DNA of 64,000 bases from Nitrospirota bacterium. GTDB taxonomy: Bacteria > JACPQY01. The stretch lies in contig JACPAV010000024.1 of NCBI GenBank assembly GCA_016180645.1, positions 1 through 64,000 on the forward strand, read 5' to 3'. The position numbers were made by a program, and so were the translations under genes. The notes below the pieces were generated by a model that made no database searches, was not told the DNA's origin, and saw only the letters and a list, made by a program, of their open reading frames with translations. Below, piece after piece: positions 1-64,000 of the stretch. Positions within the stretch are counted from its first letter, which is position 1; the number at the start of each line of letters is the position of its first letter.

Positions 1-2094
1 GTCGGTCGAGCCGTCGCAATCGTTGTCGAGCGCATCGCACTTCTCGGAGGAACTGGCGGTTGTTTGGGAGCATACGGAGGAGCCGTTGGAGCACGCGGTC
101 GTGCCTGCGGAGCAGACGCCCTGAAGACCCGTGGTGCAGGAGGTTGAAGTGATTCCATCATCGACCGTTCCGTTGCAATCGTTGTCCAGACCGTCGCAAG
201 TCTCGGCGGAAGAGGCGGTGGTTTGGGAGCAGACGGGAGTCCCGTTTGAGCACACGGTTGTGCCTGCGGCGCAGACGCCCTTGCCGCCCGTGGCGCAGGA
301 GGCGGACGGGATGGCGTCGTCGACCTTTCCGTTGCAATCGTTGTCCTTCGCGTCGCAGATCTCGACGCTGGACGCAAGACGCTGGACGCAAGTAAGAGCG
401 CCGTTCACGCAGGTTTGGGTTCCTTCGGAGCAGACGCCTTGGTTGCCGGTGGAGCAGGATGCCGACGGGATGTCCTCATCGGTTGTCCCGTCACAATCGT
501 TGTCTTTCGAGTCGCACACCTCGATGGAACTGCTGGTGGTTTGGGCGCACGCGAGAGCGCCGTTCACGCAGGTTTGGGTTCCTTCGGCGCAGACGCCGGG
601 CAGGCCGGTGTCGCAGGTCCCGGCGGTAGTCGCAGGCTTTATGCCTGCGTCCGAAGACGCACCCGTAAAGGGTGCGCCTGCGCCTACCAAGTCTTCATCC
701 ACCACGCCGTCGCAGTCGTTGTCTTTGCCGTCGCAGAGTTCGGGCGTGGGGACGCAGGAGGGGAGGACGGTGAAGGTGAGGGCCGCAGGAGAGGGGTCGC
801 GATTGCCCATCGCGTCCGAGGCGGCCACGGCGAACTTGTGCTCGCCCGACGCGGGACGCAGGACGTGGGACGCGGGGCACGGAGCGAAGGCTGAGTCGTC
901 CAACGCGCACCGGAATACGCATGCCGTCTCGGTACAGGTGAATGTGAACGTGATGTCTTGTCCTGCCTGCGCCTCGCGTCCTGCGCCCAGCGCCTCCGCC
1001 GACACGAACGTGTCGGGCGGTGTGAGATCTACCTGCTTGAGTTCGATCTTGACCTCGGCGGCGGGGGGGATTCCCGCGGACTTGAAATCCGCAACGACCT
1101 TCTGTTCCAGCTTCTTGGCAAGGTCTTCAAAGGCCTTTTGGGCCTGGGCCTCGGTAGGTTTGGACGCGGGATCGGCGGCGGCGGCGATGGCTTGGTCGAA
1201 GGACGCGGGCGTAAAGCCCGCGGCTACCGCGCCGGTTCCGATCAGAGAGGCCACCTCCGTGAGCGTGGCGATGCCGTCGCCGTCGAGGTCGGGGAGTTCG
1301 ACGTCGTTCATGGAGAGGGGGGTGTCTTCCACCTCAATCGTGAACCCGTGATCCAGTGATCCCGTGACCCCGCCAGGAGCACCCCCACCCGAACCCTCCC
1401 CCGTCGAGGGGGAGGGGGTTCCGGGCTGACCGCTGACCGCTGACTGCTGACTGCTGACTTTGATCTTCACCGTCGTTTTCACTTCGACGAGGGGCACGTC
1501 CTGATGTTTGCCGGGTCGCACGCGTGTGCGGATGGAGTTGGCGCCGTCGCGGGCGGATTTCTGGGGGAGGAGGAAGGTGATTTCGAAGGCGAAGGCGATG
1601 TCGCCTTCTGCAGGTTCCTGGTTCCTTGTTCCTAGTTCCTGGAACTGTGGTTGGAGGGTAGCCGCGGGCTTTATTCCCGTGTCCGAGGACGCACCCGTAA
1701 AGGGTGCGGCTACCACTCGGGATGGCGTCCCCCGCACCCACCTTCTCACGCTCCGCGCCGCGGCGCCGCGTCTCCCCCCTCGAATGCCGGATTCCACGTC
1801 TCCCCGGCGCCCCGCCCGGATGCCGCCACGAATGCCGGAAGCTTCCTCGCCTCTCCGACCGCTCCGAACGCCCCCGCGGATGCCCTCGGCGACGAGTTCC
1901 TCATTCACATAAACATCCGCCTCGAGTTCCTCCTGCTCCCCCACGCCCAACAGCGCCGCGGCGGCCTCGGGGGAGAGCGGAAGAACCACGTTCACCGGAG
2001 CAGAGTCGGCGGGTGTGGTTTCGGCTAGGACCCTTGCCTTGGAACAGGAGAAAAGGAGGAGCCCGAACACCAGCGAAATAGTGATAGCCCGCAT
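1..2094 (-). CDS. Large lipoprotein (3' end outside window): GIRGG repeats, one Ig-like domain, >=4 MopE-like Cys/Asp repeats (CDxxDNDCxG)
   Basis: Read manually from ATG 2094 (MRAITISLVFGLLLFSC, lipobox) with no stop down to position 1. Repeats ELCDGKDNDCDG, EVCDSKDNDCDG, EICDAKDNDCNG, ETCDGLDNDCNG. Plus-strand ORFs 131-1351 and 1508-1912 are its shadow. Confidence 0.85.
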   Translation of the reverse strand, partial: MRAITISLVFGLLLFSCSKARVLAETTPADSAPVNVVLPLSPEAAAALLGVGEQEELEADVYVNEELVAEGIRGGVRSGRRGEEASGIRGGIRAGRRGDVESGIRGGRRGAAARSVRRWVRGTPSRVVAAPFTGASSDTGIKPAATLQPQFQELGTRNQEPAEGDIAFAFEITFLLPQKSARDGANSIRTRVRPGKHQDVPLVEVKTTVKIKVSSQQSAVSGQPGTPSPSTGEGSGGGAPGGVTGSLDHGFTIEVEDTPLSMNDVELPDLDGDGIATLTEVASLIGTGAVAAGFTPASFDQAIAAAADPASKPTEAQAQKAFEDLAKKLEQKVVADFKSAGIPPAAEVKIELKQVDLTPPDTFVSAEALGAGREAQAGQDITFTFTCTETACVFRCALDDSAFAPCPASHVLRPASGEHKFAVAASDAMGNRDPSPAALTFTVLPSCVPTPELCDGKDNDCDGVVDEDLVGAGAPFTGASSDAGIKPATTAGTCDTGLPGVCAEGTQTCVNGALACAQTTSSSIEVCDSKDNDCDGTTDEDIPSASCSTGNQGVCSEGTQTCVNGALTCVQRLASSVEICDAKDNDCNGKVDDAIPSASCATGGKGVCAAGTTVCSNGTPVCSQTTASSAETCDGLDNDCNGTVDDGITSTSCTTGLQGVCSAGTTACSNGSSVCSQTTASSSEKCDALDNDCDGSTD
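625..688. repeat. GTAG-type REP-like hairpin doublet inside CDS
   Basis: ggtagtCGCAGGCtttatGCCTGCG...GCACCCgtaaaGGGTGC...ctacc; near copy at 1657-1714, single unit at 1204-1228. Confidence 0.8.
1425..1459. repeat. Heptamer tandem repeat (GCTGACY)x5
   Basis: Directly visible; a second array (NGTTCCT)x4 lies at 1613-1640. Confidence 0.85.
1657..1714. repeat. GTAG-type REP-like doublet inside CDS
   Basis: ggtagccgcgggctttattcccgtg...gcacccgtaaagggtgcggctacc. Confidence 0.8.
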
Positions 2095-2196
2095 AGCGAA
2101 TTTCGCGGCCAGAATAGAACGGGGAGAACCACAGACAATCAGGTAAACCCTGTATTGGGGACTGCCGCAGTCGTGAAAGTGGTGCTGGGGAAAGAC

Positions 2197-2264
2197 CGCA
2201 GGCGTAAAGCCTGCGCCTACCGTATGGAAAAGGCCTCCCCGGTAGCCGCGGGCTTCAGCCCGCG
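2197..2264. repeat. Intergenic pair of GTAG REP-like hairpins
   Basis: cgcaggcgtaaagcctgcgcctacc ... ggtagccgcgggcttcagcccgcg. Confidence 0.8.
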
Positions 2265-2281
2265 TTGTCTCGGTCGAGGAC

Positions 2282-2899
2282 TCAAACCAAGCCGGTTTCC
2301 ATTGCGTAGCGCACAAGATCGGCGGCCTTGTGGAGGTCCAGCTTGTCCATGATGTGTGTGCGGTGTGTCTCGACCGTCTTGGTGCTGATGGAGAGTTTCT
2401 TCCCGATCTGCCGATTGGTGAGACCTCTTGCGATCCATTGGAGGATCTCCCGTTCTCGGTCCGTGAGCGAGTCGCCTGGAGCACGGCCATCGAACACGAG
2501 GGCATCCAGCTTCGCGGCGACGGAGGCGCTGACGAACCTGCCGCCTGCGGCCACCGTCCGGATGGCCTGGACGAGGTCTTCGAAGGCGCTGTCCTTCAGC
2601 ACGAAGCCGGGGAGGCGTGCTCGGGCGGCGCGGGCGAGGGTGACGGGATCATCGTGCATCGTCAGGAGGACGACGCGCGAAGGGGTTCCTTCGAAGCCTC
2701 TCGCCACGTCCAAACCGTCCATGTCCGGCAGCGATACGTCCAGGATGACGGCGTCCGGGCGTAGGCGTTGCACGAGGTCGTGAGCCGATTTTCCGTTGTC
2801 TGCTTCGCCGACCACCACGATGTCTCCGGTGGCGCGGAGCATCTCCTTGAGTCCTTCCCGGAACATCTTGTGGTCGTCGACCAAGATCGCCCTAATCAT
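2282..2899 (-). CDS. NarL/LuxR-family response regulator
   Basis: Receiver ILVDDH...ILDVSLP; HTH LTDREREIL...TVETHR...KL. Confidence 0.95.
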   Translation of the reverse strand: MIRAILVDDHKMFREGLKEMLRATGDIVVVGEADNGKSAHDLVQRLRPDAVILDVSLPDMDGLDVARGFEGTPSRVVLLTMHDDPVTLARAARARLPGFVLKDSAFEDLVQAIRTVAAGGRFVSASVAAKLDALVFDGRAPGDSLTDREREILQWIARGLTNRQIGKKLSISTKTVETHRTHIMDKLDLHKAADLVRYAMETGLV

Positions 2900-4712
2900 G
2901 GGTGGGGATGGCGAGAACGAGCGTGGTGCCCCCGCCTGGAGCGGTCTTCAGCGCGACACTGCCGTTCAACAGTTCCGCTCTCTCCTTGATGGTGATGAGA
3001 CCCAGTCCCAAGCCGCGGTCGGCGCCATCCCCGCCTTTCATGCCCTTCCCATCGTCGTGAATTTCCAGGATGGCGGCGCGGCCTTCCTTGCGAAGGGAGA
3101 TTCGGATGGATTGCGCGCCCGAATGCTTCACGGCGTTTCCGAGCGCTTCCTGGAAGATGCGGTAAAAATGATCTTTCGCCGGGAGTGGAATATCGAACGA
3201 AGGATCGGCTTCCACGGAAATCCGAACTTCCGATCGCTCCCGAATCAGGCGCGCGTGCCAGCGGACGGCGTCGGCCATGGTCGTGCGCTCCAGCGCGGAC
3301 GGGCGCAAGTCAACGGCTACGGCACGCAGTTCGTCGATCGAGTGGGACAAATCCGCCACGGCCCGCGTGAAGGTCTCTACCTCCAATCGTTCACCCTTTC
3401 TCAGATTCGCTTCAGCCATCTGGAGCCCGAGTTTGACGGCCAGGAGAGACTGTCCCACGCCGTCGTGGAGTTCCCGCGAGAGCCGTTTCCGTTCGTCTTC
3501 ATAGGCGTTCAAGACGCGGGCCGAGAGGGAGCGCATGGTGTTTCGAATGCGGATGAATCTCGCGGCAAGGGCGAACGTGAGCAGCACGACGAAGAACCCC
3601 GCGGCGAGGTCGCCCAGATCCAACGGGCCGAGGAAATGATCGGGGTAGATGCCGAGGAAGGAGAGGACCTCGGCGTTTATTCCGAACACCACGCCGACCA
3701 CGCCGAGGAGAACGGTTCCCGATTCAGGCACGCGTCGACGGACCGCTTGCGCGGCGACCACAACAGGGGCGATCCCCGCGGCGGCGGCGTAGGCATAGAA
3801 AAGAAAGGCCATCGTGGTGTAGTGGCCGCCGGACCATGTGACCAAGGCGGCGGCGAGGGGGATGGAAAGGGCCACGATGGCCTTGTAGGCCCAATGGAAT
3901 CGGGCCTTGCAGAAGGAAATGACGAACACGAGGAACAAGGCTGGGAGCAGGCACCACAAGGCAAAAGATGCCCACTGTGGAACGGCGCCTTTCCAGCCGG
4001 TCTGGTAAAAAAGCAAGGTGTCCAAGAAGTAGATTGCCTCGTAAACCATGACCGTGGCGCAGAAGAGGAGCATCTCCCTCCCCCGGATGCCTCTCGCATA
4101 ACCCCACAGTGCGGCGAGGAGGAGGAAGGCAAACAGCGAGAGGAGCACGGACTCCACGGCGCCTCGGTCATTTTCCCGATCGAGTTCAATCTCGCGCAGG
4201 ACGGCGTAGTCGCCAATGGCGGCGGGACCATCCATGATCCCCCCGCTCAGCCAGGTGTTCAGCACGTGGATGGCCAGCACGTTTTCGCCCTCTGTCCGGA
4301 GGAGAGACGCGGGGACGGGGTAGAGGCGTTCGTCCCACGTGGCTTCGACCCACTTTCCCCGGACGGCGCCTGCCGATCCGATGCGGATGCCGTTCAGGAA
4401 AGTCTCATCGCTGTTGCCGATGCGACCGAGGAACAGAGCCGGCCGATGGGGCGAGAAGCCGCGAGGCAGCGTGAAATGAAGCCGGTACCAGCCGTGCCCG
4501 TTGTCGGTGTGAAGACCCTGCGATTGCAGACTGCCCGGAATGTGGACGGGGATCCAACCGGATTCGTCTGCTTCCGGCGCGGACCATGCGGGATCGTCAC
4601 CTGCACGGAACAGATGTGTTCCGTCGAGCAAGGCGATTTCTCCCGTCGGAGGGGGAGCCGAGAGAAGCGTCGCCGCAAGGATGAAGGCCGACGCGGTAAC
4701 CACGGGCGCCAC
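2892..4712 (-). CDS. Sensor histidine kinase: periplasmic galactose-binding-like domain, ~7 TM helices, HisKA_3 and HATPase
   Basis: GWYRLHF...DETFLNG sugar-binding-like segment; ERKRLSRELHDGVGQ; EALGNAVKHS; DDGKG. Confidence 0.9.
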   Translation of the reverse strand: MAPVVTASAFILAATLLSAPPPTGEIALLDGTHLFRAGDDPAWSAPEADESGWIPVHIPGSLQSQGLHTDNGHGWYRLHFTLPRGFSPHRPALFLGRIGNSDETFLNGIRIGSAGAVRGKWVEATWDERLYPVPASLLRTEGENVLAIHVLNTWLSGGIMDGPAAIGDYAVLREIELDRENDRGAVESVLLSLFAFLLLAALWGYARGIRGREMLLFCATVMVYEAIYFLDTLLFYQTGWKGAVPQWASFALWCLLPALFLVFVISFCKARFHWAYKAIVALSIPLAAALVTWSGGHYTTMAFLFYAYAAAAGIAPVVVAAQAVRRRVPESGTVLLGVVGVVFGINAEVLSFLGIYPDHFLGPLDLGDLAAGFFVVLLTFALAARFIRIRNTMRSLSARVLNAYEDERKRLSRELHDGVGQSLLAVKLGLQMAEANLRKGERLEVETFTRAVADLSHSIDELRAVAVDLRPSALERTTMADAVRWHARLIRERSEVRISVEADPSFDIPLPAKDHFYRIFQEALGNAVKHSGAQSIRISLRKEGRAAILEIHDDGKGMKGGDGADRGLGLGLITIKERAELLNGSVALKTAPGGGTTLVLAIPTHD

Positions 4713-4726
4713 TATGCGGTCACCGT

Positions 4727-6274
4727 TTATGCGCGAATCCCGCGCGCCACGTGGAGGGCCAGCGTCATGATCGCCTGCTGCGGATTCACGATGGTGCAGG
4801 TGGGGAGGATGCCGCCGTCGGCGATGAAAAGGCCTTCTAACCCGTGAACTTCGCCGGAGGGGGAAACCACCGAACGCTTGGGATCGACTCCCATGGCGCA
4901 GGTGCCCATCGGGTGGAGACTTCCACCGATCAAACGGCTGCGGGGGATGGGCCGTTTCATCAGTGCGCGGAGACCATCCTCGTCATGCACCGCCGGCGCG
5001 CCGATGAACCCCGGGAAGACGGCGTTCGCTCCAGCCGCAAGGTAGATTTTGCACGTGAGTTCCAAGGCTTCTTGCATGCGGGCACGGTCGCCTTCCGGGA
5101 GAAGATATACGGCCTGCGCCCAACCAGCCGGGAGGCGGATCAATCGGCCTGTTGATGAATCGCTGATCAACGCGCCCCCATCGGTGAAGCCGCCGTACTG
5201 CGCCATCCACTGTTTGTGCTCTTGTCCGAATCCAGGAATGAGGAGTGAACCGACCGGAGGCGGAACCGCACCCACGAGGAAGATGAACCCCTTGTCCTCG
5301 AGAAATTGGTCTGAGAAGTAGCTTTGTGGAGTGCCCCGCCAGCAGGAGACGTCCTCATCGAAAATCGCGCCGGCCACGACTCCCGGATGGACGCGGAGAT
5401 TTCGTCCGATGGCATCGGCGCCGATCCCGCTCTTCCAAAGGATGCGGGGGGTGTTCAGCGCGCCGGCCGCGAGAACGACGGTGGGTGCTTCGATGAACAG
5501 AGGTTCGCATACCTCGCCCTTCGACAGGCTCAGGGTGAGCGGAGTGGTTTCCGCTCGTGCCGATCCCGTCGAAGCACGGCCATTGCCCGTGGTTAGTGCT
5601 CGCACGATCGCCTCCACTCCCACCGCGCGCCCATTCTTCATCACGACTCGCTCCACTTTGCAGCGGGTGACAAGCTTTGCGCCTGCGGCCACCGCCGCCG
5701 GAATCCAGCTCAAGTGCGGCGCGAGTTTGGCATCGTTCGGGCAACCGACGACGCACATTCCCGCTCCCTTGCACCCTCGGGCGTTGCGTTTGGTGGGGGC
5801 ACCCGACCAACCCAGTGCGCGGATTCCTCTCTCGAACACACGACCGTTCCCCCCGATGACTTCAGGTTCGATCTCGTGGATGTTCAGGAACCGCTCGATT
5901 TCCTGGTAGAGGCTCTCGACGTACCCCTTCTGGAACGCATCGAGGTGGAGATCTCGCGTCCATCTTTGTCGAATGGACTCCGGTACCCGGAAGGACGTGC
6001 CCGCGTTCAGGGCCGCCGAGCCGCCAACGCACCGCCCGGTGAAGATGGGCATGGGGGGAAGGCCGTGAGCCATATCGAGTCGAAACGCCCTTGTGCGACC
6101 AACGATGCGCAGGGCTCCGTCCACCAACGGTTCGCCGTGGTCGAGCCGGTCATATTCCATGCCGCGTTCGAGAATCACGACTTTGGCGCCGGCCTCGGCC
6201 AGCGTCTTGGCCACCACGCCTCCGCCGGGCCCGGACCCGACGACGCAGACATCGGCGTTCAAATGCTCAGTCAT
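4727..6274 (-). CDS. GMC-family flavoprotein oxidoreductase
   Basis: DVCVVGSGPGG FAD motif, GRCVGG, CxGxGxCxxGCP, HPMGTCAMG, NPQ. Confidence 0.93.
   Translation of the reverse strand: MTEHLNADVCVVGSGPGGGVVAKTLAEAGAKVVILERGMEYDRLDHGEPLVDGALRIVGRTRAFRLDMAHGLPPMPIFTGRCVGGSAALNAGTSFRVPESIRQRWTRDLHLDAFQKGYVESLYQEIERFLNIHEIEPEVIGGNGRVFERGIRALGWSGAPTKRNARGCKGAGMCVVGCPNDAKLAPHLSWIPAAVAAGAKLVTRCKVERVVMKNGRAVGVEAIVRALTTGNGRASTGSARAETTPLTLSLSKGEVCEPLFIEAPTVVLAAGALNTPRILWKSGIGADAIGRNLRVHPGVVAGAIFDEDVSCWRGTPQSYFSDQFLEDKGFIFLVGAVPPPVGSLLIPGFGQEHKQWMAQYGGFTDGGALISDSSTGRLIRLPAGWAQAVYLLPEGDRARMQEALELTCKIYLAAGANAVFPGFIGAPAVHDEDGLRALMKRPIPRSRLIGGSLHPMGTCAMGVDPKRSVVSPSGEVHGLEGLFIADGGILPTCTIVNPQQAIMTLALHVARGIRA
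5519..5574. repeat. Inverted REP-like pair (CTTCGACAGGCTCAG family), in frame in GMC gene
   Basis: cttcgacaggctcagggtgagcgga ... tccgctcgtgccgatcccgtcgaag; encodes ASTGSARAETTPLTLSLSK. Confidence 0.7.
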
Positions 6275-6684
6275 CTCGGGCTCACGGGCTCACGATTCAC
6301 GGGATCACGCTCCACCGTCCCCGGATACCCAATGGCGGCCCCGGCCAGAGGGTCCGAATAAAATATCGTCACCACCAGCGCCTTGATCCCGTAGAAGAGG
6401 ACTTGATGAATCAGCCACCGGCTCGTTGCCAATCGGGAGATGAACGCCTGACGCTCGTCCGGGGTCAGACATCTGAATCTGGACAATCTGAAAAAGAGGA
6501 GAATCGGGAGCCAATCTAGGAGCGTGAGCAGGAGGCGGATCGGCCACGATGGATAACCCAATCGGTGGGTCATCGATTCGAGCCGCTCCGCGAGGGGTAC
6601 GTCCCCTCCACCGAGGGGGAACGCACCCCCATGGGGCACGATTGTTTCGGCGAGCGCTTGGGCTACTGTTTCGTGGTAACGCAT
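6271..6684 (-). CDS. Gluconate-2-dehydrogenase subunit 3-like GMC partner
   Basis: ALAETIVP...RFxxLxxxER...FYSDP...IGYPG; ATGA-coupled to the GMC gene. Confidence 0.75.
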   Translation of the reverse strand: MRYHETVAQALAETIVPHGGAFPLGGGDVPLAERLESMTHRLGYPSWPIRLLLTLLDWLPILLFFRLSRFRCLTPDERQAFISRLATSRWLIHQVLFYGIKALVVTIFYSDPLAGAAIGYPGTVERDPVNREPVSPR

Positions 6685-8507
6685 TGGAGCAGGCCGTAGA
6701 TGTCGAAGGCCGGGAGGGTGGCATAGAGGACGGACGCTTCGATGCGAACCGGTACGGCGGTGGCCGGCAACTCCGGCGTTTCGAACGCGGCCTGGTCGCA
6801 ACGTGCTCCCGGCGGTATCGGAACCGAGATGGCGAAGGGACCTGCGGGGCGGAATCGGCCTGATTCTCTGTCGTAGTCGTAGTTGACAATGTGTACACCC
6901 AGCGTTCCGGCGGAATTCCTCACGACGCTGACGCCGACCTGTTCAGGGAGGCTGCCGGAAACGGACATCGACTCATCCAGTTCGGTGGCGCTGTGCACGA
7001 TCGTTCCGCCCCTCGACTTGAATTGCGCCAACACGCTCTCGTCCGCCTCGGTGAAGCCGCCCCCTGGGGGAATGACAAGCACGTCATACGCAGAGAGTCG
7101 GTTGAGGTCCAAACGGCGGGGTACCAGTTCCTCGTCACCGGCATAGATCACGTCGAAGAGCACGTGGCGCTTCTGGAGTTCCTCACCGATGGTGAGGAAC
7201 TCGTTGTGGGTGCCGGTTGTCGTGTAGGAGAACGCGTAGCCGATATCCAGGAATTCGCGGAGAACTTCATGGAAGGGATAGACCAAGCCCACGCGGGCGA
7301 CGAGGTTGGCCTCGCGGATCCCCCGGTGCCGCCAGGCAAGCAAGGACATGGGCCCGATGATTTCGGCGGGGACGGTGGCGGTACCGGTCACGGTGGAGGT
7401 GCCTCCGCCGAAAACATACGCCTCGTACGGAATCAGGAACGATTGCTGGGCGGCCCAGGATTCGGCGAAGCGCTGCGTGATGACGCTCCAGTCCTTGCCG
7501 GAATTGACCATATCGAGGAGGTTGACGATGTTGGGAAACATGGCCGTGATCCCGCCGCGCATGAGTTGGTAGCCGAGCCGGTGGAGAGCGAAGAGGCGTC
7601 CTTGCGGCGGGAGCGGAAGCATTGTCTCGAAGACGAGGAAGTCCAGCACCGCCGCCTGGACTTGGTATTGCGGCGCCAGATTGACCGTGTTCCCTGCGAA
7701 GGCGACGGGGCTCTGCGAGGTGGATCGCGCGTGGGCGATGAGATCGCGGAGTTGGTCTTGACGACTCTTGAGCTGGAAACGGACGAATTCGCGGCGCCGC
7801 TCCGGATTCGGATCTTCCGATAGGCCCTTCGCGCCGGCCGCCCGGAGTGAGGCCGCGTAGTCGAATGAGTCAATCCCTGCAATGCCGAGGCGGCTCGCGA
7901 GTTCCGAGCCCGTGAACCGGTTCTCCAAGTAGGCGCGAAATCCCGCCATTGAATCGGGATCGAAGCCGAAGAGGTAGAGATGGCCGCCGAGCCCTTCGAC
8001 CTCGTCGATATGGATGGCGTCCGCCCCGCCCTTGATTTGCTCATCGACGCGCCGCCTGAGATAGGCCTGCCACTCGGGATCATTGTGGGACGGAAGGGTG
8101 GGGGAATTGGGGGTGATCCAGAGGGCCAGGGCGGTGTTTCCACCCAGATCTTGACTTGCGATTCGCGTGAGAAATTCGGGATCGGCTGCCGCCGTGTCCC
8201 TGCCGAGGACGCTCAGCGAACCTTGCATGGTGGCGAAATTGGCCGCAACGTGGATTCCCCGCGATCGCAGTTCTCTGGTGTAGGCGAGTTGGTCGTCATT
8301 CAATCCGGAGTGGTACACCGACCATGCGATGCCGGTGCCTAAGACCGCTTCGAGATACGAGACCGGCGGCGTGCCGTACGCGAAGATCTGGAAATGCCGG
8401 GTCCAGTCGGGCCCGGCGGATCTGTCCCCGTCAATTCGGACGGGCTCGAAGGGATGGGCGCAGGACGCGATTAGGGAACAGACGGGAATCCAGCGCCGCC
8501 AAGTCAT
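6663..8507 (-). CDS. Lipoprotein, putative glycoside-hydrolase-like TIM barrel with GATase-like domain
   Basis: LIASC lipobox; PEWQAYL...GADAIHIDE, GFDPxSxxGF, LSAYDVLVIP. Confidence 0.6.
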   Translation of the reverse strand: MTWRRWIPVCSLIASCAHPFEPVRIDGDRSAGPDWTRHFQIFAYGTPPVSYLEAVLGTGIAWSVYHSGLNDDQLAYTRELRSRGIHVAANFATMQGSLSVLGRDTAAADPEFLTRIASQDLGGNTALALWITPNSPTLPSHNDPEWQAYLRRRVDEQIKGGADAIHIDEVEGLGGHLYLFGFDPDSMAGFRAYLENRFTGSELASRLGIAGIDSFDYAASLRAAGAKGLSEDPNPERRREFVRFQLKSRQDQLRDLIAHARSTSQSPVAFAGNTVNLAPQYQVQAAVLDFLVFETMLPLPPQGRLFALHRLGYQLMRGGITAMFPNIVNLLDMVNSGKDWSVITQRFAESWAAQQSFLIPYEAYVFGGGTSTVTGTATVPAEIIGPMSLLAWRHRGIREANLVARVGLVYPFHEVLREFLDIGYAFSYTTTGTHNEFLTIGEELQKRHVLFDVIYAGDEELVPRRLDLNRLSAYDVLVIPPGGGFTEADESVLAQFKSRGGTIVHSATELDESMSVSGSLPEQVGVSVVRNSAGTLGVHIVNYDYDRESGRFRPAGPFAISVPIPPGARCDQAAFETPELPATAVPVRIEASVLYATLPAFDIYGLLQCVTTKQ

Positions 8508-9865
8508 CGGTAGATGAATACGACCGGCGTGGATCCGATCCTCGTGTGGACCCCCTTGCCTGCATCGGTTGGATCGAATTGTTCACCGCCCAGAGCGTGG
8601 ACTTCCTTCAATGTCGTGTCTCCCACGCGTCGAGGGGCTTCGATTTCGCTTTCACCATCCGCCCGGTAGGCTATCAAAACCTCCTCGGTGTTGCGAGAAA
8701 ATCGAAAAGTGCTGAGGGTCGGATCAGTAAAGAGAGCCGAGGTGCCCGAGTCGAATCGGGCGCGAGTAAGATCGCGCGCCAGATCGCTCCACGCGCGGTA
8801 GGCGGGCTTTTCCGCGGCCGGCGGATCGGTGGCGGGATCGGTGTCCTTCAGCATGCCGAAGAAACGCTCGCATTCGAACGTTCCGATGGAGGCGAACGTC
8901 CGAAAACCGGGACCGTGATCCAACAGGACCCAGGGGATCAGAACGTCGACGCCCTCTGCCGCAAGGAGGAGCGCGGCACGGGCCAGGTAGTCGCCCTGGG
9001 CGTTCAGGGTGAGGCGGTCGTGCGAGCAGAACCCGAACTCCGTCGCCCAAAGGGGCAATTCATCCGCTGCGCGGCGCTTCAGCACTTCGCGAAGCCGGCG
9101 GACCTGGGCGCGATAGTCCGCCCCATTCTCCTCCGGTGGATCTTGGGGTGGATAGAGTCCGTAGTTGTGGATTCCGATTCCGTCGAGATCGCGGGAAAGA
9201 TCCGGGTCGGCCGAGAGGACGGCGTCGAGGAACTCCGCATCGGAATACGAGAGCGGTGGAAGGGAGGGCGCGGGGGCCATGGCCCCGCTGATGACTTGAG
9301 CGGCGGGGTCGGCGGAACGTATGCTCCGGATCGATTCCCGAAGCAGCGATGCGTAGCGTGTGGCATCGGGGGTGGGCGACCAAAAGAAAAGTATGTTGGG
9401 CTCGTTCCATATCTCCCAAAAGGCGACTCGTCCCTTGAAGTGCGAAACGACTTCGGCGACGTATCGGCCGAACTCGGACGGGTCATCCGGCGGATAGAAA
9501 CCCATTTGGGACAGATCGGCCACGGGCGCGGTCAGGGTCCACGGCGTCGAACCGATCAGGACGCCGAGGACGTTGATTCCCTTCGATCTAAAGAGATCGA
9601 CCGAGCGGTCATGCCACGTGAAATCGTAGTCGCCCGGTTGTATCTCCATCTCGCCGCGGCGGAAGGCCATCCGCACGATCCCACCCGGAGGCGCCAGTTT
9701 CGCGGCCTCGAATTCGCGGAGCCTCCATCGTGATTCATCGAGCGTCCCGCCCCACCACTCCAACGACGAATTGACTCCGAAAGACAGGCCGGGGAGCGGC
9801 CGACGGTTCGGTCCGTCGCAGCCGGCAAGCACCCAGATGCACAAGGCGAGCAGCGTCAGTCTCAT
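8504..9865 (-). CDS. Clan GH-A glycoside hydrolase (GH39/GH5-like) lipoprotein
   Basis: LAGC lipobox after MRLTLL; WEIWNEPN acid/base and LWATEFG nucleophile motifs. Confidence 0.85.
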   Translation of the reverse strand: MRLTLLALCIWVLAGCDGPNRRPLPGLSFGVNSSLEWWGGTLDESRWRLREFEAAKLAPPGGIVRMAFRRGEMEIQPGDYDFTWHDRSVDLFRSKGINVLGVLIGSTPWTLTAPVADLSQMGFYPPDDPSEFGRYVAEVVSHFKGRVAFWEIWNEPNILFFWSPTPDATRYASLLRESIRSIRSADPAAQVISGAMAPAPSLPPLSYSDAEFLDAVLSADPDLSRDLDGIGIHNYGLYPPQDPPEENGADYRAQVRRLREVLKRRAADELPLWATEFGFCSHDRLTLNAQGDYLARAALLLAAEGVDVLIPWVLLDHGPGFRTFASIGTFECERFFGMLKDTDPATDPPAAEKPAYRAWSDLARDLTRARFDSGTSALFTDPTLSTFRFSRNTEEVLIAYRADGESEIEAPRRVGDTTLKEVHALGGEQFDPTDAGKGVHTRIGSTPVVFIYR

Positions 9866-9940
9866 ATCGCGTGAGAGGATACACCAAGGTGGGATGAGGG
9901 AGGACCGGGAGCCCGTGCGGTCTGCCGGCCTGTGCCCCAC

Positions 9941-10579
9941 CTACTTCGCGCGGATGTCGCGGCGCGCGAATGACGCGCGGTCGGTGCCGATGGCCTGAAG
10001 GATGATCTGGAACAGCTCGCTCATGCTCTCCTTGAGGCGCGTGGGGTGTCGCTTCTGGACGACGCACCGGTGAAAGATCTCTTTCAGCCCGCCCACGATA
10101 AAGTGGGCGGTAAGTCCCTCGTCGCACCGACGGATCAGGCCGAACCGGACGCCTTGAATCAGAGCATTACGCGTCATTTTGCAAAGGCTGTCATAGAATA
10201 CATCCACGCGCCGTTCCATGGCCGGATCGAGAGTGACCCTGCGATCCAGGAGAATGCTGGCGAGTTCCCGCTCGCTCTCGATGAGGGCGAGAACACGGGA
10301 CAAATTGGACTCGATCTGCTGCGAGAAAGGCGGGGCGTTTCGGCCCAGGTCGACCTTCTTGATCGCAGAGTCGAGCCGCGCGAGAAACACGTCGATCAGT
10401 TCATTCAGGATGTCCTGTTTTGAGTCGAAGTACAGGTAGAACGTGCCTCGGGCGATGCGCGCGCCATGAATGATGTCCGACACGTGCGTTTCGTGATAGC
10501 CGTTTCGTGAAAAAATCCGCGCTGCGACGGATAGGATCTTTTGGCGTCGAACGGGGCTTCCGGACACGGTTCCGACCAT
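9941..10579 (-). CDS. TetR/AcrR-family regulator (start uncertain)
   Basis: ILSVAARIFSRNGYHET...ARGTFYLYFDSK. Confidence 0.92.
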   Translation of the reverse strand: MVGTVSGSPVRRQKILSVAARIFSRNGYHETHVSDIIHGARIARGTFYLYFDSKQDILNELIDVFLARLDSAIKKVDLGRNAPPFSQQIESNLSRVLALIESERELASILLDRRVTLDPAMERRVDVFYDSLCKMTRNALIQGVRFGLIRRCDEGLTAHFIVGGLKEIFHRCVVQKRHPTRLKESMSELFQIILQAIGTDRASFARRDIRAK

Positions 10580-10772
10580 ATCGGGCAGCGCGTTTGCGGT
10601 CAACCCCGCACGTATTCTCACGAGCGTCAGCGGTGGGTGAGAGGTTGGAGCCGTAGGCGGCTTCGCCTTCCGGGCGTTCATCCAAGGGGAGCTTTCAACG
10701 GAATAGGTGCGGGGTCAACTCCGCACGTGGACTCGATGGGTCCACGAACGATCCGGCCGCGGCGATCCATCA

Positions 10773-10815
10773 TTGACATGAAGGAAGGTCGACCCTAGAC
10801 TGACGCGTCAGTCTA
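10773..10815 (+). promoter_or_regulatory. Sigma70 promoter overlapped by a perfect 20-bp operator palindrome
   Basis: TTGACA (10773) - 17 bp - TAGACT (10796); TAGACTGACG|CGTCAGTCTA at 10796-10815. Confidence 0.8.
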
Positions 10816-10834
10816 AGGACCTCCAACGGAATGC

Positions 10835-10893
10835 GTGGGGAAGGGTCTTCAGACCCTCCCGACAAGAGGGAGCATCTGACGATGTTCCCCTAC
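10835..10893. repeat. REP-like hairpin doublet in 5' leader
   Basis: gtggggaagggtcttcagaccctccc ... gggagcatctgacgatgttcccctac. Confidence 0.55.
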
Positions 10894-10922
10894 GAATCGG
10901 CATTCTGTTAGAGGCTCTAAGT

Positions 10923-13900
10923 ATGGCTACGGACTTGGGACATCAAGTACTGGGCATTGACATCGGCATGACGGCCGTGAAGATGGCCCTCGTGGACGGC
11001 GACGGAAAGCTCGTCGCAGGCGTGTACCGCAGACACCACGGAAGTCCTCTCCAGGTGGTCCGGGAGGAGGCGGGGAAACTGGCTCTGGACGGCGGGGTTC
11101 GAGTCATCGCGACGGGAACGAACGTCGACGCGCTCCACCGGCAGACCGGTGTCCCGGTGATGGATTCGGTCCGGTCTGAAATCGCGGCGGTGAAAACGGC
11201 AATCCCCGGCGCGCGGAACATCATGAACGTCGGCGGAAGCACCGTAAGCCTCATTTCGCTGAGCGAAGCGGGAAATTTCCAGGGTTACTCGACCAATTCG
11301 CTGTGTGCCGCGGGGACCGGATCGTTCCTGGACGAGCAGGCGGGGCGCCTGGAGATCGCCTGCGGCGAGTCCTCGTCGTGCTCGCGAGAGAAGGAGATCC
11401 CCCAAGTGGCCACCCGATGCGCCGTGTTCGCAAAATCGGACATCATTCACCGTCAGCAGGAGGGTTACTCAAGGCCGGCCCTGTGGTCGGCCCTGTGCAA
11501 GGGGATGACGGAGACGATGCTTCAGACGCTTCTTAAGGGAAGGCCGCTGGACGGCTTGACGGTGCTGACGGGGGGGGTGTCGCTCAACGCGGAGGCCGTG
11601 TTCTGGTTGAAGACGCAGTACGGAGAGACGGTGCAGACGTTTCCGCAAGCTCACCTCTCGGGCGCGCTCGGCGCGGCGATCTTGGCGGACGGGATGGGTA
11701 TGCCGCACCGCCGGATCCGTTGGGACGCATTGACCGACGAAGAAGGCGGCAAGGAAAAGGACGAGATCCGCAAGCCGCTGGTCCTCGAGAAATCGAAATA
11801 TCCGGAGGTCGCTGTTCAGGAGGATGGCGTCGATGCCTACGGGACGGAGATCCGGATTTCAATCCGGCCGACGGGAACGACGGAGGTCTATCTAGGGATC
11901 GATGTCGGCTCCACGAGCACGAAGATGGCCGTGGTGGACGGGGAAGGGCGCGTGCTCATCGACCTCTATCGGAAGACGGCGGGAGATCCGATTGGAGCGA
12001 CGCAGAAGTTGTTCGTCGCCCTCGACGCCGTCCGCGGGGCCTGCGGCGCCTCGTGGGTTGTGAAGGGCGTGGGAACGACGGGCAGCGGGCGGAAACTGGC
12101 CGGGGCCGTGGTGGGAGCGGACGAGATCGTGAACGAAATCTCGGCCCACGTGGCCGGAGCGCTGAGGACGGACTCCACGATCGATACGATTTTCGAGATT
12201 GGAGGGCAGGACTCGAAGTACATGCGGATGAAGGATGGGCGCATCCATGATGCGAACATGAATTTCGTGTGCGCGGCGGGCACGGGATCGTTCGTGGAGG
12301 AGCAGGCCCGCAAGCTGGGCATTCCGCTTCGCGAGGTGGGCGATGCCGTGCTGGGGATCCGTCCTCCGCGCACGTCGGACCGGTGCACCGTCTTCATGGA
12401 GCAAGATATCCATCGTCTTCTGAAAAAAGGCTACTCGAAGCAGGAGTGCATGGCCGCCGTCATGTATTCGATCATTCAGAATTACTTGAATAAGGTTGTC
12501 GGCCGACGGCCCGTCTCCAAGGAAAAGATCTTTTTTCAAGGGGCGACGGCCCGGAACAAAGGGCTGGTGGCCGCCATCGAGAATCTCCTGGACGTCGAAG
12601 TCGTCGTGTCCCCGTTTTGCCACGTGATGGGAGCGTTCGGCGTGGCCTTGCTGACCCAGCGGGCGATGGAAAAGGCCGGGAGGCGGACCACCTTCAAGGG
12701 GCTCGATCTGGGCGGAAGGAGCGTCAGCGTCCGCCACGAGGAGTGCGATTTTTGCAGGGACCGGTGCAAGATTTCCTACGCGTCGATTGAGGGTGAAAAG
12801 GAGGAACCGTCCTGGGGCTACCGGTGCGGCCGCGAATCGGACGCACGGGAGAAGAAAGTCAGCCGGCATTTCGCGCCGTTCAAGAAGAGGGAGAAATTGT
12901 GGAGCGTGACTGGGGGGACGGGCAAAGTGCCTCCCGAGGCGAAGGTGGTCGGTCTGCCGAGGGCCCTCACGACGCACACCTTCTTTCCCCTTTGGAGCCA
13001 CTTCTTCAGACGCCTCGGGCTTCGAGTTGTGCTGTCGCCGCCCACGTCACCGGAGATCATCTCCGACGGTGTGAAACGGGCGGCGGCCGAGTTTTGCTTT
13101 CCGGTCAAGCTCTCCCTCGGCCACGTCTGCGCTCTCGCCATGAGGGATCGAATGGATTTCATATTCCTTCCGGCCATGATCAGCCATGAGCGCAACCCGA
13201 ATGCCAGCAACAGCTACTTCTGCCCTTACGTGCAGGGATTCGCATCCGTGGCGAAACAGGCCCTGTCCCTGGGCGGCGACGCAGGGATCTCATGGCGATT
13301 CCGACCGTCGTCCCCGGAGCGGAGCGGAGGGGGCAGCGATGTGGAGAAAATCCTTTCGCCTGTGGTCGACCTGAGCCTGGAGCGGGATGATCAGGTCAGC
13401 CTCCTTACCGCCGGCTTGGGGAAGAAGCTCGGGCGCAGCCGTCGGGACATCGGCGAGGCATGGGAGAGCGCGTGGCGCGCTCAGGCGGAGTTTCACAACG
13501 GCTGCCAGACGGAGGGCAAGCGGATCCTTGACGAGCTGGCGAAGAATGATCAGATCGGCGTTGTGGTCCTCGGGAGGCCGTACAATACAGCCGACCTGGG
13601 TGCGAACCTGGCTTTGCCGAGGAAGCTGGCGGACGCCGGGTACACCGTCGTCCCGATCGACATGATCCCCTGGCGGCAGGAGTCGATGCTGAGACCCGAT
13701 GATCCTTCCACTCATCGTCCCCGGAGCGAAGCGGAGGGGGCGATGGAGCCGTACTCCAACGTGTTTTGGTCGTATGGCCAGAAGATCCTGAACGCCGTGC
13801 GTCATGTCCGGCGTACGCCGAATCTCTTCGCCGTCTATTTCACGAACTTCAACTGCGGACCGGATTCGTTCCTCCTGAATTTCGCCGAGCACGAAATGGG

Positions 13901-15206
13901 AGACAAGCCGATGCTGGTGTTGGAGGTGGACGAGCACGGGGCGGACGCCGGCTATACGACGCGGATCGAAGCGTTTTTGGATGTCATTCGCTCCTGGCGG
14001 CCAAGGGAACGGGAGAGGAGGATTCACTTTCCGAAAGACGATGCGGCGGAGTTCAAGCGCCGCACGATTTGGATTCCACCCATGCACCCCGTTACCGGCC
14101 GTCTCTTCGCCGCCGCTTTCCGAGGGCACGGGTATCGTTGTGAGGCGTTGACGGTGGAGACGCGCGAGGACCTGGCCCTGGGGCGGAGTTTGGCCCGGGG
14201 GAGCGAATGCCTTCCCATGGCGGCGACCATCGGTTCCTTTGTGAATCAAATGCGGCGGATCGGGGCCGACGCACGAGAGCACGCGCTCTTCATGCCCACG
14301 GCGGATGGACCGTGCCGGTTCGGTCAATATGCCCTTTTACAGCGGATGATCCTGAATCGCGTGGGTTACAAGGACATCCCCATCCTTTCTCCATCGAGCA
14401 GGAACACGTATCAAGGAGTGGAAGAAGACCTCCGCCGGTATTTGTTCAAGGGCGTGTGCGTGTCCGACACGCTGACCAAGTGTGCGTGCAGGGTCAGGCC
14501 GTACGAGAGCATCGCGGGGCGAACCGATGAGGTTTTGGAACAGGGGATCCGAAGAATGGAGAGCGTGTTCGAACACCGGGGCGATCCGGTGAACGCATTG
14601 ACGGAAGCTGTTGGAGCCTTTCTTGCGGTGCCGGTCGCATCGCACAACGGAAAGCCGCTTGTGGGCGTGGTGGGTGAGATCTATGTGCGCTGCAATCCGT
14701 TCTGCAACGAGGACGTGATCCGAACGATTGAGCGGTTCGGGGGCGAGGCGTGGCTCTCACCCATTGCCGAATGGATTCTCTACACGAGCGAGATGGAAAA
14801 ACGCGAGGGCGGGTGGAGGCGCCGGAGCCTGGGCGCCCGCGCCATTTCGGCGATGAGGAACCACTTCATGCTCCGAGTAGAGCACAACCTGTCCAAACCG
14901 GCCCACGGGGTGCTTCGCGACCGGCGGGAGCCGGCCATGGAGGAGATCCTGGACGAGGGATCGAGATACCTCCCGTTGAATTTTGTCGGGGAGGCCGTCC
15001 TGACGCTGGGACGCGCGGCCCTCTTTGTGAGACAGGGAGCAAAATTGGTTGTGAATTGCGCTCCCTTCTCGTGCATGCCGGGCGCCATCACGGCGGCGTT
15101 GTTCCAGAGAATGGAGAAGCAGACGGGAATCCCGATGGTGAGCTTCTTTTACGACGGAGAAGGCGGCCTCAACGAGCGGCTCAAGTTCTTCATGCACAAC
15201 CTGTGA
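10923..15206 (+). CDS. Fused CoA-substrate enzyme activase / 2-hydroxyacyl-CoA dehydratase-like protein (2x BadF/BadG ATPase, DUF2229, HgdD-like)
   Basis: GIDIG and GIDVGSTSTK; two CAAGTGSF motifs; IGGQDSK; FCFPVK; NCGPDSF; CRFGQY. Confidence 0.92.
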   Translation: MATDLGHQVLGIDIGMTAVKMALVDGDGKLVAGVYRRHHGSPLQVVREEAGKLALDGGVRVIATGTNVDALHRQTGVPVMDSVRSEIAAVKTAIPGARNIMNVGGSTVSLISLSEAGNFQGYSTNSLCAAGTGSFLDEQAGRLEIACGESSSCSREKEIPQVATRCAVFAKSDIIHRQQEGYSRPALWSALCKGMTETMLQTLLKGRPLDGLTVLTGGVSLNAEAVFWLKTQYGETVQTFPQAHLSGALGAAILADGMGMPHRRIRWDALTDEEGGKEKDEIRKPLVLEKSKYPEVAVQEDGVDAYGTEIRISIRPTGTTEVYLGIDVGSTSTKMAVVDGEGRVLIDLYRKTAGDPIGATQKLFVALDAVRGACGASWVVKGVGTTGSGRKLAGAVVGADEIVNEISAHVAGALRTDSTIDTIFEIGGQDSKYMRMKDGRIHDANMNFVCAAGTGSFVEEQARKLGIPLREVGDAVLGIRPPRTSDRCTVFMEQDIHRLLKKGYSKQECMAAVMYSIIQNYLNKVVGRRPVSKEKIFFQGATARNKGLVAAIENLLDVEVVVSPFCHVMGAFGVALLTQRAMEKAGRRTTFKGLDLGGRSVSVRHEECDFCRDRCKISYASIEGEKEEPSWGYRCGRESDAREKKVSRHFAPFKKREKLWSVTGGTGKVPPEAKVVGLPRALTTHTFFPLWSHFFRRLGLRVVLSPPTSPEIISDGVKRAAAEFCFPVKLSLGHVCALAMRDRMDFIFLPAMISHERNPNASNSYFCPYVQGFASVAKQALSLGGDAGISWRFRPSSPERSGGGSDVEKILSPVVDLSLERDDQVSLLTAGLGKKLGRSRRDIGEAWESAWRAQAEFHNGCQTEGKRILDELAKNDQIGVVVLGRPYNTADLGANLALPRKLADAGYTVVPIDMIPWRQESMLRPDDPSTHRPRSEAEGAMEPYSNVFWSYGQKILNAVRHVRRTPNLFAVYFTNFNCGPDSFLLNFAEHEMGDKPMLVLEVDEHGADAGYTTRIEAFLDVIRSWRPRERERRIHFPKDDAAEFKRRTIWIPPMHPVTGRLFAAAFRGHGYRCEALTVETREDLALGRSLARGSECLPMAATIGSFVNQMRRIGADAREHALFMPTADGPCRFGQYALLQRMILNRVGYKDIPILSPSSRNTYQGVEEDLRRYLFKGVCVSDTLTKCACRVRPYESIAGRTDEVLEQGIRRMESVFEHRGDPVNALTEAVGAFLAVPVASHNGKPLVGVVGEIYVRCNPFCNEDVIRTIERFGGEAWLSPIAEWILYTSEMEKREGGWRRRSLGARAISAMRNHFMLRVEHNLSKPAHGVLRDRREPAMEEILDEGSRYLPLNFVGEAVLTLGRAALFVRQGAKLVVNCAPFSCMPGAITAALFQRMEKQTGIPMVSFFYDGEGGLNERLKFFMHNL

Positions 15207-15235
15207 GGTGGAGGCAGCCGGAGGGAAGTTAGGTT

Positions 15236-15257
15236 GGGTCAAGTCAAGACTTGACCC
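15236..15257. terminator. Hairpin between convergent genes (terminator or REP-like)
   Basis: gggtcaagtc-aa-gacttgaccc; no U-tract. Confidence 0.45.
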
Positions 15258-15287
15258 CATACTCAAAGTCGAACCGGGAAAACTATC

Positions 15288-15725
15288 TTAGGCCCGAGCG
15301 TGGAGGGCGGACACTTCGTTCTTGGTCCGCATGAGGTCGGCGAGGGAGACCTTCTTCATCGTATCGGTCAGCTCATTCACGAGCCGGGTCCATTCAGACG
15401 AAACACCGCACAGAGTCCGGTAGGTGCACTGCTTGGCGGGGAAGGGGCAGGCCGAGAGCACGGGCTCTTTTTCAACGGCATGAACGATGTCGAGCAGAGA
15501 AACCTTGGTGGGGTCCTTGCGGAGAATAACGCCGCCCTGCTTCCCTGTCCTTGTATCGACGATTCCCTTCTGTTTGAGGGCCGCGATGAGTTTCTTGAGG
15601 AAGGGAAGGGGAATGGATTCTTTTTCGGCAAGATCCTTGGCCTTCACGTATCCGTTTCCGGAGACCGCCAGAGCCATCGCCGCTTTGTGGGCGTATTCGC
15701 CGCGCTTGGTGAACATGCAAAACAT
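15288..15725 (-). CDS. Rrf2-family regulator with three C-terminal Cys (IscR/NsrR-like)
   Basis: FTKRGEYA...IPLPFLKKL...GKQGG...SLLDIV...ACPFPAKQCTYRTLC; start 15725 or 15716. Confidence 0.9.
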   Translation of the reverse strand: MFCMFTKRGEYAHKAAMALAVSGNGYVKAKDLAEKESIPLPFLKKLIAALKQKGIVDTRTGKQGGVILRKDPTKVSLLDIVHAVEKEPVLSACPFPAKQCTYRTLCGVSSEWTRLVNELTDTMKKVSLADLMRTKNEVSALHARA

Positions 15726-15750
15726 TTTCGTTGACCTCGATACTCCATAA

Positions 15751-15766
15751 AGCAATCTCCATGCCA
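15751..15766 (-). promoter_or_regulatory. Sigma54 -24/-12 promoter of Rrf2 gene
   Basis: TGGCATGGAGATTGCT (GG-N10-GC). Confidence 0.65.
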
Positions 15767-15984
15767 TGGTTGCTTGTTTTCATTATGCGGCCGATTGTTG
15801 CGAGGCGCTTTTGGCTTCCTGCGAAGTCACAAAGGGTTAGTGCCCTTACAAGTCCACTTCAGGTAGGTTGGGAAATGACTGCGTAACTTCCTGTTGCCGC
15901 GCAATTTCCATGAACTGAGAATCGGACGAGATTGCCGCTCTCAGAATTGCCTATCGAGGCTAAGCCTCTATAGCGACTGCTGTG

Positions 15985-16794
15985 CTATTCCCAGAAGCTG
16001 TCTGAAGCAGAATCTGAGTCGGTCGAAGGGGCGTTGTCGGCCAGCCACTGGGCGAACTCTTCCTGCGTGTGGATCGTCAGAAAGCCGCGCATACGGGCGT
16101 GGCCGATGCCGCACAGTTGGGCGCAGGCGATTTCGTAGTTGGCCTTGTCATTCCCGATGGCCTGCCGCATGTCGGCCGTGGTGACGGAGGGAGTGAACCA
16201 AACGGGAATCACGATTCCGGGGAGCGCGTCCTGTTTGACCCTCATTTCGTTCAACATGAAACTGTGAATTACGTCCTTACTGGCCAGCTCGACAATGACG
16301 GGTTGATTCACGGGCAGGTGAAGCTGGTTGAGGGTGACGATATCGTCCTGCCCCATCGGGTCGGATCGGTCCAGTCCGAGCGGATTGGTCGTGGCGTCCA
16401 CCAGCTCCAAGCGTGTGGGTCCGAATCGCCCGTCGGCGCCGGGATAATGGATGTTCCATGCAAATTGTTCGGCCACCACTCGCACCACCACGGCCTCGGT
16501 GCGGCTGGGGAGGGCGTCGACGCGCTGGGACCAGAACGGGATCGAGAAGCCGACCAGGAGAATGACTTCCGCGATGGCTACGGCCACCTCCGCGTAGCTG
16601 GAGGCGTGGCTTTTGAGCCCGTGGTAATTCGCCTTGGCGTTTCGGGATCGGCGGAACCGGATCAGCATGTAAATGAAGAAGAGCGACCACCCGATGAAAA
16701 GGACTGCCATTAACCAGTGGACCCACACAATGAGTCGGTCAACCTCGCCGCCGTTTGCGGAGGCGAGGAAGGGTAGGCCGAGCAATTCTTTCAT
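15985..16794 (-). CDS. coxB: Cytochrome c oxidase subunit II
   Basis: Two TM helices; DVIHSF...CAQLCGIGHARM CuA motif. Confidence 0.95.
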   Translation of the reverse strand: MKELLGLPFLASANGGEVDRLIVWVHWLMAVLFIGWSLFFIYMLIRFRRSRNAKANYHGLKSHASSYAEVAVAIAEVILLVGFSIPFWSQRVDALPSRTEAVVVRVVAEQFAWNIHYPGADGRFGPTRLELVDATTNPLGLDRSDPMGQDDIVTLNQLHLPVNQPVIVELASKDVIHSFMLNEMRVKQDALPGIVIPVWFTPSVTTADMRQAIGNDKANYEIACAQLCGIGHARMRGFLTIHTQEEFAQWLADNAPSTDSDSASDSFWE

Positions 16795-16797
16795 GGG

Positions 16798-17052
16798 TCA
16801 GTACGCTCCTTCGGAAGTGTTTGCGGCGAGGCGCACGCGCCGCCGCAGGACTACAAAGCAGGCCAGCAGTCCGATGATAACGAAGTATGTCACTCCGAGC
16901 AGGGCCAGGACAGACAATTGCAGTCCCCGGATGAAGGGGCCTTCTGCCGCTCCATAGCACACCGCGCACGCAAGCGCGGAAGAGGGCGAAGCCATGACGC
17001 AGAGGAGCATGGCCGGTATGGGAGCCCATGCGGAAGCCACGATCCGAATCAC
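16798..17052 (-). CDS. Small membrane protein with CxxC (cox accessory)
   Basis: ALACAVCYG plus TM helix; GTGA-coupled start. Confidence 0.65.
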   Translation of the reverse strand: MIRIVASAWAPIPAMLLCVMASPSSALACAVCYGAAEGPFIRGLQLSVLALLGVTYFVIIGLLACFVVLRRRVRLAANTSEGAY

Positions 17053-17255
17053 AGGTAACGAACCCCCTTCAGCTTTCGGAGGAACCAAGCACCATAGACC
17101 AGGAGGCCGATCCCGCCGGCGAAGCAGGCAACCGCCACAAGGCGATAACCTTCGGGATCATGTGTGGCCGAATGCCGCCAGGCCCAGAAACCGCCCCCAG
17201 TCGCCAGTAGGCTCGAACAAACGATGAAGACAATGTGGAAGGCCTTCAGGGACAC
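17049..17255 (-). CDS. Small two-TM protein (cox accessory)
   Basis: MSLKAFHIVFI...; lies within the cox operon. Confidence 0.7.
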   Translation of the reverse strand: MSLKAFHIVFIVCSSLLATGGGFWAWRHSATHDPEGYRLVAVACFAGGIGLLVYGAWFLRKLKGVRYL

Positions 17256-17282
17256 GACAGAACCCCCCCACGGGCCGCCGGA

Positions 17283-17342
17283 CGCAGGCTAAAGCCTGCG
17301 GCTACCGCGGCCGCCATGGTAGCCGCACCCTTTATGGGTGCG
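17283..17342. repeat. GTAG REP-like doublet inside cox operon
   Basis: cgcaggctaaagcctgcggctacc...ggtagccgcaccctttatgggtgcg. Confidence 0.8.
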
Positions 17343-17388
17343 CTCCGTGGTGCGACATGCAGATATTGGAGAATGACCGGGGACACGA

Positions 17389-17694
17389 TTACGCTCCCGC
17401 GGAGTTGATTTGAGTCATGACGGGTCCCAGGAGCATAGCCACGAAAAAGATCACCGTCACGATGAGAACGGTGTAGATGAATTTTCGTTCCGAGATCAGG
17501 TGCATGAAATAGCACGCGACGAGCGACCCTTTGATGGTTGCGATGAACAGGGCCACCGCCACGGCGAGCCGGGTCGTCAACTCCAAGTAGGACACGGCCA
17601 CGGTGACGACCGTCAGGATCATGAGAGCCGCAAACACTCGGAGGTACCATCGAACGTGTTTCTGGATGTCAACCGTGTGGCTTTCAGTGCTCAT
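17389..17694 (-). CDS. coxD: Cytochrome c oxidase subunit IV
   Basis: YLRVFAALMILTVVTV...KGSLVACYFMHL. Confidence 0.9.
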   Translation of the reverse strand: MSTESHTVDIQKHVRWYLRVFAALMILTVVTVAVSYLELTTRLAVAVALFIATIKGSLVACYFMHLISERKFIYTVLIVTVIFFVAMLLGPVMTQINSAGA

Positions 17695-17702
17695 GGCTCC
17701 TC

Positions 17703-18293
17703 CTAGAGCAGGTAGAGAACGGGAAACAGGAAGATCCACACCAAGTCGACAAAGTGCCAGAAGAGCCCGGCTGTTTCGACCCGGTTGGTGAACTGTTGCG
17801 GGGCGCGTTCCCAAAGCTTGAGTCCAGGCCCCCAGAGGTACGCGTTGATGCCGATTCCACCCGCCACGTGCGCGGCATGGAGCCCGGTCAGCGTGAAGTA
17901 CAGCGCCATGAAAGTGCTCGTGGACGGATGGAGACCGTGGTGAAACTTGGCGCGGTATTCGAAGAACTTGATGACGAGGAACGCCAGGCCGAGCACAATC
18001 GTGAGCCCCATGAAGAGCCGGTAGCGGCCCAGTTTCTTTTCCATGAGCGAGGCCCACGCCATGACCATCGTCACGCTCGATGATATGAGGACCATGGTAT
18101 TGGTGAAGGCCATCGGGACGCTCAGGATGGACGAGCCGTCCGGCCACTTCGTCGCTCCGACGCGAAGAAGAATGTATGAGGCAAACAGCGCGCCGAAGAG
18201 CATGATTTCCGAGGCGAGAAACAGCCAGATGCCGATCTTGACGTTGTTCAGGCCCGTGTCGGGCCTCTCAGAGACGGTGTAGGGAATTTCCAT
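17703..18293 (-). CDS. coxC: Cytochrome c oxidase subunit III
   Basis: WLFLASEIMLF; TGLHAAHV; WHFVDLVW. Confidence 0.95.
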   Translation of the reverse strand: MEIPYTVSERPDTGLNNVKIGIWLFLASEIMLFGALFASYILLRVGATKWPDGSSILSVPMAFTNTMVLISSSVTMVMAWASLMEKKLGRYRLFMGLTIVLGLAFLVIKFFEYRAKFHHGLHPSTSTFMALYFTLTGLHAAHVAGGIGINAYLWGPGLKLWERAPQQFTNRVETAGLFWHFVDLVWIFLFPVLYLL

Positions 18294-18299
18294 GGAGGG

Positions 18300-20081
18300 T
18301 TAGTGGGACGTTTTGCCGGCTTGCCCGGTCTTGGCCTTTTCCCCGGCGCCGGGGCTGAATTGGGGCAGAAAATCCGTCGGGTGGCCCGGCACGCTGTACT
18401 CGTAAGGCCCCCGGTAGGCCTGGGGCATCGACACGAAGTTGCCATGGGGCGGAGGAGAGGGCGCCGACCACTCGATGGTGGTCGCCTCCCAGGGGTTGTC
18501 GGAGGTCTTCTCTCCCTTGCGAAGACTCCAGAAGAAATTCACGATGAAGAAGACTTGGGTGAGAGCCAATCCCCACGCCGAATACGACATGATCTTGTTG
18601 AGGTGGAGGACCGGCTGGGCGTGGGCGTAGGCGGCGCCGCCATCGTAGAGCCGTCTCTGCACGCCGTGGAGTCCCTGGATCAGCATCGGGAGGAACACGC
18701 CGTTCATGAAAATGAAGCTCGGCCAGAAGTGGAGCTTCCCGAGAAACTCGCTCATTTTTCGACCCGTCGCCTTCGGGTACCAGTAGTAGATACCGGCGAA
18801 CAGGGCCAGGATTGTGCCGGGGGCCACCACGTAGTGGAAGTGGCCGATGACATAGTACGTGTCATGGAGGTGGATGTCGGCCGTGGCGAGGCCGAGAGGG
18901 AGCCCCGTCAGTCCGCCGATACCGAACATCGGGAGGAACGCCAGGGCGAACAGCATCGGCGTGTTGAACCGGATCGACCCACCCCAGAGGGAAATAATCA
19001 GGCAGCTCAAAATGATCACCGAAGGAATGGAGATGATCATGGTGGTCGTCTGGAAGAAGGACGACATCGCCGTCCCCATACCCGTGATGAACATATGATG
19101 AGCCCATACGATGAACGACATGAATCCGAGGAAGAGCAGCGAGTAGACCATGGACTTGTATCCCCAGAGAGGCTTGCGGGTATTGTTGGCGACGACTTCG
19201 GCGACGATGCCCATGGCCGGAAGAATCAGGACGTAGACTTCGGGATGGGCGAGGAACCAGAAGAGATGCTGCCACAGAATAGGTGATCCACCGCCCGTCG
19301 CCGCGATCGGCTGGCCGCTGACCACGAGTCCACTGGGAAGGAAGAAGCTTGTACCCGCCAACCGGTCCATCAATTGGAAGATGCCCGCTGCCTGCAAGGG
19401 GGGAAAACCGAGAAGAAGCAGGAACGCGGTGACGAACTGGGCCCAGACGAAGAAGGGGAAACGCATGAACGTGAGGCCGGGCGCGCGGAGCTGGAGAATC
19501 GTGGTGATGAAGTTGATGGCGCCGAGCAGGGACGAGACGATCAGGAAGAGCATTCCGACGAGCCAAATGGTTTGTCCCATGGGCGCGATGTCCGAGAGCG
19601 GTGGGTAGGAGGTCCATCCGGATTGGGCGGCGCCTCCAGGGACGAAGAAACTGGCGAACATGGTCACGCCGCCGAGGAAAAGAGCCCAGTAGCTGGCCAT
19701 ATTGAGTCGGGGGAACGCCATATCCGGAGCGCCGATCTGGAGAGGCACGACGAAGTTGCCGAATCCGCCCACGGCGAGGGGAACGACACCCAGAAAGACC
19801 ATGATCGTCCCGTGCATCGCGCCCAGTTGATTGTAGAAGTCGGGGAGCATGACGCCGCCGGGCATCCGGAGCTCCCCGAAGAGTCCGCCGATGATCGGCA
19901 GGGGTTGATCCGGATAGGCGAGCTGCCATCGCATGAGCAACATGAGCGAGAAGCCGAAGAACAGAAAGACGAGCGCGGTGATGGAATATTGAATCCCGAT
20001 CACCTTGTGATCGGTTGAAAAGACGTATCTCCGCCAGAAACTCATCTCGGCATGGTGGGTGCCGTGCGCGCTATCGGCCAT
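18300..20081 (-). CDS. coxA: Heme-copper oxidase subunit I, A1-like
   Basis: TDHKVIG, MHGTIM, DMAFPRLN, HPEVY, WAHH, HFHY. Confidence 0.97.
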   Translation of the reverse strand: MADSAHGTHHAEMSFWRRYVFSTDHKVIGIQYSITALVFLFFGFSLMLLMRWQLAYPDQPLPIIGGLFGELRMPGGVMLPDFYNQLGAMHGTIMVFLGVVPLAVGGFGNFVVPLQIGAPDMAFPRLNMASYWALFLGGVTMFASFFVPGGAAQSGWTSYPPLSDIAPMGQTIWLVGMLFLIVSSLLGAINFITTILQLRAPGLTFMRFPFFVWAQFVTAFLLLLGFPPLQAAGIFQLMDRLAGTSFFLPSGLVVSGQPIAATGGGSPILWQHLFWFLAHPEVYVLILPAMGIVAEVVANNTRKPLWGYKSMVYSLLFLGFMSFIVWAHHMFITGMGTAMSSFFQTTTMIISIPSVIILSCLIISLWGGSIRFNTPMLFALAFLPMFGIGGLTGLPLGLATADIHLHDTYYVIGHFHYVVAPGTILALFAGIYYWYPKATGRKMSEFLGKLHFWPSFIFMNGVFLPMLIQGLHGVQRRLYDGGAAYAHAQPVLHLNKIMSYSAWGLALTQVFFIVNFFWSLRKGEKTSDNPWEATTIEWSAPSPPPHGNFVSMPQAYRGPYEYSVPGHPTDFLPQFSPGAGEKAKTGQAGKTSH

Positions 20082-20114
20082 GAGGGTGATTTCCCTGGGC
20101 GGCTTTCGTGAGGA

Positions 20115-20834
20115 CTACTTCGCGGGGGCCTTGAAGGTGAAGCTGATCTGCTTCGAATCCGCGGCGCCGACGGTAATCTTCTGGGTCTGGGTCCCCAGCT
20201 TTTCGTGCCATGCTTCGATCTCGTACGTGCCCGCCGGAAGATCGGGGAGCTGGAACTTTCCATCGGTTTCGGTCACGTCGAAATAGGGATGCGTCATCAC
20301 GGCGATGTAGGCCTGCATCCACGGATGGACGTCGCACTTCATCGGAAAAAGAGGCTCCGGCGTGTTGAACACCCGCGTGGCCTCTTTCCGGGTCTTGGGC
20401 ATGGCGACGTTGTACTCCGGGTTCTTCTTGGGGAGTCCGTGGACGTTATGGAGGATTCCGTCGGAATTCTTGATTTTAAGGTTTTGGCCCACCATCACTC
20501 CGACCACGTGGGGAATGTAGATGCAGCCCTGCTGGTTGATCGTAGCGGCATCCGCCGGGGCGGGGTACGGCTTCTCAGGGGCGCCGCTCTTCACGCTGAT
20601 GAAGATATTCGCCATCGCGTTGCCCGCTCCAAGGACGAGCGTGTCCGGCGATACCGGCGAGGTGTGCTTGGACGCGCAGTCGGGATCGGCGTCCATGGCT
20701 ATGGGCTTCAATTTCGGGGCCTGACCGCTGTAGGTGACCGTTCCACTGATGGTCCCCGCATAGGTGGAACCGGTGCCGGCAAGGAAAAGGGCAAGGGAAG
20801 CCGCCGGCAAACTGCGGAATCTTAGCGTTTTCAT
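20115..20834 (-). CDS. Secreted cupredoxin-like / carboxypeptidase-regulatory-like protein
   Basis: Signal peptide; HNVH...CDVHPWM. Confidence 0.8.
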   Translation of the reverse strand: MKTLRFRSLPAASLALFLAGTGSTYAGTISGTVTYSGQAPKLKPIAMDADPDCASKHTSPVSPDTLVLGAGNAMANIFISVKSGAPEKPYPAPADAATINQQGCIYIPHVVGVMVGQNLKIKNSDGILHNVHGLPKKNPEYNVAMPKTRKEATRVFNTPEPLFPMKCDVHPWMQAYIAVMTHPYFDVTETDGKFQLPDLPAGTYEIEAWHEKLGTQTQKITVGAADSKQISFTFKAPAK

Positions 20835-20899
20835 GTGAAGAACTTCCTTTCTCTATCGCTCACGGCTAGCTACAAAATGTCCTATCCCGTTGGGCGGGG

Positions 20900-20927
20900 A
20901 TGGTAGCACCCGCCGCCGCCATGTCAA
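20900..20927 (-). promoter_or_regulatory. Sigma70 promoter of cox operon
   Basis: TTGACA - 16 bp - TACCAT with extended TGn. Confidence 0.55.
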
Positions 20928-21087
20928 GTCATTTCCAGCGAATGAAAATGCGAACCCGTTGCGAGTGCTAAGGATGAGACGCATGCGTGGACCCGTCCGG
21001 GTGCTAAATGGGCCATCTCCGAGGGATATTGCTGACCGTCGTCAAGCATTTCCCGGAATTATGGCCGCTAAAGTCTCCATTACACCA

Positions 21088-21103
21088 CGGCACGACTCTT
21101 GCG
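21088..21103 (+). promoter_or_regulatory. Sigma54 -24/-12 promoter of nxr operon
   Basis: CGGCACGACTCTTGCG (GG-N10-GC). Confidence 0.6.
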
Positions 21104-21218
21104 AAAAGGACTGACCGGGATCAGGCAGAATGTGTGACGGCTGTTGGCATACGGGCGATATTGTGAGCCGAACCCCTCGCTAGGTGCCCGGGCAAAGCAG
21201 GTAAAGGAGTCATGGTGC

Positions 21219-24200
21219 ATGGATAAGTCCAAAAGAGAGTTCATCAAGATCGCGGGCATGGGATCGATCGCTGCCTGGGCGTCGTCGTGCACCTTCCGCT
21301 ATCTCAAGCCCATCGAGCAGATCCCGAACCCCCTCGCGCACTATCCGGATCGGGATTGGGAGCGGGTCTACCGCGCGCAATACGGTTACGACGATTCATT
21401 CGCGTGGGTCTGTTCACCCAACTGCACGCACGCCTGTCGGATGCGCGCGTTCACGCGGAACGGGGTTGTACTCTGGAGCGAGCAGAATTTCGACAGCCAT
21501 CGGGTGAAGGACCTTCTCGGGAATCAGGCCTCCGCCGAATGGAATCCGCGAGGCTGTTCAAATGGGTTCACGTTTCAGCGCCGTGTCTACGGCTCCTACC
21601 GATTGCGCCACCCCATCATCCGGAAAGGATGGAAGCGATGGGCGGACGACGGCTTCCCTGAACTCGACGCGGCGAACAAGGCGAAATATTTTTTCAGCGC
21701 GCGCGGCCAGGACGAATTCGAAAAGATTTCCTGGGAGAAAGTGTACGACTACATCGCGAAGGCGATGGTCAAGATCGCGACCACCTACAGCGGCGAGGAA
21801 GGCAAGAAGCGCCTTTTGGCTCAGGGCTATCCGGAAGAAATGCTGACGCATTGGGAGGGGGCGGGCACTCGCACGTTCAAGATGCGCGGCGGGATGGGAC
21901 TTCTCGGCGTGATCGGCAAGTACGGCATGTATCGGATGGCGAATCTGATGGCGGTGCTCGACGTTCATGTCCGGAAGGTGAACGAGAAAGATGCGAAAGG
22001 CGCGCGGGGGTGGTCGAACTACACCTGGCACGGCGATCAAGCACCGGGCTTCCCCTTTGTGCACGGCCTCCAGGCGTCGGACGTGGACTTCAACGAGCTG
22101 CGTCATACGCGTCTTCACATCCAGCTGGGCAAGAACATGATCGAGAACAAGCGAGCGGACAACCATTTTTTCACCGAAACCTTGGAGCGGGGAGGCAAGA
22201 TCGTCGTGATCACGCCGGAGTACAGCCCCGCGACCACGCGCGCCGACTACTGGATTCCCGTGCGGCCGCAATCGGACGCGGCGCTGTTCCTCGGCATTAC
22301 GAAAATACTGATCGACGAGAAGAAATACGACGAAGCGTTCGTGCGGAAGTTCACCGATTTCCCGGTGATCGTGCGAACCGACACGCTCCAGCGTTTGCGG
22401 GCCGGGGATGTCATCCCTGGCTACGCCCCGGGACTCTCGAAAGATGGCGCGAGTTTCAAACTCCACGGGCTGACGGCCGAGCAGTACGCGAAAATCGGCG
22501 ATTACGTGGTCTACGACGAGTATTCGAAATCTCTCAAGGCCCTCACTCGGGATGATGTGGGGGATGAGATCGCGAAGAAAGGGCTGAAACCGGCGTTGGA
22601 TTGGTCCGGTGAGGTCCACTTGACGGATGGCAAGAAAGTCCAGGCGGCCACGCTGCTGAATCTCTACAAGATCCATCTCAAGGACTACGACCTCGACTCC
22701 GTGGCCGAGATGACCGGCGCGCCCGCGACGTCCATCCGGCAGCTTGCCGAGGACATCGCCACGATCAAGCCCGCCGCCGTGCATCTGGGCGAGGGCATCA
22801 ACCACTGGTTTCACGCGACGGAGGTCAATCGGGCGGCGTACCTTCCGATGATTCTCACCGGGAACATCGGCGTGCCGGGCGGCGGATGCCACACTTGGGC
22901 CGGAAACTACAAAGCCGCCATCTTCCAAGGCTCCGAGTGGAGCGGTCCCGGCTTCAAGGGCTGGGTCGCGGAAGATCCGTTCCATCCGAATCTCGACCCA
23001 AACGCGGACGGGAAGGACATCCACGCCCATGCGTACACCTATGATGAGGAGCCCGCGTACTGGAACTACGGGGACCGTCCGCTCGCGGTGGACACGCCCA
23101 AGCAGGGTCGGAAAATATTCACCGGCAAGACTCACCTTCCGTCGCCCACGAAACTCCTCTGGTTCACCAACGTGAACCTTTTCAACAACGCCAAGTGGGC
23201 CTACGAGATGCTCAAGAACGTCAACCCGAATATCGAGCTCATCATTTCGCAGGACATTGAGATGACCTCCACGGTGGAGTATTCGGACATCGCGCTGCCG
23301 GCGCATTCCTGGATGGAATTCACCGTGCATGAAATCACGGCTTCCTGTTCGAACCCTTTCCTCCAGATCTGGAAGGGCGGGATGCCGCCGGTCTTCGACA
23401 CGAGAGACGACGTGGTGATCTACGCGGAGCTGTCGAAACGGCTCGGGGAGATCCTGAACGATGCGCGATTCCCCAACTATTGGAAGTTTGCGCTGGAGAA
23501 GCGAACCGATGTCTACATTCAGCGATTGCTGGACGCTTCCGCCACCACGCGCGGATACCAAGTATCGGACATCATGGCCGGGAAGTACGGCGAGCCGGGA
23601 GTGGCCCTTCTGCTTTTCCGGACCTATCCTCGCATCCCGTTCTGGGAGCAGATTCACGACTCGGTGCCGTTCTTCACGCCGACCGGGCGATTGCAGGCGT
23701 ACAACGATGAGCCTGAAGTGATTGAGTACGGTGAGAACTTCGTGGTCCATCGTGAAGGTCCGGAGGCCACGCCGTATCTGCCGAATGTGATCGTGTCGTC
23801 CAATCCGCACATCCGCCCGGACGACTACGGCATCCCGGTGGACCACATGGGCTGGCATGAGCGGCAGGTCCGGAACATCAAGCTGCCCTGGAGCAAGGTG
23901 AAGAACACGAAAAATCCCCTGTGGGAACAGGGATTCCACTTCTACTGCCTGACTCCCAAAACGCGCCACGCGACGCACTCCTCGTGGCAGGTCACCGACT
24001 GGCAGTTCATCTGGAACAATCAATTCGGCGATCCGTATCGGACGGACAAGCGCGCGCCAGGCGTTGGCGAGCACACGATCCACCTCAACCCCCAGGCCGC
24101 GCGGGATCTGGGCGTGGAAGACGGCGACTACGTGTACGTGGACGCCAATCCGGCCGATCGGCCGTACGTGGGCTGGAAGAAAGACGATCCGTTCTACAAA

Positions 24201-24638
24201 GTCTCGCGGCTCATGCTCCGGGTCAAATTCAATCCCGCGTATCCTTATCACATCGTCATGATGAAGCACGGGCCGTTCATCGCGACCGAAAGAAGCGTGA
24301 AGGCCCACGAGACGCGGCCGGATGGCCGGGCGCTGTCCGCGGGGACGGGCTACCAATCCAGTTTCCGTTACGGTTCGCAACAGTCCCTTACCCGCGGGTG
24401 GCTCATGCCGATGCACCAGCTCGACAGTCTGTTCCACAAGGCCAAGGTGCGGATGGGGTTCCTGTTCGGATTTGAGGCGGACAACCACGGTGTCAATACC
24501 ACACCGAAGGAGACACTGGTGAAGGTTACCAAGGCCGAGACGGGGAACTTCGCACCCGCGAAGTCCGGTCGGGCCCCCGCGCAGGAAGACCCCTTCATGC
24601 AGGCCTACCTGGCCGGGGATCTGATCAAGATCGCATGA
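21219..24638 (+). CDS. nxrA: Periplasmic nitrite oxidoreductase/nitrate reductase alpha subunit (anammox/Nitrospira clade)
   Basis: Tat-like SKREFIK; YPDRxWExVYR, RGGMGLLGVIGKYGMYR, WSNYTWHGDQAPG, FRYGSQQS, all recognised as typical of periplasmic NxrA. Confidence 0.93.
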   Translation: MDKSKREFIKIAGMGSIAAWASSCTFRYLKPIEQIPNPLAHYPDRDWERVYRAQYGYDDSFAWVCSPNCTHACRMRAFTRNGVVLWSEQNFDSHRVKDLLGNQASAEWNPRGCSNGFTFQRRVYGSYRLRHPIIRKGWKRWADDGFPELDAANKAKYFFSARGQDEFEKISWEKVYDYIAKAMVKIATTYSGEEGKKRLLAQGYPEEMLTHWEGAGTRTFKMRGGMGLLGVIGKYGMYRMANLMAVLDVHVRKVNEKDAKGARGWSNYTWHGDQAPGFPFVHGLQASDVDFNELRHTRLHIQLGKNMIENKRADNHFFTETLERGGKIVVITPEYSPATTRADYWIPVRPQSDAALFLGITKILIDEKKYDEAFVRKFTDFPVIVRTDTLQRLRAGDVIPGYAPGLSKDGASFKLHGLTAEQYAKIGDYVVYDEYSKSLKALTRDDVGDEIAKKGLKPALDWSGEVHLTDGKKVQAATLLNLYKIHLKDYDLDSVAEMTGAPATSIRQLAEDIATIKPAAVHLGEGINHWFHATEVNRAAYLPMILTGNIGVPGGGCHTWAGNYKAAIFQGSEWSGPGFKGWVAEDPFHPNLDPNADGKDIHAHAYTYDEEPAYWNYGDRPLAVDTPKQGRKIFTGKTHLPSPTKLLWFTNVNLFNNAKWAYEMLKNVNPNIELIISQDIEMTSTVEYSDIALPAHSWMEFTVHEITASCSNPFLQIWKGGMPPVFDTRDDVVIYAELSKRLGEILNDARFPNYWKFALEKRTDVYIQRLLDASATTRGYQVSDIMAGKYGEPGVALLLFRTYPRIPFWEQIHDSVPFFTPTGRLQAYNDEPEVIEYGENFVVHREGPEATPYLPNVIVSSNPHIRPDDYGIPVDHMGWHERQVRNIKLPWSKVKNTKNPLWEQGFHFYCLTPKTRHATHSSWQVTDWQFIWNNQFGDPYRTDKRAPGVGEHTIHLNPQAARDLGVEDGDYVYVDANPADRPYVGWKKDDPFYKVSRLMLRVKFNPAYPYHIVMMKHGPFIATERSVKAHETRPDGRALSAGTGYQSSFRYGSQQSLTRGWLMPMHQLDSLFHKAKVRMGFLFGFEADNHGVNTTPKETLVKVTKAETGNFAPAKSGRAPAQEDPFMQAYLAGDLIKIA

Positions 24639-24647
24639 GGTATCGCC

Positions 24648-24892
24648 ATGGCCTATGACGAGTTCGATGAAAGCGACCCCATGGAGTTCCAGGCGGTTTC
24701 CATTCCCGGCGACCCCGCCGTGATGGCTCGCGCCTTCATCGAGGAGTATGCGCTCGCGGGGATGGGGCCGGAGCGGATCCTGATGCTGTTCAAAACGCCT
24801 TTCTATCACGGGACGCACAGGCTCTACGGACAGCTCGGAGAGGGGTTTATCCGGAAGGAGATCCGGGCGGTTTTTAGAAGTGAGGTTTGCTC

Positions 24893-24896
<4 letters not shown>
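24648..24896 (+). CDS. Small hypothetical protein between nxrA and nxrB
   Basis: GAGGT RBS; ATGA overlap with nxrB. Confidence 0.75.
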
Positions 24897-26169
<1,273 letters not shown>

Positions 26170-26173
<4 letters not shown>

Positions 26174-26886
26174 AGCCGGGCGCGGGAATGGAGCCGATGC
26201 GGGAGCCGGAGGAGATTCTGAACCGAGTTCGGAATGGCATCACGGTTTGTCAACCTGCGCTGGTCTCAGGGTCTCCCGCGGAAAAGGCCCTCTGCCGCGC
26301 CTCCTTCTACCGTCTCCTCGCCGCCGGATACGCCTGCCCGAACGGTGATCCCCTGTTTCTGGAAGAAGCCATGGAAGCGGCACCGCTTGTTGGGTCGGTT
26401 GAGGTCGAGCGATTGACCGGCGAATTGGCGGACCTGCCCGCCGAAGCCGGGAACTCCCGGGTGGACGCCCACGCGAGACTCTTTGGGTTCGGAGGGGCGG
26501 GCGAGATCAGCCTCTATGAAACAGAACATGTCGGCCAGGAGATCTTCAGGAAATCGAGGGATTTGGCGGATATCACCGGCTTCTACCGCGCATTCGGAAT
26601 GGAGATCAATTCATCGGATCGGGAGCGGGTGGATCATCTTTCCGTGGAGGCCGAATTCCTATCGTGGTTGTGCGCCAAGCAGGCCGTCGCCCTTTTCGAT
26701 GGGATGATCGAGGAAGCGGGCGTGTGTCGTGAGGCGGAAGCCCGGTTCTTGAAAGATCATTTTCTTCGGTGGGTGCCGGGGCTGGCGGCGAGGATCGCCG
26801 GGAGGTCCGACGGCTTTTATCGAACCCTGAGCCTGCTCACGGTTGCGTTCTTGAGCGTTGTTTCAAAGGAGGAGGAGGCGTCGTGA
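26170..26886 (+). CDS. TorD/DmsD-family chaperone
   Basis: LYETE...DITGFYRAFG...DHLSVEAEF...HFLRW. Confidence 0.9.
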
Positions 26887-28337
26887 ATTCGGTTGTCGTT
26901 TGTGCTTTGTCCATTCTTGCCGCAACGGGCGGTTCGGAGAGAGCGGCCGCCGATCCGGGTGCCCTCGTGTATGCGGAACGGTGTGCGATCTGCCATGGTC
27001 AGAAAGGGCAGGGAGACGGGGCTGCCGCCCGTTTTCTATACCCGAAGCCGAGAGACTTCACGAAGGGGCTGTTCAAGTTCCGTTCGACGCCCGAGGGCTC
27101 GCTGCCGTCGGATGACGATCTTTTGCGCACCATTTCGAGCGGGCTCCCGGGGTCCGCCATGCCGTCGTTCACCGACCTATCGCAGGATCAGAAAATGTCC
27201 GCGATTCGAGTTGTGAAGTCCTTCTCGCCGAAGTTCTCATCGCAGACCCCCAAGCCGCCGATTGCGGTCGACTCCCCTCCGGCCGCTTCTCCAAAGCTCG
27301 TGGCTCAAGGCAAGCAGCTTTTCGCGGATCTGGACTGTGTGAAATGCCACGGCAAGGCCGGTCTGGGGGATGGTCCTTCGGCCGCGACTCTCAAAGACGA
27401 TTGGGGATTCGCGATTCGACCTCGCGATCTCACACGAGGGGTCTACAAAGGGGGAGGAAGGGACGAGGATCTTTTTCGGCGCATCATGGGCGGGATTCAG
27501 GGCACGCCCATGCCGTCGTTTGCGGATTCCATCGAGGGGGCGGATCGGTGGGCGGTTGCTGCGTATGTGAAATCGCTTGCCGGGGCGGTCGCCGCATCGG
27601 TCGACACCGTCTCTGAAATCCAGGCTGGGAAAGTATCCGGTGAGATCGCCAAGGACCCAAGCGACTCCAGGTGGGAGTCCATTCCCGCGGCGAACGTGCG
27701 CCTTATGCCACTCTGGGAGCGCGGCAAGTCGATCAGTACTGCGGCCGTTCGGGCCATGCACAACGGAAAAGAACTGGCGATTCAAGTGGAGTGGGAAGAT
27801 TCCGAAGTGGCGAGCAACTTTGTGTCTCCGGAGCAGTTTGTTGATGCCGCCGCGATCCAGTTCCCCGTTGGAGCCGGTCTGCCTTCGTTCACGATGGGTG
27901 AGGCCGGCAAACCGGTGAACGTGTGGTACTGGCGGGCGGACCGGGAGGTGAACGCGGCGCCGATCACCACAGTGTCGGCGCATCCCAACGTGGCCGAGGA
28001 CCAGAGGGTGAATCGTGATCCGGTCTACTACACCGGAGCGGCGGTCGGGAACCCGGTATCACTTCCTTCCACGGTGGAAGAATTGAATGCGGAGGGTTTT
28101 GGAACACTTACAACTCAGCCGAAAGCGCAACAGAGCGTCAAGGGTGGGGGGGCTTGGATCGAAGGGAGATGGGTGGTCGTCTTCACGCGAGCGCTCGGCA
28201 AGACGAGTGCGGCCGATGCGACGCTCAAGGCGGGCGGCCACACGCCGGTCGCGTTTGCTATCTGGGACGGCACTCAGCGCGACCGCAACGGCCAAAAGGC
28301 CGTCACGAACTGGCTGACCCTTCGCTTGGCGAAATAA
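26883..28337 (+). CDS. Diheme cytochrome c fused to EbdC/DOMON-type heme b domain (candidate NxrC)
   Basis: GTG start; CAICH, CVKCH, PRDF, MPSF; C-terminal DAAAIQFP...TMG...AFAIWDG...RNGQK. Confidence 0.85.
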   Translation: MNSVVVCALSILAATGGSERAAADPGALVYAERCAICHGQKGQGDGAAARFLYPKPRDFTKGLFKFRSTPEGSLPSDDDLLRTISSGLPGSAMPSFTDLSQDQKMSAIRVVKSFSPKFSSQTPKPPIAVDSPPAASPKLVAQGKQLFADLDCVKCHGKAGLGDGPSAATLKDDWGFAIRPRDLTRGVYKGGGRDEDLFRRIMGGIQGTPMPSFADSIEGADRWAVAAYVKSLAGAVAASVDTVSEIQAGKVSGEIAKDPSDSRWESIPAANVRLMPLWERGKSISTAAVRAMHNGKELAIQVEWEDSEVASNFVSPEQFVDAAAIQFPVGAGLPSFTMGEAGKPVNVWYWRADREVNAAPITTVSAHPNVAEDQRVNRDPVYYTGAAVGNPVSLPSTVEELNAEGFGTLTTQPKAQQSVKGGGAWIEGRWVVVFTRALGKTSAADATLKAGGHTPVAFAIWDGTQRDRNGQKAVTNWLTLRLAK

Positions 28338-28379
28338 TTCCGATTCGCATCAGGCTGTGCTTGACAACGCGCTGGACCC

Positions 28380-28453
28380 GTAGCCGCAGGCTTCAGCCTG
28401 CGTCCGAAGGCCCACCCGTCAACCCGCCGCGGCGGGTAAAGGGTGCGACTACC
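28380..28453. repeat. GTAG REP-like doublet downstream of nxr
   Basis: gtagccgcaggcttcagcctgcg...gggtgcgactacc. Confidence 0.75.
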
Positions 28454-28808
28454 AAGAGATGCGCCCCGGCAATGATGGGTTTTTAAACAGAGCCTAACCC
28501 GGTCTCCGGCCAACAGCTTGGACTGTGGTATAGTTCCCACGTTTGAAGCCGTCGCCTTCCGCCGTCCGCGGTGCGATGGGCGTCGATCCATGCGGGGGCA
28601 GGTCTCTTGGTCTATTCGATTCTGCTTGCACTCGTATTTCCGCAAGAATCTGGATCTGCTGGAAGCGGAACAGGGCCGGGGAAAAGATCGCATCTACGAA
28701 CGATTGTCACATGCAGCCGCGGTCGCTCCTGGGACGCACCCTTTCCCAAGGCCGAACCAACCGTCGCTTCCACTGCTTTACGCTCCGCGATTCGGAGAGT
28801 AGGATCAG

Positions 28809-29204
28809 ATGATGAGCAAGCCGATACGGGAGGTCACCATCCAGACCTTGGATGAGAAGGTGGCGCGTTTGCGGGCTGTCGTCGATTCCGGGTCCTTTTA
28901 CAGCATCATTCGCGAGGACAGGATTCCTCCTACCCAAACGATCGCCCGTCAAACCATGCCCACCCAACTGAGGGTCGCCCAAGGTGGACAGATCAGGGTC
29001 GTCGGGGAAGTGCCGCTGTTCATTACGCTTGAAGGCAGGATGATTCGCGATTCCGCGCTTGTGACCCCCGATCTGGTTCAAGACATGCTGGTGGGAGCGA
29101 AGACCATGCAGGCTTGGGACATCAGTGTTCTGAACGACAACGGGGAGACCACCGTTCGCGTCGGCCTCGACATGCGCGACCCCGACATCACCGAAGTCGA
29201 TTGA
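28809..29204 (+). CDS. Retropepsin-like aspartic protease
   Basis: AVVDSGS catalytic motif; MLVGAKTMQ. Confidence 0.75.
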   Translation: MMSKPIREVTIQTLDEKVARLRAVVDSGSFYSIIREDRIPPTQTIARQTMPTQLRVAQGGQIRVVGEVPLFITLEGRMIRDSALVTPDLVQDMLVGAKTMQAWDISVLNDNGETTVRVGLDMRDPDITEVD

Positions 29205-29299
29205 GCGTGTCCGTGTTCAGGATCCGGCATCCAGTCAGTTTGGATCTTTTCCGGTTTGTCATCACCCATGCCTGACCCTGGGCACTTGGGCACTCCTAA

Positions 29300-30184
29300 A
29301 TGAAACGCGAAGTAATCGTTGGAGCATTTCTGTTTTTGGTGGCAGGTGGATACATTTTGTCTAGCTCAACGCTTCCGACCCAATCAGCATGGAGCCTTGC
29401 CGGTCGAGGTCGATACAGTGGGAAGGCAACAACCGAGTTGGTGCGAATACTGGAAAACAAGGTACCACAAGAACGTGTCGATGGAGATTGGGTAGCGCAC
29501 GACCTATTTACAATCCACACCCCCGAGGCGGAAGCCGCTCTGAAGAAGATACTGGTCTCCGATAAGTTCAACGCGACGAACGGGTTCACTTACGCGCTTA
29601 ACGGGAAACTCAAGGACTGGGAGAAGGATGCGTTCATTAGTCAATACGTGCTGAGGTCCACCTCGACTGAGCTTGTGCTTAGCGCAATTGTAGAGGAGGA
29701 AACAACTGGAAACGGTCAGCAATTTGTTTTCGGCGTCACCCTGCACAACCAGTCGAAGAACCCTCTGAACTTGTACGGCGGACTGTCACTCGCCGTTCGG
29801 TCAAACATAGGACACTTCAGAAGGCATTTTCAATATATTTACTTTGAGCAGCTTTCAGCGCTCGACTCCGATCCAGCGAGTCACGAACTCGCGGTGAATG
29901 ACAAGAGGCGGTTTGAGGTTCATTGTGCCGCTCGTCGGGTCAGTGCGCCGAAGGGCGTCGCCCTGAGTGATTCGTTCTTCAACAGTCAGGGTCTATTCTT
30001 GTACGAGAACCCCGGCGTCCTCGCCCATTCCCTTGGACAGCCCGGAACATTCCAAGTCTACTTCATGTATGAACTGACTTGGAGGCTCTCGGAGTATTTC
30101 AGGTCAAGATTAGTCGGAAAGGAAATCTGGACCGGAAGAGTGGTATCGAAGCCCGTTGATATTGTGGTAAGGCCCGTGTTATGA
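29300..30184 (+). CDS. Hypothetical exported protein with lower GC than its flanks
   Basis: 294-aa ORF with N-terminal hydrophobic helix and visibly A/T-richer codons. Confidence 0.65.
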   Translation: MKREVIVGAFLFLVAGGYILSSSTLPTQSAWSLAGRGRYSGKATTELVRILENKVPQERVDGDWVAHDLFTIHTPEAEAALKKILVSDKFNATNGFTYALNGKLKDWEKDAFISQYVLRSTSTELVLSAIVEEETTGNGQQFVFGVTLHNQSKNPLNLYGGLSLAVRSNIGHFRRHFQYIYFEQLSALDSDPASHELAVNDKRRFEVHCAARRVSAPKGVALSDSFFNSQGLFLYENPGVLAHSLGQPGTFQVYFMYELTWRLSEYFRSRLVGKEIWTGRVVSKPVDIVVRPVL

Positions 30185-30364
30185 GCCGGACTCTTCGCAT
30201 GCCCGAGGTCAGGCCTGTGGCAGCGGGAAGGCGGTGGGGTCAGGCTTCACTTATTGACTTATCTACAGGGGATCGCTTCTAAGAATGGAAGCGTTTGCGC
30301 GGCAGTTTCCCCTGCATGGGTCATGAGGGTCAGGCATGGGGGTTGACGCTTTGGAGCGGAACGG

Positions 30365-30458
30365 TCACTCCTTCGCGGCCGGTTTGGTTCCGATCAGGTA
30401 GGAAACGGAGCCGCCAAGAACATCGATGCGACGGACGCGCGGGAAGCTGGCCTCGCGC
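30365..30458 (-). pseudogene. Diverged duplicate of the last 30 codons and stop of the methyltransferase gene
   Basis: 79/94 nt identical to 31088-31181 by manual alignment. Confidence 0.88.
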
Positions 30459-30502
30459 CGGTCCAGGTGCAAAACATGGCCTGATGCGGTACGACAGGTC
30501 AG

Positions 30503-30817
30503 ATGGAGCGCGACATACTGCGCCGGGCCTTGGATTCCGATTCGTACGAATGGCGCAAGCATGCCCTGCAAAGGATGGCACAAAGGTCGATTTCCCAACC
30601 GGAGGTCGTTTCCATATTGCGAGACGGCGAGATTATTGAGGAGTACCCCGAATCCAAGCCGTTCCCCTCAGCTCTTTTTCTCGGAAGGCCGGCGGGCCGG
30701 GGTTTACATGTTGTGGCGGCTCTGGATTCGGCGGCGCCTTGGGCGTATATTGTTACCGTGTACGAACCCGATATCGAGCACTTTGAGGCCGATTTGAGAA
30801 CCAGGCGAAAGAGATGA
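30503..30817 (+). CDS. DUF4258-family putative toxin
   Basis: HALQRMAQRSI...IIEEYP...LHVV...IVTVYEP. Confidence 0.85.
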   Translation: MERDILRRALDSDSYEWRKHALQRMAQRSISQPEVVSILRDGEIIEEYPESKPFPSALFLGRPAGRGLHVVAALDSAAPWAYIVTVYEPDIEHFEADLRTRRKR

Positions 30818-31050
30818 GGAAGATCCGTTCGCCGCGACCCTGCCCCTTGTGCGGGGGTGAAAAGGAATCGGGTCACACCACCTACACGGTCGACTATGGC
30901 GCCGGCGTGATTGTAGTTCGGGGAGTTCCTGCAACGATTTGCAGCCAGTGCGGGGAAGAGTGGATCGACGCCAAGACGGCTCGGCAACTGGAGCAATCGG
31001 TCTCGGAAGCCAAGAAAAAGAAGCCTCAGCTTGAGGTCATAGGCTTGTAA
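30814..31050 (+). CDS. YgiT/MqsA-type zinc-finger antitoxin
   Basis: CPLCGG...VPATICSQCGE; ATGA overlap with toxin. Confidence 0.88.
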   Translation: MRKIRSPRPCPLCGGEKESGHTTYTVDYGAGVIVVRGVPATICSQCGEEWIDAKTARQLEQSVSEAKKKKPQLEVIGL

Positions 31051-31087
31051 GGATCCCGCGATCGGCGGTCCTTCAGGCGGGAGATGG

Positions 31088-32323
31088 CTACGCCTTGACC
31101 GCCGGTTTGGTCCCGATTAAGTAGGAGACGGATCCGCCGAGAACATCGACGCGACGGACGCGCGGGAAGCCGGCTTCGCGCATGAGGGCCACGATTTCGT
31201 TCAGCGTGGGCGTCTGCCCACCTTGATTGAAGAAGAGATCCATTGCGGCCTGAACGGCCGATCCGCGGGGAGTGAGCTTGTCGTCATTCAGAATCGGTTC
31301 CCACACCACCGCGCGTCCACCCGGCTTCAAGCTTTGGAAAGCCTTGCCCAGAAACTTCTTGCCAAATTCAGAGAGCGGTTTGAGCGAAAGTTTCCGCGTG
31401 AGAAAAACCATGTCGTAGCCCTCGCCGGTATCGTCCCAGGTGTCTTTCCACGGGTCCCCGGAGTGGCGGTGGAAGCTATCGACTCTCGACGTGGCGATGC
31501 CATGGTCTTTCATGATGTCCGGGATCTCATCGACGAGGTGCGGCAGACAGGCGAACACCACCTGCGCCTTTGGATTCGCTTCCAGGAGTGCGGCCGCAAA
31601 GCTGACTCCGGCGGAACCGACGATGAATCGGCGCACACCCGAGACATCCACTCTCTCCATGAACGCCCTGTGCGCGGATCGGAGCTGAGCATTGACGACG
31701 TGTATGTAACCCCGGCTCGTGGGATTCTTCCGGTCGAAAATGTCCATTGCCTTCGGGCTCTTCCCGGTCCTGAGAGTGTCCGCAAGGTCCATGAAGGAAG
31801 TCCAGGACTGGCTGAGAAGCGCGAGGACGGGAGCCAAGCTGTACGGCGAATGTCCAACCAGAAACGTGCGGGAGAATTCACTCAAGTCGTAGGTGCCTTT
31901 CCCATCCCTTTGGAGATATCCCATGGCGGTCAGGGCATTGAGAAACGGTTCGAGGGCTCGACGATTCAGTTTGAACTTCCGTGCCAGAGCCTCCACCGAC
32001 CCGCCTTCCGCCGGAAATCGCTCGAAAATCTTTGACCTGAAAGCCGTGATCAGGAGAACGGTGGATTGGACTCCGCCGATTTGTTGCCCGAAGCGACGGA
32101 GGGCGCGCATGTGGGGCATGTACGTGAACAGATCATCCGCCTGCATCGAGGCGAGCAGGCCCACGCTGCGCAACGCCTTTCTACCGGGATCGGGTAGGGG
32201 AAAACGGGCGATCTGCTCCGCTAGTCCCGCAATCTGGCCGGCCACGGTTTGTGAGCCACCATTCGTAAACGGCGGTTTGATTTTTCGGATTCGATCGAGG
32301 ACGTCGGCTGCTGGATGGGTCAT
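31088..32323 (-). CDS. O-methyltransferase (methyltransf_2)-like protein with dimerisation wHTH
   Basis: FLNALTAMGYL...Y.LSEFSRTFL; YDMVFL; SLKPGGR; motif I is atypical. Confidence 0.75.
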   Translation of the reverse strand: MTHPAADVLDRIRKIKPPFTNGGSQTVAGQIAGLAEQIARFPLPDPGRKALRSVGLLASMQADDLFTYMPHMRALRRFGQQIGGVQSTVLLITAFRSKIFERFPAEGGSVEALARKFKLNRRALEPFLNALTAMGYLQRDGKGTYDLSEFSRTFLVGHSPYSLAPVLALLSQSWTSFMDLADTLRTGKSPKAMDIFDRKNPTSRGYIHVVNAQLRSAHRAFMERVDVSGVRRFIVGSAGVSFAAALLEANPKAQVVFACLPHLVDEIPDIMKDHGIATSRVDSFHRHSGDPWKDTWDDTGEGYDMVFLTRKLSLKPLSEFGKKFLGKAFQSLKPGGRAVVWEPILNDDKLTPRGSAVQAAMDLFFNQGGQTPTLNEIVALMREAGFPRVRRVDVLGGSVSYLIGTKPAVKA

Positions 32324-32453
32324 GGGTGATTCCTCCCTTTGGCCGCTACCATAGCGAAGACGGGCATTGGCGACAAGCCGAATGCGCGGAGAGGGCAGGC
32401 CATCGGGTTCGCGTATCGCTCAAGGGTGACCTACGATGTCCGCAAAGATCCGC

Positions 32454-33230
32454 CTACAACCAGGAGATCTCCGGCTCCTTCCGGTCGGACGGCTGATCGT
32501 AAGCCGTTCCCTGCCAAGGATATCCGAGCGTGGACACCGAAGCGATCGTCCACCCGCGCGGCACGCGCAGCTTCTTCATCATATTGGGAGAATACTTGAT
32601 GAACTTGGCGAATCCAATCCAGCAGCTCCCGAGGCCCATGGCATGGGCGGCTAGGGCGAGGTTCTGTGTGGCGGCGGAACAGTCCTCCAGCCAAGTCTGG
32701 GCGCGTTTATTTCCCAGAATGAGGATGAGGACCGGCGCCTTGTGATACGTGTCGGCCGATTTCGATTCGCAGATTGAGCGCATCCCTTGGAGGATTCTTG
32801 GGTCCATCGTCTTGAAGAGTCCGGGATCGAAGATCCTGAAGAGAAGCTTGAGAAATCGCCACCTAAACTCTTTTCGCGTGAATGTTTTCAGGCAGAGGTC
32901 CATGCCCTTGAGGGTAACGGCCCGGATCTTGTCGATCATCTCCGTATCGCGGACGACGACAAACTTCCACGGTTGGGCGTTCATGCCGGACGGCGCCCAG
33001 TGGGCGAGATCGATGATCTTGCGGATAGTTTCTTCGGGAACGGGCGTTCTTTCGTAGAGGCGAACGCTCCGCCGGCTTCGGATGAGGCGCCCGATTTCCT
33101 CGACGGGGTAGGGGTGGAGTACTGCGGCGTCACCCTGAGCGGAGCGAAGGGTCTGTATGGGTGCGGTGTCGAGATTCTTCGCTTCGCTCAGAATGACCCC
33201 CGACGGTGAGACGACGCCCCTTTTCGTCAC
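32454..33230 (-). CDS. Nitroreductase-family flavoprotein
   Basis: RRSVRLY, APSGMNAQPW, AMGLGSCWIG; GTGA-coupled to the ferredoxin. Confidence 0.9.
   Translation of the reverse strand: MTKRGVVSPSGVILSEAKNLDTAPIQTLRSAQGDAAVLHPYPVEEIGRLIRSRRSVRLYERTPVPEETIRKIIDLAHWAPSGMNAQPWKFVVVRDTEMIDKIRAVTLKGMDLCLKTFTRKEFRWRFLKLLFRIFDPGLFKTMDPRILQGMRSICESKSADTYHKAPVLILILGNKRAQTWLEDCSAATQNLALAAHAMGLGSCWIGFAKFIKYSPNMMKKLRVPRGWTIASVSTLGYPWQGTAYDQPSDRKEPEISWL
33129..33197. repeat. Inverted REP-like pair (GTCATTCTGAGCGAAGCGAAG family), in frame
   Basis: gtcaccctgagcggagcgaagggtct ... agattcttcgcttcgctcagaatgac. Confidence 0.75.
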
Positions 33231-33544
33231 GCTCTGTCGGAAACGAGTTTTCGTTTCGCCTGAGACAACCCAGTGTACGGGGGGTAATTGTTCAGAGGGG
33301 CATATCCGATCGGCGGCGCGCCGGTGATGATGCGGTTCTGACCCCTGACCTCGATGGCGCCGGGCGAGCAACTCACCTTGCAATTGCGGCAGCCAATGCA
33401 GATGTTCGGAAGCCGCGCGACTTTCCGGTCGACGATCTTGAGGACGCCCATGGGGCAGGTGCGAGTACAGTTGGCGCACAAGTCGCACTTCGAGTGGTCA
33501 ATGATTACGTCGGGACTCTCAATTTGGCCATCGAGGATCAGCAT
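33227..33544 (-). CDS. 2[4Fe-4S] ferredoxin
   Basis: CDLCANCTRTCP and CIGCRNCKVSC. Confidence 0.9.
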   Translation of the reverse strand: MLILDGQIESPDVIIDHSKCDLCANCTRTCPMGVLKIVDRKVARLPNICIGCRNCKVSCSPGAIEVRGQNRIITGAPPIGYAPLNNYPPYTGLSQAKRKLVSDRA

Positions 33545-33547
33545 GGG

Positions 33548-35115
33548 TCAGGCCAACCTGTGCACGTTTGGACCCGACGGGCTGAACGTGGATTTCAGGA
33601 ACTCGTCCTTTGGCTTCTCCGACGGGGTCTTCGGAATCTCGGATAGGATTTGGACGTAGGTCGGGATGAAGTTTGTCGGGAGGGAAGCCCTGCATCTCTC
33701 TCGAATTGCGGTGGGGAGGAGGGTGCGGCCATCATGAGTGGAAACGGCTGCCACGAGATCGACTTCGCCTGGTGCGCCGGAAGCCGCCGGAACGCCATAG
33801 ACGTAAACCTCCGAAACCTCATCCAGCTCTCCGATGACTTTCTCAACGAAATCGGTCGGCACGAAATCGCCCTGCCGCCTAAGGCTTCGGCCCTTCCGAT
33901 GATCGAAAAACATCCAGCCGTTCTCGTCCGCGTGCCCGATGTCGCCGCTTCTCAGCCATCCTCCGCGGGTCTTGTCCTTCGAGGCTTCAGGATTGCGCAG
34001 GTAGTCCACCTGCGTCGGCCCGAGCTTCATCCGCGACACGATTTCGCCCTGCACGCCGGCCGGCACGTCGCGATCGTTGTCATCTACAATCCGGAAATCG
34101 ATGATGCCGGGGATGCGTTTCTTTCCGAAGGTTCCGTGCGGTCCTTCTCCAATCGGCCGGAACGTGAATCCCCCTTCCACGCTTGCGTACCATTCCAGAA
34201 TGTTCAAGTTGAATCGTTGTTCGAAATCCTCCCAGGCGAGAAGGAGGTGATGCCGTAGCGCCGGGTGACATCCCAGATGCGTTTCTTCGTGAATCTGCGG
34301 CTGATCACGGCGGGGATGCCGAGTTCGAGGGCGGGGTAGACGGTTACGCCCTGCGAGTTACCGTGGGAGAGTGAAAGGCCGGTGTAGAGGATGTCCGATC
34401 GGCGATATCCGAAGAAATGGCCGAGCATGGACATGAAGAAAAAGCGGACATTCGGTTGCACGACCCCTTTCGGATTCCCGGTGGTGCCGGAGGTGTAAAT
34501 GATCTGGAAGGGTGCCCACATATCTTTGGCGCGATCCTGGGGATCGAGACCCTTGGCGCTGTTCAGGATCGGTAGAACGGGTGGGAACCCCGTGGAGCCG
34601 GGCGGCCGTTCCGATTCGATGACGAAGGTATGCTTGATGGCCGGAACTTTGGGAAGAACTTCCTTGGCTTCCGAATCAAGGTTGTCGGCGAAGATGAGCA
34701 GTTTCGACTGGCTGTGATCGAGGATGTAGGTGAGCAGGTCGCCTCGATTTCGTGGGTCGATCGGGACGGCAACCGTGCCCGTGAGGGACGCGGCGGCGAA
34801 GGCGTACAGCATCTCCGGGTAGTTTTGTGAAAAGACGGCGAAGCGGTCGCCTGGCTTGAGACCGCGGGCGAGGAGTTCATGCGCCAAGGCGTGAGACCGC
34901 TGGTTCAGCTGACGCCGAGTGATGCGTTCTTCCGGGTGGTCCCCGTTTTCGAAGATGTACGCGATCGCATCGGGGGACTTGCGCGCTTCCATCTCGATCC
35001 GGTGGCCGAGGATCGCCGGGTTTAGAGGGGAGAGGGCCGCGCGGACACGTCCCGTCAGCATCCGCCGGACGACGGTGAGGGTGGCGAGGGTGTACACGTT
35101 TCCGAGGCGTGTCAC
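33548..35115 (-). pseudogene. CaiC-like acyl-CoA ligase, frameshifted with probable internal deletion near 34237
   Basis: YTSGTTGNPKG in one frame; WEDFEQRFNLNILEWYASVEGG...RSGD...PKTPSEK in another. Confidence 0.85.
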
Positions 35116-36326
35116 ACGCTGAGTATGTGCACGGCCATCGCGGCGGCTTCGTTCCCGAGCGCGCCTCCGCCGTTCTGGGTGAGGCCGACATTGGCGCCCG
35201 CGACCTGCCGATCGCCGGCCTCGCCTCTGAGTTGCCACACGACCTCCGAGATCTGGGCGATGCCCGTGGCGCCGACCGGATGGCCTTTGGAGCAGAGTCC
35301 TCCGCTTGTGTTCACCGGAATTCGCCCTCCGAGCGTTGTGGCTCCTTCATCCACGAGCCGGCCTCCTTCACCTTCAGCACATAGCCCGAGTTCTTCGTAG
35401 GCGAGAAGCTCGGCGGTGGAAGTGGCATCGTGAACCTCGGCGACGCTGATCTCCTTGGGGCCCAGGCCGGCGATTTCGTAAGCCTTCCGCGCGGCCCGTT
35501 CGACGATGCCCGGCTCTCCGAACGATCGATCTTTCCCCGAAACGAGCACCGAAGCACGAACGTGGATGGGCTTCGTGGTGAATCGCCTGGCCGTGGCTTC
35601 ATCGCAGACGATCGCGGCGGCGGCGCCGTCGCCGATGGGCGACGTCATCATCCGCGTGAGCGGCTCGACGACGGGAGGAGAGCCCATGACTTCATCGACA
35701 GTCACGCGCTCCCGGTACTGGGCGTGTGGGTTGAGGCTTCCGTGGTAATGGTTCTTCACCGCGATCTTCGCAAAGTGTTCTTTCTTTGTGCCGAATCGAT
35801 CCATGTGCATCCGGGCGACCATCGCGTAGAAGTCCATGAACAGGCTCCGCTGTGATCCCGCCTCACCGGGCGCGGGTTTGTCGGACGAGGCCTTCAGGGC
35901 TTCGGCGATTTGCGCCATCATTTCGACATCCACCGCGCTGCCCAGAGCGCGAAAGGATTTCTTCTTGTCCTCATCATAAAGCTTCTCCACCCCGAGGGCG
36001 AGGGCGACATCGATCATCCCCGAAGCCACGGCCATCCAGCCGAGGTGGAACGCCGTCGAAGAGCTGGCGCATGCGTTTTCGGCGTTGACGATGGGGATCG
36101 CCTCGATGCCGAGGGGTCTGAGGAGTACTTGGCCACGTATGCATTCTTGTCCGGACATGAGGCCGGCCATCGCGTTGCCGACGTAGGCGGCTTGGAGTGC
36201 GCCCTTGTCCATTCCGGCATTCTTGAGCGCACTCTCCACGGCCTCGCGGGCGAGGTCTTTCAGAGAACGGTCGGGAAATTTCCCGAAGTGAGTCATGCCG
36301 ACTCCGACGACCATCACTTTTCTCAT
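35112..36326 (-). CDS. SCP2/SCPx-type thiolase
   Basis: NACASS, EVHDA, SKGHPVGATG. Confidence 0.93.
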   Translation of the reverse strand: MRKVMVVGVGMTHFGKFPDRSLKDLAREAVESALKNAGMDKGALQAAYVGNAMAGLMSGQECIRGQVLLRPLGIEAIPIVNAENACASSSTAFHLGWMAVASGMIDVALALGVEKLYDEDKKKSFRALGSAVDVEMMAQIAEALKASSDKPAPGEAGSQRSLFMDFYAMVARMHMDRFGTKKEHFAKIAVKNHYHGSLNPHAQYRERVTVDEVMGSPPVVEPLTRMMTSPIGDGAAAAIVCDEATARRFTTKPIHVRASVLVSGKDRSFGEPGIVERAARKAYEIAGLGPKEISVAEVHDATSTAELLAYEELGLCAEGEGGRLVDEGATTLGGRIPVNTSGGLCSKGHPVGATGIAQISEVVWQLRGEAGDRQVAGANVGLTQNGGGALGNEAAAMAVHILSV

Positions 36327-37564
36327 GAATCCTCCCACGATTCGGCAATTCTCATTCGCTGGATTTGGTTGGTGCCTTCATAAATCTGAGTGAGCTTTAC
36401 GTCACGGAACGCCTTCTCGACTCCTGCCGCCGCTGTGACGCCGCTCTCCCCAAGGAGATCGATGACACGAGAACAGACCTCCATGGAGACGTCGCTGGCA
36501 AAGCATTTCGACATGGCCGACAAGGCCGGATCGGGCGGGAAAGTTGAGGCGGCCCTCCAGACGAGAGTCCGGGCGGCCTCGATCTTCATGGCGAGATCGG
36601 CCAGTTCGTACTTCAAACTGCGATCGGCCATGCCTCCCGACGTTCGCGCGATCGCCATGGCCTTCTCGAAGGCGAATCGCGCCGACCCGAGCGCAATTGC
36701 GCCCACGGCGGGGCGTGAGAGGTCCAAAGTCTGGTGATTCAGGCGCCATCCCTCGCCTTCGGCGCCTACGCGGTGATCCTCCGGAATGTGCACATCTTCC
36801 AAGATCAGCTCGGCCGCCGGACTGGCGCGCTGCCCCATCTTGTGTTCGACGCGGCCGATGGAAAACCCCTTGGAGTCGGTGGGGACGACGAATGCCGTCC
36901 ACGAGGAGATTCCCTTCTCTTTGTCGAGGGCGGCGAAGACCGTGACGTGCGTCGCCAGGTTCCCCCCCGAGATGAAACATTTGCATCCGTTCAAAACGTA
37001 CCCACCGTTCTCGCGACGGGCAAACGTCGACAGTTTCGCCTTGCGGCTGCCTTCGGTGTCCTCAACATCGGAGCCCGCGGACGGCTCGGTGATGGCGAAG
37101 GCGAAGAGGGCAGGCCGTTCCGTGCGCGACCGCTCCGCCACGAGCCGAAGGAATTTCTTGAGGATGCGTGGATCGAACGAGATGAACAACGGGAGCAGCC
37201 CGAGCGTATGTGCGCCGAACAGGACGCAGACGCCGGGACAGACCGCCGCGATCTCTTCCGTGAAAACGGCGGCCTTGAGGAGTCCGAAACGGAAGAAGTC
37301 GATCATGCTCAAATCGCCTCCGTACCGTTTCGGTACCAGCATCGTCAGCCAACCGGCGTGGCCGGCTTTTCGGATCAGTTCGAGTTGCAACGCGTCGGTG
37401 GGATGACGGTCCAGCTCTGGAACATGCGGCGCGATCTCCTTGTCCAGCCAGATTCGCAATTCGGTCCGGAACCGCTCCAATGCCTTCGGTGTTTTCAGGG
37501 GGTCGCGCAGCCCGGGTTTCGAGAAGAGTTTCTTCCCAAGCCAGTTGTAGAAGTCAGTTGCCAT
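36323..37564 (-). CDS. Acyl-CoA dehydrogenase (catalytic-type)
   Basis: AITEPSAGSD, NGCKCFIS, KMGQR, IYEGTNQIQR. Confidence 0.93.
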   Translation of the reverse strand: MATDFYNWLGKKLFSKPGLRDPLKTPKALERFRTELRIWLDKEIAPHVPELDRHPTDALQLELIRKAGHAGWLTMLVPKRYGGDLSMIDFFRFGLLKAAVFTEEIAAVCPGVCVLFGAHTLGLLPLFISFDPRILKKFLRLVAERSRTERPALFAFAITEPSAGSDVEDTEGSRKAKLSTFARRENGGYVLNGCKCFISGGNLATHVTVFAALDKEKGISSWTAFVVPTDSKGFSIGRVEHKMGQRASPAAELILEDVHIPEDHRVGAEGEGWRLNHQTLDLSRPAVGAIALGSARFAFEKAMAIARTSGGMADRSLKYELADLAMKIEAARTLVWRAASTFPPDPALSAMSKCFASDVSMEVCSRVIDLLGESGVTAAAGVEKAFRDVKLTQIYEGTNQIQRMRIAESWEDS

Positions 37565-38591
37565 GGTGGTCTTCGTCCAGCCGGGCCCCGGCCCGATCGA
37601 CCAGATTGCGGTTGGATCGGCCGATGATGCAGAGCGTCTTGGCGTCCCGCAGTCGTTTTTCCAGCCCATAGTCCTCCATGTAGCCGTATCCGCCGAGGAC
37701 TTGAATCGCCTCCGAGCAAATCTGTTCAGCCGATTGGGTGGCGAACGCCTTGGCGAGTCCGGCTTGGACCGGATCCCTCGATTCGATGGCCTTGTCGACC
37801 AAAGCGCGTGTGGCTGCATTCAGCATGGTCATCCGACCGAGCATCGTCCGAATGACCGGATGATCGATGATCAGACCGCATCCCTGGTATCGGCTCCGGG
37901 CGTAGTCCGTTGCTTCACGGATGGCCGATTCCGCATTGGAGGCGGCGACGGCGGCCAGCCAAGGGAGGGAAATCGCCTCGGTGGAGCGGGCAAGGGCGCG
38001 CGCCGACGAAATGTCGAGCGTCAGGATCGAACTCTTCTCCTGCCGGTCGTTCTCGGCCCCGAAATCTCCAAAGCGGCAGGCACGCAGCCCCAGCAATCCA
38101 TCCGTCGAATCCTGCGTGAGGAGGGGGAGCAGGCTGAAGGATCCGGTTGTTCCGCTCTCGGAGTAGTCCACCGCCTGGATCGACGCCGTGGAGCCGAAGG
38201 AGCGGTGCGGGACTCCCGGCGCCAATCCCGCGGAACTGCATGCTGTGAGCTCCGTCCTGTTAATGGATTGGCCCGATAGCCAGAAGGGGAGGCAGCCGGA
38301 GTAATGCGACCAGAGTGCCGCGGCGACCCCCGGACACGTTGCCGCGATTTCCCGAAGAATCGCGGCGATCAATCCCGGGCTCGAGGGATCCGCAGCGTCA
38401 AACGGAGGATCGAGGAGCCCGTTGGCGCCAAGTTGGGAGGATATCTCGCCCCACGCCCGCGCGGATTGATCCGAGTCGAATGCTCGCAATTGTGGAAGGA
38501 TCACGGACTGGGCCAGCCGGCGCGCTGTGGCCCCGACTTGGACGAGTAGATCAGCGGAATCGGGGAGTCGGGAAATCGGCGTGGCGCTCAC
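37554..38591 (-). CDS. Degenerate acyl-CoA dehydrogenase (probable partner subunit)
   Basis: YARSRYQ, AKAFAT, IQVLGGYGY, RDAK present; TEP and YEG motifs absent. Confidence 0.8.
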   Translation of the reverse strand: MSATPISRLPDSADLLVQVGATARRLAQSVILPQLRAFDSDQSARAWGEISSQLGANGLLDPPFDAADPSSPGLIAAILREIAATCPGVAAALWSHYSGCLPFWLSGQSINRTELTACSSAGLAPGVPHRSFGSTASIQAVDYSESGTTGSFSLLPLLTQDSTDGLLGLRACRFGDFGAENDRQEKSSILTLDISSARALARSTEAISLPWLAAVAASNAESAIREATDYARSRYQGCGLIIDHPVIRTMLGRMTMLNAATRALVDKAIESRDPVQAGLAKAFATQSAEQICSEAIQVLGGYGYMEDYGLEKRLRDAKTLCIIGRSNRNLVDRAGARLDEDHHGN

Positions 38592-39169
38592 GATTGCTCA
38601 CCTCCGAAGTGTCGTTCAATATCCGTCAGCACCGCGGAGACGATGGCACCCAGCACGCCGGATTCCAGCGTGGGAAACCGGTCGAGGAGGGCCCGGACGG
38701 GCCAGCCGAGATAGCGCACCTCGCCGCCGAGACCGAACGTGACGATCGAGGACCCGTGACCATCGGCCATGAGTCCCCAGTATCCACGGAACTTCTGCGA
38801 AGAGCCGTCCTTGAGTTCGAAGTCAATCCGACGTCCCGGATGCTCCATGACGTGCATGGTGAGGTCCACGCCGATCTTGATGAACGACACGTGCGCGCCG
38901 AACTTCATGCGGACTTCCGCGTGATGACCGTTCCGTTTGAGGAGCTTCTCGGCGGCGATGACGTGGAGGACGTCCGGGTGGCTTCCGTAGTCGGTGAGGA
39001 ACTTCCAGATCTCCTCGGAGTTCGCCTGGGCGGAAACCGCGCCGCCGGATGCCGGCTCGACGCCGAGCCGACTTTTCAGGACGACCGGCCCGTGCTTGAG
39101 GGCGTTTCGGAGCGCCTTCGCCGACAGGATCTTGTGAACCTCGATCATTGTGTTTTCGTCATGGACCAT
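38588..39169 (-). CDS. SRPBCC/START-fold lipid-binding protein
   Basis: IWKFLTDY...PGRRIDFEL.DG..QKFRGYW. Confidence 0.7.
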   Translation of the reverse strand: MVHDENTMIEVHKILSAKALRNALKHGPVVLKSRLGVEPASGGAVSAQANSEEIWKFLTDYGSHPDVLHVIAAEKLLKRNGHHAEVRMKFGAHVSFIKIGVDLTMHVMEHPGRRIDFELKDGSSQKFRGYWGLMADGHGSSIVTFGLGGEVRYLGWPVRALLDRFPTLESGVLGAIVSAVLTDIERHFGGEQS

Positions 39170-42041
39170 GACCCATGACTCTTCGATAGTCGATCCGCGT
39201 GTCGCGATCGCTTTGTCCCGGTTGGAGAATGGCGGGGACGGGTCGGATGTGGCCATAGTCCCCGACCAATTCGATCGGATTGATCGGGCTGGGCAGCACG
39301 TTTCGGTAACCCATCCCGCCCTCGAACTGATAATTTTCCCAAGCGTGGTAGATCATGGCCTGCCCCGGCCGGACGGCGGGCGACGTTTTGGCCATGATCA
39401 CGAACGATCCGATATCATTGCGCACGGTGACGCGGTCGCCATCGCGAACTCCCCGGCGCCGAGCATCGGCCCCGTTTACGTACATGACGGGAAGCCCGCG
39501 TTGGAGCCGGAGCATGGACGCATCCGAGCGCCAGGTAGAGTGGATGCTCCAGCGGGTGTGCCCGCCGGTCAACGTTACCGGGTAGTCACCCGCGGCTTTC
39601 GGTGGGTCCTTGTGCACCGGCAATTCCTCGCCGAGTTCCAGGTAGAGGTCGTGGTCGATGTAGAACTGGACGCGGCCCGTGAGCGTGGGCCACGGCATTT
39701 TCTTCTCGGTAAACCACGTATGCGGGCTGATTGTTTCCCCCGGCTTGATATCACACGCGTTCCCCCAGTTTCCGGGGTTGCGCCCCAGCCCGGTGAAGCG
39801 CGCGTAGCCTTTCTCCTTCAGTTCCTTCCAACGCGTCTTGCCAAGGTTGGTCGAGGCGTTCACCACGTTCTCGGAAATCTTGTCCCCGCGGTCGGGTGGA
39901 AGATCGCCGCCGTCCGTCATCTCCCTAAACACCCGGTCGAGGCGGCGTTCGCGTCCCATTCGATCGACGTAGGGCTTCAGGCGCCGCTCGCGCGCGACCC
40001 TCTGGAGGTGTTTCGCCAGAGCACAGAAGATTTCCCATTCATCCTTGGCTTCGAAATACGACGTTGCCTTCTGTGTGATGTGGTCGAATGGAGCCAGAGA
40101 GTTGGTGTTCCCGCCGATGAGGGTCGTCTTTTCGTAGGCGGAGGCGACGGGGAGGACGAAATCGGAATACAAGGCCGTCGAACTCATCCGGAGCTCCGTG
40201 GATACGATGAGGTCGAGCTTCGGGAAGAAGTGCTCCAGAAGCTTGTGGGCGCTACGCACGCGCCGCAGCGGATTGCCCATGAGACTCCAGTAGACGTTGG
40301 GACGCTTCGGCGGTCGTGGATCGACCACCTGCCAATTCTTCTTCCAAGCCTCGCGGATGTATTCGTCCACGTCTTTCTTGAGATGCGGATCCCACTCGCG
40401 CGAGCGGCCGCTCACTTCCGCGAGCCCGCCGTGGACGTACCAGAAAAGCGTCGAGTTGGTCAGAAAGCGATCGTGGATATACGTTTCGCGCATCAGCTCG
40501 AGCACCGCGTCTCTCCAACCCCGGCCCTGCCGGATCATTTTATAGATGGCGGGGGAGTTTCGGAGCAGAATACGGGCGAGCCGTCCGGGTCGGGCCGAGA
40601 GGTACTGCGTGAATCCATCCGGCAGGAGGAAGGAGGCCGACACATAGCCGGCGCCCTTCCGGCCGAGATGCCCGCACAAAACGTAGATGAGAATCTGCGC
40701 CCGCATCATGAGATCGCCGTGGTAGAACTTCGAGATATTGCTGGTGCAGACGTTGGTGGCCGCCTTGGCATCCGCCATCATGTGGGCGAGCTTGCGAATC
40801 AGGTCCGGGGGGGTGCCGCAGATCCTGGATGCAGGCTCCGGATCGTAGGAACGGAGCATGTCCTTCAGAAGCTCGAAGGCCGGGCGGACCTTCACGCGGC
40901 CATGGAGAGTTTCGACTTCGAATTCCCCTTCAAGCGCGGGGAGGATCTTGCCGAGTTTCAGCGTATCCGTCCGCGCGGGGACCACGCTGCGACCGGTCAG
41001 GTCGAACAGGTGGAAGAGGGCGTCATCACCCCCACTCTTCATGTCCGATTCGCGCAGGAATTTGCGGTTGTCCATGCGCACGAGGAAGGGGAGATCGGTT
41101 TGCTCACGGATCAGATCGGCGTTGTATCGCTTCTCGGAAACAACCACGTGCGCCATGGAAAGGGCGAGAGCGGCATCGGTGCCGGGTTTCACGGGGACCC
41201 AGAGGTCCGTGTGGACGCTGGAGGGACTGAAGTCCGGGCAGACCGAGACGATTTTCGTGCCGTTGTAGCGGGCTTCGAGCAGGAAGTGCATGTTGGGGAT
41301 CTGGGTGTAGACGGGATTCCCGCCCCACACGAGGATGAGGTCCGAATTGAACCAGTCGTCCGCCGACCGGTCGCATCCGGGGTGCCCATACGTAACGGCG
41401 GCGCCCTGCTGCTCGTCACCGATCTCGCAATTGATGTCCATGAACACGGTACCCATGTGGTCGGAGAGGAGCCAGGCGCTTGCAAAGGAGATCACGGAAA
41501 CGGGATTGCCGCCGGGATCCCAGACGACGGAATCCGGGCCGTCCTTCTGGATCGAGTCGACGATCCGCTCCGCGATTTCACCGAGCGCTTCATCCCATGA
41601 AACCCTCTGCCATTTGCCGTTCCCCCTGGGCCCCACGCGTTTCAAGGGATATTTGAGGCGGCTCGGGTTGATCATCATGGCCGCGTAGCAGGCGCCCTTG
41701 TTGCAGCCACGGGGATTGAAATCCGGAACCTGATCGTTCGTTTGCGGATAGTCGGCTACCTGTTCTTCGCGAAGGACCACGCCGTCTTTGACATACAGGT
41801 GGAAGAGGCAATTCTGTTGGTACCAGCAGTTGAGGTTGTGAGTGCTTTTGACGACGGAATCCCACGTCCAACTCTGACGGTAGAGGTCTTGGTAGCCGGA
41901 ATAGGATCGTGGCTCGTGGTTCGTCGCTCGTGGCTCGTGAGGAGTGGGCTTCGAACATGAGGGGAGGAAATGGGGGAGGCTGAGGGCGAGAGACCCGGTT
42001 CCGGTGATCTCGAGAAATTGCCTGCGGGAAACGAGTCCCAT
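39159..42041 (-). CDS. Type II DMSOR-family Mo enzyme alpha subunit 4 (EbdA/S25dA-like)
   Basis: SRRQFL Tat; THNLNCWYQQNC...PRGCNKG; EIGD Mo-Asp; HTRWSIHS. Confidence 0.93.
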   Translation of the reverse strand: MGLVSRRQFLEITGTGSLALSLPHFLPSCSKPTPHEPRATNHEPRSYSGYQDLYRQSWTWDSVVKSTHNLNCWYQQNCLFHLYVKDGVVLREEQVADYPQTNDQVPDFNPRGCNKGACYAAMMINPSRLKYPLKRVGPRGNGKWQRVSWDEALGEIAERIVDSIQKDGPDSVVWDPGGNPVSVISFASAWLLSDHMGTVFMDINCEIGDEQQGAAVTYGHPGCDRSADDWFNSDLILVWGGNPVYTQIPNMHFLLEARYNGTKIVSVCPDFSPSSVHTDLWVPVKPGTDAALALSMAHVVVSEKRYNADLIREQTDLPFLVRMDNRKFLRESDMKSGGDDALFHLFDLTGRSVVPARTDTLKLGKILPALEGEFEVETLHGRVKVRPAFELLKDMLRSYDPEPASRICGTPPDLIRKLAHMMADAKAATNVCTSNISKFYHGDLMMRAQILIYVLCGHLGRKGAGYVSASFLLPDGFTQYLSARPGRLARILLRNSPAIYKMIRQGRGWRDAVLELMRETYIHDRFLTNSTLFWYVHGGLAEVSGRSREWDPHLKKDVDEYIREAWKKNWQVVDPRPPKRPNVYWSLMGNPLRRVRSAHKLLEHFFPKLDLIVSTELRMSSTALYSDFVLPVASAYEKTTLIGGNTNSLAPFDHITQKATSYFEAKDEWEIFCALAKHLQRVARERRLKPYVDRMGRERRLDRVFREMTDGGDLPPDRGDKISENVVNASTNLGKTRWKELKEKGYARFTGLGRNPGNWGNACDIKPGETISPHTWFTEKKMPWPTLTGRVQFYIDHDLYLELGEELPVHKDPPKAAGDYPVTLTGGHTRWSIHSTWRSDASMLRLQRGLPVMYVNGADARRRGVRDGDRVTVRNDIGSFVIMAKTSPAVRPGQAMIYHAWENYQFEGGMGYRNVLPSPINPIELVGDYGHIRPVPAILQPGQSDRDTRIDYRRVMGHGP
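41907..41940. repeat. Heptamer tandem repeat (TCGTGGC)x~5
   Basis: Directly visible; same unit at 44817-44851. Confidence 0.85.
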
Positions 42042-42042
42042 G

Positions 42043-44949
42043 CTAGACCTTCCGGATTTCCACGCGCGTGTCGCGATCGAACTGGCCGGGGGAGAGCATG
42101 GCGGACATGGGGCGCAGTTGAAGTTGCCCCCCCGCGAGTTCGACGGGATTGATGGGCGAGGGAATCAGATTTTGGAAACCGTCGCCGTTCTTGAATTGGA
42201 AGTTCTCCCAGGCGTGATAGATGATGATCTGTCCTGGTCGCAGGCTGGGTGAGACTTTCGCGTGAATCCGAAATCGGTTGAGGTCGTTGCGGACTTCGAT
42301 TTCGTCCCCGTCGCGGATTCCGCGGTGGTGCGCATCCGTCGAGCTGAGGTAGGCGACGGGCACTCCCCGCTGGAGCCTGAGCATGTACGCATTGTCCCGC
42401 CACGCCGCGTGGATGCTCCATCGCGTGTGGCCCCCACCGAGCATGAGCGGGTACGTTCCCCCCGCGGTCGGGGGATCCTTCTGGACGGGCAGTTCTTCGC
42501 CCAGTTCCAGGTACAGGGGATGATCTTGATAGAACTGAATTCGCCTTGTAGCGGTGGAGTAGGGGATCTTCTTCTCCGTATGATGCGTGAAGGGCGTGAT
42601 CGTTTCATTCGGTTTGATATCGCAGGCGTTGCCATTGGAGAGAATCCCGTTCCCGGGGGAGGTAAATCGGGCGAACCCTTTCTTCTTGAGTTCTTCCCAT
42701 TCGATTCCGCCGAGATTGGTGCTTTTCTTGATGAGGAGGCCGGCCAGGGCGTCGTCGCCCCCTTCGTCGAACCGGCCGCCGGCCGAGACTTCATCATAGG
42801 CGGTTTCGAAGTGGCGCGTTTTTCCCCACCGGTCCTTGAATGTCTCGAGACCTCGCTCGCGTGCGCGGTCCCGGATCTTCTTCGCGATGAGCAGGCAGAT
42901 CTCCCAGTCTGAACGGGCCTCGAAGAACTGCGTCATCTTGGAACCGACGTGGATGAAAGGCGTGAGCGGAGTAACCCATTTGTGTTCCGTCTTCTCGTAC
43001 CAGCCGGCTGCGGGCAGGACGATGTCCGCCCATTGGGTGGTGGAGGTCATTCTCCAATCAATCGCGACGAACTTGTGGAGCTTCGGCAAGAGCGTCTTGT
43101 TGAGAAACGTGTAGGCTCGGAGGCGCCGCCAGATGTTGCCGCCGTAGGTGAAGAGGACGCGGGGCTTTTTGTTGACCGGCGGCCAGATGGACTGCCATTT
43201 TTCCTTGAACGATTCGTGGAGGAAGTCGCCGAGGTCGCGCTTCATGGCCGGGTCCCACTCGCGGGATCGTCCGCTGGCTTCGATCACACCCCCGTGTATC
43301 GCCCAGAAAAGGGTGCCGGAAGTCAGGAGCCCTTTTTCGTGCAGACCTTCGCGGGCAAGCTCGTACACGACCATTTCCTTCGTGTAGTCCTCGGTGAACC
43401 GCTTCTTGATGGCGGAAGGCAGGATCGCTCCGTTGAGGGCAAGGATCTGCTTGGCGCCTTCAAGGGAGTAGGGAGTCATGAGGAACTTCTCGATGCCGTC
43501 CTGGTAGATGAACGGAAAGGCCGAGTATCCGCCGCCCTTCCTGCCGATGTGTCCGCAAAGGGAGAGAAGGAGGATGATCGAACGTTCGACGAGGTTGCCG
43601 TGATAATATTTTCCGAAATTGCTGCTCGTGACGTTGCAGACCGCTTCGGCCCTGGCGATGTCTCGCGCGAGCGCGGTGATCCGGGTGGCGGGGATGCCGG
43701 TCGTTTTCTCGACGGACTCGGCTCCGTATCCGCGGAGTGTCTCCTTTAGAAGATCGAAGACCGGGCGCACGCGGACAGCGCCAGCCGGGGTCTGAACCAC
43801 GTGCGAACCGGAAAGGGAGGGGACGACCTTGCCCCACTTGAGCCGGCGTCTCGGGGCTTTTCGCAGGGACTGGGAGGTCTCGTCCCAGACGTAAAACTTC
43901 TCCGCTCCGACGCGTTCCTTCTCTGAGGCGGCCGATCGATCGGTTTCAGGCTTGAAGTCGCTATCGCGAAGGAACCGGCGGGTGTCCTCTCTCACCAAGA
44001 GGGGGAGGTCCGTTTGCTCGCGGATGAAATCGGCGTTCTGCAAGTTCTCATCGATGATGGTTTTGCACAGGCCCAGCGCCAGGGCGGCATCCGTGCCCGG
44101 CCGGATCGAGAGCCATTGGTCAGTGTGGATGGACGACGCATTCAGGTCGGGGGCGATGGAAACGATTCGCGTTCCCTTGTACCGGGCCTCGTTTAGAAAG
44201 TGGACGTTCGGAATTTGCGTGTAGACGGGATTGCATCCCCAGATGAGGATGATGTCGGAATTGAACCAGTCGTCCGCCGATCGTTCGCAGATGACGTTGC
44301 CGAACGTGACGGCCGCCCCGTGGTGGGCGTCCCCGATCTCGGGGTTCATATCGAGGGTGACTTGGTCCAGGTGGACGGCCAGTTTCATCTGGCCCGCGGT
44401 GAAGGTGCCCATCGTGATCAGGGGGCCGATTTCCCAGACGATCGTGTCGGAGCCGTCCTGGAGCGTTGTGTCGATGACCGCATCGGCGATTTCGGTCAGC
44501 GCCTCGTCCCATGAAATTCTTTTCCATCGGCCGCTGCCGCGTTCGCCGATCCGTTTCAGCGGGTACTTGACCCGAGTGGGCTCGTACATGCGCTGGCTGT
44601 AGCAGACCCCCTTTTGACAGCCACGCGGGTTGAAGTCGGGGACGCCCGCATGGGTCTGCGGATACTCCCCGGCCTGTTCTTCGCGGAGCACGATCCCGTC
44701 CTTCACGTAGACGTCATAGGCGCAATGGGCCTGGTACCAGCAGTTGACGAAGTGAGTGGAGCGAACGGTCTTGTCCCAGGTCCATTTGGAGCGGTAGAGA
44801 TCTTGGAAGCTGTGGTACGTGGCTCGTGGCTCGTGGCCCGTGGCTCGCGGTTTACCGGAATCAGGCGAGACACAAGAGGGGGTGAGATGGAGGAGGGTAA
44901 GGCTGAGTGCGCCTGTCCCCGTCAGCTCGAGAAATTCTCTACGTTCCAT
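42043..44949 (-). CDS. Type II DMSOR-family Mo enzyme alpha subunit 3
   Basis: ERREFL Tat; THFVNCWYQAHC...PRGCQKG; EIGD; HTRWSIHA. Confidence 0.93.
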   Translation of the reverse strand: MERREFLELTGTGALSLTLLHLTPSCVSPDSGKPRATGHEPRATYHSFQDLYRSKWTWDKTVRSTHFVNCWYQAHCAYDVYVKDGIVLREEQAGEYPQTHAGVPDFNPRGCQKGVCYSQRMYEPTRVKYPLKRIGERGSGRWKRISWDEALTEIADAVIDTTLQDGSDTIVWEIGPLITMGTFTAGQMKLAVHLDQVTLDMNPEIGDAHHGAAVTFGNVICERSADDWFNSDIILIWGCNPVYTQIPNVHFLNEARYKGTRIVSIAPDLNASSIHTDQWLSIRPGTDAALALGLCKTIIDENLQNADFIREQTDLPLLVREDTRRFLRDSDFKPETDRSAASEKERVGAEKFYVWDETSQSLRKAPRRRLKWGKVVPSLSGSHVVQTPAGAVRVRPVFDLLKETLRGYGAESVEKTTGIPATRITALARDIARAEAVCNVTSSNFGKYYHGNLVERSIILLLSLCGHIGRKGGGYSAFPFIYQDGIEKFLMTPYSLEGAKQILALNGAILPSAIKKRFTEDYTKEMVVYELAREGLHEKGLLTSGTLFWAIHGGVIEASGRSREWDPAMKRDLGDFLHESFKEKWQSIWPPVNKKPRVLFTYGGNIWRRLRAYTFLNKTLLPKLHKFVAIDWRMTSTTQWADIVLPAAGWYEKTEHKWVTPLTPFIHVGSKMTQFFEARSDWEICLLIAKKIRDRARERGLETFKDRWGKTRHFETAYDEVSAGGRFDEGGDDALAGLLIKKSTNLGGIEWEELKKKGFARFTSPGNGILSNGNACDIKPNETITPFTHHTEKKIPYSTATRRIQFYQDHPLYLELGEELPVQKDPPTAGGTYPLMLGGGHTRWSIHAAWRDNAYMLRLQRGVPVAYLSSTDAHHRGIRDGDEIEVRNDLNRFRIHAKVSPSLRPGQIIIYHAWENFQFKNGDGFQNLIPSPINPVELAGGQLQLRPMSAMLSPGQFDRDTRVEIRKV

Positions 44950-46000
44950 AGTGCAGTTCGAAAACCCCGCGGCCGGCGCCGTCCTTTCCCTCAAAGCGAG
45001 AGGCGTGGTCGTTCAGGCCGGTGACCGACTGCCGGAGTTGGGGGTCCAGACGAGAATTCCACGATTCGCCCTCGACGACCGAAGGGCCGCGATCCGTTCC
45101 GTGGTAGACGCCGTTCAGCCCATCGTACAGGCCTCCTCGGAGATACACAGTAGAAAAGGGAGTTACAGTTATTTCCTCGATATGACTTGAAGTGTGAATT
45201 CTCAGGTGTGCCTTCTGAAAACGAGCGGACTCCGGATCAAGGATCACGTCGTGCTCGACGTCGATAATGGGAGTCACGCGGCCGTCCTTCTCCGTGATGA
45301 ATCCCGTGAAATGGCGGTTTCCACCTCCGGGATCGTGAGTGCCGAAATACCAGAATTGTCGGTTCGGCGTACTGAATAACACCCAGTAGAGCAGAAAGCC
45401 CCAGTGAAGTTTCTGGAAAGCACCGAGCCATTCGAGTTCCCCGCCGCCTCCGATTCCCGGGCGAACTCCCCAAGACCGATCCCGACCGGCCCACCAGGAG
45501 TCTGGACGGACATCGATCTTCCGGGAGCCGAGGCGAATGACGCCCCGCGGACGGCCGGTTTGAGCGAAGGTACACCATCGGATGGGAAGGCTATTGACCG
45601 TTTCCGGCTCTCCATGAGGCAAGGTGTGTGGGGCCGGTTGCAGGTCGGAGTCGAATTCGATCTCGTAAGAGAAATCCGCTGCGCCGGAATTCGATGCGAA
45701 GAGCCATTTCCGCCCGCCGCTCTTGATCTCGGCCCGAACGGGTCCCACTCGGAGATCGGAACCGGAGCATCCGGGGCGGACGGCTGCCCGCAGGTTGTAC
45801 TGGATATTCGAATCGACGAGCAGGGCGAAGGCATCCATGGTGCCCAAGTTCGGGTAGACGCCGATCCCCTGCCCAAGGGCGTATCGGCCGTCGTGCGAAT
45901 GCACGTTGAGCCAGTAGCGCTCGAACCATCGAAGATCCGCGGCGCTGACGTTGGGCCACCGATCCGAGGGGAAGTGTCGAAACTCATCGTCCAAGAACAC
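44939..46000 (-). CDS. Hypothetical beta-rich protein (tocopherol-cyclase/AttH-like?)
   Basis: ERYWLN...GVYPNLG..DAF...RDRSWGVRP; TAGTG-coupled start. Confidence 0.65.
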   Translation of the reverse strand: MFLDDEFRHFPSDRWPNVSAADLRWFERYWLNVHSHDGRYALGQGIGVYPNLGTMDAFALLVDSNIQYNLRAAVRPGCSGSDLRVGPVRAEIKSGGRKWLFASNSGAADFSYEIEFDSDLQPAPHTLPHGEPETVNSLPIRWCTFAQTGRPRGVIRLGSRKIDVRPDSWWAGRDRSWGVRPGIGGGGELEWLGAFQKLHWGFLLYWVLFSTPNRQFWYFGTHDPGGGNRHFTGFITEKDGRVTPIIDVEHDVILDPESARFQKAHLRIHTSSHIEEITVTPFSTVYLRGGLYDGLNGVYHGTDRGPSVVEGESWNSRLDPQLRQSVTGLNDHASRFEGKDGAGRGVFELHYGT

Positions 46001-46425
46001 TAGTCCCAAAGGACCTCTCCGACTTTGATCCACTCTTTTTCACGTTCGACGAGTTGGGCGAGGGATTTCTCCGCCTCGGAGCGAAGGGCGGCCGGCAGGG
46101 CCTGAAGAAGTGTGGCGATTCGTTCTTTGACCTTGGAGTTGATCTCCCACATGGCCGAAAGGTCGACACCCAGGGCGGACGGCTGCGGGGGGTTGTTGGA
46201 GATCTTGGAAAGCAGTGCGGTGAGTTCCCGGTTCTCCTCCGCGAGGAACAAATGGGCCTTGTCCCATCGCTGTGCCGCGTGTTCGAGGAGCACCATGAGG
46301 CTGAGGAGGTTTTCCATGACGGCGGGCTGTTCGGGATGGTTCGGGTGTTCGGCGACGAACGGGAACACGACTTCCTGAATGATGCGCTTTGTACCGTTGA
46401 TGATGTCGCCGATTGTGGGGCGCAT
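46000..46425 (-). CDS. Hypothetical helical protein adjacent to the APH kinase
   Basis: Fills the gap exactly between its neighbours. Confidence 0.7.
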   Translation of the reverse strand: MRPTIGDIINGTKRIIQEVVFPFVAEHPNHPEQPAVMENLLSLMVLLEHAAQRWDKAHLFLAEENRELTALLSKISNNPPQPSALGVDLSAMWEINSKVKERIATLLQALPAALRSEAEKSLAQLVEREKEWIKVGEVLWD

Positions 46426-46427
46426 GG

Positions 46428-47462
46428 TCAGTTGGAAATGAGGCTTAGGGTGTCCTCGACAATGCGGGGAATGAGAAATCCCAGGATGCCGAGCTGCGCG
46501 GAGGGTCGCGTACCCTCGCAGAAGACGCGGACTCCGGAAAGAAAGATGGCGGTCGTCTTGACGTTCGCGAGGACGCGATAGAATCGGAACTTGCCAGGAT
46601 CGACTTCCCGGCCGGAACGCCGGGCGTATTCCCGGCAGAACTCGTCAACGGGCAGGAGGCCCGATGCCCAGCCGTCGCGGTTCGCCCAGAACTTCAGGCA
46701 GGCCCAGGCCACGTCTTCGACAGGATCGCCGAGATGCGTGAGCTCCCAATCCAGCACGGCATGAAGAGTGCCGGCGTCGTCATAGAGGTAATTCCCCGAG
46801 CGATAATCTCCGTGGACGATGGTGACTTCTCCTTTTTTGGGAAGGTGTTCGTTCAGCCAGCGGAGGGCGAGATCGACGGGGGGGAGCGGTTCCGTCCGGT
46901 CTTTCAAATAGACCTTCGTCCAGAGATCCACCTGCTGTTGGGCTGCCGCGCGCCCATTTTCCGGGACTTTGAAGACCGTGCCGAGGCCGCAGTTCCTCCA
47001 ATCCACCGCGTGGATGTTGCATAGGAGTTGAATGAACTGATCCGCCAGTTTCGTTTTCAACTCCGCCGGCTCGTAGCTCGGAAGCGTGCTGGTTGGAGAG
47101 GCGTGGCCTTCCATGCGATGCATGATGATCGATGGGCGTTCAAGCCGGGAGCCGTCCGCATCGAGCCAGTAGACGCGGGGTGCGCGCACGGGGAAGCGTT
47201 CCAGTGTTTTCAGGAGCGCGAACTCGACGGTGCGGTCGGTGGTGACGCCCGCTTCAAGGAGCGATTTCGGCGGATCGCGGCGGAGGATGCAGGCGCGCCG
47301 CTCGCCGATCGCCCCGTTGGCCGGGACCAGGTCGAATACCCAATTCTCGCGCGAGGCGCCGGCGGATCCCGTCCCAAGGCGGCGCAGACCTTCGACCCTG
47401 GGGGCTTGTCCGGGTGGGGAACTCTCGGTGATGAACCTGGAGATCCGCTCCTGGAGATCCAT
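46428..47462 (-). CDS. APH-family phosphotransferase (ACAD10/11-like)
   Basis: GASRE, LRRDP, VHGDYRSGN, LDWEL..LGDP.ED. Confidence 0.92.
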   Translation of the reverse strand: MDLQERISRFITESSPPGQAPRVEGLRRLGTGSAGASRENWVFDLVPANGAIGERRACILRRDPPKSLLEAGVTTDRTVEFALLKTLERFPVRAPRVYWLDADGSRLERPSIIMHRMEGHASPTSTLPSYEPAELKTKLADQFIQLLCNIHAVDWRNCGLGTVFKVPENGRAAAQQQVDLWTKVYLKDRTEPLPPVDLALRWLNEHLPKKGEVTIVHGDYRSGNYLYDDAGTLHAVLDWELTHLGDPVEDVAWACLKFWANRDGWASGLLPVDEFCREYARRSGREVDPGKFRFYRVLANVKTTAIFLSGVRVFCEGTRPSAQLGILGFLIPRIVEDTLSLISN

Positions 47463-50401
47463 CAGCCAATTTTCACCACGTCCAGCGTCTGCATGCGCGG
47501 AGTGTGGGAAGGGGCCGCGTAGTAGGCCCGGTAGTAGAGATGGCCGAACTCGCCGGCGAGGTGAAGCGCCTTGTACGGGGAGGGCACGATCTCCTGATTT
47601 CCACGGCCATCCTTGAACTGGTACGGCTCCCAGGCGTGGTAGCAAATGACCTGGCCCGGCTTCACGGCAGGCGAAATCTTCACCATGGCGATGAAGGAAC
47701 CGACGTCGTTCAGAAGTTTGGCGCGCTCGCCGTCCCGGATTTTTCGAGAGCGCGCATCCTCGACGCTCATGTACACCACCGGCTCGCCTCGTTGCAGCCG
47801 CATCATGTGGCGCTGGTCGCGCCAGATGGAGTGGATGCTCCATCGGGTGTGTCCGCCCGAGAGCCGGAGCGGGTATTTCCCACCGGCGTCCGGCGCGGGC
47901 TTGTGCATCGGCAGATGTTCACCCGCTTCCAGGTACCAGTCGTGATCGATGTAGAATTGCTGACGGCCCGTCATCGTCGGATACGGTTCTTTGCCTTCGC
48001 GGTTCCATTGGAGCGGGTAGACGGTCTTTCCGTCCTCATAATCGCCGCAGACGTGGTTCAGGAGCATGTAGCCCCCGGTGTGCTTGATCCGCACGGCGCC
48101 GCGGCGCGACAGTTCCTTCCAGTCGGTGCCCCGGATAGGTTTGGATCGTTCCAGGATCCAGTCCATGGCCCGATCGGCGTTTCCCTCGGTCAGTTTGCCT
48201 TTGTGCGTGAACCGCTCGTAGATCCGGCTCAGATCGTGCTCGTTGCCCAGAAGATTCCGGTACGGTTTCACGCCTTGTGCCCTCGCCCGTTCCTGAATCT
48301 TCTTGGCCAGGAGCGCCGCGATGTCCCACTCCCGTTTCGATTCGTGGAGCGGCGGCACCGCCTGGTCGCCGGCGATGATGTAGGGAACGTAGCTCATCGT
48401 GAACTTGATGCCGGTCTTCTCGTAGTAGCCCGCGCAGGGGAGGACGATGTCCGACCAGAGGGTGGACGTGGACATTCGGACGTTCAGGGAGACGATGAGA
48501 TCCAGCTTGGGCCAGAGCACTTCCCGGATCCGGGTTGGCGAAGGCCATCGGCGCAGTGGATTGACGCCGGAGAAGACGAGAACCTTGGGATCCTTTCCGG
48601 GGGGGGGGTAGACCGGCATCCAGTCCTTTTTGATGGATTCCGTCATGCAGTCGGCGTGCGGGCGCTTGAAAGTGGGATCATTGTAGTCCTTTCGGTCGGA
48701 CACTTGGGAGAGGCCGCCGTGGACGTTGAGCCACGGAATCAGAGGCGTGTGAAGGCTGTACTGGCGCGTGAGGACCTTCATGAGGTCGTCGTTCCGGCGG
48801 GCGGTCGAGCGGATCCAATTGGGCGCCCGGGCGAGACTTTCCAGCGCCGGGTGGACCATCGCAGGAAGCATGTGAGCGAGGTCGAACGCGAGAAGTTCGA
48901 ATCCGTGGAGCGTCCACCACGCGCCCACCCGCATGCCCGCGCCCGGTTTACCGAAGTTGCCGGTGAGGGCAAGAACGAGGAGGGCGGCCCTTTGCATGAG
49001 ATCGCTGTGGTAGTGTTTGCACGCGCCCCAGGACATGAAGATCATGGCCGATTTTGCGGCAGCGACTTCGCGCGCCATGGCGACGGTTGTATTCGGATGG
49101 ATTCCGGTGATGGACTGGACGTGTTCGGGGGTGTAGGGGGCCAGCCGTTCCTTGAGGAGTTCGAAGACCGGCCGGACGGCGACGCTTTCGCCGCCCTTGA
49201 GCGTCACGGCGAAGGATCCTTCGAGAGCGGGATCCAGGTCACCCAGTCGGATGGAATAGAAATGACGTGAACCGAGGGCCTGGATGGCCTTCGTCACGCT
49301 TAACTTGTCGTGGACCGGTTTCGGGTTGCCTTCGACGCCTGGGGCGGAGGCGGGGCGATTTTTCCGTGTGTCCCACATGAAATACTCCGTGTCACGGCCC
49401 CGTTTTGAGAGGTCCGAGCCGCGGAGGAGTTTCCCCGTGTCGGATCGTACGAGCAGCGGGAGGTCCGTCTGTTCCTTGATGACGTCCGCCTTGAAAAGAT
49501 TCTCTTTGATGATGATGTGCGCGAGTCCGAGTCCGAAGGCGGCGTCCGTTCCGGGATTGACGTTGACCCAGCGGTCGGCGTGAATGGCGGTGGCGTTGAG
49601 GTCGGGAGAGATGTGGACCACCCTGGCGCCCTTGTATCGGGCCTCGGCCATGAAATGATATTCCGGGATGCGTGTGTAGGCCGGATTGCCGATCCAGGCG
49701 ATGATGTAGTCCGAGTTGAACCAATCATCCGACGTGCCGTCCATGTTGTAGAGGCCGAGGGTTTGGACGACGCCCATCGGCAGGTCCCCCACGCCCGCCC
49801 AGGAGTCCAGCATGGTGGTGCCCATGAGGGCGAAGAGTCGAATTTCGCCCGCGGTGTCCGGCCCCATGTCGATCTGCGTGGTGCCGTGATCGTAGACGAC
49901 CGTGTCCGAGCCGTGCTTCGCGCAGGTGTCGATGAGCTTGTCGGCAATTTCGGTGAGGGCTTCGTCCCAACTGATCCGTTTCCAGCGGCCGCTGCCTCGC
50001 TCGCCCACCCTCTTGAGTGGATACTTGATCCGGGAGGGCGCATAGGTGAGATCCGAATAGCAGGCGCCCTTGTTGCAGCCTCTCGGATTGAAGTCGGGCG
50101 TATCCGGGTTCGTTTGGGGGTAGATGGTGTTTTGTTCCTCGCGGATGACGACGCCGTCGCGAACGTAGAGGTCCCAGGAACATGCCGCGATACAGTCCGT
50201 CCGGAGATGAGTGCCTTTGACGATTTTGTCCCACGACCATTTCGTTCGATAGAGATCTTGCCAGCCACCGTACGACGGACGAGAGGCGGGAGGCGAGAGG
50301 CGCGAGGTGGTACTGGTGGGTCCGGAGCATGCGCCGGCTTGGAACGCTGAGAGAGCGAGGGCGCTGGTTCCCGCGAGTTCGAGGAACTCCCGGCGTCTCA
50401 T
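47462..50401 (-). CDS. Type II DMSOR-family Mo enzyme alpha subunit 2
   Basis: RRREFL Tat; THLRTDCIAAC...PRGCNKG; GVGD; HTRWSIHS. Confidence 0.93.
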   Translation of the reverse strand: MRRREFLELAGTSALALSAFQAGACSGPTSTTSRLSPPASRPSYGGWQDLYRTKWSWDKIVKGTHLRTDCIAACSWDLYVRDGVVIREEQNTIYPQTNPDTPDFNPRGCNKGACYSDLTYAPSRIKYPLKRVGERGSGRWKRISWDEALTEIADKLIDTCAKHGSDTVVYDHGTTQIDMGPDTAGEIRLFALMGTTMLDSWAGVGDLPMGVVQTLGLYNMDGTSDDWFNSDYIIAWIGNPAYTRIPEYHFMAEARYKGARVVHISPDLNATAIHADRWVNVNPGTDAAFGLGLAHIIIKENLFKADVIKEQTDLPLLVRSDTGKLLRGSDLSKRGRDTEYFMWDTRKNRPASAPGVEGNPKPVHDKLSVTKAIQALGSRHFYSIRLGDLDPALEGSFAVTLKGGESVAVRPVFELLKERLAPYTPEHVQSITGIHPNTTVAMAREVAAAKSAMIFMSWGACKHYHSDLMQRAALLVLALTGNFGKPGAGMRVGAWWTLHGFELLAFDLAHMLPAMVHPALESLARAPNWIRSTARRNDDLMKVLTRQYSLHTPLIPWLNVHGGLSQVSDRKDYNDPTFKRPHADCMTESIKKDWMPVYPPPGKDPKVLVFSGVNPLRRWPSPTRIREVLWPKLDLIVSLNVRMSTSTLWSDIVLPCAGYYEKTGIKFTMSYVPYIIAGDQAVPPLHESKREWDIAALLAKKIQERARAQGVKPYRNLLGNEHDLSRIYERFTHKGKLTEGNADRAMDWILERSKPIRGTDWKELSRRGAVRIKHTGGYMLLNHVCGDYEDGKTVYPLQWNREGKEPYPTMTGRQQFYIDHDWYLEAGEHLPMHKPAPDAGGKYPLRLSGGHTRWSIHSIWRDQRHMMRLQRGEPVVYMSVEDARSRKIRDGERAKLLNDVGSFIAMVKISPAVKPGQVICYHAWEPYQFKDGRGNQEIVPSPYKALHLAGEFGHLYYRAYYAAPSHTPRMQTLDVVKIG

Positions 50402-51153
50402 GTGGCCCGCAGGTAGCCGAGGTCTTGTTTCATGAATCGTTCCGTCATCTCCACGAGGGTGGCGTAGAATGGCGGTGGTTTCTGCCCGGCGAGTTTCTTG
50501 GCGAGCAGAGGCAGCCAGCGAACCGGTTGGCGGTCGAGAAAGTCCGACTGGGCGTGCCGAAGGGATTGGATTGATTCGGGGTCCGCAGGGGCCTGGGCCT
50601 CCTGAAAACTGAGGAAGTGCATGAACTCGAGCTCCACGGTGAGGTGATCGGGCAGTTCGCGCCCATCGCCCTCATTCAGCTTGAGACCGAAGAAATTGTA
50701 GAAGCGGAGGTGCTCTTCCATCGTCTTCATCCGGGCGCCGAGATACTCGCCGGCGTAGAGCGGGCAGGGCGGCCCTCCGCCGAGTCCAACCTCGAACAGC
50801 CGGATGTACTCTGCTTCGAAGTCGTCATAGGCGGGTGGAAGGGGATCGGTGGGGAGGGACGCCTCCAGGGCATACGGCAGAGAACGGGCGCACTCTTCGA
50901 CGGCTGATCGAAACCGGCCGTTTCCGATGTCCTCAAAAAATTCGTGGTCGGGAAAAGCGAAGGCGGAGGCGAGAAGCCGGTAGAACCGGCAGCGAGATGC
51001 GGCTGGGGAGGTTGCCTGGAGCTCCCTACCCTGACCCTCTCCCGTTTCTTGTAGGGGCGAGGCATGCCTCGCCCCTACGGGACCTGCCGAGGGTGAGGGT
51101 TCTGTGATGGTGTCTGTCGATTGCGCAGGGGTATCCGCCATGGCTTGGGTCAT
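50398..51153 (-). CDS. TorD/EbdD-family chaperone (delta)
   Basis: YIRLFEVG...CPLY...FY..FGL...ELPDHLTVELEF. Confidence 0.92.
   Translation of the reverse strand: MTQAMADTPAQSTDTITEPSPSAGPVGARHASPLQETGEGQGRELQATSPAASRCRFYRLLASAFAFPDHEFFEDIGNGRFRSAVEECARSLPYALEASLPTDPLPPAYDDFEAEYIRLFEVGLGGGPPCPLYAGEYLGARMKTMEEHLRFYNFFGLKLNEGDGRELPDHLTVELEFMHFLSFQEAQAPADPESIQSLRHAQSDFLDRQPVRWLPLLAKKLAGQKPPPFYATLVEMTERFMKQDLGYLRAT
51051..51078. repeat. Perfect 28-bp GTAG palindrome, in frame in chaperone N-terminus
   Basis: GTAGGGGCGAGGCA|TGCCTCGCCCCTAC encodes VGARHASPL. Confidence 0.85.
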
Positions 51154-52169
51154 GCCTCGATCTGCGCCGGATTCTGATCGAAGGGCTTGAGCATATCGTG
51201 CCATCGCCGGGAGATGAGGATGTCCATCAGATCGGACTTTTGGCCGGCCCGCGTTTTATCCCATTCGGCATTCAGGATCCGAAGCGCCTCGTCCGCGGCA
51301 GGACCGAACAGCGAACGGAGATATTCCGCCGGCACTCTGGGCTTGGCTTCAAGCGGATTCCCCGTGGAGTCGAACGGAGGCGGCAGCACGGGCGGCACGT
51401 AGTAGATGTTCGGCTGGGTCCCGTACTCGGGATGCAGAGGGATTGCCACGCGCCACTTGCTCACGAGTTGGAACACCTGGCCCGCCTCGTCATCGAGGTA
51501 CCCGAAATGGCGCGCGCGTCCGGGGCACATGCGGACGCAACCCGGCGCGACGCCTTTCTCCACCCGCGGAAAGCACAGAATGCACTTCTGGCCGATGAAC
51601 CGCTTGGGGTTGAAGTAAATCCGTTTGTACGGGCAGGCCTCCATGCAGAAGCGGTAGCCGTGGCACTTGTCCTCGTCGATCAGGACCGTGCCGTTCTCCT
51701 CGTTCTTGACGATGGCCTTGCGGGGGCAGGCTTCAAGACAGGCCGGCCGCGTGCAGTGGTTGCACAGACGCGGGAGGTAAAAGTAGTAGGAGTTCGGATA
51801 TTCGCCCGCGCCCTGATCTTCTTCCCAGTTGGGCCCCCACGTGGGCTCGGGCGTGGGCTTCAGATGGACGCTCGTGCCCTTGCCCTCGAAGAACACTTCC
51901 TCATAGTTGAAGTTCCACGCGATGCCGAACTCTTCGTTGGTGGGAAGTCGTCCGGTCCGGGCTTTTCCATCGGCATCGAATCCGCCGCCCATTTTTTCCC
52001 AATCGCGGGGAGTGCCGCGACCGGGCACGGTGGTGACGATGTTCCACCACATGTATTCCATGGCGGGATCGTTGGTCCAGAGTTGTTTGCAGCCGACGGT
52101 GCAGGTCTGGCATCCGATACACTTGTTTAGGTCGATCACCATCGCCAATTGGCGCTTCGATGGGCTCAC
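51150..52169 (-). CDS. Fe-S beta subunit 2 (EbdB-like)
   Basis: DLNKCIGCQTC, WGPNWEEDQG, CNHCTRPAC. Confidence 0.95.
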   Translation of the reverse strand: MSPSKRQLAMVIDLNKCIGCQTCTVGCKQLWTNDPAMEYMWWNIVTTVPGRGTPRDWEKMGGGFDADGKARTGRLPTNEEFGIAWNFNYEEVFFEGKGTSVHLKPTPEPTWGPNWEEDQGAGEYPNSYYFYLPRLCNHCTRPACLEACPRKAIVKNEENGTVLIDEDKCHGYRFCMEACPYKRIYFNPKRFIGQKCILCFPRVEKGVAPGCVRMCPGRARHFGYLDDEAGQVFQLVSKWRVAIPLHPEYGTQPNIYYVPPVLPPPFDSTGNPLEAKPRVPAEYLRSLFGPAADEALRILNAEWDKTRAGQKSDLMDILISRRWHDMLKPFDQNPAQIEA

Positions 52170-52837
52170 GCCTTCACCTCCAGGAGGAGCCAACCTGGAA
52201 CGGTGGACTTGAGGCCGGCGCGCTCCTTGTTCGAGCCTTCCCATACGGCGAAGGCAATCGGGACGGTGCCCTGAGCGGGCAGCGCGGCGACCTCCTTCTC
52301 AGCGTCCGGCGCCGCCAGGGTGCGGCTCAGAACCACCTGCCAGCGGCCGTTCTTCCATTCGCCTCGGGCGGCAATCGTGCTGTCGGGCAGTCGCTTGGAT
52401 GTTCCGAATCCGCGCGCGCGCACGTCCTTGGCTTTATCGCCAAAGTCCGCCCTCCAGAGCCAGGCATTCACGGGAATATCGTCCGCTCCCATGGAGATGG
52501 GATCGTTTTCGAAGACGCTGGGGAGGCCTTCCTGACCGGGGAACATCACGGCCGCCGCGTCCGGGAAAGGATCGGAATCGGAGGGCGCCGCGTCCTTCTT
52601 GCTGTCGTTCCACTCGAGGCGGACATAAATCGATTTGCCGTCGTGCGCGATCTTCACGGATATTTCGTGGATGGCTCCGTGTTTCTTGGGCAGGTTCCGC
52701 ACGTACTCCGAGGGCTGGTTCTCCAAGGGAGAAGGATCGAGTTTGAGTCGCGATGCGGGCACGTGGCCCCACAGGCCGGAATCCGGCGCCAGAGCCTGTT
52801 GCGGATCGAGTTCCAATTTCTTTGCCGTGATCTTCAT
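52166..52837 (-). CDS. Heme b gamma subunit (EbdC-like)
   Basis: DAAAVMFP...ISMG (Met)...AFAVWEG...RAGLK (Lys). Confidence 0.9.
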   Translation of the reverse strand: MKITAKKLELDPQQALAPDSGLWGHVPASRLKLDPSPLENQPSEYVRNLPKKHGAIHEISVKIAHDGKSIYVRLEWNDSKKDAAPSDSDPFPDAAAVMFPGQEGLPSVFENDPISMGADDIPVNAWLWRADFGDKAKDVRARGFGTSKRLPDSTIAARGEWKNGRWQVVLSRTLAAPDAEKEVAALPAQGTVPIAFAVWEGSNKERAGLKSTVPGWLLLEVKA

Positions 52838-53361
52838 GGTGTCTTCACCTCCTCGGTACAAACGGGAAGGGCTTGACCTGCCGCAAGGACAGGAATGGTT
52901 GAGGAGAAGGAAAATCGCCTCCTCCTGCGATACATCCAGCGCATGCCTTCCACCGAGGCGTGCAAGAGCACCCACGGAAGGACGGCCCAGGTCGACCAGA
53001 CGTGAATGCTTCGACTGATGGGGAGCCATCCCGCGGCCGCTTCGGGCTCGATCCAGAGCAGCACCCCCGTTGCGAAGAGCAGGATACTCAGCGCCAGCGC
53101 CAGGATCGAATTGAGCTTCTTCCAGCCCACCAGGGCCGTGAGCCTCCTGATTTTCAGGATGGCCCAGCCGCGGAGGGCGTATACGGCGATGAGCGTGATT
53201 CCGAAGGGTACGGCCGACCACAGGTGGACATCCCGGACAACCTCGAATCGACCGCCCAACAAGATTTCCCTCAGACTGGAGAAGGGAGCGGGCAGGAGGA
53301 GGATGCCGGTGATTCCAAGCGTGAGGAACGCCGCGGCGTTCGCCACGTGGGTGTTCGTCAT
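52834..53361 (-). CDS. Four-TM membrane protein with spaced His residues (cytochrome b-like?)
   Basis: THVAN, DVHLW, SIHVW, LLH; ATGA-coupled to gamma. Confidence 0.6.
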   Translation of the reverse strand: MTNTHVANAAAFLTLGITGILLLPAPFSSLREILLGGRFEVVRDVHLWSAVPFGITLIAVYALRGWAILKIRRLTALVGWKKLNSILALALSILLFATGVLLWIEPEAAAGWLPISRSIHVWSTWAVLPWVLLHASVEGMRWMYRRRRRFSFSSTIPVLAAGQALPVCTEEVKTP

Positions 53362-53381
53362 CGAAAGGATCCGGCTCCCCC

Positions 53382-56300
53382 TCAAACGACGCTCGCTTTG
53401 CGGATGTCCACGAAAACATGCCGGTCCGATTGGACGGGCTGCCAATTCCACACCCAGAACTTGAGGTGACCGTAGCCTCCCGCCAGGTGAAGCCACTTCA
53501 CCATTCCCGGAATCGCGGTGTCGTAGCTTTTCCAATCCTTGTATTGGTACGGATCCCATGCGTGATAGACGATCACCTGCCCGCGCCGGGGCAGGGCGCT
53601 GACCTTGGCCTGGATGGTGAAGTGGTCGATGTCGTTCTGGACGTGCACGTATTCGCCGTCCTCGATGTCCTTCTCTTTCGCATCCATCGCGTTGATGAAC
53701 ATGAACGGCTCGCCCCGGTGCAGGGCGAGGGCCAGTTCGTTGGCCACATTCGAGGCGTGGATACTCCAGCGAAGGTGACCGCTGGTCATGATGAACGGAT
53801 AGTCCCCTCCGGCTTTGGGCGGGACCTTGTGGGTCGGGAGTTCTTCACCGCCCTCGATGAACCACGGATGGTCGATGTAAAACTGTGCCCTCCGGGCATA
53901 CGTCGGGTAGGGGATCTTCTTCTCCGTGTGCCACGAGAACGGGTTCACGGTCTCATCCGGCTTGACGTCCGTCGCCACGTTCTGCCCGTGGGGGGTGTGG
54001 CCCAAGCCCGTGTATTTCACGAAGCCGTCTTTCCGCAATTTGGCGAGGTCCGTGTCCTTGGCGACCATCCCTCCTTCGGTGAAGATTTCGAGGGCATCCC
54101 CGAAAATCTTCTCGCTCTCCCCGTCGGTATAGTACCCGTTTGCCGTGAATCGCTTGTACACGCTTTCAAACTTGCGAGTGGGCCCGTAGAACTCCCGGAA
54201 CTGCTTTGAGATTCGCTCGTGGAACAGCCGGTTGCCGATCTTGCCGAGGATACCGGGCGGGATGAAGGAGTCGATGACCTTGTCGACGTCCACCATCTGC
54301 CGGATGCGATACTCCTCCTTGCCGCGCTCTCTCGCCCGATCGGAGACCTTCTTCGCGAGCAACGCGAAGATGTCCCACTCGTTTTTCGACTCGTGCACCG
54401 GATCGATCGCCTTGTCCGCAAACGCCCAGAACCGGATGTGAGGACTGGTGATCGAGTGCATCTGGGTTTTCTCGTAGAAGAACGCCGCCGGAAGGACGAT
54501 GTCGGAATACATCGCGCTCGTGGACATGCGGACGTCGACGGCGACAACCATCTTGAGTTTGGGCCAGAGGTTTTCGAGCAGCCGTTTCGGGCCGCCGCGC
54601 GTGCGGCGAAGAGTGTTGGATCCGCATAGGATGTAGACCTGCGGAGGGATATCCTGCCGCGGGCGGACGTAGTCCTCCCACCAACCTTTGTCCACGGCTT
54701 CCTGGAGGTACTCGTCGAAGGTGCGCTTCATCGAAGTATCGCCCCATTCCTTGGTGTTCCACACTTCGCGGTAGCCGGCGTGGTAGTACCAGAAGAAGGC
54801 GGGCGGGACCTGACCGACCAGCTTGGCCATGATGTTTTCGATATCGATGTGGGCCATTTCGTCGGTCATCGACGGATCTTTCCTTTTCAGCAGCGAGACC
54901 AGTCGCTTCACTTCCGTCAACGTTTCCTTGAATGCGCCCTTGCCGCCCTCGCGTATCGGCATGCTGTAGATAGAGGCGTCGGCCAGCACGGTCCAGCCGC
55001 GCACGCCGGTCCCTTTGCGCCCCCAGTTTCCGGTAAGCCCGAGGCAGAGACACATGGCGCGCTCGATGAGATCGCCATGGTAGATTTTCGGGGGGCACCA
55101 GCCGACGAGGATGTTTGTCCTTTTCGCGGCCATCTTGCGTGCGAGATCGCGAATCACATCCGGATGAATTCCCGTGATCGAGTGGACCTTGTCGAGGTCG
55201 TATTCCGCATTGAGCTTCTGTTTCAGGATTTCGAATACGGGCGTGACGGCGACCTCCGTCCCGTCGGCCAGCTTCACGAGATGCTCGCCTTCGAGTTCCG
55301 GCACCACCTTGCCGAGGGACAGCTTCTTCCGGGGCGCGGCGGACAGGGATTGGGTTGCTCCGTCCCAGAAGTAGAGCTGTTCGTCGCTCCCGCCTTTCTT
55401 GAGATCGCTTTGACGCAGGAAACGTCGGGTGTCTTTTCGCACGAGGAACGCGAGGTCCGTCTGCTCGCGAACGAAATCCGCTTTGTAGAGTTTCTCTTCG
55501 ATGAGCACTCGCGCCACGCCCAAGGCCAGCGCGGCATCGGTCCCGATCTTGACGGGAACGTAGTAGTCCGCATGGCCGGCGGAAGGACTGAAGTCCGGAG
55601 CGATGGTCCAGACTTCCCCGCCGTTGTAACGGGACTCCGACACGAAATGGTAGCCCGGGATCCGCGTGTAGACGGGATTCATGAGCCAGATGAGCGTGAG
55701 TTCGGCTTTGAACCAGTCGTCCTGTGAACTGACGCCGTGGAACTTCCCGAAAGTCATGTACTGGCCGATGTTGTAGTCGTTGATGATTCCGTTCGCGTCG
55801 AGCATCGTTCCGCCGAGAATCGCGGCGAAGCGGAGCGGGGGATACACGCCGTGCGGGAAGGCGCCGCCCTGGCCCGGCTGCTCGTCCACCACGACGGATT
55901 CCGGCCCAACGTTCTCGGCCGCGTCGATGATGGCGTCGGCCACCTCGGTGAGCGCCTCGTCCCAACTGATGCGCTTCCACTGGCCGCTCCCGCGGGGACC
56001 CACGCGTTTCATGGGAAACTTCAACCGCTCGCCTCCGTAGGTGACGCGGGAGTACATGCAGCCTTTCTGGCAGCCGCGTGGGTTCCAGTCGGGCGTGGTG
56101 GGGTCCACCACCGGGTACCGGCCGGTCTGCTCTTCGCGCCAGAACACGCCGTTCTTGAGGTAGCCTACCCAGGAGCAGTTTCCGGGGTAGCAATCCTGGG
56201 GGTGCGTGACGAAAACGGTCTTGTCCCACGACCATTTCTCGCGCATGGCGTCTTCCCAGTTGCCCGTATGCTTGAGCGCCGGAGGGAGCGCGGCCTTGCG

Positions 56301-56390
56301 TTCGCAACTGGTGACCGTGAACTGGGAGAGGGACAGGGTGGCGGCGGCCACGCCGGTGGTCTGGAGAAATTCGCGGCGGTCGAGTTTCAA
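53382..56390 (-). CDS. Type II DMSOR-family Mo enzyme alpha subunit 1 (S25dA-like)
   Basis: DRREFL Tat; THPQDCYPGNC...PRGCQKG; GIIND; HLRWSIH. Confidence 0.93.
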   Translation of the reverse strand: MKLDRREFLQTTGVAAATLSLSQFTVTSCERKAALPPALKHTGNWEDAMREKWSWDKTVFVTHPQDCYPGNCSWVGYLKNGVFWREEQTGRYPVVDPTTPDWNPRGCQKGCMYSRVTYGGERLKFPMKRVGPRGSGQWKRISWDEALTEVADAIIDAAENVGPESVVVDEQPGQGGAFPHGVYPPLRFAAILGGTMLDANGIINDYNIGQYMTFGKFHGVSSQDDWFKAELTLIWLMNPVYTRIPGYHFVSESRYNGGEVWTIAPDFSPSAGHADYYVPVKIGTDAALALGVARVLIEEKLYKADFVREQTDLAFLVRKDTRRFLRQSDLKKGGSDEQLYFWDGATQSLSAAPRKKLSLGKVVPELEGEHLVKLADGTEVAVTPVFEILKQKLNAEYDLDKVHSITGIHPDVIRDLARKMAAKRTNILVGWCPPKIYHGDLIERAMCLCLGLTGNWGRKGTGVRGWTVLADASIYSMPIREGGKGAFKETLTEVKRLVSLLKRKDPSMTDEMAHIDIENIMAKLVGQVPPAFFWYYHAGYREVWNTKEWGDTSMKRTFDEYLQEAVDKGWWEDYVRPRQDIPPQVYILCGSNTLRRTRGGPKRLLENLWPKLKMVVAVDVRMSTSAMYSDIVLPAAFFYEKTQMHSITSPHIRFWAFADKAIDPVHESKNEWDIFALLAKKVSDRARERGKEEYRIRQMVDVDKVIDSFIPPGILGKIGNRLFHERISKQFREFYGPTRKFESVYKRFTANGYYTDGESEKIFGDALEIFTEGGMVAKDTDLAKLRKDGFVKYTGLGHTPHGQNVATDVKPDETVNPFSWHTEKKIPYPTYARRAQFYIDHPWFIEGGEELPTHKVPPKAGGDYPFIMTSGHLRWSIHASNVANELALALHRGEPFMFINAMDAKEKDIEDGEYVHVQNDIDHFTIQAKVSALPRRGQVIVYHAWDPYQYKDWKSYDTAIPGMVKWLHLAGGYGHLKFWVWNWQPVQSDRHVFVDIRKASVV

Positions 56391-57433
56391 GAGGGCACGC
56401 CTCCCTTCGCCGTCACGGGGTCGTTCGTGAACGGCTTGAAGAAGTCATCGGGCCATCGCCAGCCGATGAGGATGTCCATCAACTCCGATTTCTCACCCTT
56501 GCGGCGGCGGTCCATCTCGGCCTGGACGATCGCCAGCGTCTCGGAGACATTCGGCCCGAAGAGCGATTGTAGGTACTCGATCGGGATGCGCGCTTGGGTG
56601 GTATCGAAATTTCCATTCTGCCCGACGCGAGCCGGACCGATCGGCGGTACATAGTAAATATTGGGTTCAGTCCCGTATTCCGGGTGCAGTGGGATCGCCA
56701 CTTTCCACTCGTTGACCAGCTTGTGAATGGGGCCGGCCGTGTCGTCGAGGTAGCCCACGAATCGAACCCGTCCGGGACACTGTCTCGCGCAGGCGTTCGC
56801 CACTCCTTTTTCGAGGCGCGGGAAGCAAAAAATGCACTTGTTCGCCGTGAGCGTCACGTAGTTGAAATAGATCTTCTTGTACGGGCACGCTTCCATGCAG
56901 TAGCGGTAGCCTCGGCATTTCCCCTGATCGACGAGCACGATTCCGTCTTCCTTGCGCTTGTAGATCGCCTTGATGGGGCAGGCCTCGGCGCAGGCGGGGT
57001 AGGTGCAGTGGTTGCAGAGCCGCGGGAGGTAGAAAAAATAGGAGTTGGGAAACTCACCCGCGCCTTGATCTTCATCCCAGTTGAACATCCATTTCGGCTT
57101 TTTCGGCGGGTGGAGGTACTCACCCGCGCCCTTGCCCTGATAGAAGACTTTGTCGTAGTCGTATTTGGGCGCCTCGCCGAAATCCTCGATGGATGGGAGT
57201 TTTCCCGATCGCGCTTTTCCGTCTGCGTCGAACCCACCGCCCATGGTTTCCCAATCCTTCGGCGTGCCGCGGCCCGGCTGTGTGTTTACGCTGTTCCAGA
57301 ACATATGGCGCTGGCCTTCTTCGTCGGTCCACAGCGTCTTGCAGGCGACGGTACAGGTCTGGCATCCGATGCATTTGTTCAGGTCGATCACCATGGCGAC
57401 CTGTCTTTGCGGCTTCCACGTTTCTTTCGGCAA
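56387..57433 (-). CDS. Fe-S beta subunit 1 (EbdB-like)
   Basis: DLNKCIGCQTC, NWDEDQG, CNHCTYPAC. Confidence 0.95.
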   Translation of the reverse strand: MPKETWKPQRQVAMVIDLNKCIGCQTCTVACKTLWTDEEGQRHMFWNSVNTQPGRGTPKDWETMGGGFDADGKARSGKLPSIEDFGEAPKYDYDKVFYQGKGAGEYLHPPKKPKWMFNWDEDQGAGEFPNSYFFYLPRLCNHCTYPACAEACPIKAIYKRKEDGIVLVDQGKCRGYRYCMEACPYKKIYFNYVTLTANKCIFCFPRLEKGVANACARQCPGRVRFVGYLDDTAGPIHKLVNEWKVAIPLHPEYGTEPNIYYVPPIGPARVGQNGNFDTTQARIPIEYLQSLFGPNVSETLAIVQAEMDRRRKGEKSELMDILIGWRWPDDFFKPFTNDPVTAKGGVPS

Positions 57434-57458
57434 CGTTCCCCCCTTTAGGTGTTACGGC

Positions 57459-58085
57459 TCACGCGTGCGCTCCGTTCGTTTGAGCGACTCCGCCCACGGA
57501 GAATTCGACCAGTGACTGTATGGCTTGTTCCCGCGTGAGATCGGGATGGGTGAGATAGTAGTGGCCGGCCTGTTCGAGGAGTCCGGTCAGCGCGCGTGCA
57601 ATCAGGCCGTAGTGGAGCGCCGGCCGGAGAAGGCCTTCCCGAAGGCCGCGCTCGAACTGGCCGTAGGCGAGGCTTTCGAGCCGATCAAACATGAGATGAA
57701 TGACGCGGCCGAGTCCCACGCTTACGCTTCGCCCTTCGCGCGCGAAGAAAAGGGCGAGGTTCCGATTGCGGTCGATCGTGCTGAAATACGCCTCGATGGC
57801 CGAGCGGAAAACGCTACGCGGATCGGCGAAGGATTGGCTCTCCAAAACGGAGCTGATGTTCTGGAAAATCTCGTTTCCCACTTGGAGAGCGAATTGGCGG
57901 ACGATGTCTTCCTTGTTCTTGAAGTGCTCGTAGAACAGGCCCTTGGCGACCTGGGCCACCTGGGCGATGTCCTCGATTCGGGATGCGTCGAACCCCTTGT
58001 CCCCGAAGACTTCGCGCGCGGCGTCAAGGATCTTGCTGCGCGTCCTTGCCCGCATTTCCTTGTTCTGCTCTGCGTTTCTCCCCAT
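57459..58085 (-). CDS. TetR/AcrR-family regulator
   Basis: ILDAAREVFGDKGF...IAQVAQVAKGLFYEHFKNKE. Confidence 0.93.
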   Translation of the reverse strand: MGRNAEQNKEMRARTRSKILDAAREVFGDKGFDASRIEDIAQVAQVAKGLFYEHFKNKEDIVRQFALQVGNEIFQNISSVLESQSFADPRSVFRSAIEAYFSTIDRNRNLALFFAREGRSVSVGLGRVIHLMFDRLESLAYGQFERGLREGLLRPALHYGLIARALTGLLEQAGHYYLTHPDLTREQAIQSLVEFSVGGVAQTNGAHA

Positions 58086-58089
58086 GCGA

Positions 58090-58127
58090 ATTGACTGACC
58101 ATCGGTCAATGAGCAAGGGCGGTGCCA
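58090..58127 (-). promoter_or_regulatory. Sigma54 promoter followed by TetR-like operator
   Basis: TGGCACCGCCCTTGCT (58127-58112); imperfect palindrome ATTGACTGA-CCA-TCGGTCAAT (58090-58110). Confidence 0.75.
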
Positions 58128-58326
58128 ATCCTCAGAAAGAACTTGACGTTCCTCTATAGATTTACCGGTTAGTTAAACGGTGACTGGAAGAGTCCCCATC
58201 TTTGTGTAGAATTGGGGGCGATTTCGTGTTTCACGGATGAGAGGATTTCTGCGCAGAGAAATTGATTCTCGTCATGTCGATATCGTGACGCACAGTGATA
58301 GTCGGATAACAAAGAGGAGGTAGGTT

Positions 58327-59046
58327 ATGAAGGCGAGTGGACTTTCGGTTACGTATTTGGGGCATGGAACGATGTTGTTCCAGACGTCGAGCGGCAAGAG
58401 GATCCTCATCGATCCGTGGGTCCAGGGAAACCCGGGGTGTCCGGAGGACAAGAAGAAACTTGAACGGGTAGACCTGGTCCTGATCACGCACGGTCACTTC
58501 GATCACATCGGCGATGCCGTGGCCATTGCGAAGGAGCACAGTCCGACCGTGGTGGGGATCTACGAGACGTGTGCGTGGCTGGAAAGCAAAGGCGTGCAGA
58601 AACTTTCCGGGATGAACAAAGGCGGATCGCAGATCGTTGAGGGTGTGAAGATCACGATGGTTCACGCCGATCACAGTTGCGGTATCTTGGACGATGGGAA
58701 AATCATCTATGGTGGTGAGGCGGTCGGCTATATCCTGAAGTTTGAGAACGGCCCCACGGTTTATCACTCCGGCGACACGGCGGTGTTCGGCGATATGGCG
58801 CTGATCGCGAAACTGTACAAGCCGCAGATCGCGTGCCTCCCGATCGGTGATTTCTACACGATGTCGCCCTATGAAGCGGGTTTCGCCGTGCGGATGATCA
58901 AGCCGAAGACGGTGATCCCCATGCACTACGGCACGTTCCCCGTCCTGATCGGCACGCCGGACGCCCTGCGCAAGGAGATCAAGGGCGTGAAAGGCGTCAA
59001 GGTTCTCGGCCTCAAACCCGGCGAATCCTCGGCGTATAATCGGTGA
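58327..59046 (+). CDS. UPF0173 metallo-beta-lactamase-fold hydrolase
   Basis: THGHFDH, YHSGDT, IPMHYGTFP; strong RBS. Confidence 0.93.
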   Translation: MKASGLSVTYLGHGTMLFQTSSGKRILIDPWVQGNPGCPEDKKKLERVDLVLITHGHFDHIGDAVAIAKEHSPTVVGIYETCAWLESKGVQKLSGMNKGGSQIVEGVKITMVHADHSCGILDDGKIIYGGEAVGYILKFENGPTVYHSGDTAVFGDMALIAKLYKPQIACLPIGDFYTMSPYEAGFAVRMIKPKTVIPMHYGTFPVLIGTPDALRKEIKGVKGVKVLGLKPGESSAYNR

Positions 59047-59059
59047 CAGTATACTCTAT

Positions 59060-59755
59060 TTGATTCTCACGGAATCTGCTCTCACGAAACAGGTTCACGT
59101 GGCGTGCCTCTGCGCCATCCTGGCGGCTGCTCGCGTGGGTGCGGCGTGGGGGGAATCGCCGGGCGCGCCGTCATCCATCGAATCATCCGGTGACGTTGAG
59201 GTTGCTTCCCGCATAGACTTCATTCAGGCGAGGTTGGATAGGGCGGAGGCTCCCGCTCGGAAATGGCGGACGGGGTGGTTGATCGGATTCGGGGTTCTCA
59301 CGGTGGGACAAGGGGCGATCAGTGTCATCACCGATGACCCGGGGCTTCGGATTGACAACCGGGTGGGTGGGGCCGGCTCGCTTCTGGGCTTCGTGAATGT
59401 CCTGGTCGTTCCCATGCACACCCGCTCGGCCGCCGGCGAATTACGCAGCATTCCTGATGAAACGCCCGAACAGCGGAGGGAGAAACTTCAGAAGGCGGAG
59501 GGACTTCTCTCACGAAACGCGAAGGAGGCACGTCTGGCCACGGCATGGTGGTCGAGATCCCTCAGTGCGAGTGTTCCGACGGCCTCCAGTCTGCTCCTTT
59601 GGCTTCGGTATGATCGGCCCGCATCGGCCGCACTGAACTTGGGCGCGGGACTCCTCATCGGGCAGTCACAGATTTCCACCTATCCGCGATATGCCATTCG
59701 GGACTGGAGCGATTATTCAGGTTTCAGCCTGAGGGCTGGCGAGGACCATCAGTGA
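59060..59755 (+). CDS. Hypothetical membrane protein
   Basis: Signal-like N-terminus and 3-4 hydrophobic segments. Confidence 0.6.
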   Translation: MILTESALTKQVHVACLCAILAAARVGAAWGESPGAPSSIESSGDVEVASRIDFIQARLDRAEAPARKWRTGWLIGFGVLTVGQGAISVITDDPGLRIDNRVGGAGSLLGFVNVLVVPMHTRSAAGELRSIPDETPEQRREKLQKAEGLLSRNAKEARLATAWWSRSLSASVPTASSLLLWLRYDRPASAALNLGAGLLIGQSQISTYPRYAIRDWSDYSGFSLRAGEDHQ

Positions 59756-59899
59756 CTGCATCCGGCATTCGATCCTGGTAAGGCACACTCTCACTGATCC
59801 TACTGCCCGGGACTCATTAAGGAGCAAACTTCTGCCGATTCCACTCTGTTGTAAGCAACAACACATCGTTTAATTGATTCACGGAGGCGTCGATTGAAT

Positions 59900-59987
59900 T
59901 GTGGCAAAATGTCGCACTATCATATAAGGTATTGTTATAAGATAGATATTGCATCGGAATTCAGTGTCATGTGGTATGGGCGTTGCG
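59900..59987 (+). promoter_or_regulatory. Putative sigma54 promoter with IHF-like site and enhancer-like dyad
   Basis: TGTGGCA-AAA-TGTCGCA (59900); TAACAATACCTTA on minus strand (59925-59937); TGGTATGGGCGTTGCG (59972-59987). Confidence 0.5.
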
Positions 59988-60164
59988 TATGGGCTGCGCA
60001 TGGACCCCGCACCTATCCCGGCTCAAGATGCTTTCTGGTATTGGAGCTGGAAGTGAAGCCAACCCTTCGCTGCAATCGTTCGAGTGCGCGGGGATCTGCA
60101 CAGGATAGGTGCGGGGTGGATAGACAGTCAATGATGGATCGAATGCAGATACGAGGAGGCAACG

Positions 60165-60953
60165 ATGAATCCAAATGACGTAACGGTGAGGTCTGCCGAA
60201 GGCGGCGGGCTTCTCTCGGGATGGGGGATGGATTTGGTTCCGTCCGGCGGGGAATCGGAATCGGTCCTCGATGCCCTCGGGGAAGAGGCGTTCCAGGTCG
60301 AAGCGGGACAGAAAGTCTTGGTTCTCGGATGCGGCAATGAGCCGGCCATCTTCAGGTTTCCGAGCGGAGTGGAACTGTGCTGGGTGGACCTGCTCCGACC
60401 GCACCTTTTTCTCGCCCGGGCCCAACTCCGCGACGCGGGGGTCATCTTGGCGCAGCCTACGGATCTGCCCTTCAAGAGCGTGTTTGACGTTGTGATCGTC
60501 CCTCCCTCGTGTGTGGCCAGGTTCAACGTTACGGAGAGCATCCGCCTGATGAGAGGGGCGCAGGGCGTTCTCAAAGAAGGTGGGCGGCTGATCATCGAGT
60601 TTCCCAGCCGTGAACTGCTGGCCGCATCCCCCCCGAAACTCCAGGCGCAACGATTCGGCGATGTGATCGTATTGGAGGAGAAGCGGCTCGAAGCGTCATC
60701 CACGCGGGTTCTCATCAAGAAGACCTACATTGAAAGGATGGGCGCCTCGCACCGGGTGGAATGCGAAATCCATGCCCACACGGCGAAGTTCATGGCCCAG
60801 CTTCTTCAGAAGATGGGTCTGGATGTTGTTGAACAGGAAAAGGGCGTCCTCGACCCCACGCTGCCGTGCCAACGGCTGGTGGCGCGGAAGAGACAGACCC
60901 AGCAAAAAGGCGGCGACTTCTCTCAGAAGATGGCGGCCGCCCTGGCTTCATAA
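60165..60953 (+). CDS. Class I SAM-methyltransferase-like protein (degenerate)
   Basis: KVLVLGCG, LPF...FDVVI, LKEGGRLII; GGAGG RBS. Confidence 0.65.
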   Translation: MNPNDVTVRSAEGGGLLSGWGMDLVPSGGESESVLDALGEEAFQVEAGQKVLVLGCGNEPAIFRFPSGVELCWVDLLRPHLFLARAQLRDAGVILAQPTDLPFKSVFDVVIVPPSCVARFNVTESIRLMRGAQGVLKEGGRLIIEFPSRELLAASPPKLQAQRFGDVIVLEEKRLEASSTRVLIKKTYIERMGASHRVECEIHAHTAKFMAQLLQKMGLDVVEQEKGVLDPTLPCQRLVARKRQTQQKGGDFSQKMAAALAS

Positions 60954-60964
60954 GGAGGATCTTC

Positions 60965-63900
60965 ATGAACCATTTCACGAGACACAGATTTCAAATCCTT
61001 GCCGCAGTCCTCTCGACCGCGATGATATGCGGCGGCAGAGCGGCCCGGGCTCAATCTTCCTCGCCTCCTTCCGCACCGGACGCGAGCAGGATGACCGTGA
61101 CCATGAACCCCCCGGGGATCCACGATACGCTCACGGGATCGGCCGGCGCGGTGGGACCCTGGCTGTCGGTCTGGGTCTTCAAGGATTCCTCGTTGACGGT
61201 TCAAATCGGATCCGGCATCGGACAAGAGGATGGTTCTTTCCCCGCCATCGACATCGGGGACAATCAGGCCGACTCGTGGAACAAGGTCTATGTGGTTGCG
61301 GCGGACGCGATCTTTGTGAAGAGCCCGGCAACCACCATGATCAACGATGTCACCCCTCCGAATACCGGTATTACGTCGAGTCCGCCATACTCGACCAACC
61401 TCACGTACGCAAACCTCTATTTCACCGCCACACAGACCGGGTCAACGTTCCAGTGCAAGCTGGATGCTCAAAGCTACGCCGTTTGCACCTCGCCGGCGTC
61501 CTACTCGGGTCTCGGCGTGGGAACGCATAGGTTCTACGTCAAGGCCACCGACGTGGCAGGGAACATGGATGCGACGCCGGCAATCAAGTCTTGGACGATC
61601 GACTTGACCCCGCCGAACACTACGATGACGTCCTTCCCGCCGAGCCCGACCAACCAGACCACGGCGGCCTTCTCATTCAGTTCGAACGAATCCGGATCGA
61701 GTTTCCGCTGCCGAATGGATTCCGCGGCCTCTTATTCGGTGTGCTCTTCGCCCAAAACCACCTCGAACCTGGCCGCCGGAGTGCACACCTTCTACGTCTA
61801 CGCCGTCGATCGCGCCGGCAACTCGGATGCCACGCCCGCGAGCTACAGTTGGACGATAGACCTCACGTCTCCCGACACGACCCTGAGCGCCACCGACGGT
61901 TTTTCCGTGTTGAGCTCGGGTGAGATCACCACGTCGACGTTCGTCCAATTCACTTTCGGCAGCACCGAATCCTCATCCTTCTTCTGTCAACTCGACATTG
62001 GCACGCCCGCCCCGTGCGGCTCTCCCGTTGAATTCACCGTCAGCCAGGGAGCCCACGCGTTCAGCGTCTACGCCGTTGACCAGGCGGGAAACAATGACCC
62101 GACCCCGGCCGGCATTACCTGGACGGTCGATACCCCTCCGACGGTCCGGCTGCTGACGGCCCCTCCGCCGTGGACAAACACGGCTGAAGCCACGTTCGCG
62201 TTCTCCGCCTCGGAAGAGGGCTGCCTGTTCGAATGTGCACTGGACACCGAATCCTTCTCACCGTGCGTGTCGCCTTTTCCCTCGCCCGCCCAATCGGATG
62301 GCAACCATGCCTTCCACGTGAAGGCGACCGACACGGGCGGCGCCGTGTCCCCTACCGTGCATCACACCTGGTCGGTGGATACGGTCGTTCCTGATACCCT
62401 CATGACTCCTGATCCCCCCCTGACGACGGGACCCGACGCGACGTTCGGATTCGTCTCGTCCGAGCCGAGCACGTCGTCGTTCGAATGCTCCCTGGATGGG
62501 GGGCTGTATCGGGCGTGTGTGCCCGCCGCGTCCTACACCTTCCTGCCCGCGGGGAGCCACGCGTTTTCGGTCCGCGCGCGCGACCTCGCCGGGAACGTGG
62601 ATCCCATGCCCGCCTCGCATGCGTGGACCGTGGATGTGGAGCGGCCGAGTTTCGGAGGAGTGATTTCTGCGACCGCCATTTCGGCGTCCATGATGGCGCT
62701 TTCATGGGAGCCGGCAACGGACAACCTCAGCCCATCGGATCGGATCTCGTACAGAATCTGTCAGTCGTCTTTCTCCGGCGACTGCGGGTCGAATTTCGTC
62801 GCCACGGCCACGGCCCCCTCCGGCGCCACGTCCTATTCCCAAGAGGCATTGATGGCCTCAACGTCCTACTTCTTCGTCGTTCGCGCCGTGGATGAAGCCG
62901 GGAACGAGGATTGGAATGTCAATGAGGTCACGGCCCGCACCCTTGCTGCGCCCGGCTCGCTGCTCATGACCCTGAATGGCGATCGCGCCGGCGGGAACTT
63001 CGGCACGGCGGGGACGGTTCTGGGCGACATCGATGGGGATGGCAAGGATGAGTTCGCCGTGAGCCAGCCCGGTTCCTGGGATGGGTCGGGCCAAGTCTTT
63101 GTGTATTCCTGGGCGGACCCGATGGCCTCGCCAAGTGGACTGGACCTGCGCTATCAGATCCCGAATCCGGGCAATTCCAGGGCTTTCGGCGACATGGTGC
63201 AAGGGGGTGGGGATGTCAACGGGGACGGCACGCCCGACCTCCTCATCTCGGGGCGGTGGGATACCGAAGGCGGTGACAGCGTGTACGTACACTCCGGTCG
63301 CGATGGCTCGCTGCTGTTCCGGCTGCAATCGCCCGCCTTGGACGATGGGTTCGGCTGGTCGGCCGCGATACTTGACGATCTCGATCGAGACGGCCATGCC
63401 GAGGTTCTGGTCGGCGCGCCCCGCGCCTATGACATGTTCGGGCGGGCCGGCCTCGCCTACCTTTACTCCGGAGCCGACGGCACACTTCTGCGTGCGCCGT
63501 GCAACATGGCGTACAGCGAGACCGAATTCGGGTACTCCGTGTCAGCGATCGGCGACGTGGACGGCGATGGCACGGGCGACTACGCCATCGGTGCGCCGCG
63601 CGACCTTTCGGACGGTCCCTCGCCGAATCGGACCGGTGTGGTCTGGGTATTCTCCGGGGCGGAGGGCAATCTGCTGTACCACAAGACCGGGACGAACGAC
63701 TTGGAGAGATTCGGGCACGTCGTCTCCGGCGGTTTCGATTTGAAGGGGGATGGCTCACCGGACTTGGTGGTGGCTTCCTCCCAGTGGGGAAACGTCACGC
63801 TTCATGCCCTCTCGGGTAGGGACGGATCGGTGCTGTGGCAGAAGACCGATGTCGCCCTGCCCATCTCCATCTCTCGCGACCTCAACGGCGACGGCTTTGC

Positions 63901-64000
63901 CGACATTCTGATCCGATCCAACGCCTTGTCCGGCGTGGACGGCTCGTGGCTTTTCAACATGCCGATGCCCGTCCCATCGATTCAGCCCATGATGGGAGAT
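60965..64000 (+). CDS. Large secreted protein (3' end outside window): 5 Ig-like repeats, FN3, FG-GAP repeats
   Basis: AGGAGG RBS and ATG 60965; repeats FxCxLD...C...GxHxFxVxAxDxAGNxDxTPA; GDIDGDGKDEF, GDVNGDGTPDL, GDVDGDG; no stop seen. Confidence 0.88.
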   Translation, partial: MNHFTRHRFQILAAVLSTAMICGGRAARAQSSSPPSAPDASRMTVTMNPPGIHDTLTGSAGAVGPWLSVWVFKDSSLTVQIGSGIGQEDGSFPAIDIGDNQADSWNKVYVVAADAIFVKSPATTMINDVTPPNTGITSSPPYSTNLTYANLYFTATQTGSTFQCKLDAQSYAVCTSPASYSGLGVGTHRFYVKATDVAGNMDATPAIKSWTIDLTPPNTTMTSFPPSPTNQTTAAFSFSSNESGSSFRCRMDSAASYSVCSSPKTTSNLAAGVHTFYVYAVDRAGNSDATPASYSWTIDLTSPDTTLSATDGFSVLSSGEITTSTFVQFTFGSTESSSFFCQLDIGTPAPCGSPVEFTVSQGAHAFSVYAVDQAGNNDPTPAGITWTVDTPPTVRLLTAPPPWTNTAEATFAFSASEEGCLFECALDTESFSPCVSPFPSPAQSDGNHAFHVKATDTGGAVSPTVHHTWSVDTVVPDTLMTPDPPLTTGPDATFGFVSSEPSTSSFECSLDGGLYRACVPAASYTFLPAGSHAFSVRARDLAGNVDPMPASHAWTVDVERPSFGGVISATAISASMMALSWEPATDNLSPSDRISYRICQSSFSGDCGSNFVATATAPSGATSYSQEALMASTSYFFVVRAVDEAGNEDWNVNEVTARTLAAPGSLLMTLNGDRAGGNFGTAGTVLGDIDGDGKDEFAVSQPGSWDGSGQVFVYSWADPMASPSGLDLRYQIPNPGNSRAFGDMVQGGGDVNGDGTPDLLISGRWDTEGGDSVYVHSGRDGSLLFRLQSPALDDGFGWSAAILDDLDRDGHAEVLVGAPRAYDMFGRAGLAYLYSGADGTLLRAPCNMAYSETEFGYSVSAIGDVDGDGTGDYAIGAPRDLSDGPSPNRTGVVWVFSGAEGNLLYHKTGTNDLERFGHVVSGGFDLKGDGSPDLVVASSQWGNVTLHALSGRDGSVLWQKTDVALPISISRDLNGDGFADILIRSNALSGVDGSWLFNMPMPVPSIQPMMGD

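Follow-up and report, generated by a model that had tools for sequence, protein, structure and literature searches.

In a 64,000-nucleotide stretch of DNA (the window) we observed a run of 21 minus-strand genes, all in the same direction from 58085 to 31088 (~27 kb), which probably encodes an O2-independent route from the terminal isopropyl end of a lipid side chain (a tertiary C-H) to a 2-methyl-branched acyl-CoA and the start of beta-oxidation. This reading of the sequence, in which each step is inferred from homology and gene order, would make the operon a compact form of the pathway known from Sterolibacterium, in a distant lineage. Genes were called from a listing of open reading frames together with Pfam and NCBIfam profile searches, and the small membrane gene and the ferredoxin were found by hand reading of the sequence. 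The features, in operon order, are as follows.

58092..58112, minus: 21-nt near-palindrome ATTGACCGATGGTCAGTCAAT, an inverted repeat just upstream of the TetR start codon
57459..58085, minus: TetR-family regulator, FadR/FasR-like (Pfam TetR_N 59 bits)
56387..57433, minus: beta1, Fe-S subunit of a type II DMSO-reductase-family enzyme (TIGR03478 528 bits, cut-off 480.7; EbdB model 479 bits)
53382..56390, minus: alpha1, Tat-exported Mo-bisPGD catalytic subunit (RR motif; EbdA model 848 bits)
52834..53361, minus: 174-aa membrane protein, candidate di-haem cytochrome b anchor (Pfam DUF4405 31.9 bits, cut-off 26.7)
52166..52837, minus: gamma, haem b subunit (Pfam EB_dh 119 bits; TIGR03477 155.8 bits, below its cut-off of 169.85)
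51150..52244, minus: beta2, second Fe-S subunit (TIGR03478 508.6 bits; start perhaps GTG 52169)
50398..51153, minus: delta, NarJ/TorD-type maturation chaperone (TIGR03482 169.5 bits, cut-off 152.3)
47462..50401, minus: alpha2, Tat-exported catalytic subunit (RR motif; PDB EbdA 624 vs PcrA 603 bits)
46428..47462, minus: APH-family kinase, 344 aa (Pfam APH 103 bits)
46000..46425, minus: 141-aa five-helix protein (no Pfam or NCBIfam family)
44939..46033, minus: 25-phosphosteroid-lyase homologue, 364 aa, NCBIfam 'Rv3169 family' (NF053593 222.9 bits, cut-off 150)
42043..44949, minus: alpha3, Tat-exported catalytic subunit (RR motif; PDB EbdA 590 vs PcrA 463 bits)
39159..42041, minus: alpha4, Tat-exported catalytic subunit (RR motif; PDB EbdA 616 vs PcrA 555 bits)
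38588..39169, minus: SRPBCC/START-like lipid-binding protein (Pfam Polyketide_cyc 32.8 bits; start uncertain, 39148-39256)
37554..38591, minus: ACAD-like protein with only a C-terminal ACAD domain recognisable (Pfam Acyl-CoA_dh_1 only)
36323..37564, minus: full acyl-CoA dehydrogenase (Pfam N, M and C domains; start overlaps the preceding gene by 11 nt)
35112..36326, minus: SCP2-type thiolase (best PDB match SCP2-thiolase type-1 6hsj, 258 bits)
33548..35115, minus: AMP-forming acyl-CoA ligase (two frames in the window; 103 bases absent at 34235/34236)
33227..33544, minus: 2x[4Fe-4S] ferredoxin (translation; Pfam Fer4 families)
32454..33230, minus: nitroreductase-family flavoprotein (Pfam Nitroreductase 115 bits; GTG 33230)
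31088..32323, minus: class-I O-methyltransferase with dimerisation domain (Pfam Methyltransf_2 27.5 bits, Dimerisation)
31024..31036, minus: terminator-like hairpin 52 nt past the last gene (consensus scan)

Gene order and co-orientation were exactly those of the original prediction. Its description of the genes as mostly joined by overlapping start and stop codons agrees with 11 of the 20 junctions under first start choices and 14 with refined starts, while the start it gave to TetR (58109-58127) gives way to a most likely ATG at 58085. The widest intergenic gap is 130 nt, between nitroreductase and methyltransferase, and the hairpin is weak, since the terminator scan returned 4 sites where 1.7 were expected. 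The regulator, whose best NCBIfam matches are weak ones to FadR/FasR models, would act as a repressor controlling the unit from the palindrome before its own start codon. We regard this near-palindrome as a candidate TetR operator; it is the sole such site in the 4.7-Mb genome.

The window derives from an uncultured groundwater bacterium. All 21 genes, from TetR to methyltransferase, were found in the same order on one contig (C47) of genome G001, which is of a different genus and is the one other species of the phylum in the genome set compared, at 37-81% amino acid identity, and the ORFs flanking the operon on both sides had no orthologue at that locus. The block is thus not a chance arrangement, its order being kept while both flanks differ. 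The TetR start (MGRNAE) is common to both genomes, and 17 of the 21 palindrome letters are kept at the same position before the G001 TetR start. These observations bear on a quite unlikely explanation, in which two Mo-enzyme cassettes, a kinase-lyase module and a fatty-acid beta-oxidation cassette with different substrates are merely juxtaposed. Kinase-lyase pairs do occur mostly without Mo enzymes (an alpha lay within 5 kb of the kinase relative at 1 of 80 metagenome loci), and contig C60 carries a similar TetR-thiolase-ligase-ACAD cluster on its own. Against juxtaposition stand the order kept between two genera, the single regulator with its single candidate operator, and the overlapping junctions, which include those between proposed modules (the alpha2 stop is overlapped by the kinase start and the alpha3 start by the lyase end).

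Each of the four alphas has an RR Tat motif, and the FS0 His/Cys ligands and Mo-Asp column are conserved in all of them. Their best solved relative is EbdABC(D) of Aromatoleum aromaticum (PDB 2IVF), and the beta, gamma and delta subunits also match Ebd models, although EbDH differs in acting on a benzylic methylene within a pathway that has neither kinase nor lyase. Alpha1 is the most EbdA-like (2ivf_A 773 vs PcrA 454 bits); on the EbdA equivalog model the four scored 627-848 bits, far under the cut-off of 2000. Alpha3 and alpha4 are 50.5% identical, and beta2 is 63% identical to beta1. Because the alphas outnumber the beta and gamma subunits, the latter are presumably shared. The gamma gene starts at ATG 52837 with GGAGG upstream. 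The 174-aa membrane protein has hydrophobic segments and histidines at 4, 45, 119 and 133, with histidines at matching spots (read by eye) in its 37% identical G001 orthologue, and scored 25.5 bits to Ni_hydr_CYTB, below the cut-off of 30.1.

A very improbable reading would make the four alphas respiratory oxyanion reductases of the chlorate, perchlorate, selenate or nitrate type, with unrelated lipid genes. Both kinds of enzyme share the alpha-beta-gamma-delta subunit set, and alpha2 is nearly equidistant between EbdA (624 bits) and perchlorate reductase (603 bits). All four alphas nonetheless scored higher to EbdA (2ivf) than to perchlorate reductase (4ydd). A 38-row ML tree, in which S25dA, S26DH, EbdA, CmdA and AhyA have no rows and assignment to a steroid-type clade rests on proxies, placed the four alphas and environmental homologues in one clade (UFBoot/SH-aLRT 90/91), with ClrA, haloarchaeal NarG, a cld-linked reductase and the Nxr/Nar-like alpha of the window itself all outside it. 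Alpha2 grouped there with environmental homologues, away from ClrA and NarG; clustering with oxyanion reductases, which the original prediction had named as evidence against itself, was thus not seen for ClrA, NarG or the cld-linked enzyme. None of the 240 listed homologues of alpha2 and alpha3 bore an oxyanion-reductase name, whereas the JGI name 'steroid C-25 hydroxylase alpha subunit' was attached to 3 of the best 120 homologues of alpha3 and 1 of 120 of alpha2. The annotated genes include no chlorite dismutase, and a separate Nxr/Nar-like complex is present elsewhere in the window (21144-28337).

One of two genes previously taken as hypothetical is, by sequence and modelled structure, a homologue of 25-phosphosteroid lyase (25-PSL), and its presence in the operon strengthens the side-chain reading. 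The 364-aa protein matched PDB 9fzn_A (25-PSL) over its full length (E 2.7e-21, residues 14-358 vs 8-349). A Foldseek search with its structure model (pLDDT 80.5) returned 25-PSL entries in the five best rows (TM 0.76-0.82; 9g2i_A at E 1.7e-26, TM 0.81), and one matched entry contains phosphate and desmost-1,4-diene-3-one. Identity in the structural alignment is ~24%. The family-invariant residues are kept, and most of them, e.g. YPNLG and RDRSWG, are identical in 25-PSL. Counting from the APH kinase it is the second gene downstream, and it lies between genes for Tat-exported EbDH/S25DH-type alphas. The next structural neighbours, the AttH / kievitone hydratase group (2ich, 7a0t; TM 0.51-0.60), share the double beta-barrel fold but are remote (11-14% identity). 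Kievitone hydratase acts on the same type of carbon as proposed for the window lyase, converting a prenyl double bond to a tertiary alcohol and back; its group adds water using neither ATP nor phosphate as a leaving group, unlike the kinase-lyase pair here.

The kinase has catalytic HGD...N and DWE columns that are invariant across 14 relatives, and it is kept together with the alphas in the sister genome, as the original prediction of a 25-hydroxysteroid kinase would have it. The identity of that kinase fared less well. PDB scores were highest for ACAD-type kinases (3dxp 103 bits, ACAD11 8v3v 70 bits) and lower for 9fsg (63 bits), which may be a chain of 25-HSK; by these scores the kinase is closer to ACAD10/11-type kinases than to 9fsg. 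Kinase relatives also had an alpha nearby at just 1 of 80 metagenome loci. Relatives of kinase and lyase were adjacent at 18 of the 80, and at 12 of the 36 where each flank reached 1.5 kb or more. This fits the Rv3168-Rv3169 pair of Mycobacterium tuberculosis, in which an APH-like kinase gene stands next to an 'Rv3169 family' member; PDB 3ats/3att is a weak APH match of the window kinase. Mo hydroxylases are not known to occur beside that pair.

The 141-aa protein between kinase and lyase (AF2 model pLDDT 86.6, no Foldseek PDB match at E<=0.001) had 10 matches at E<=0.001 among 1.84 billion representatives, and a homologue directly follows an APH in three loci (L006, L009, L010); it is a recurrent follower of this kinase clade. 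At L009 and L006, whose type represents the kinase's closest metagenome relatives also carrying the small helical gene, the pair lies beside a crotonase or CoA-transferase and lacks the lyase. Such loci would suit an unlikely alternative in which the kinase belongs with the hydroxyacyl-CoA kinases of ACAD10/ACAD11 (LvaA-like) type and the two downstream ACADs eliminate phosphate; secondary or benzylic alcohols would then be all that the Mo enzymes provide, as is the case for EbDH, and the lyase homologue would do something else. It draws further on the ACAD-type kinase domains being the best solved relatives, on the two ACAD genes in the operon, and on a second APH directly adjoining an ACAD on contig C32 of the window's own genome. 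The logic is also shared: in ACAD10/ACAD11, as summarised in PMC11342911, an alcohol is phosphorylated and the phosphate eliminated to an alkene, but there the ACAD domain performs the elimination on a CoA ester, whereas here a 25-PSL-fold neighbour is at hand, two genes away, and the ACADs are five genes from the kinase. Moreover, an ACAD lay within 3 kb of the kinase relative at 1 of 80 loci, against 18 for the lyase, and the ACAD11 match does not exceed what would be expected inside one broad APH subfamily.

Under the side-chain reading, one of the four periplasmic, Tat-exported EbDH/S25DH-type alphas, sharing two betas, one haem-b gamma and one chaperone, would hydroxylate the tertiary carbon with water. 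The alcohol would reach the cytoplasmic face and be phosphorylated by the APH-family kinase, perhaps with the five-helix protein, and the lyase homologue would eliminate phosphate to give a subterminal alkene. A second Mo alpha could then hydroxylate the now-allylic methyl group and oxidise it further; the acid would be activated by the AMP-forming ligase and passed to a two-gene, probably heteromeric ACAD and the SCP2-type thiolase. Electrons would probably flow from the Mo enzymes through gamma and the small cytochrome-b-like membrane protein to the quinone pool.

An O2-independent cholesterol side-chain pathway alternating between periplasm and cytoplasm is described in PMC7411048, PMC8449060, PMC6016249 and PMC11061730. 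The set of the denitrifier Sterolibacterium denitrificans comprises S25DH1-4, 25-hydroxysteroid kinase, 25-phosphosteroid lyase (PDB 9fzn/9g2i/9g4c), S26DH1-3, C26-ALDH and C26-CoA ligase. The operon has the same enzyme families and inferred reaction order: Tat-exported type II DMSO-reductase alphas that outnumber beta and gamma (sharing is documented in PMC6016249), a dedicated chaperone, an APH-family kinase and a 25-PSL-fold lyase, followed by CoA ligation and beta-oxidation. It differs in that the S. denitrificans genes are scattered, with no lyase candidate near the kinase gene (PMC8449060), whereas the window has everything in one operon; in the distance of the lyase and a kinase orthology that is not demonstrable; and in features that the window has in addition, namely the cytochrome-b-like membrane protein, the small helical protein and a conserved ferredoxin-nitroreductase-methyltransferase tail. 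S. denitrificans is a betaproteobacterium, and the window's host belongs to another phylum.

The original prediction of this pathway logic within one operon of a different lineage thus stands at its core, with the lyase homologue and the alpha tree in its favour, but the pathway is not complete as had been suggested: no aldehyde dehydrogenase, enoyl-CoA hydratase or 3-hydroxyacyl-CoA dehydrogenase was found in the operon (Pfam, NCBIfam) or in the next 20 kb annotated. Possible substrates include a sterol side chain and other isoprenoid or iso-branched chains. As the steroid-core markers IpdE2, FadD3 and FadA5 had no match over cut-off in the genome, a steroid substrate is unsupported, and a sterol and a non-steroid isoprenoid are equally likely.

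The SRPBCC, ferredoxin, nitroreductase and methyltransferase genes are all conserved, and the proposed pathway gives them no role. The nitroreductase overlaps the ferredoxin by 4 nt and is 68% identical to its G001 orthologue, and the O-methyltransferase has a weak BchU/CrtF-type match (TIGR02716, 30 bits). PDB matches of the truncated ACAD-like protein span only residues about 156-330, and the thiolase was also matched by the NCBIfam 'lipid-transfer protein' models PRK06064 and PRK08256. The split CoA ligase is an assembly artefact, its two frames resulting from the 103 bases absent from the record. At this site contigs of runs X1 and X2 have 103 additional letters, contigs of runs X3 and X4 stop there with loose ends that read on, and the G001 orthologue is an intact 574-aa ORF.

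A run of 21 genes, all in one direction on the minus strand from 58085 to 31088, was obtained from the ORF listing combined with Pfam and NCBIfam searches, and the gene order was the one claimed in the original prediction. Two members, the 174-aa membrane gene and the ferredoxin gene, were identified by manual frame reading. With alpha1 to alpha4 as Mo catalytic subunits, beta1 and beta2 as Fe-S subunits, gamma as a haem b subunit and delta as a maturation chaperone, the operon comprises:

Genes 1-7, minus strand (first start at 58085): TetR, beta1, alpha1, 174-aa membrane protein, gamma (EB_dh), beta2, delta chaperone
Genes 8-11, minus strand (the last three at 46428-47462, 46000-46425 and 44939-46033): alpha2, APH-family kinase, 141-aa protein without a family, 364-aa 'Rv3169 family' protein
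Genes 12-16, minus strand: alpha3, alpha4, SRPBCC protein, ACAD with the C-terminal domain alone recognisable, full ACAD
Genes 17-21, minus strand (ligase at 33548-35115): thiolase, AMP-forming ligase, 2x[4Fe-4S] ferredoxin, nitroreductase-family protein, O-methyltransferase

Adjacent genes overlapped at 11 of the 20 junctions with the first start choices and at 14 of 20 with refined starts, and the widest gap was 130 nt. The most likely TetR start is the ATG at 58085, directly preceded by a 21-nt near-palindrome (58092-58112) that occurs once in the genome and has a counterpart at the corresponding position in the sister genome, G001, with 17 of the 21 letters identical. A scan for sigma-70-like promoters near TetR returned 0 sites, and terminator-like sites did not clearly outnumber those in shuffled sequence. 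The Rfam scan of the window gave 0 matches, and therefore no Moco riboswitch. Recent horizontal transfer was considered and left no sign, with the operon G+C (0.59-0.63) similar to that of the surroundings. A metallo-beta-lactamase-fold gene (58327-59046, plus strand) diverges from the TetR end and is not conserved beside the G001 operon.

The window is the opening 64 kb of contig C28 in the host genome (4.7 Mb, 97% complete). This genome and G001 are the only two of their phylum in the species set compared, with 39 further relatives linked at the domain level only. All 21 genes were found in identical order on a single G001 contig (C47) at 37-81% identity, while the ORFs flanking the operon on both sides in the window had no orthologue on that contig. 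Each of the four alphas paired with its own G001 orthologue in the maximum-likelihood (ML) tree (support 100/100), and the four-paralogue set therefore predates the split of the two genera. The operon is a real feature, and the first reading of it was largely correct. Just past the methyltransferase end in G001 lies a MoaA-like radical SAM gene for Mo cofactor synthesis (C47:19-1053), which has no counterpart at that place in the window.

Each of the four alphas carries an N-terminal twin-arginine motif and keeps the FS0 His and two Cys, together with an invariant Asp column common to ClrA and NarG, which we take to be the ligand of Mo. Against solved structures, ethylbenzene dehydrogenase (EbdA) ranked first and perchlorate reductase (PcrA) second for every alpha, with bit scores of 773/454 for alpha1, 624/603 for alpha2, 590/463 for alpha3 and 616/555 for alpha4; alpha2 is near-equidistant, with EbdA ahead by only 21 bits. 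No solved S25DH was among the PDB matches. Mutual identity of the four was 38.5-50.5%. The ML tree was built from a careful search and held 38 rows, with Alicycliphilus ClrA, Haloferax NarG and a chlorite-dismutase-linked enzyme from plasmid records as references (S25dA, S26DH, EbdA, CmdA and AhyA were not among the rows). In it the four alphas, a fifth alpha on contig C30, the G001 orthologues and 25 environmental homologues formed one clade, which excluded ClrA (UFBoot/SH-aLRT 90/91) as well as NarG and the chlorite-dismutase-linked enzyme (100/97, 100/99), to be read with caution given the long reference branches. Both this separation and the ranking of EbdA over PcrA agree with the original prediction, which had taken the alphas for hydroxylases and not oxyanion reductases. 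For alpha3 the best 120 homologues were 52-67% identical, and for alpha2 49-72%; their sources were metagenomes and MAGs under the labels Binatia, Deltaproteobacteria, Myxococcota, Chloroflexi and Dormibacteraeota. Three of the 120 for alpha3 and one of the 120 for alpha2 carried the JGI name 'steroid C-25 hydroxylase alpha subunit', and no oxyanion-reductase name appeared in either set.

The accessory subunits were likewise recognised, with beta1 at 528 bits and beta2 at 508.6 bits (family-model cut-off 480.7), delta at 169.5 bits (cut-off 152.3), and gamma at 155.8 bits, under the TIGR03477 cut-off of 169.85 and above that of Pfam EB_dh. The four alphas are served by two betas, one gamma and one chaperone, and such subunit sharing is documented for S25DH1-4 in the accessible text of PMC6016249. 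Between alpha1 and gamma, the 174-aa protein scored above the cut-off for DUF4405 and slightly under that for cytochrome b561; its sequence shows hydrophobic segments and four His, which by eye recur in the G001 orthologue. From these sequence features we read it as a putative cytochrome b anchor to the quinone pool. Assays of S25DH use cytochrome c or artificial acceptors, according to the available sections of PMC7411048, and no cytochrome-b-like subunit is mentioned for S25DH in the literature passages at hand.

The 364-aa product two genes downstream of the kinase is the candidate partner lyase of that enzyme. It belongs to the NCBIfam 'Rv3169 family' (NF053593; 222.9 bits, cut-off 150) and aligned end to end with the '25-phosphosteroid lyase' (25-PSL) entries 9fzn, 9g2i and 9g4c of the PDB (9fzn_A, E 2.7e-21, residues 14-358). 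An AF2 model built on 14 relatives (pLDDT 80.5, pTM 0.84) returned 25-PSL chains in all of the top five Foldseek rows (E 1.7e-26 to 3.5e-25, TM 0.76-0.82), one of these entries with phosphate and desmost-1,4-diene-3-one bound. After these came an AttH-like protein and kievitone hydratase, which belong to a fold whose enzymes act on prenyl ends. Columns invariant across the 14 relatives are kept in the operon protein, and most are also identical in the 25-PSL alignment. The 364-aa protein is a homologue of 25-PSL in sequence and in modelled fold, and phosphate elimination is its predicted activity. In the available text of PMC8449060 (2021) the lyase gene of S. denitrificans was unidentified, with no candidate near the kinase gene, and in that of PMC11061730 (2024) it was still 'putative'. 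The 25-PSL entries were released in January 2026, and our literature search found no paper on the gene.

The kinase is intact, with a Pfam APH match of 103 bits and the HGDxxxxN and DWE motifs invariant in alignment A1. Its best solved relatives were ACAD-type kinase domains (3dxp, 103 bits; 9o56, 85 bits; ACAD11, 70 bits), above the 63 bits to the 'APH-like protein' 9fsg, which may be 25-HSK as judged from neighbouring entry codes only. On these scores the kinase may or may not be an orthologue of the characterised 25-hydroxysteroid kinase (25-HSK, WP_154717265.1), and a rival role would be that of an ACAD10/ACAD11-type kinase acting on a hydroxyacyl-CoA, with the two operon ACADs removing the phosphate. 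In the ACAD10/ACAD11 arrangement, however, the kinase is fused to or directly beside an ACAD, whereas the operon ACADs lie five genes downstream. The host genome also encodes another APH kinase (C32:58107-60070), which shares 30% identity with that of the operon and adjoins an ACAD gene in the classical kinase-ACAD pairing.

A metagenome scan with the kinase alignment yielded 80 loci at 32-47% identity. Only one of these placed an ACAD 3 kb or less from the kinase, which again argues against the hydroxyacyl-CoA role. A lyase-family gene lay within 1.5 kb in 18 of the 80 loci (12 of the 36 that extend 1.5 kb or more to each side), and an alpha lay within 5 kb in a single locus (L008). The kinase-lyase pair is therefore a recurrent module, mostly without Mo enzymes, and its placement between alpha genes is peculiar to a few lineages. 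Matching 'longest contig' lengths across the APH, alpha2-like and alpha3-like match lists hint at shared contigs in other lineages, a hint given no weight here. Such wide pairing suggests that ATP-driven alcohol dehydration is more general than the pathway in which it was discovered. One locus (L042:3405-6446) carries a 1013-aa ORF that has an APH domain at its C-terminal end and is followed by a lyase-family gene, and may represent a fused form of the kinase.

The 141-aa protein between kinase and lyase was confidently modelled as a five-helix bundle (pLDDT 86.6), with no Pfam or NCBIfam family and 0 Foldseek rows against the PDB at E ≤ 0.001. Among 1.84 billion representatives it had 10 matches at E ≤ 0.001, two of them long proteins matched in many stretches. 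A small helical gene of this type directly followed the kinase in three of the 80 loci (L006, L009, L010). Two long loci with the kinase and the small protein lacked a lyase, and there a crotonase (L009) or a CoA-transferase (L006) was found beside them; the hydroxyacyl-CoA alternative is therefore kept alive next to the preferred kinase-lyase reading.

For the thiolase the top solved relative was an SCP2-type thiolase (258 bits), a type known to act on substrates with a 2-methyl branch, among them pristanoyl-CoA and bile-acid intermediates. Of the two ACAD genes, which overlap, one is degenerate, a pairing reminiscent of the heteromeric ACADs of steroid side-chain degradation. The ligase gene occupies two frames in the window, while the G001 ORF is intact at 574 aa, and 32 of its codons are missing in the window. 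Four runs of one groundwater-metagenome study (X1-X4) contain the ligase stretch, and all read C, not T, at 34203. Contigs from X1 and X2 carry an additional 103 letters at precisely 34235/34236, and those from X3 and X4 break off at this position, their loose ends continuing into the missing segment. The split thus comes from the record itself, and a pseudogene is ruled out by the 103 bases carried in the run contigs and by the intact G001 ORF. The ferredoxin, nitroreductase and methyltransferase that close the operon are all conserved in G001 (64%, 68% and 56% identity). Neither Pfam nor NCBIfam detected an aldehyde dehydrogenase (ALDH), enoyl-CoA hydratase or hydroxyacyl-CoA dehydrogenase in the operon, and the same three enzymes were absent from the annotated window flanks and the next 20 kb of the contig.

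We consider it probable that the operon belongs to the mechanism class predicted here, oxygen-independent side-chain oxidation. To our knowledge, Sterolibacterium denitrificans, with its scattered genes, is the only organism in which biochemical work has demonstrated that unactivated isoprenoid ends can be attacked without oxygen. The predicted working of the operon resembles that cascade and draws on the same enzyme families, but the genes are consolidated into one unit in a different host, the kinase may be of another type, and a membrane cytochrome-b-like protein, a small helical protein and a conserved redox/methyltransferase tail are present. There is also no ALDH in the operon, whereas in S. 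denitrificans the C26 acid is made by a separate ALDH, as stated in the available part of PMC7411048. No description of such operons outside Sterolibacterium was found in the collection of papers searched, and the 25-PSL structure paper, which lies outside it, may bear on the point.

As for the substrate, the chemistry would suit any chain with an isopropyl end. None of IpdE2, FadD3 and FadA5, marker equivalogs for HIP/ring C-D and side-chain steps of steroid degradation, exceeded its cut-off in the genome (best 103/450, 297/657 and 446.5/515 bits), a weak negative, as these equivalog models are assumed to be mainly actinobacterial and could miss distant equivalents. ACAD-like matches number more than 20 in the genome. 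Tentatively, and with considerable doubt, the operon may not be a sterol pathway at all, and may instead carry out a general quinone-coupled 'iso-terminal oxidation' that feeds anaerobic or microoxic subsurface bacteria on saturated isoprenoid lipids. On this doubtful proposal, substrates could include the phytanyl chains of archaeal lipids, pristane or phytane, and hopanoid or carotenoid ends; a membrane-anchored electron module would be common to four specialised Mo alphas; and the kinase, small helical protein and lyase would together form an ATP-driven dehydratase. If it were true, multi-alpha clusters of related type in MAGs of Binatia, Myxococcota and Chloroflexi would represent a widespread, undescribed sink for isoprenoid biomarkers.

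Two further clusters were noted in the genome. The fifth EbDH-like alpha, with its beta, adjoins a divergent TetR-headed cluster (C30:35135-54528; L086, L087) containing two CrtI/CrtO-like flavoproteins, a family III CoA-transferase, an SDR, an ACAD, a split B12 acyl-CoA mutase and a crotonase, which looks like another terpenoid-type catabolic unit. A paralogous cluster of TetR, SCP2-type thiolase (40%), AMP-ligase and ACAD genes without Mo enzymes was observed at C60:193-6455.

As a conserved single operon from a deep-branching groundwater lineage, the locus offers a ready gene set for heterologous reconstitution, with the membrane cytochrome b, the small helical partner and the ferredoxin-nitroreductase-methyltransferase tail as new candidate components. 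The alpha, kinase and 25-PSL homologue may serve as a marker set for anaerobic sterol/isoprenoid degraders in metagenomes. The operon is relevant to what becomes of the precursors of steranes, hopanes and phytane in anoxic sediments and aquifers, and also to biocatalysts for regioselective water-based hydroxylation, e.g. the synthesis of 25-hydroxyvitamin D3 (accessible text of PMC6016249).

Other genes in the window were also noted. A second, far more distant type II DMSO-reductase complex is encoded at 21144-28337 on the plus strand. Its alpha is Nxr/Nar-like and 1164 aa long, a beta and a chaperone accompany it, and its gamma combines an EB_dh domain with two fused cytochrome c domains. Further along the contig (C28:100760-106216) lie an alpha and a beta resembling these. 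Haem-copper oxidase genes (COX1, COX2, COX4_pro) were found at 15985-20081 on the minus strand, and the host is probably able to respire oxygen despite its oxygen-independent hydroxylases. A 1427-aa fusion (10923-15206, plus strand) joins two BcrAD/BadFG-type activase ATPase domains to DUF2229, as in activases of the acyl-CoA dehydratase type, and near it lie a TetR gene (9941-10681) and a GMC oxidoreductase gene (4727-6274).
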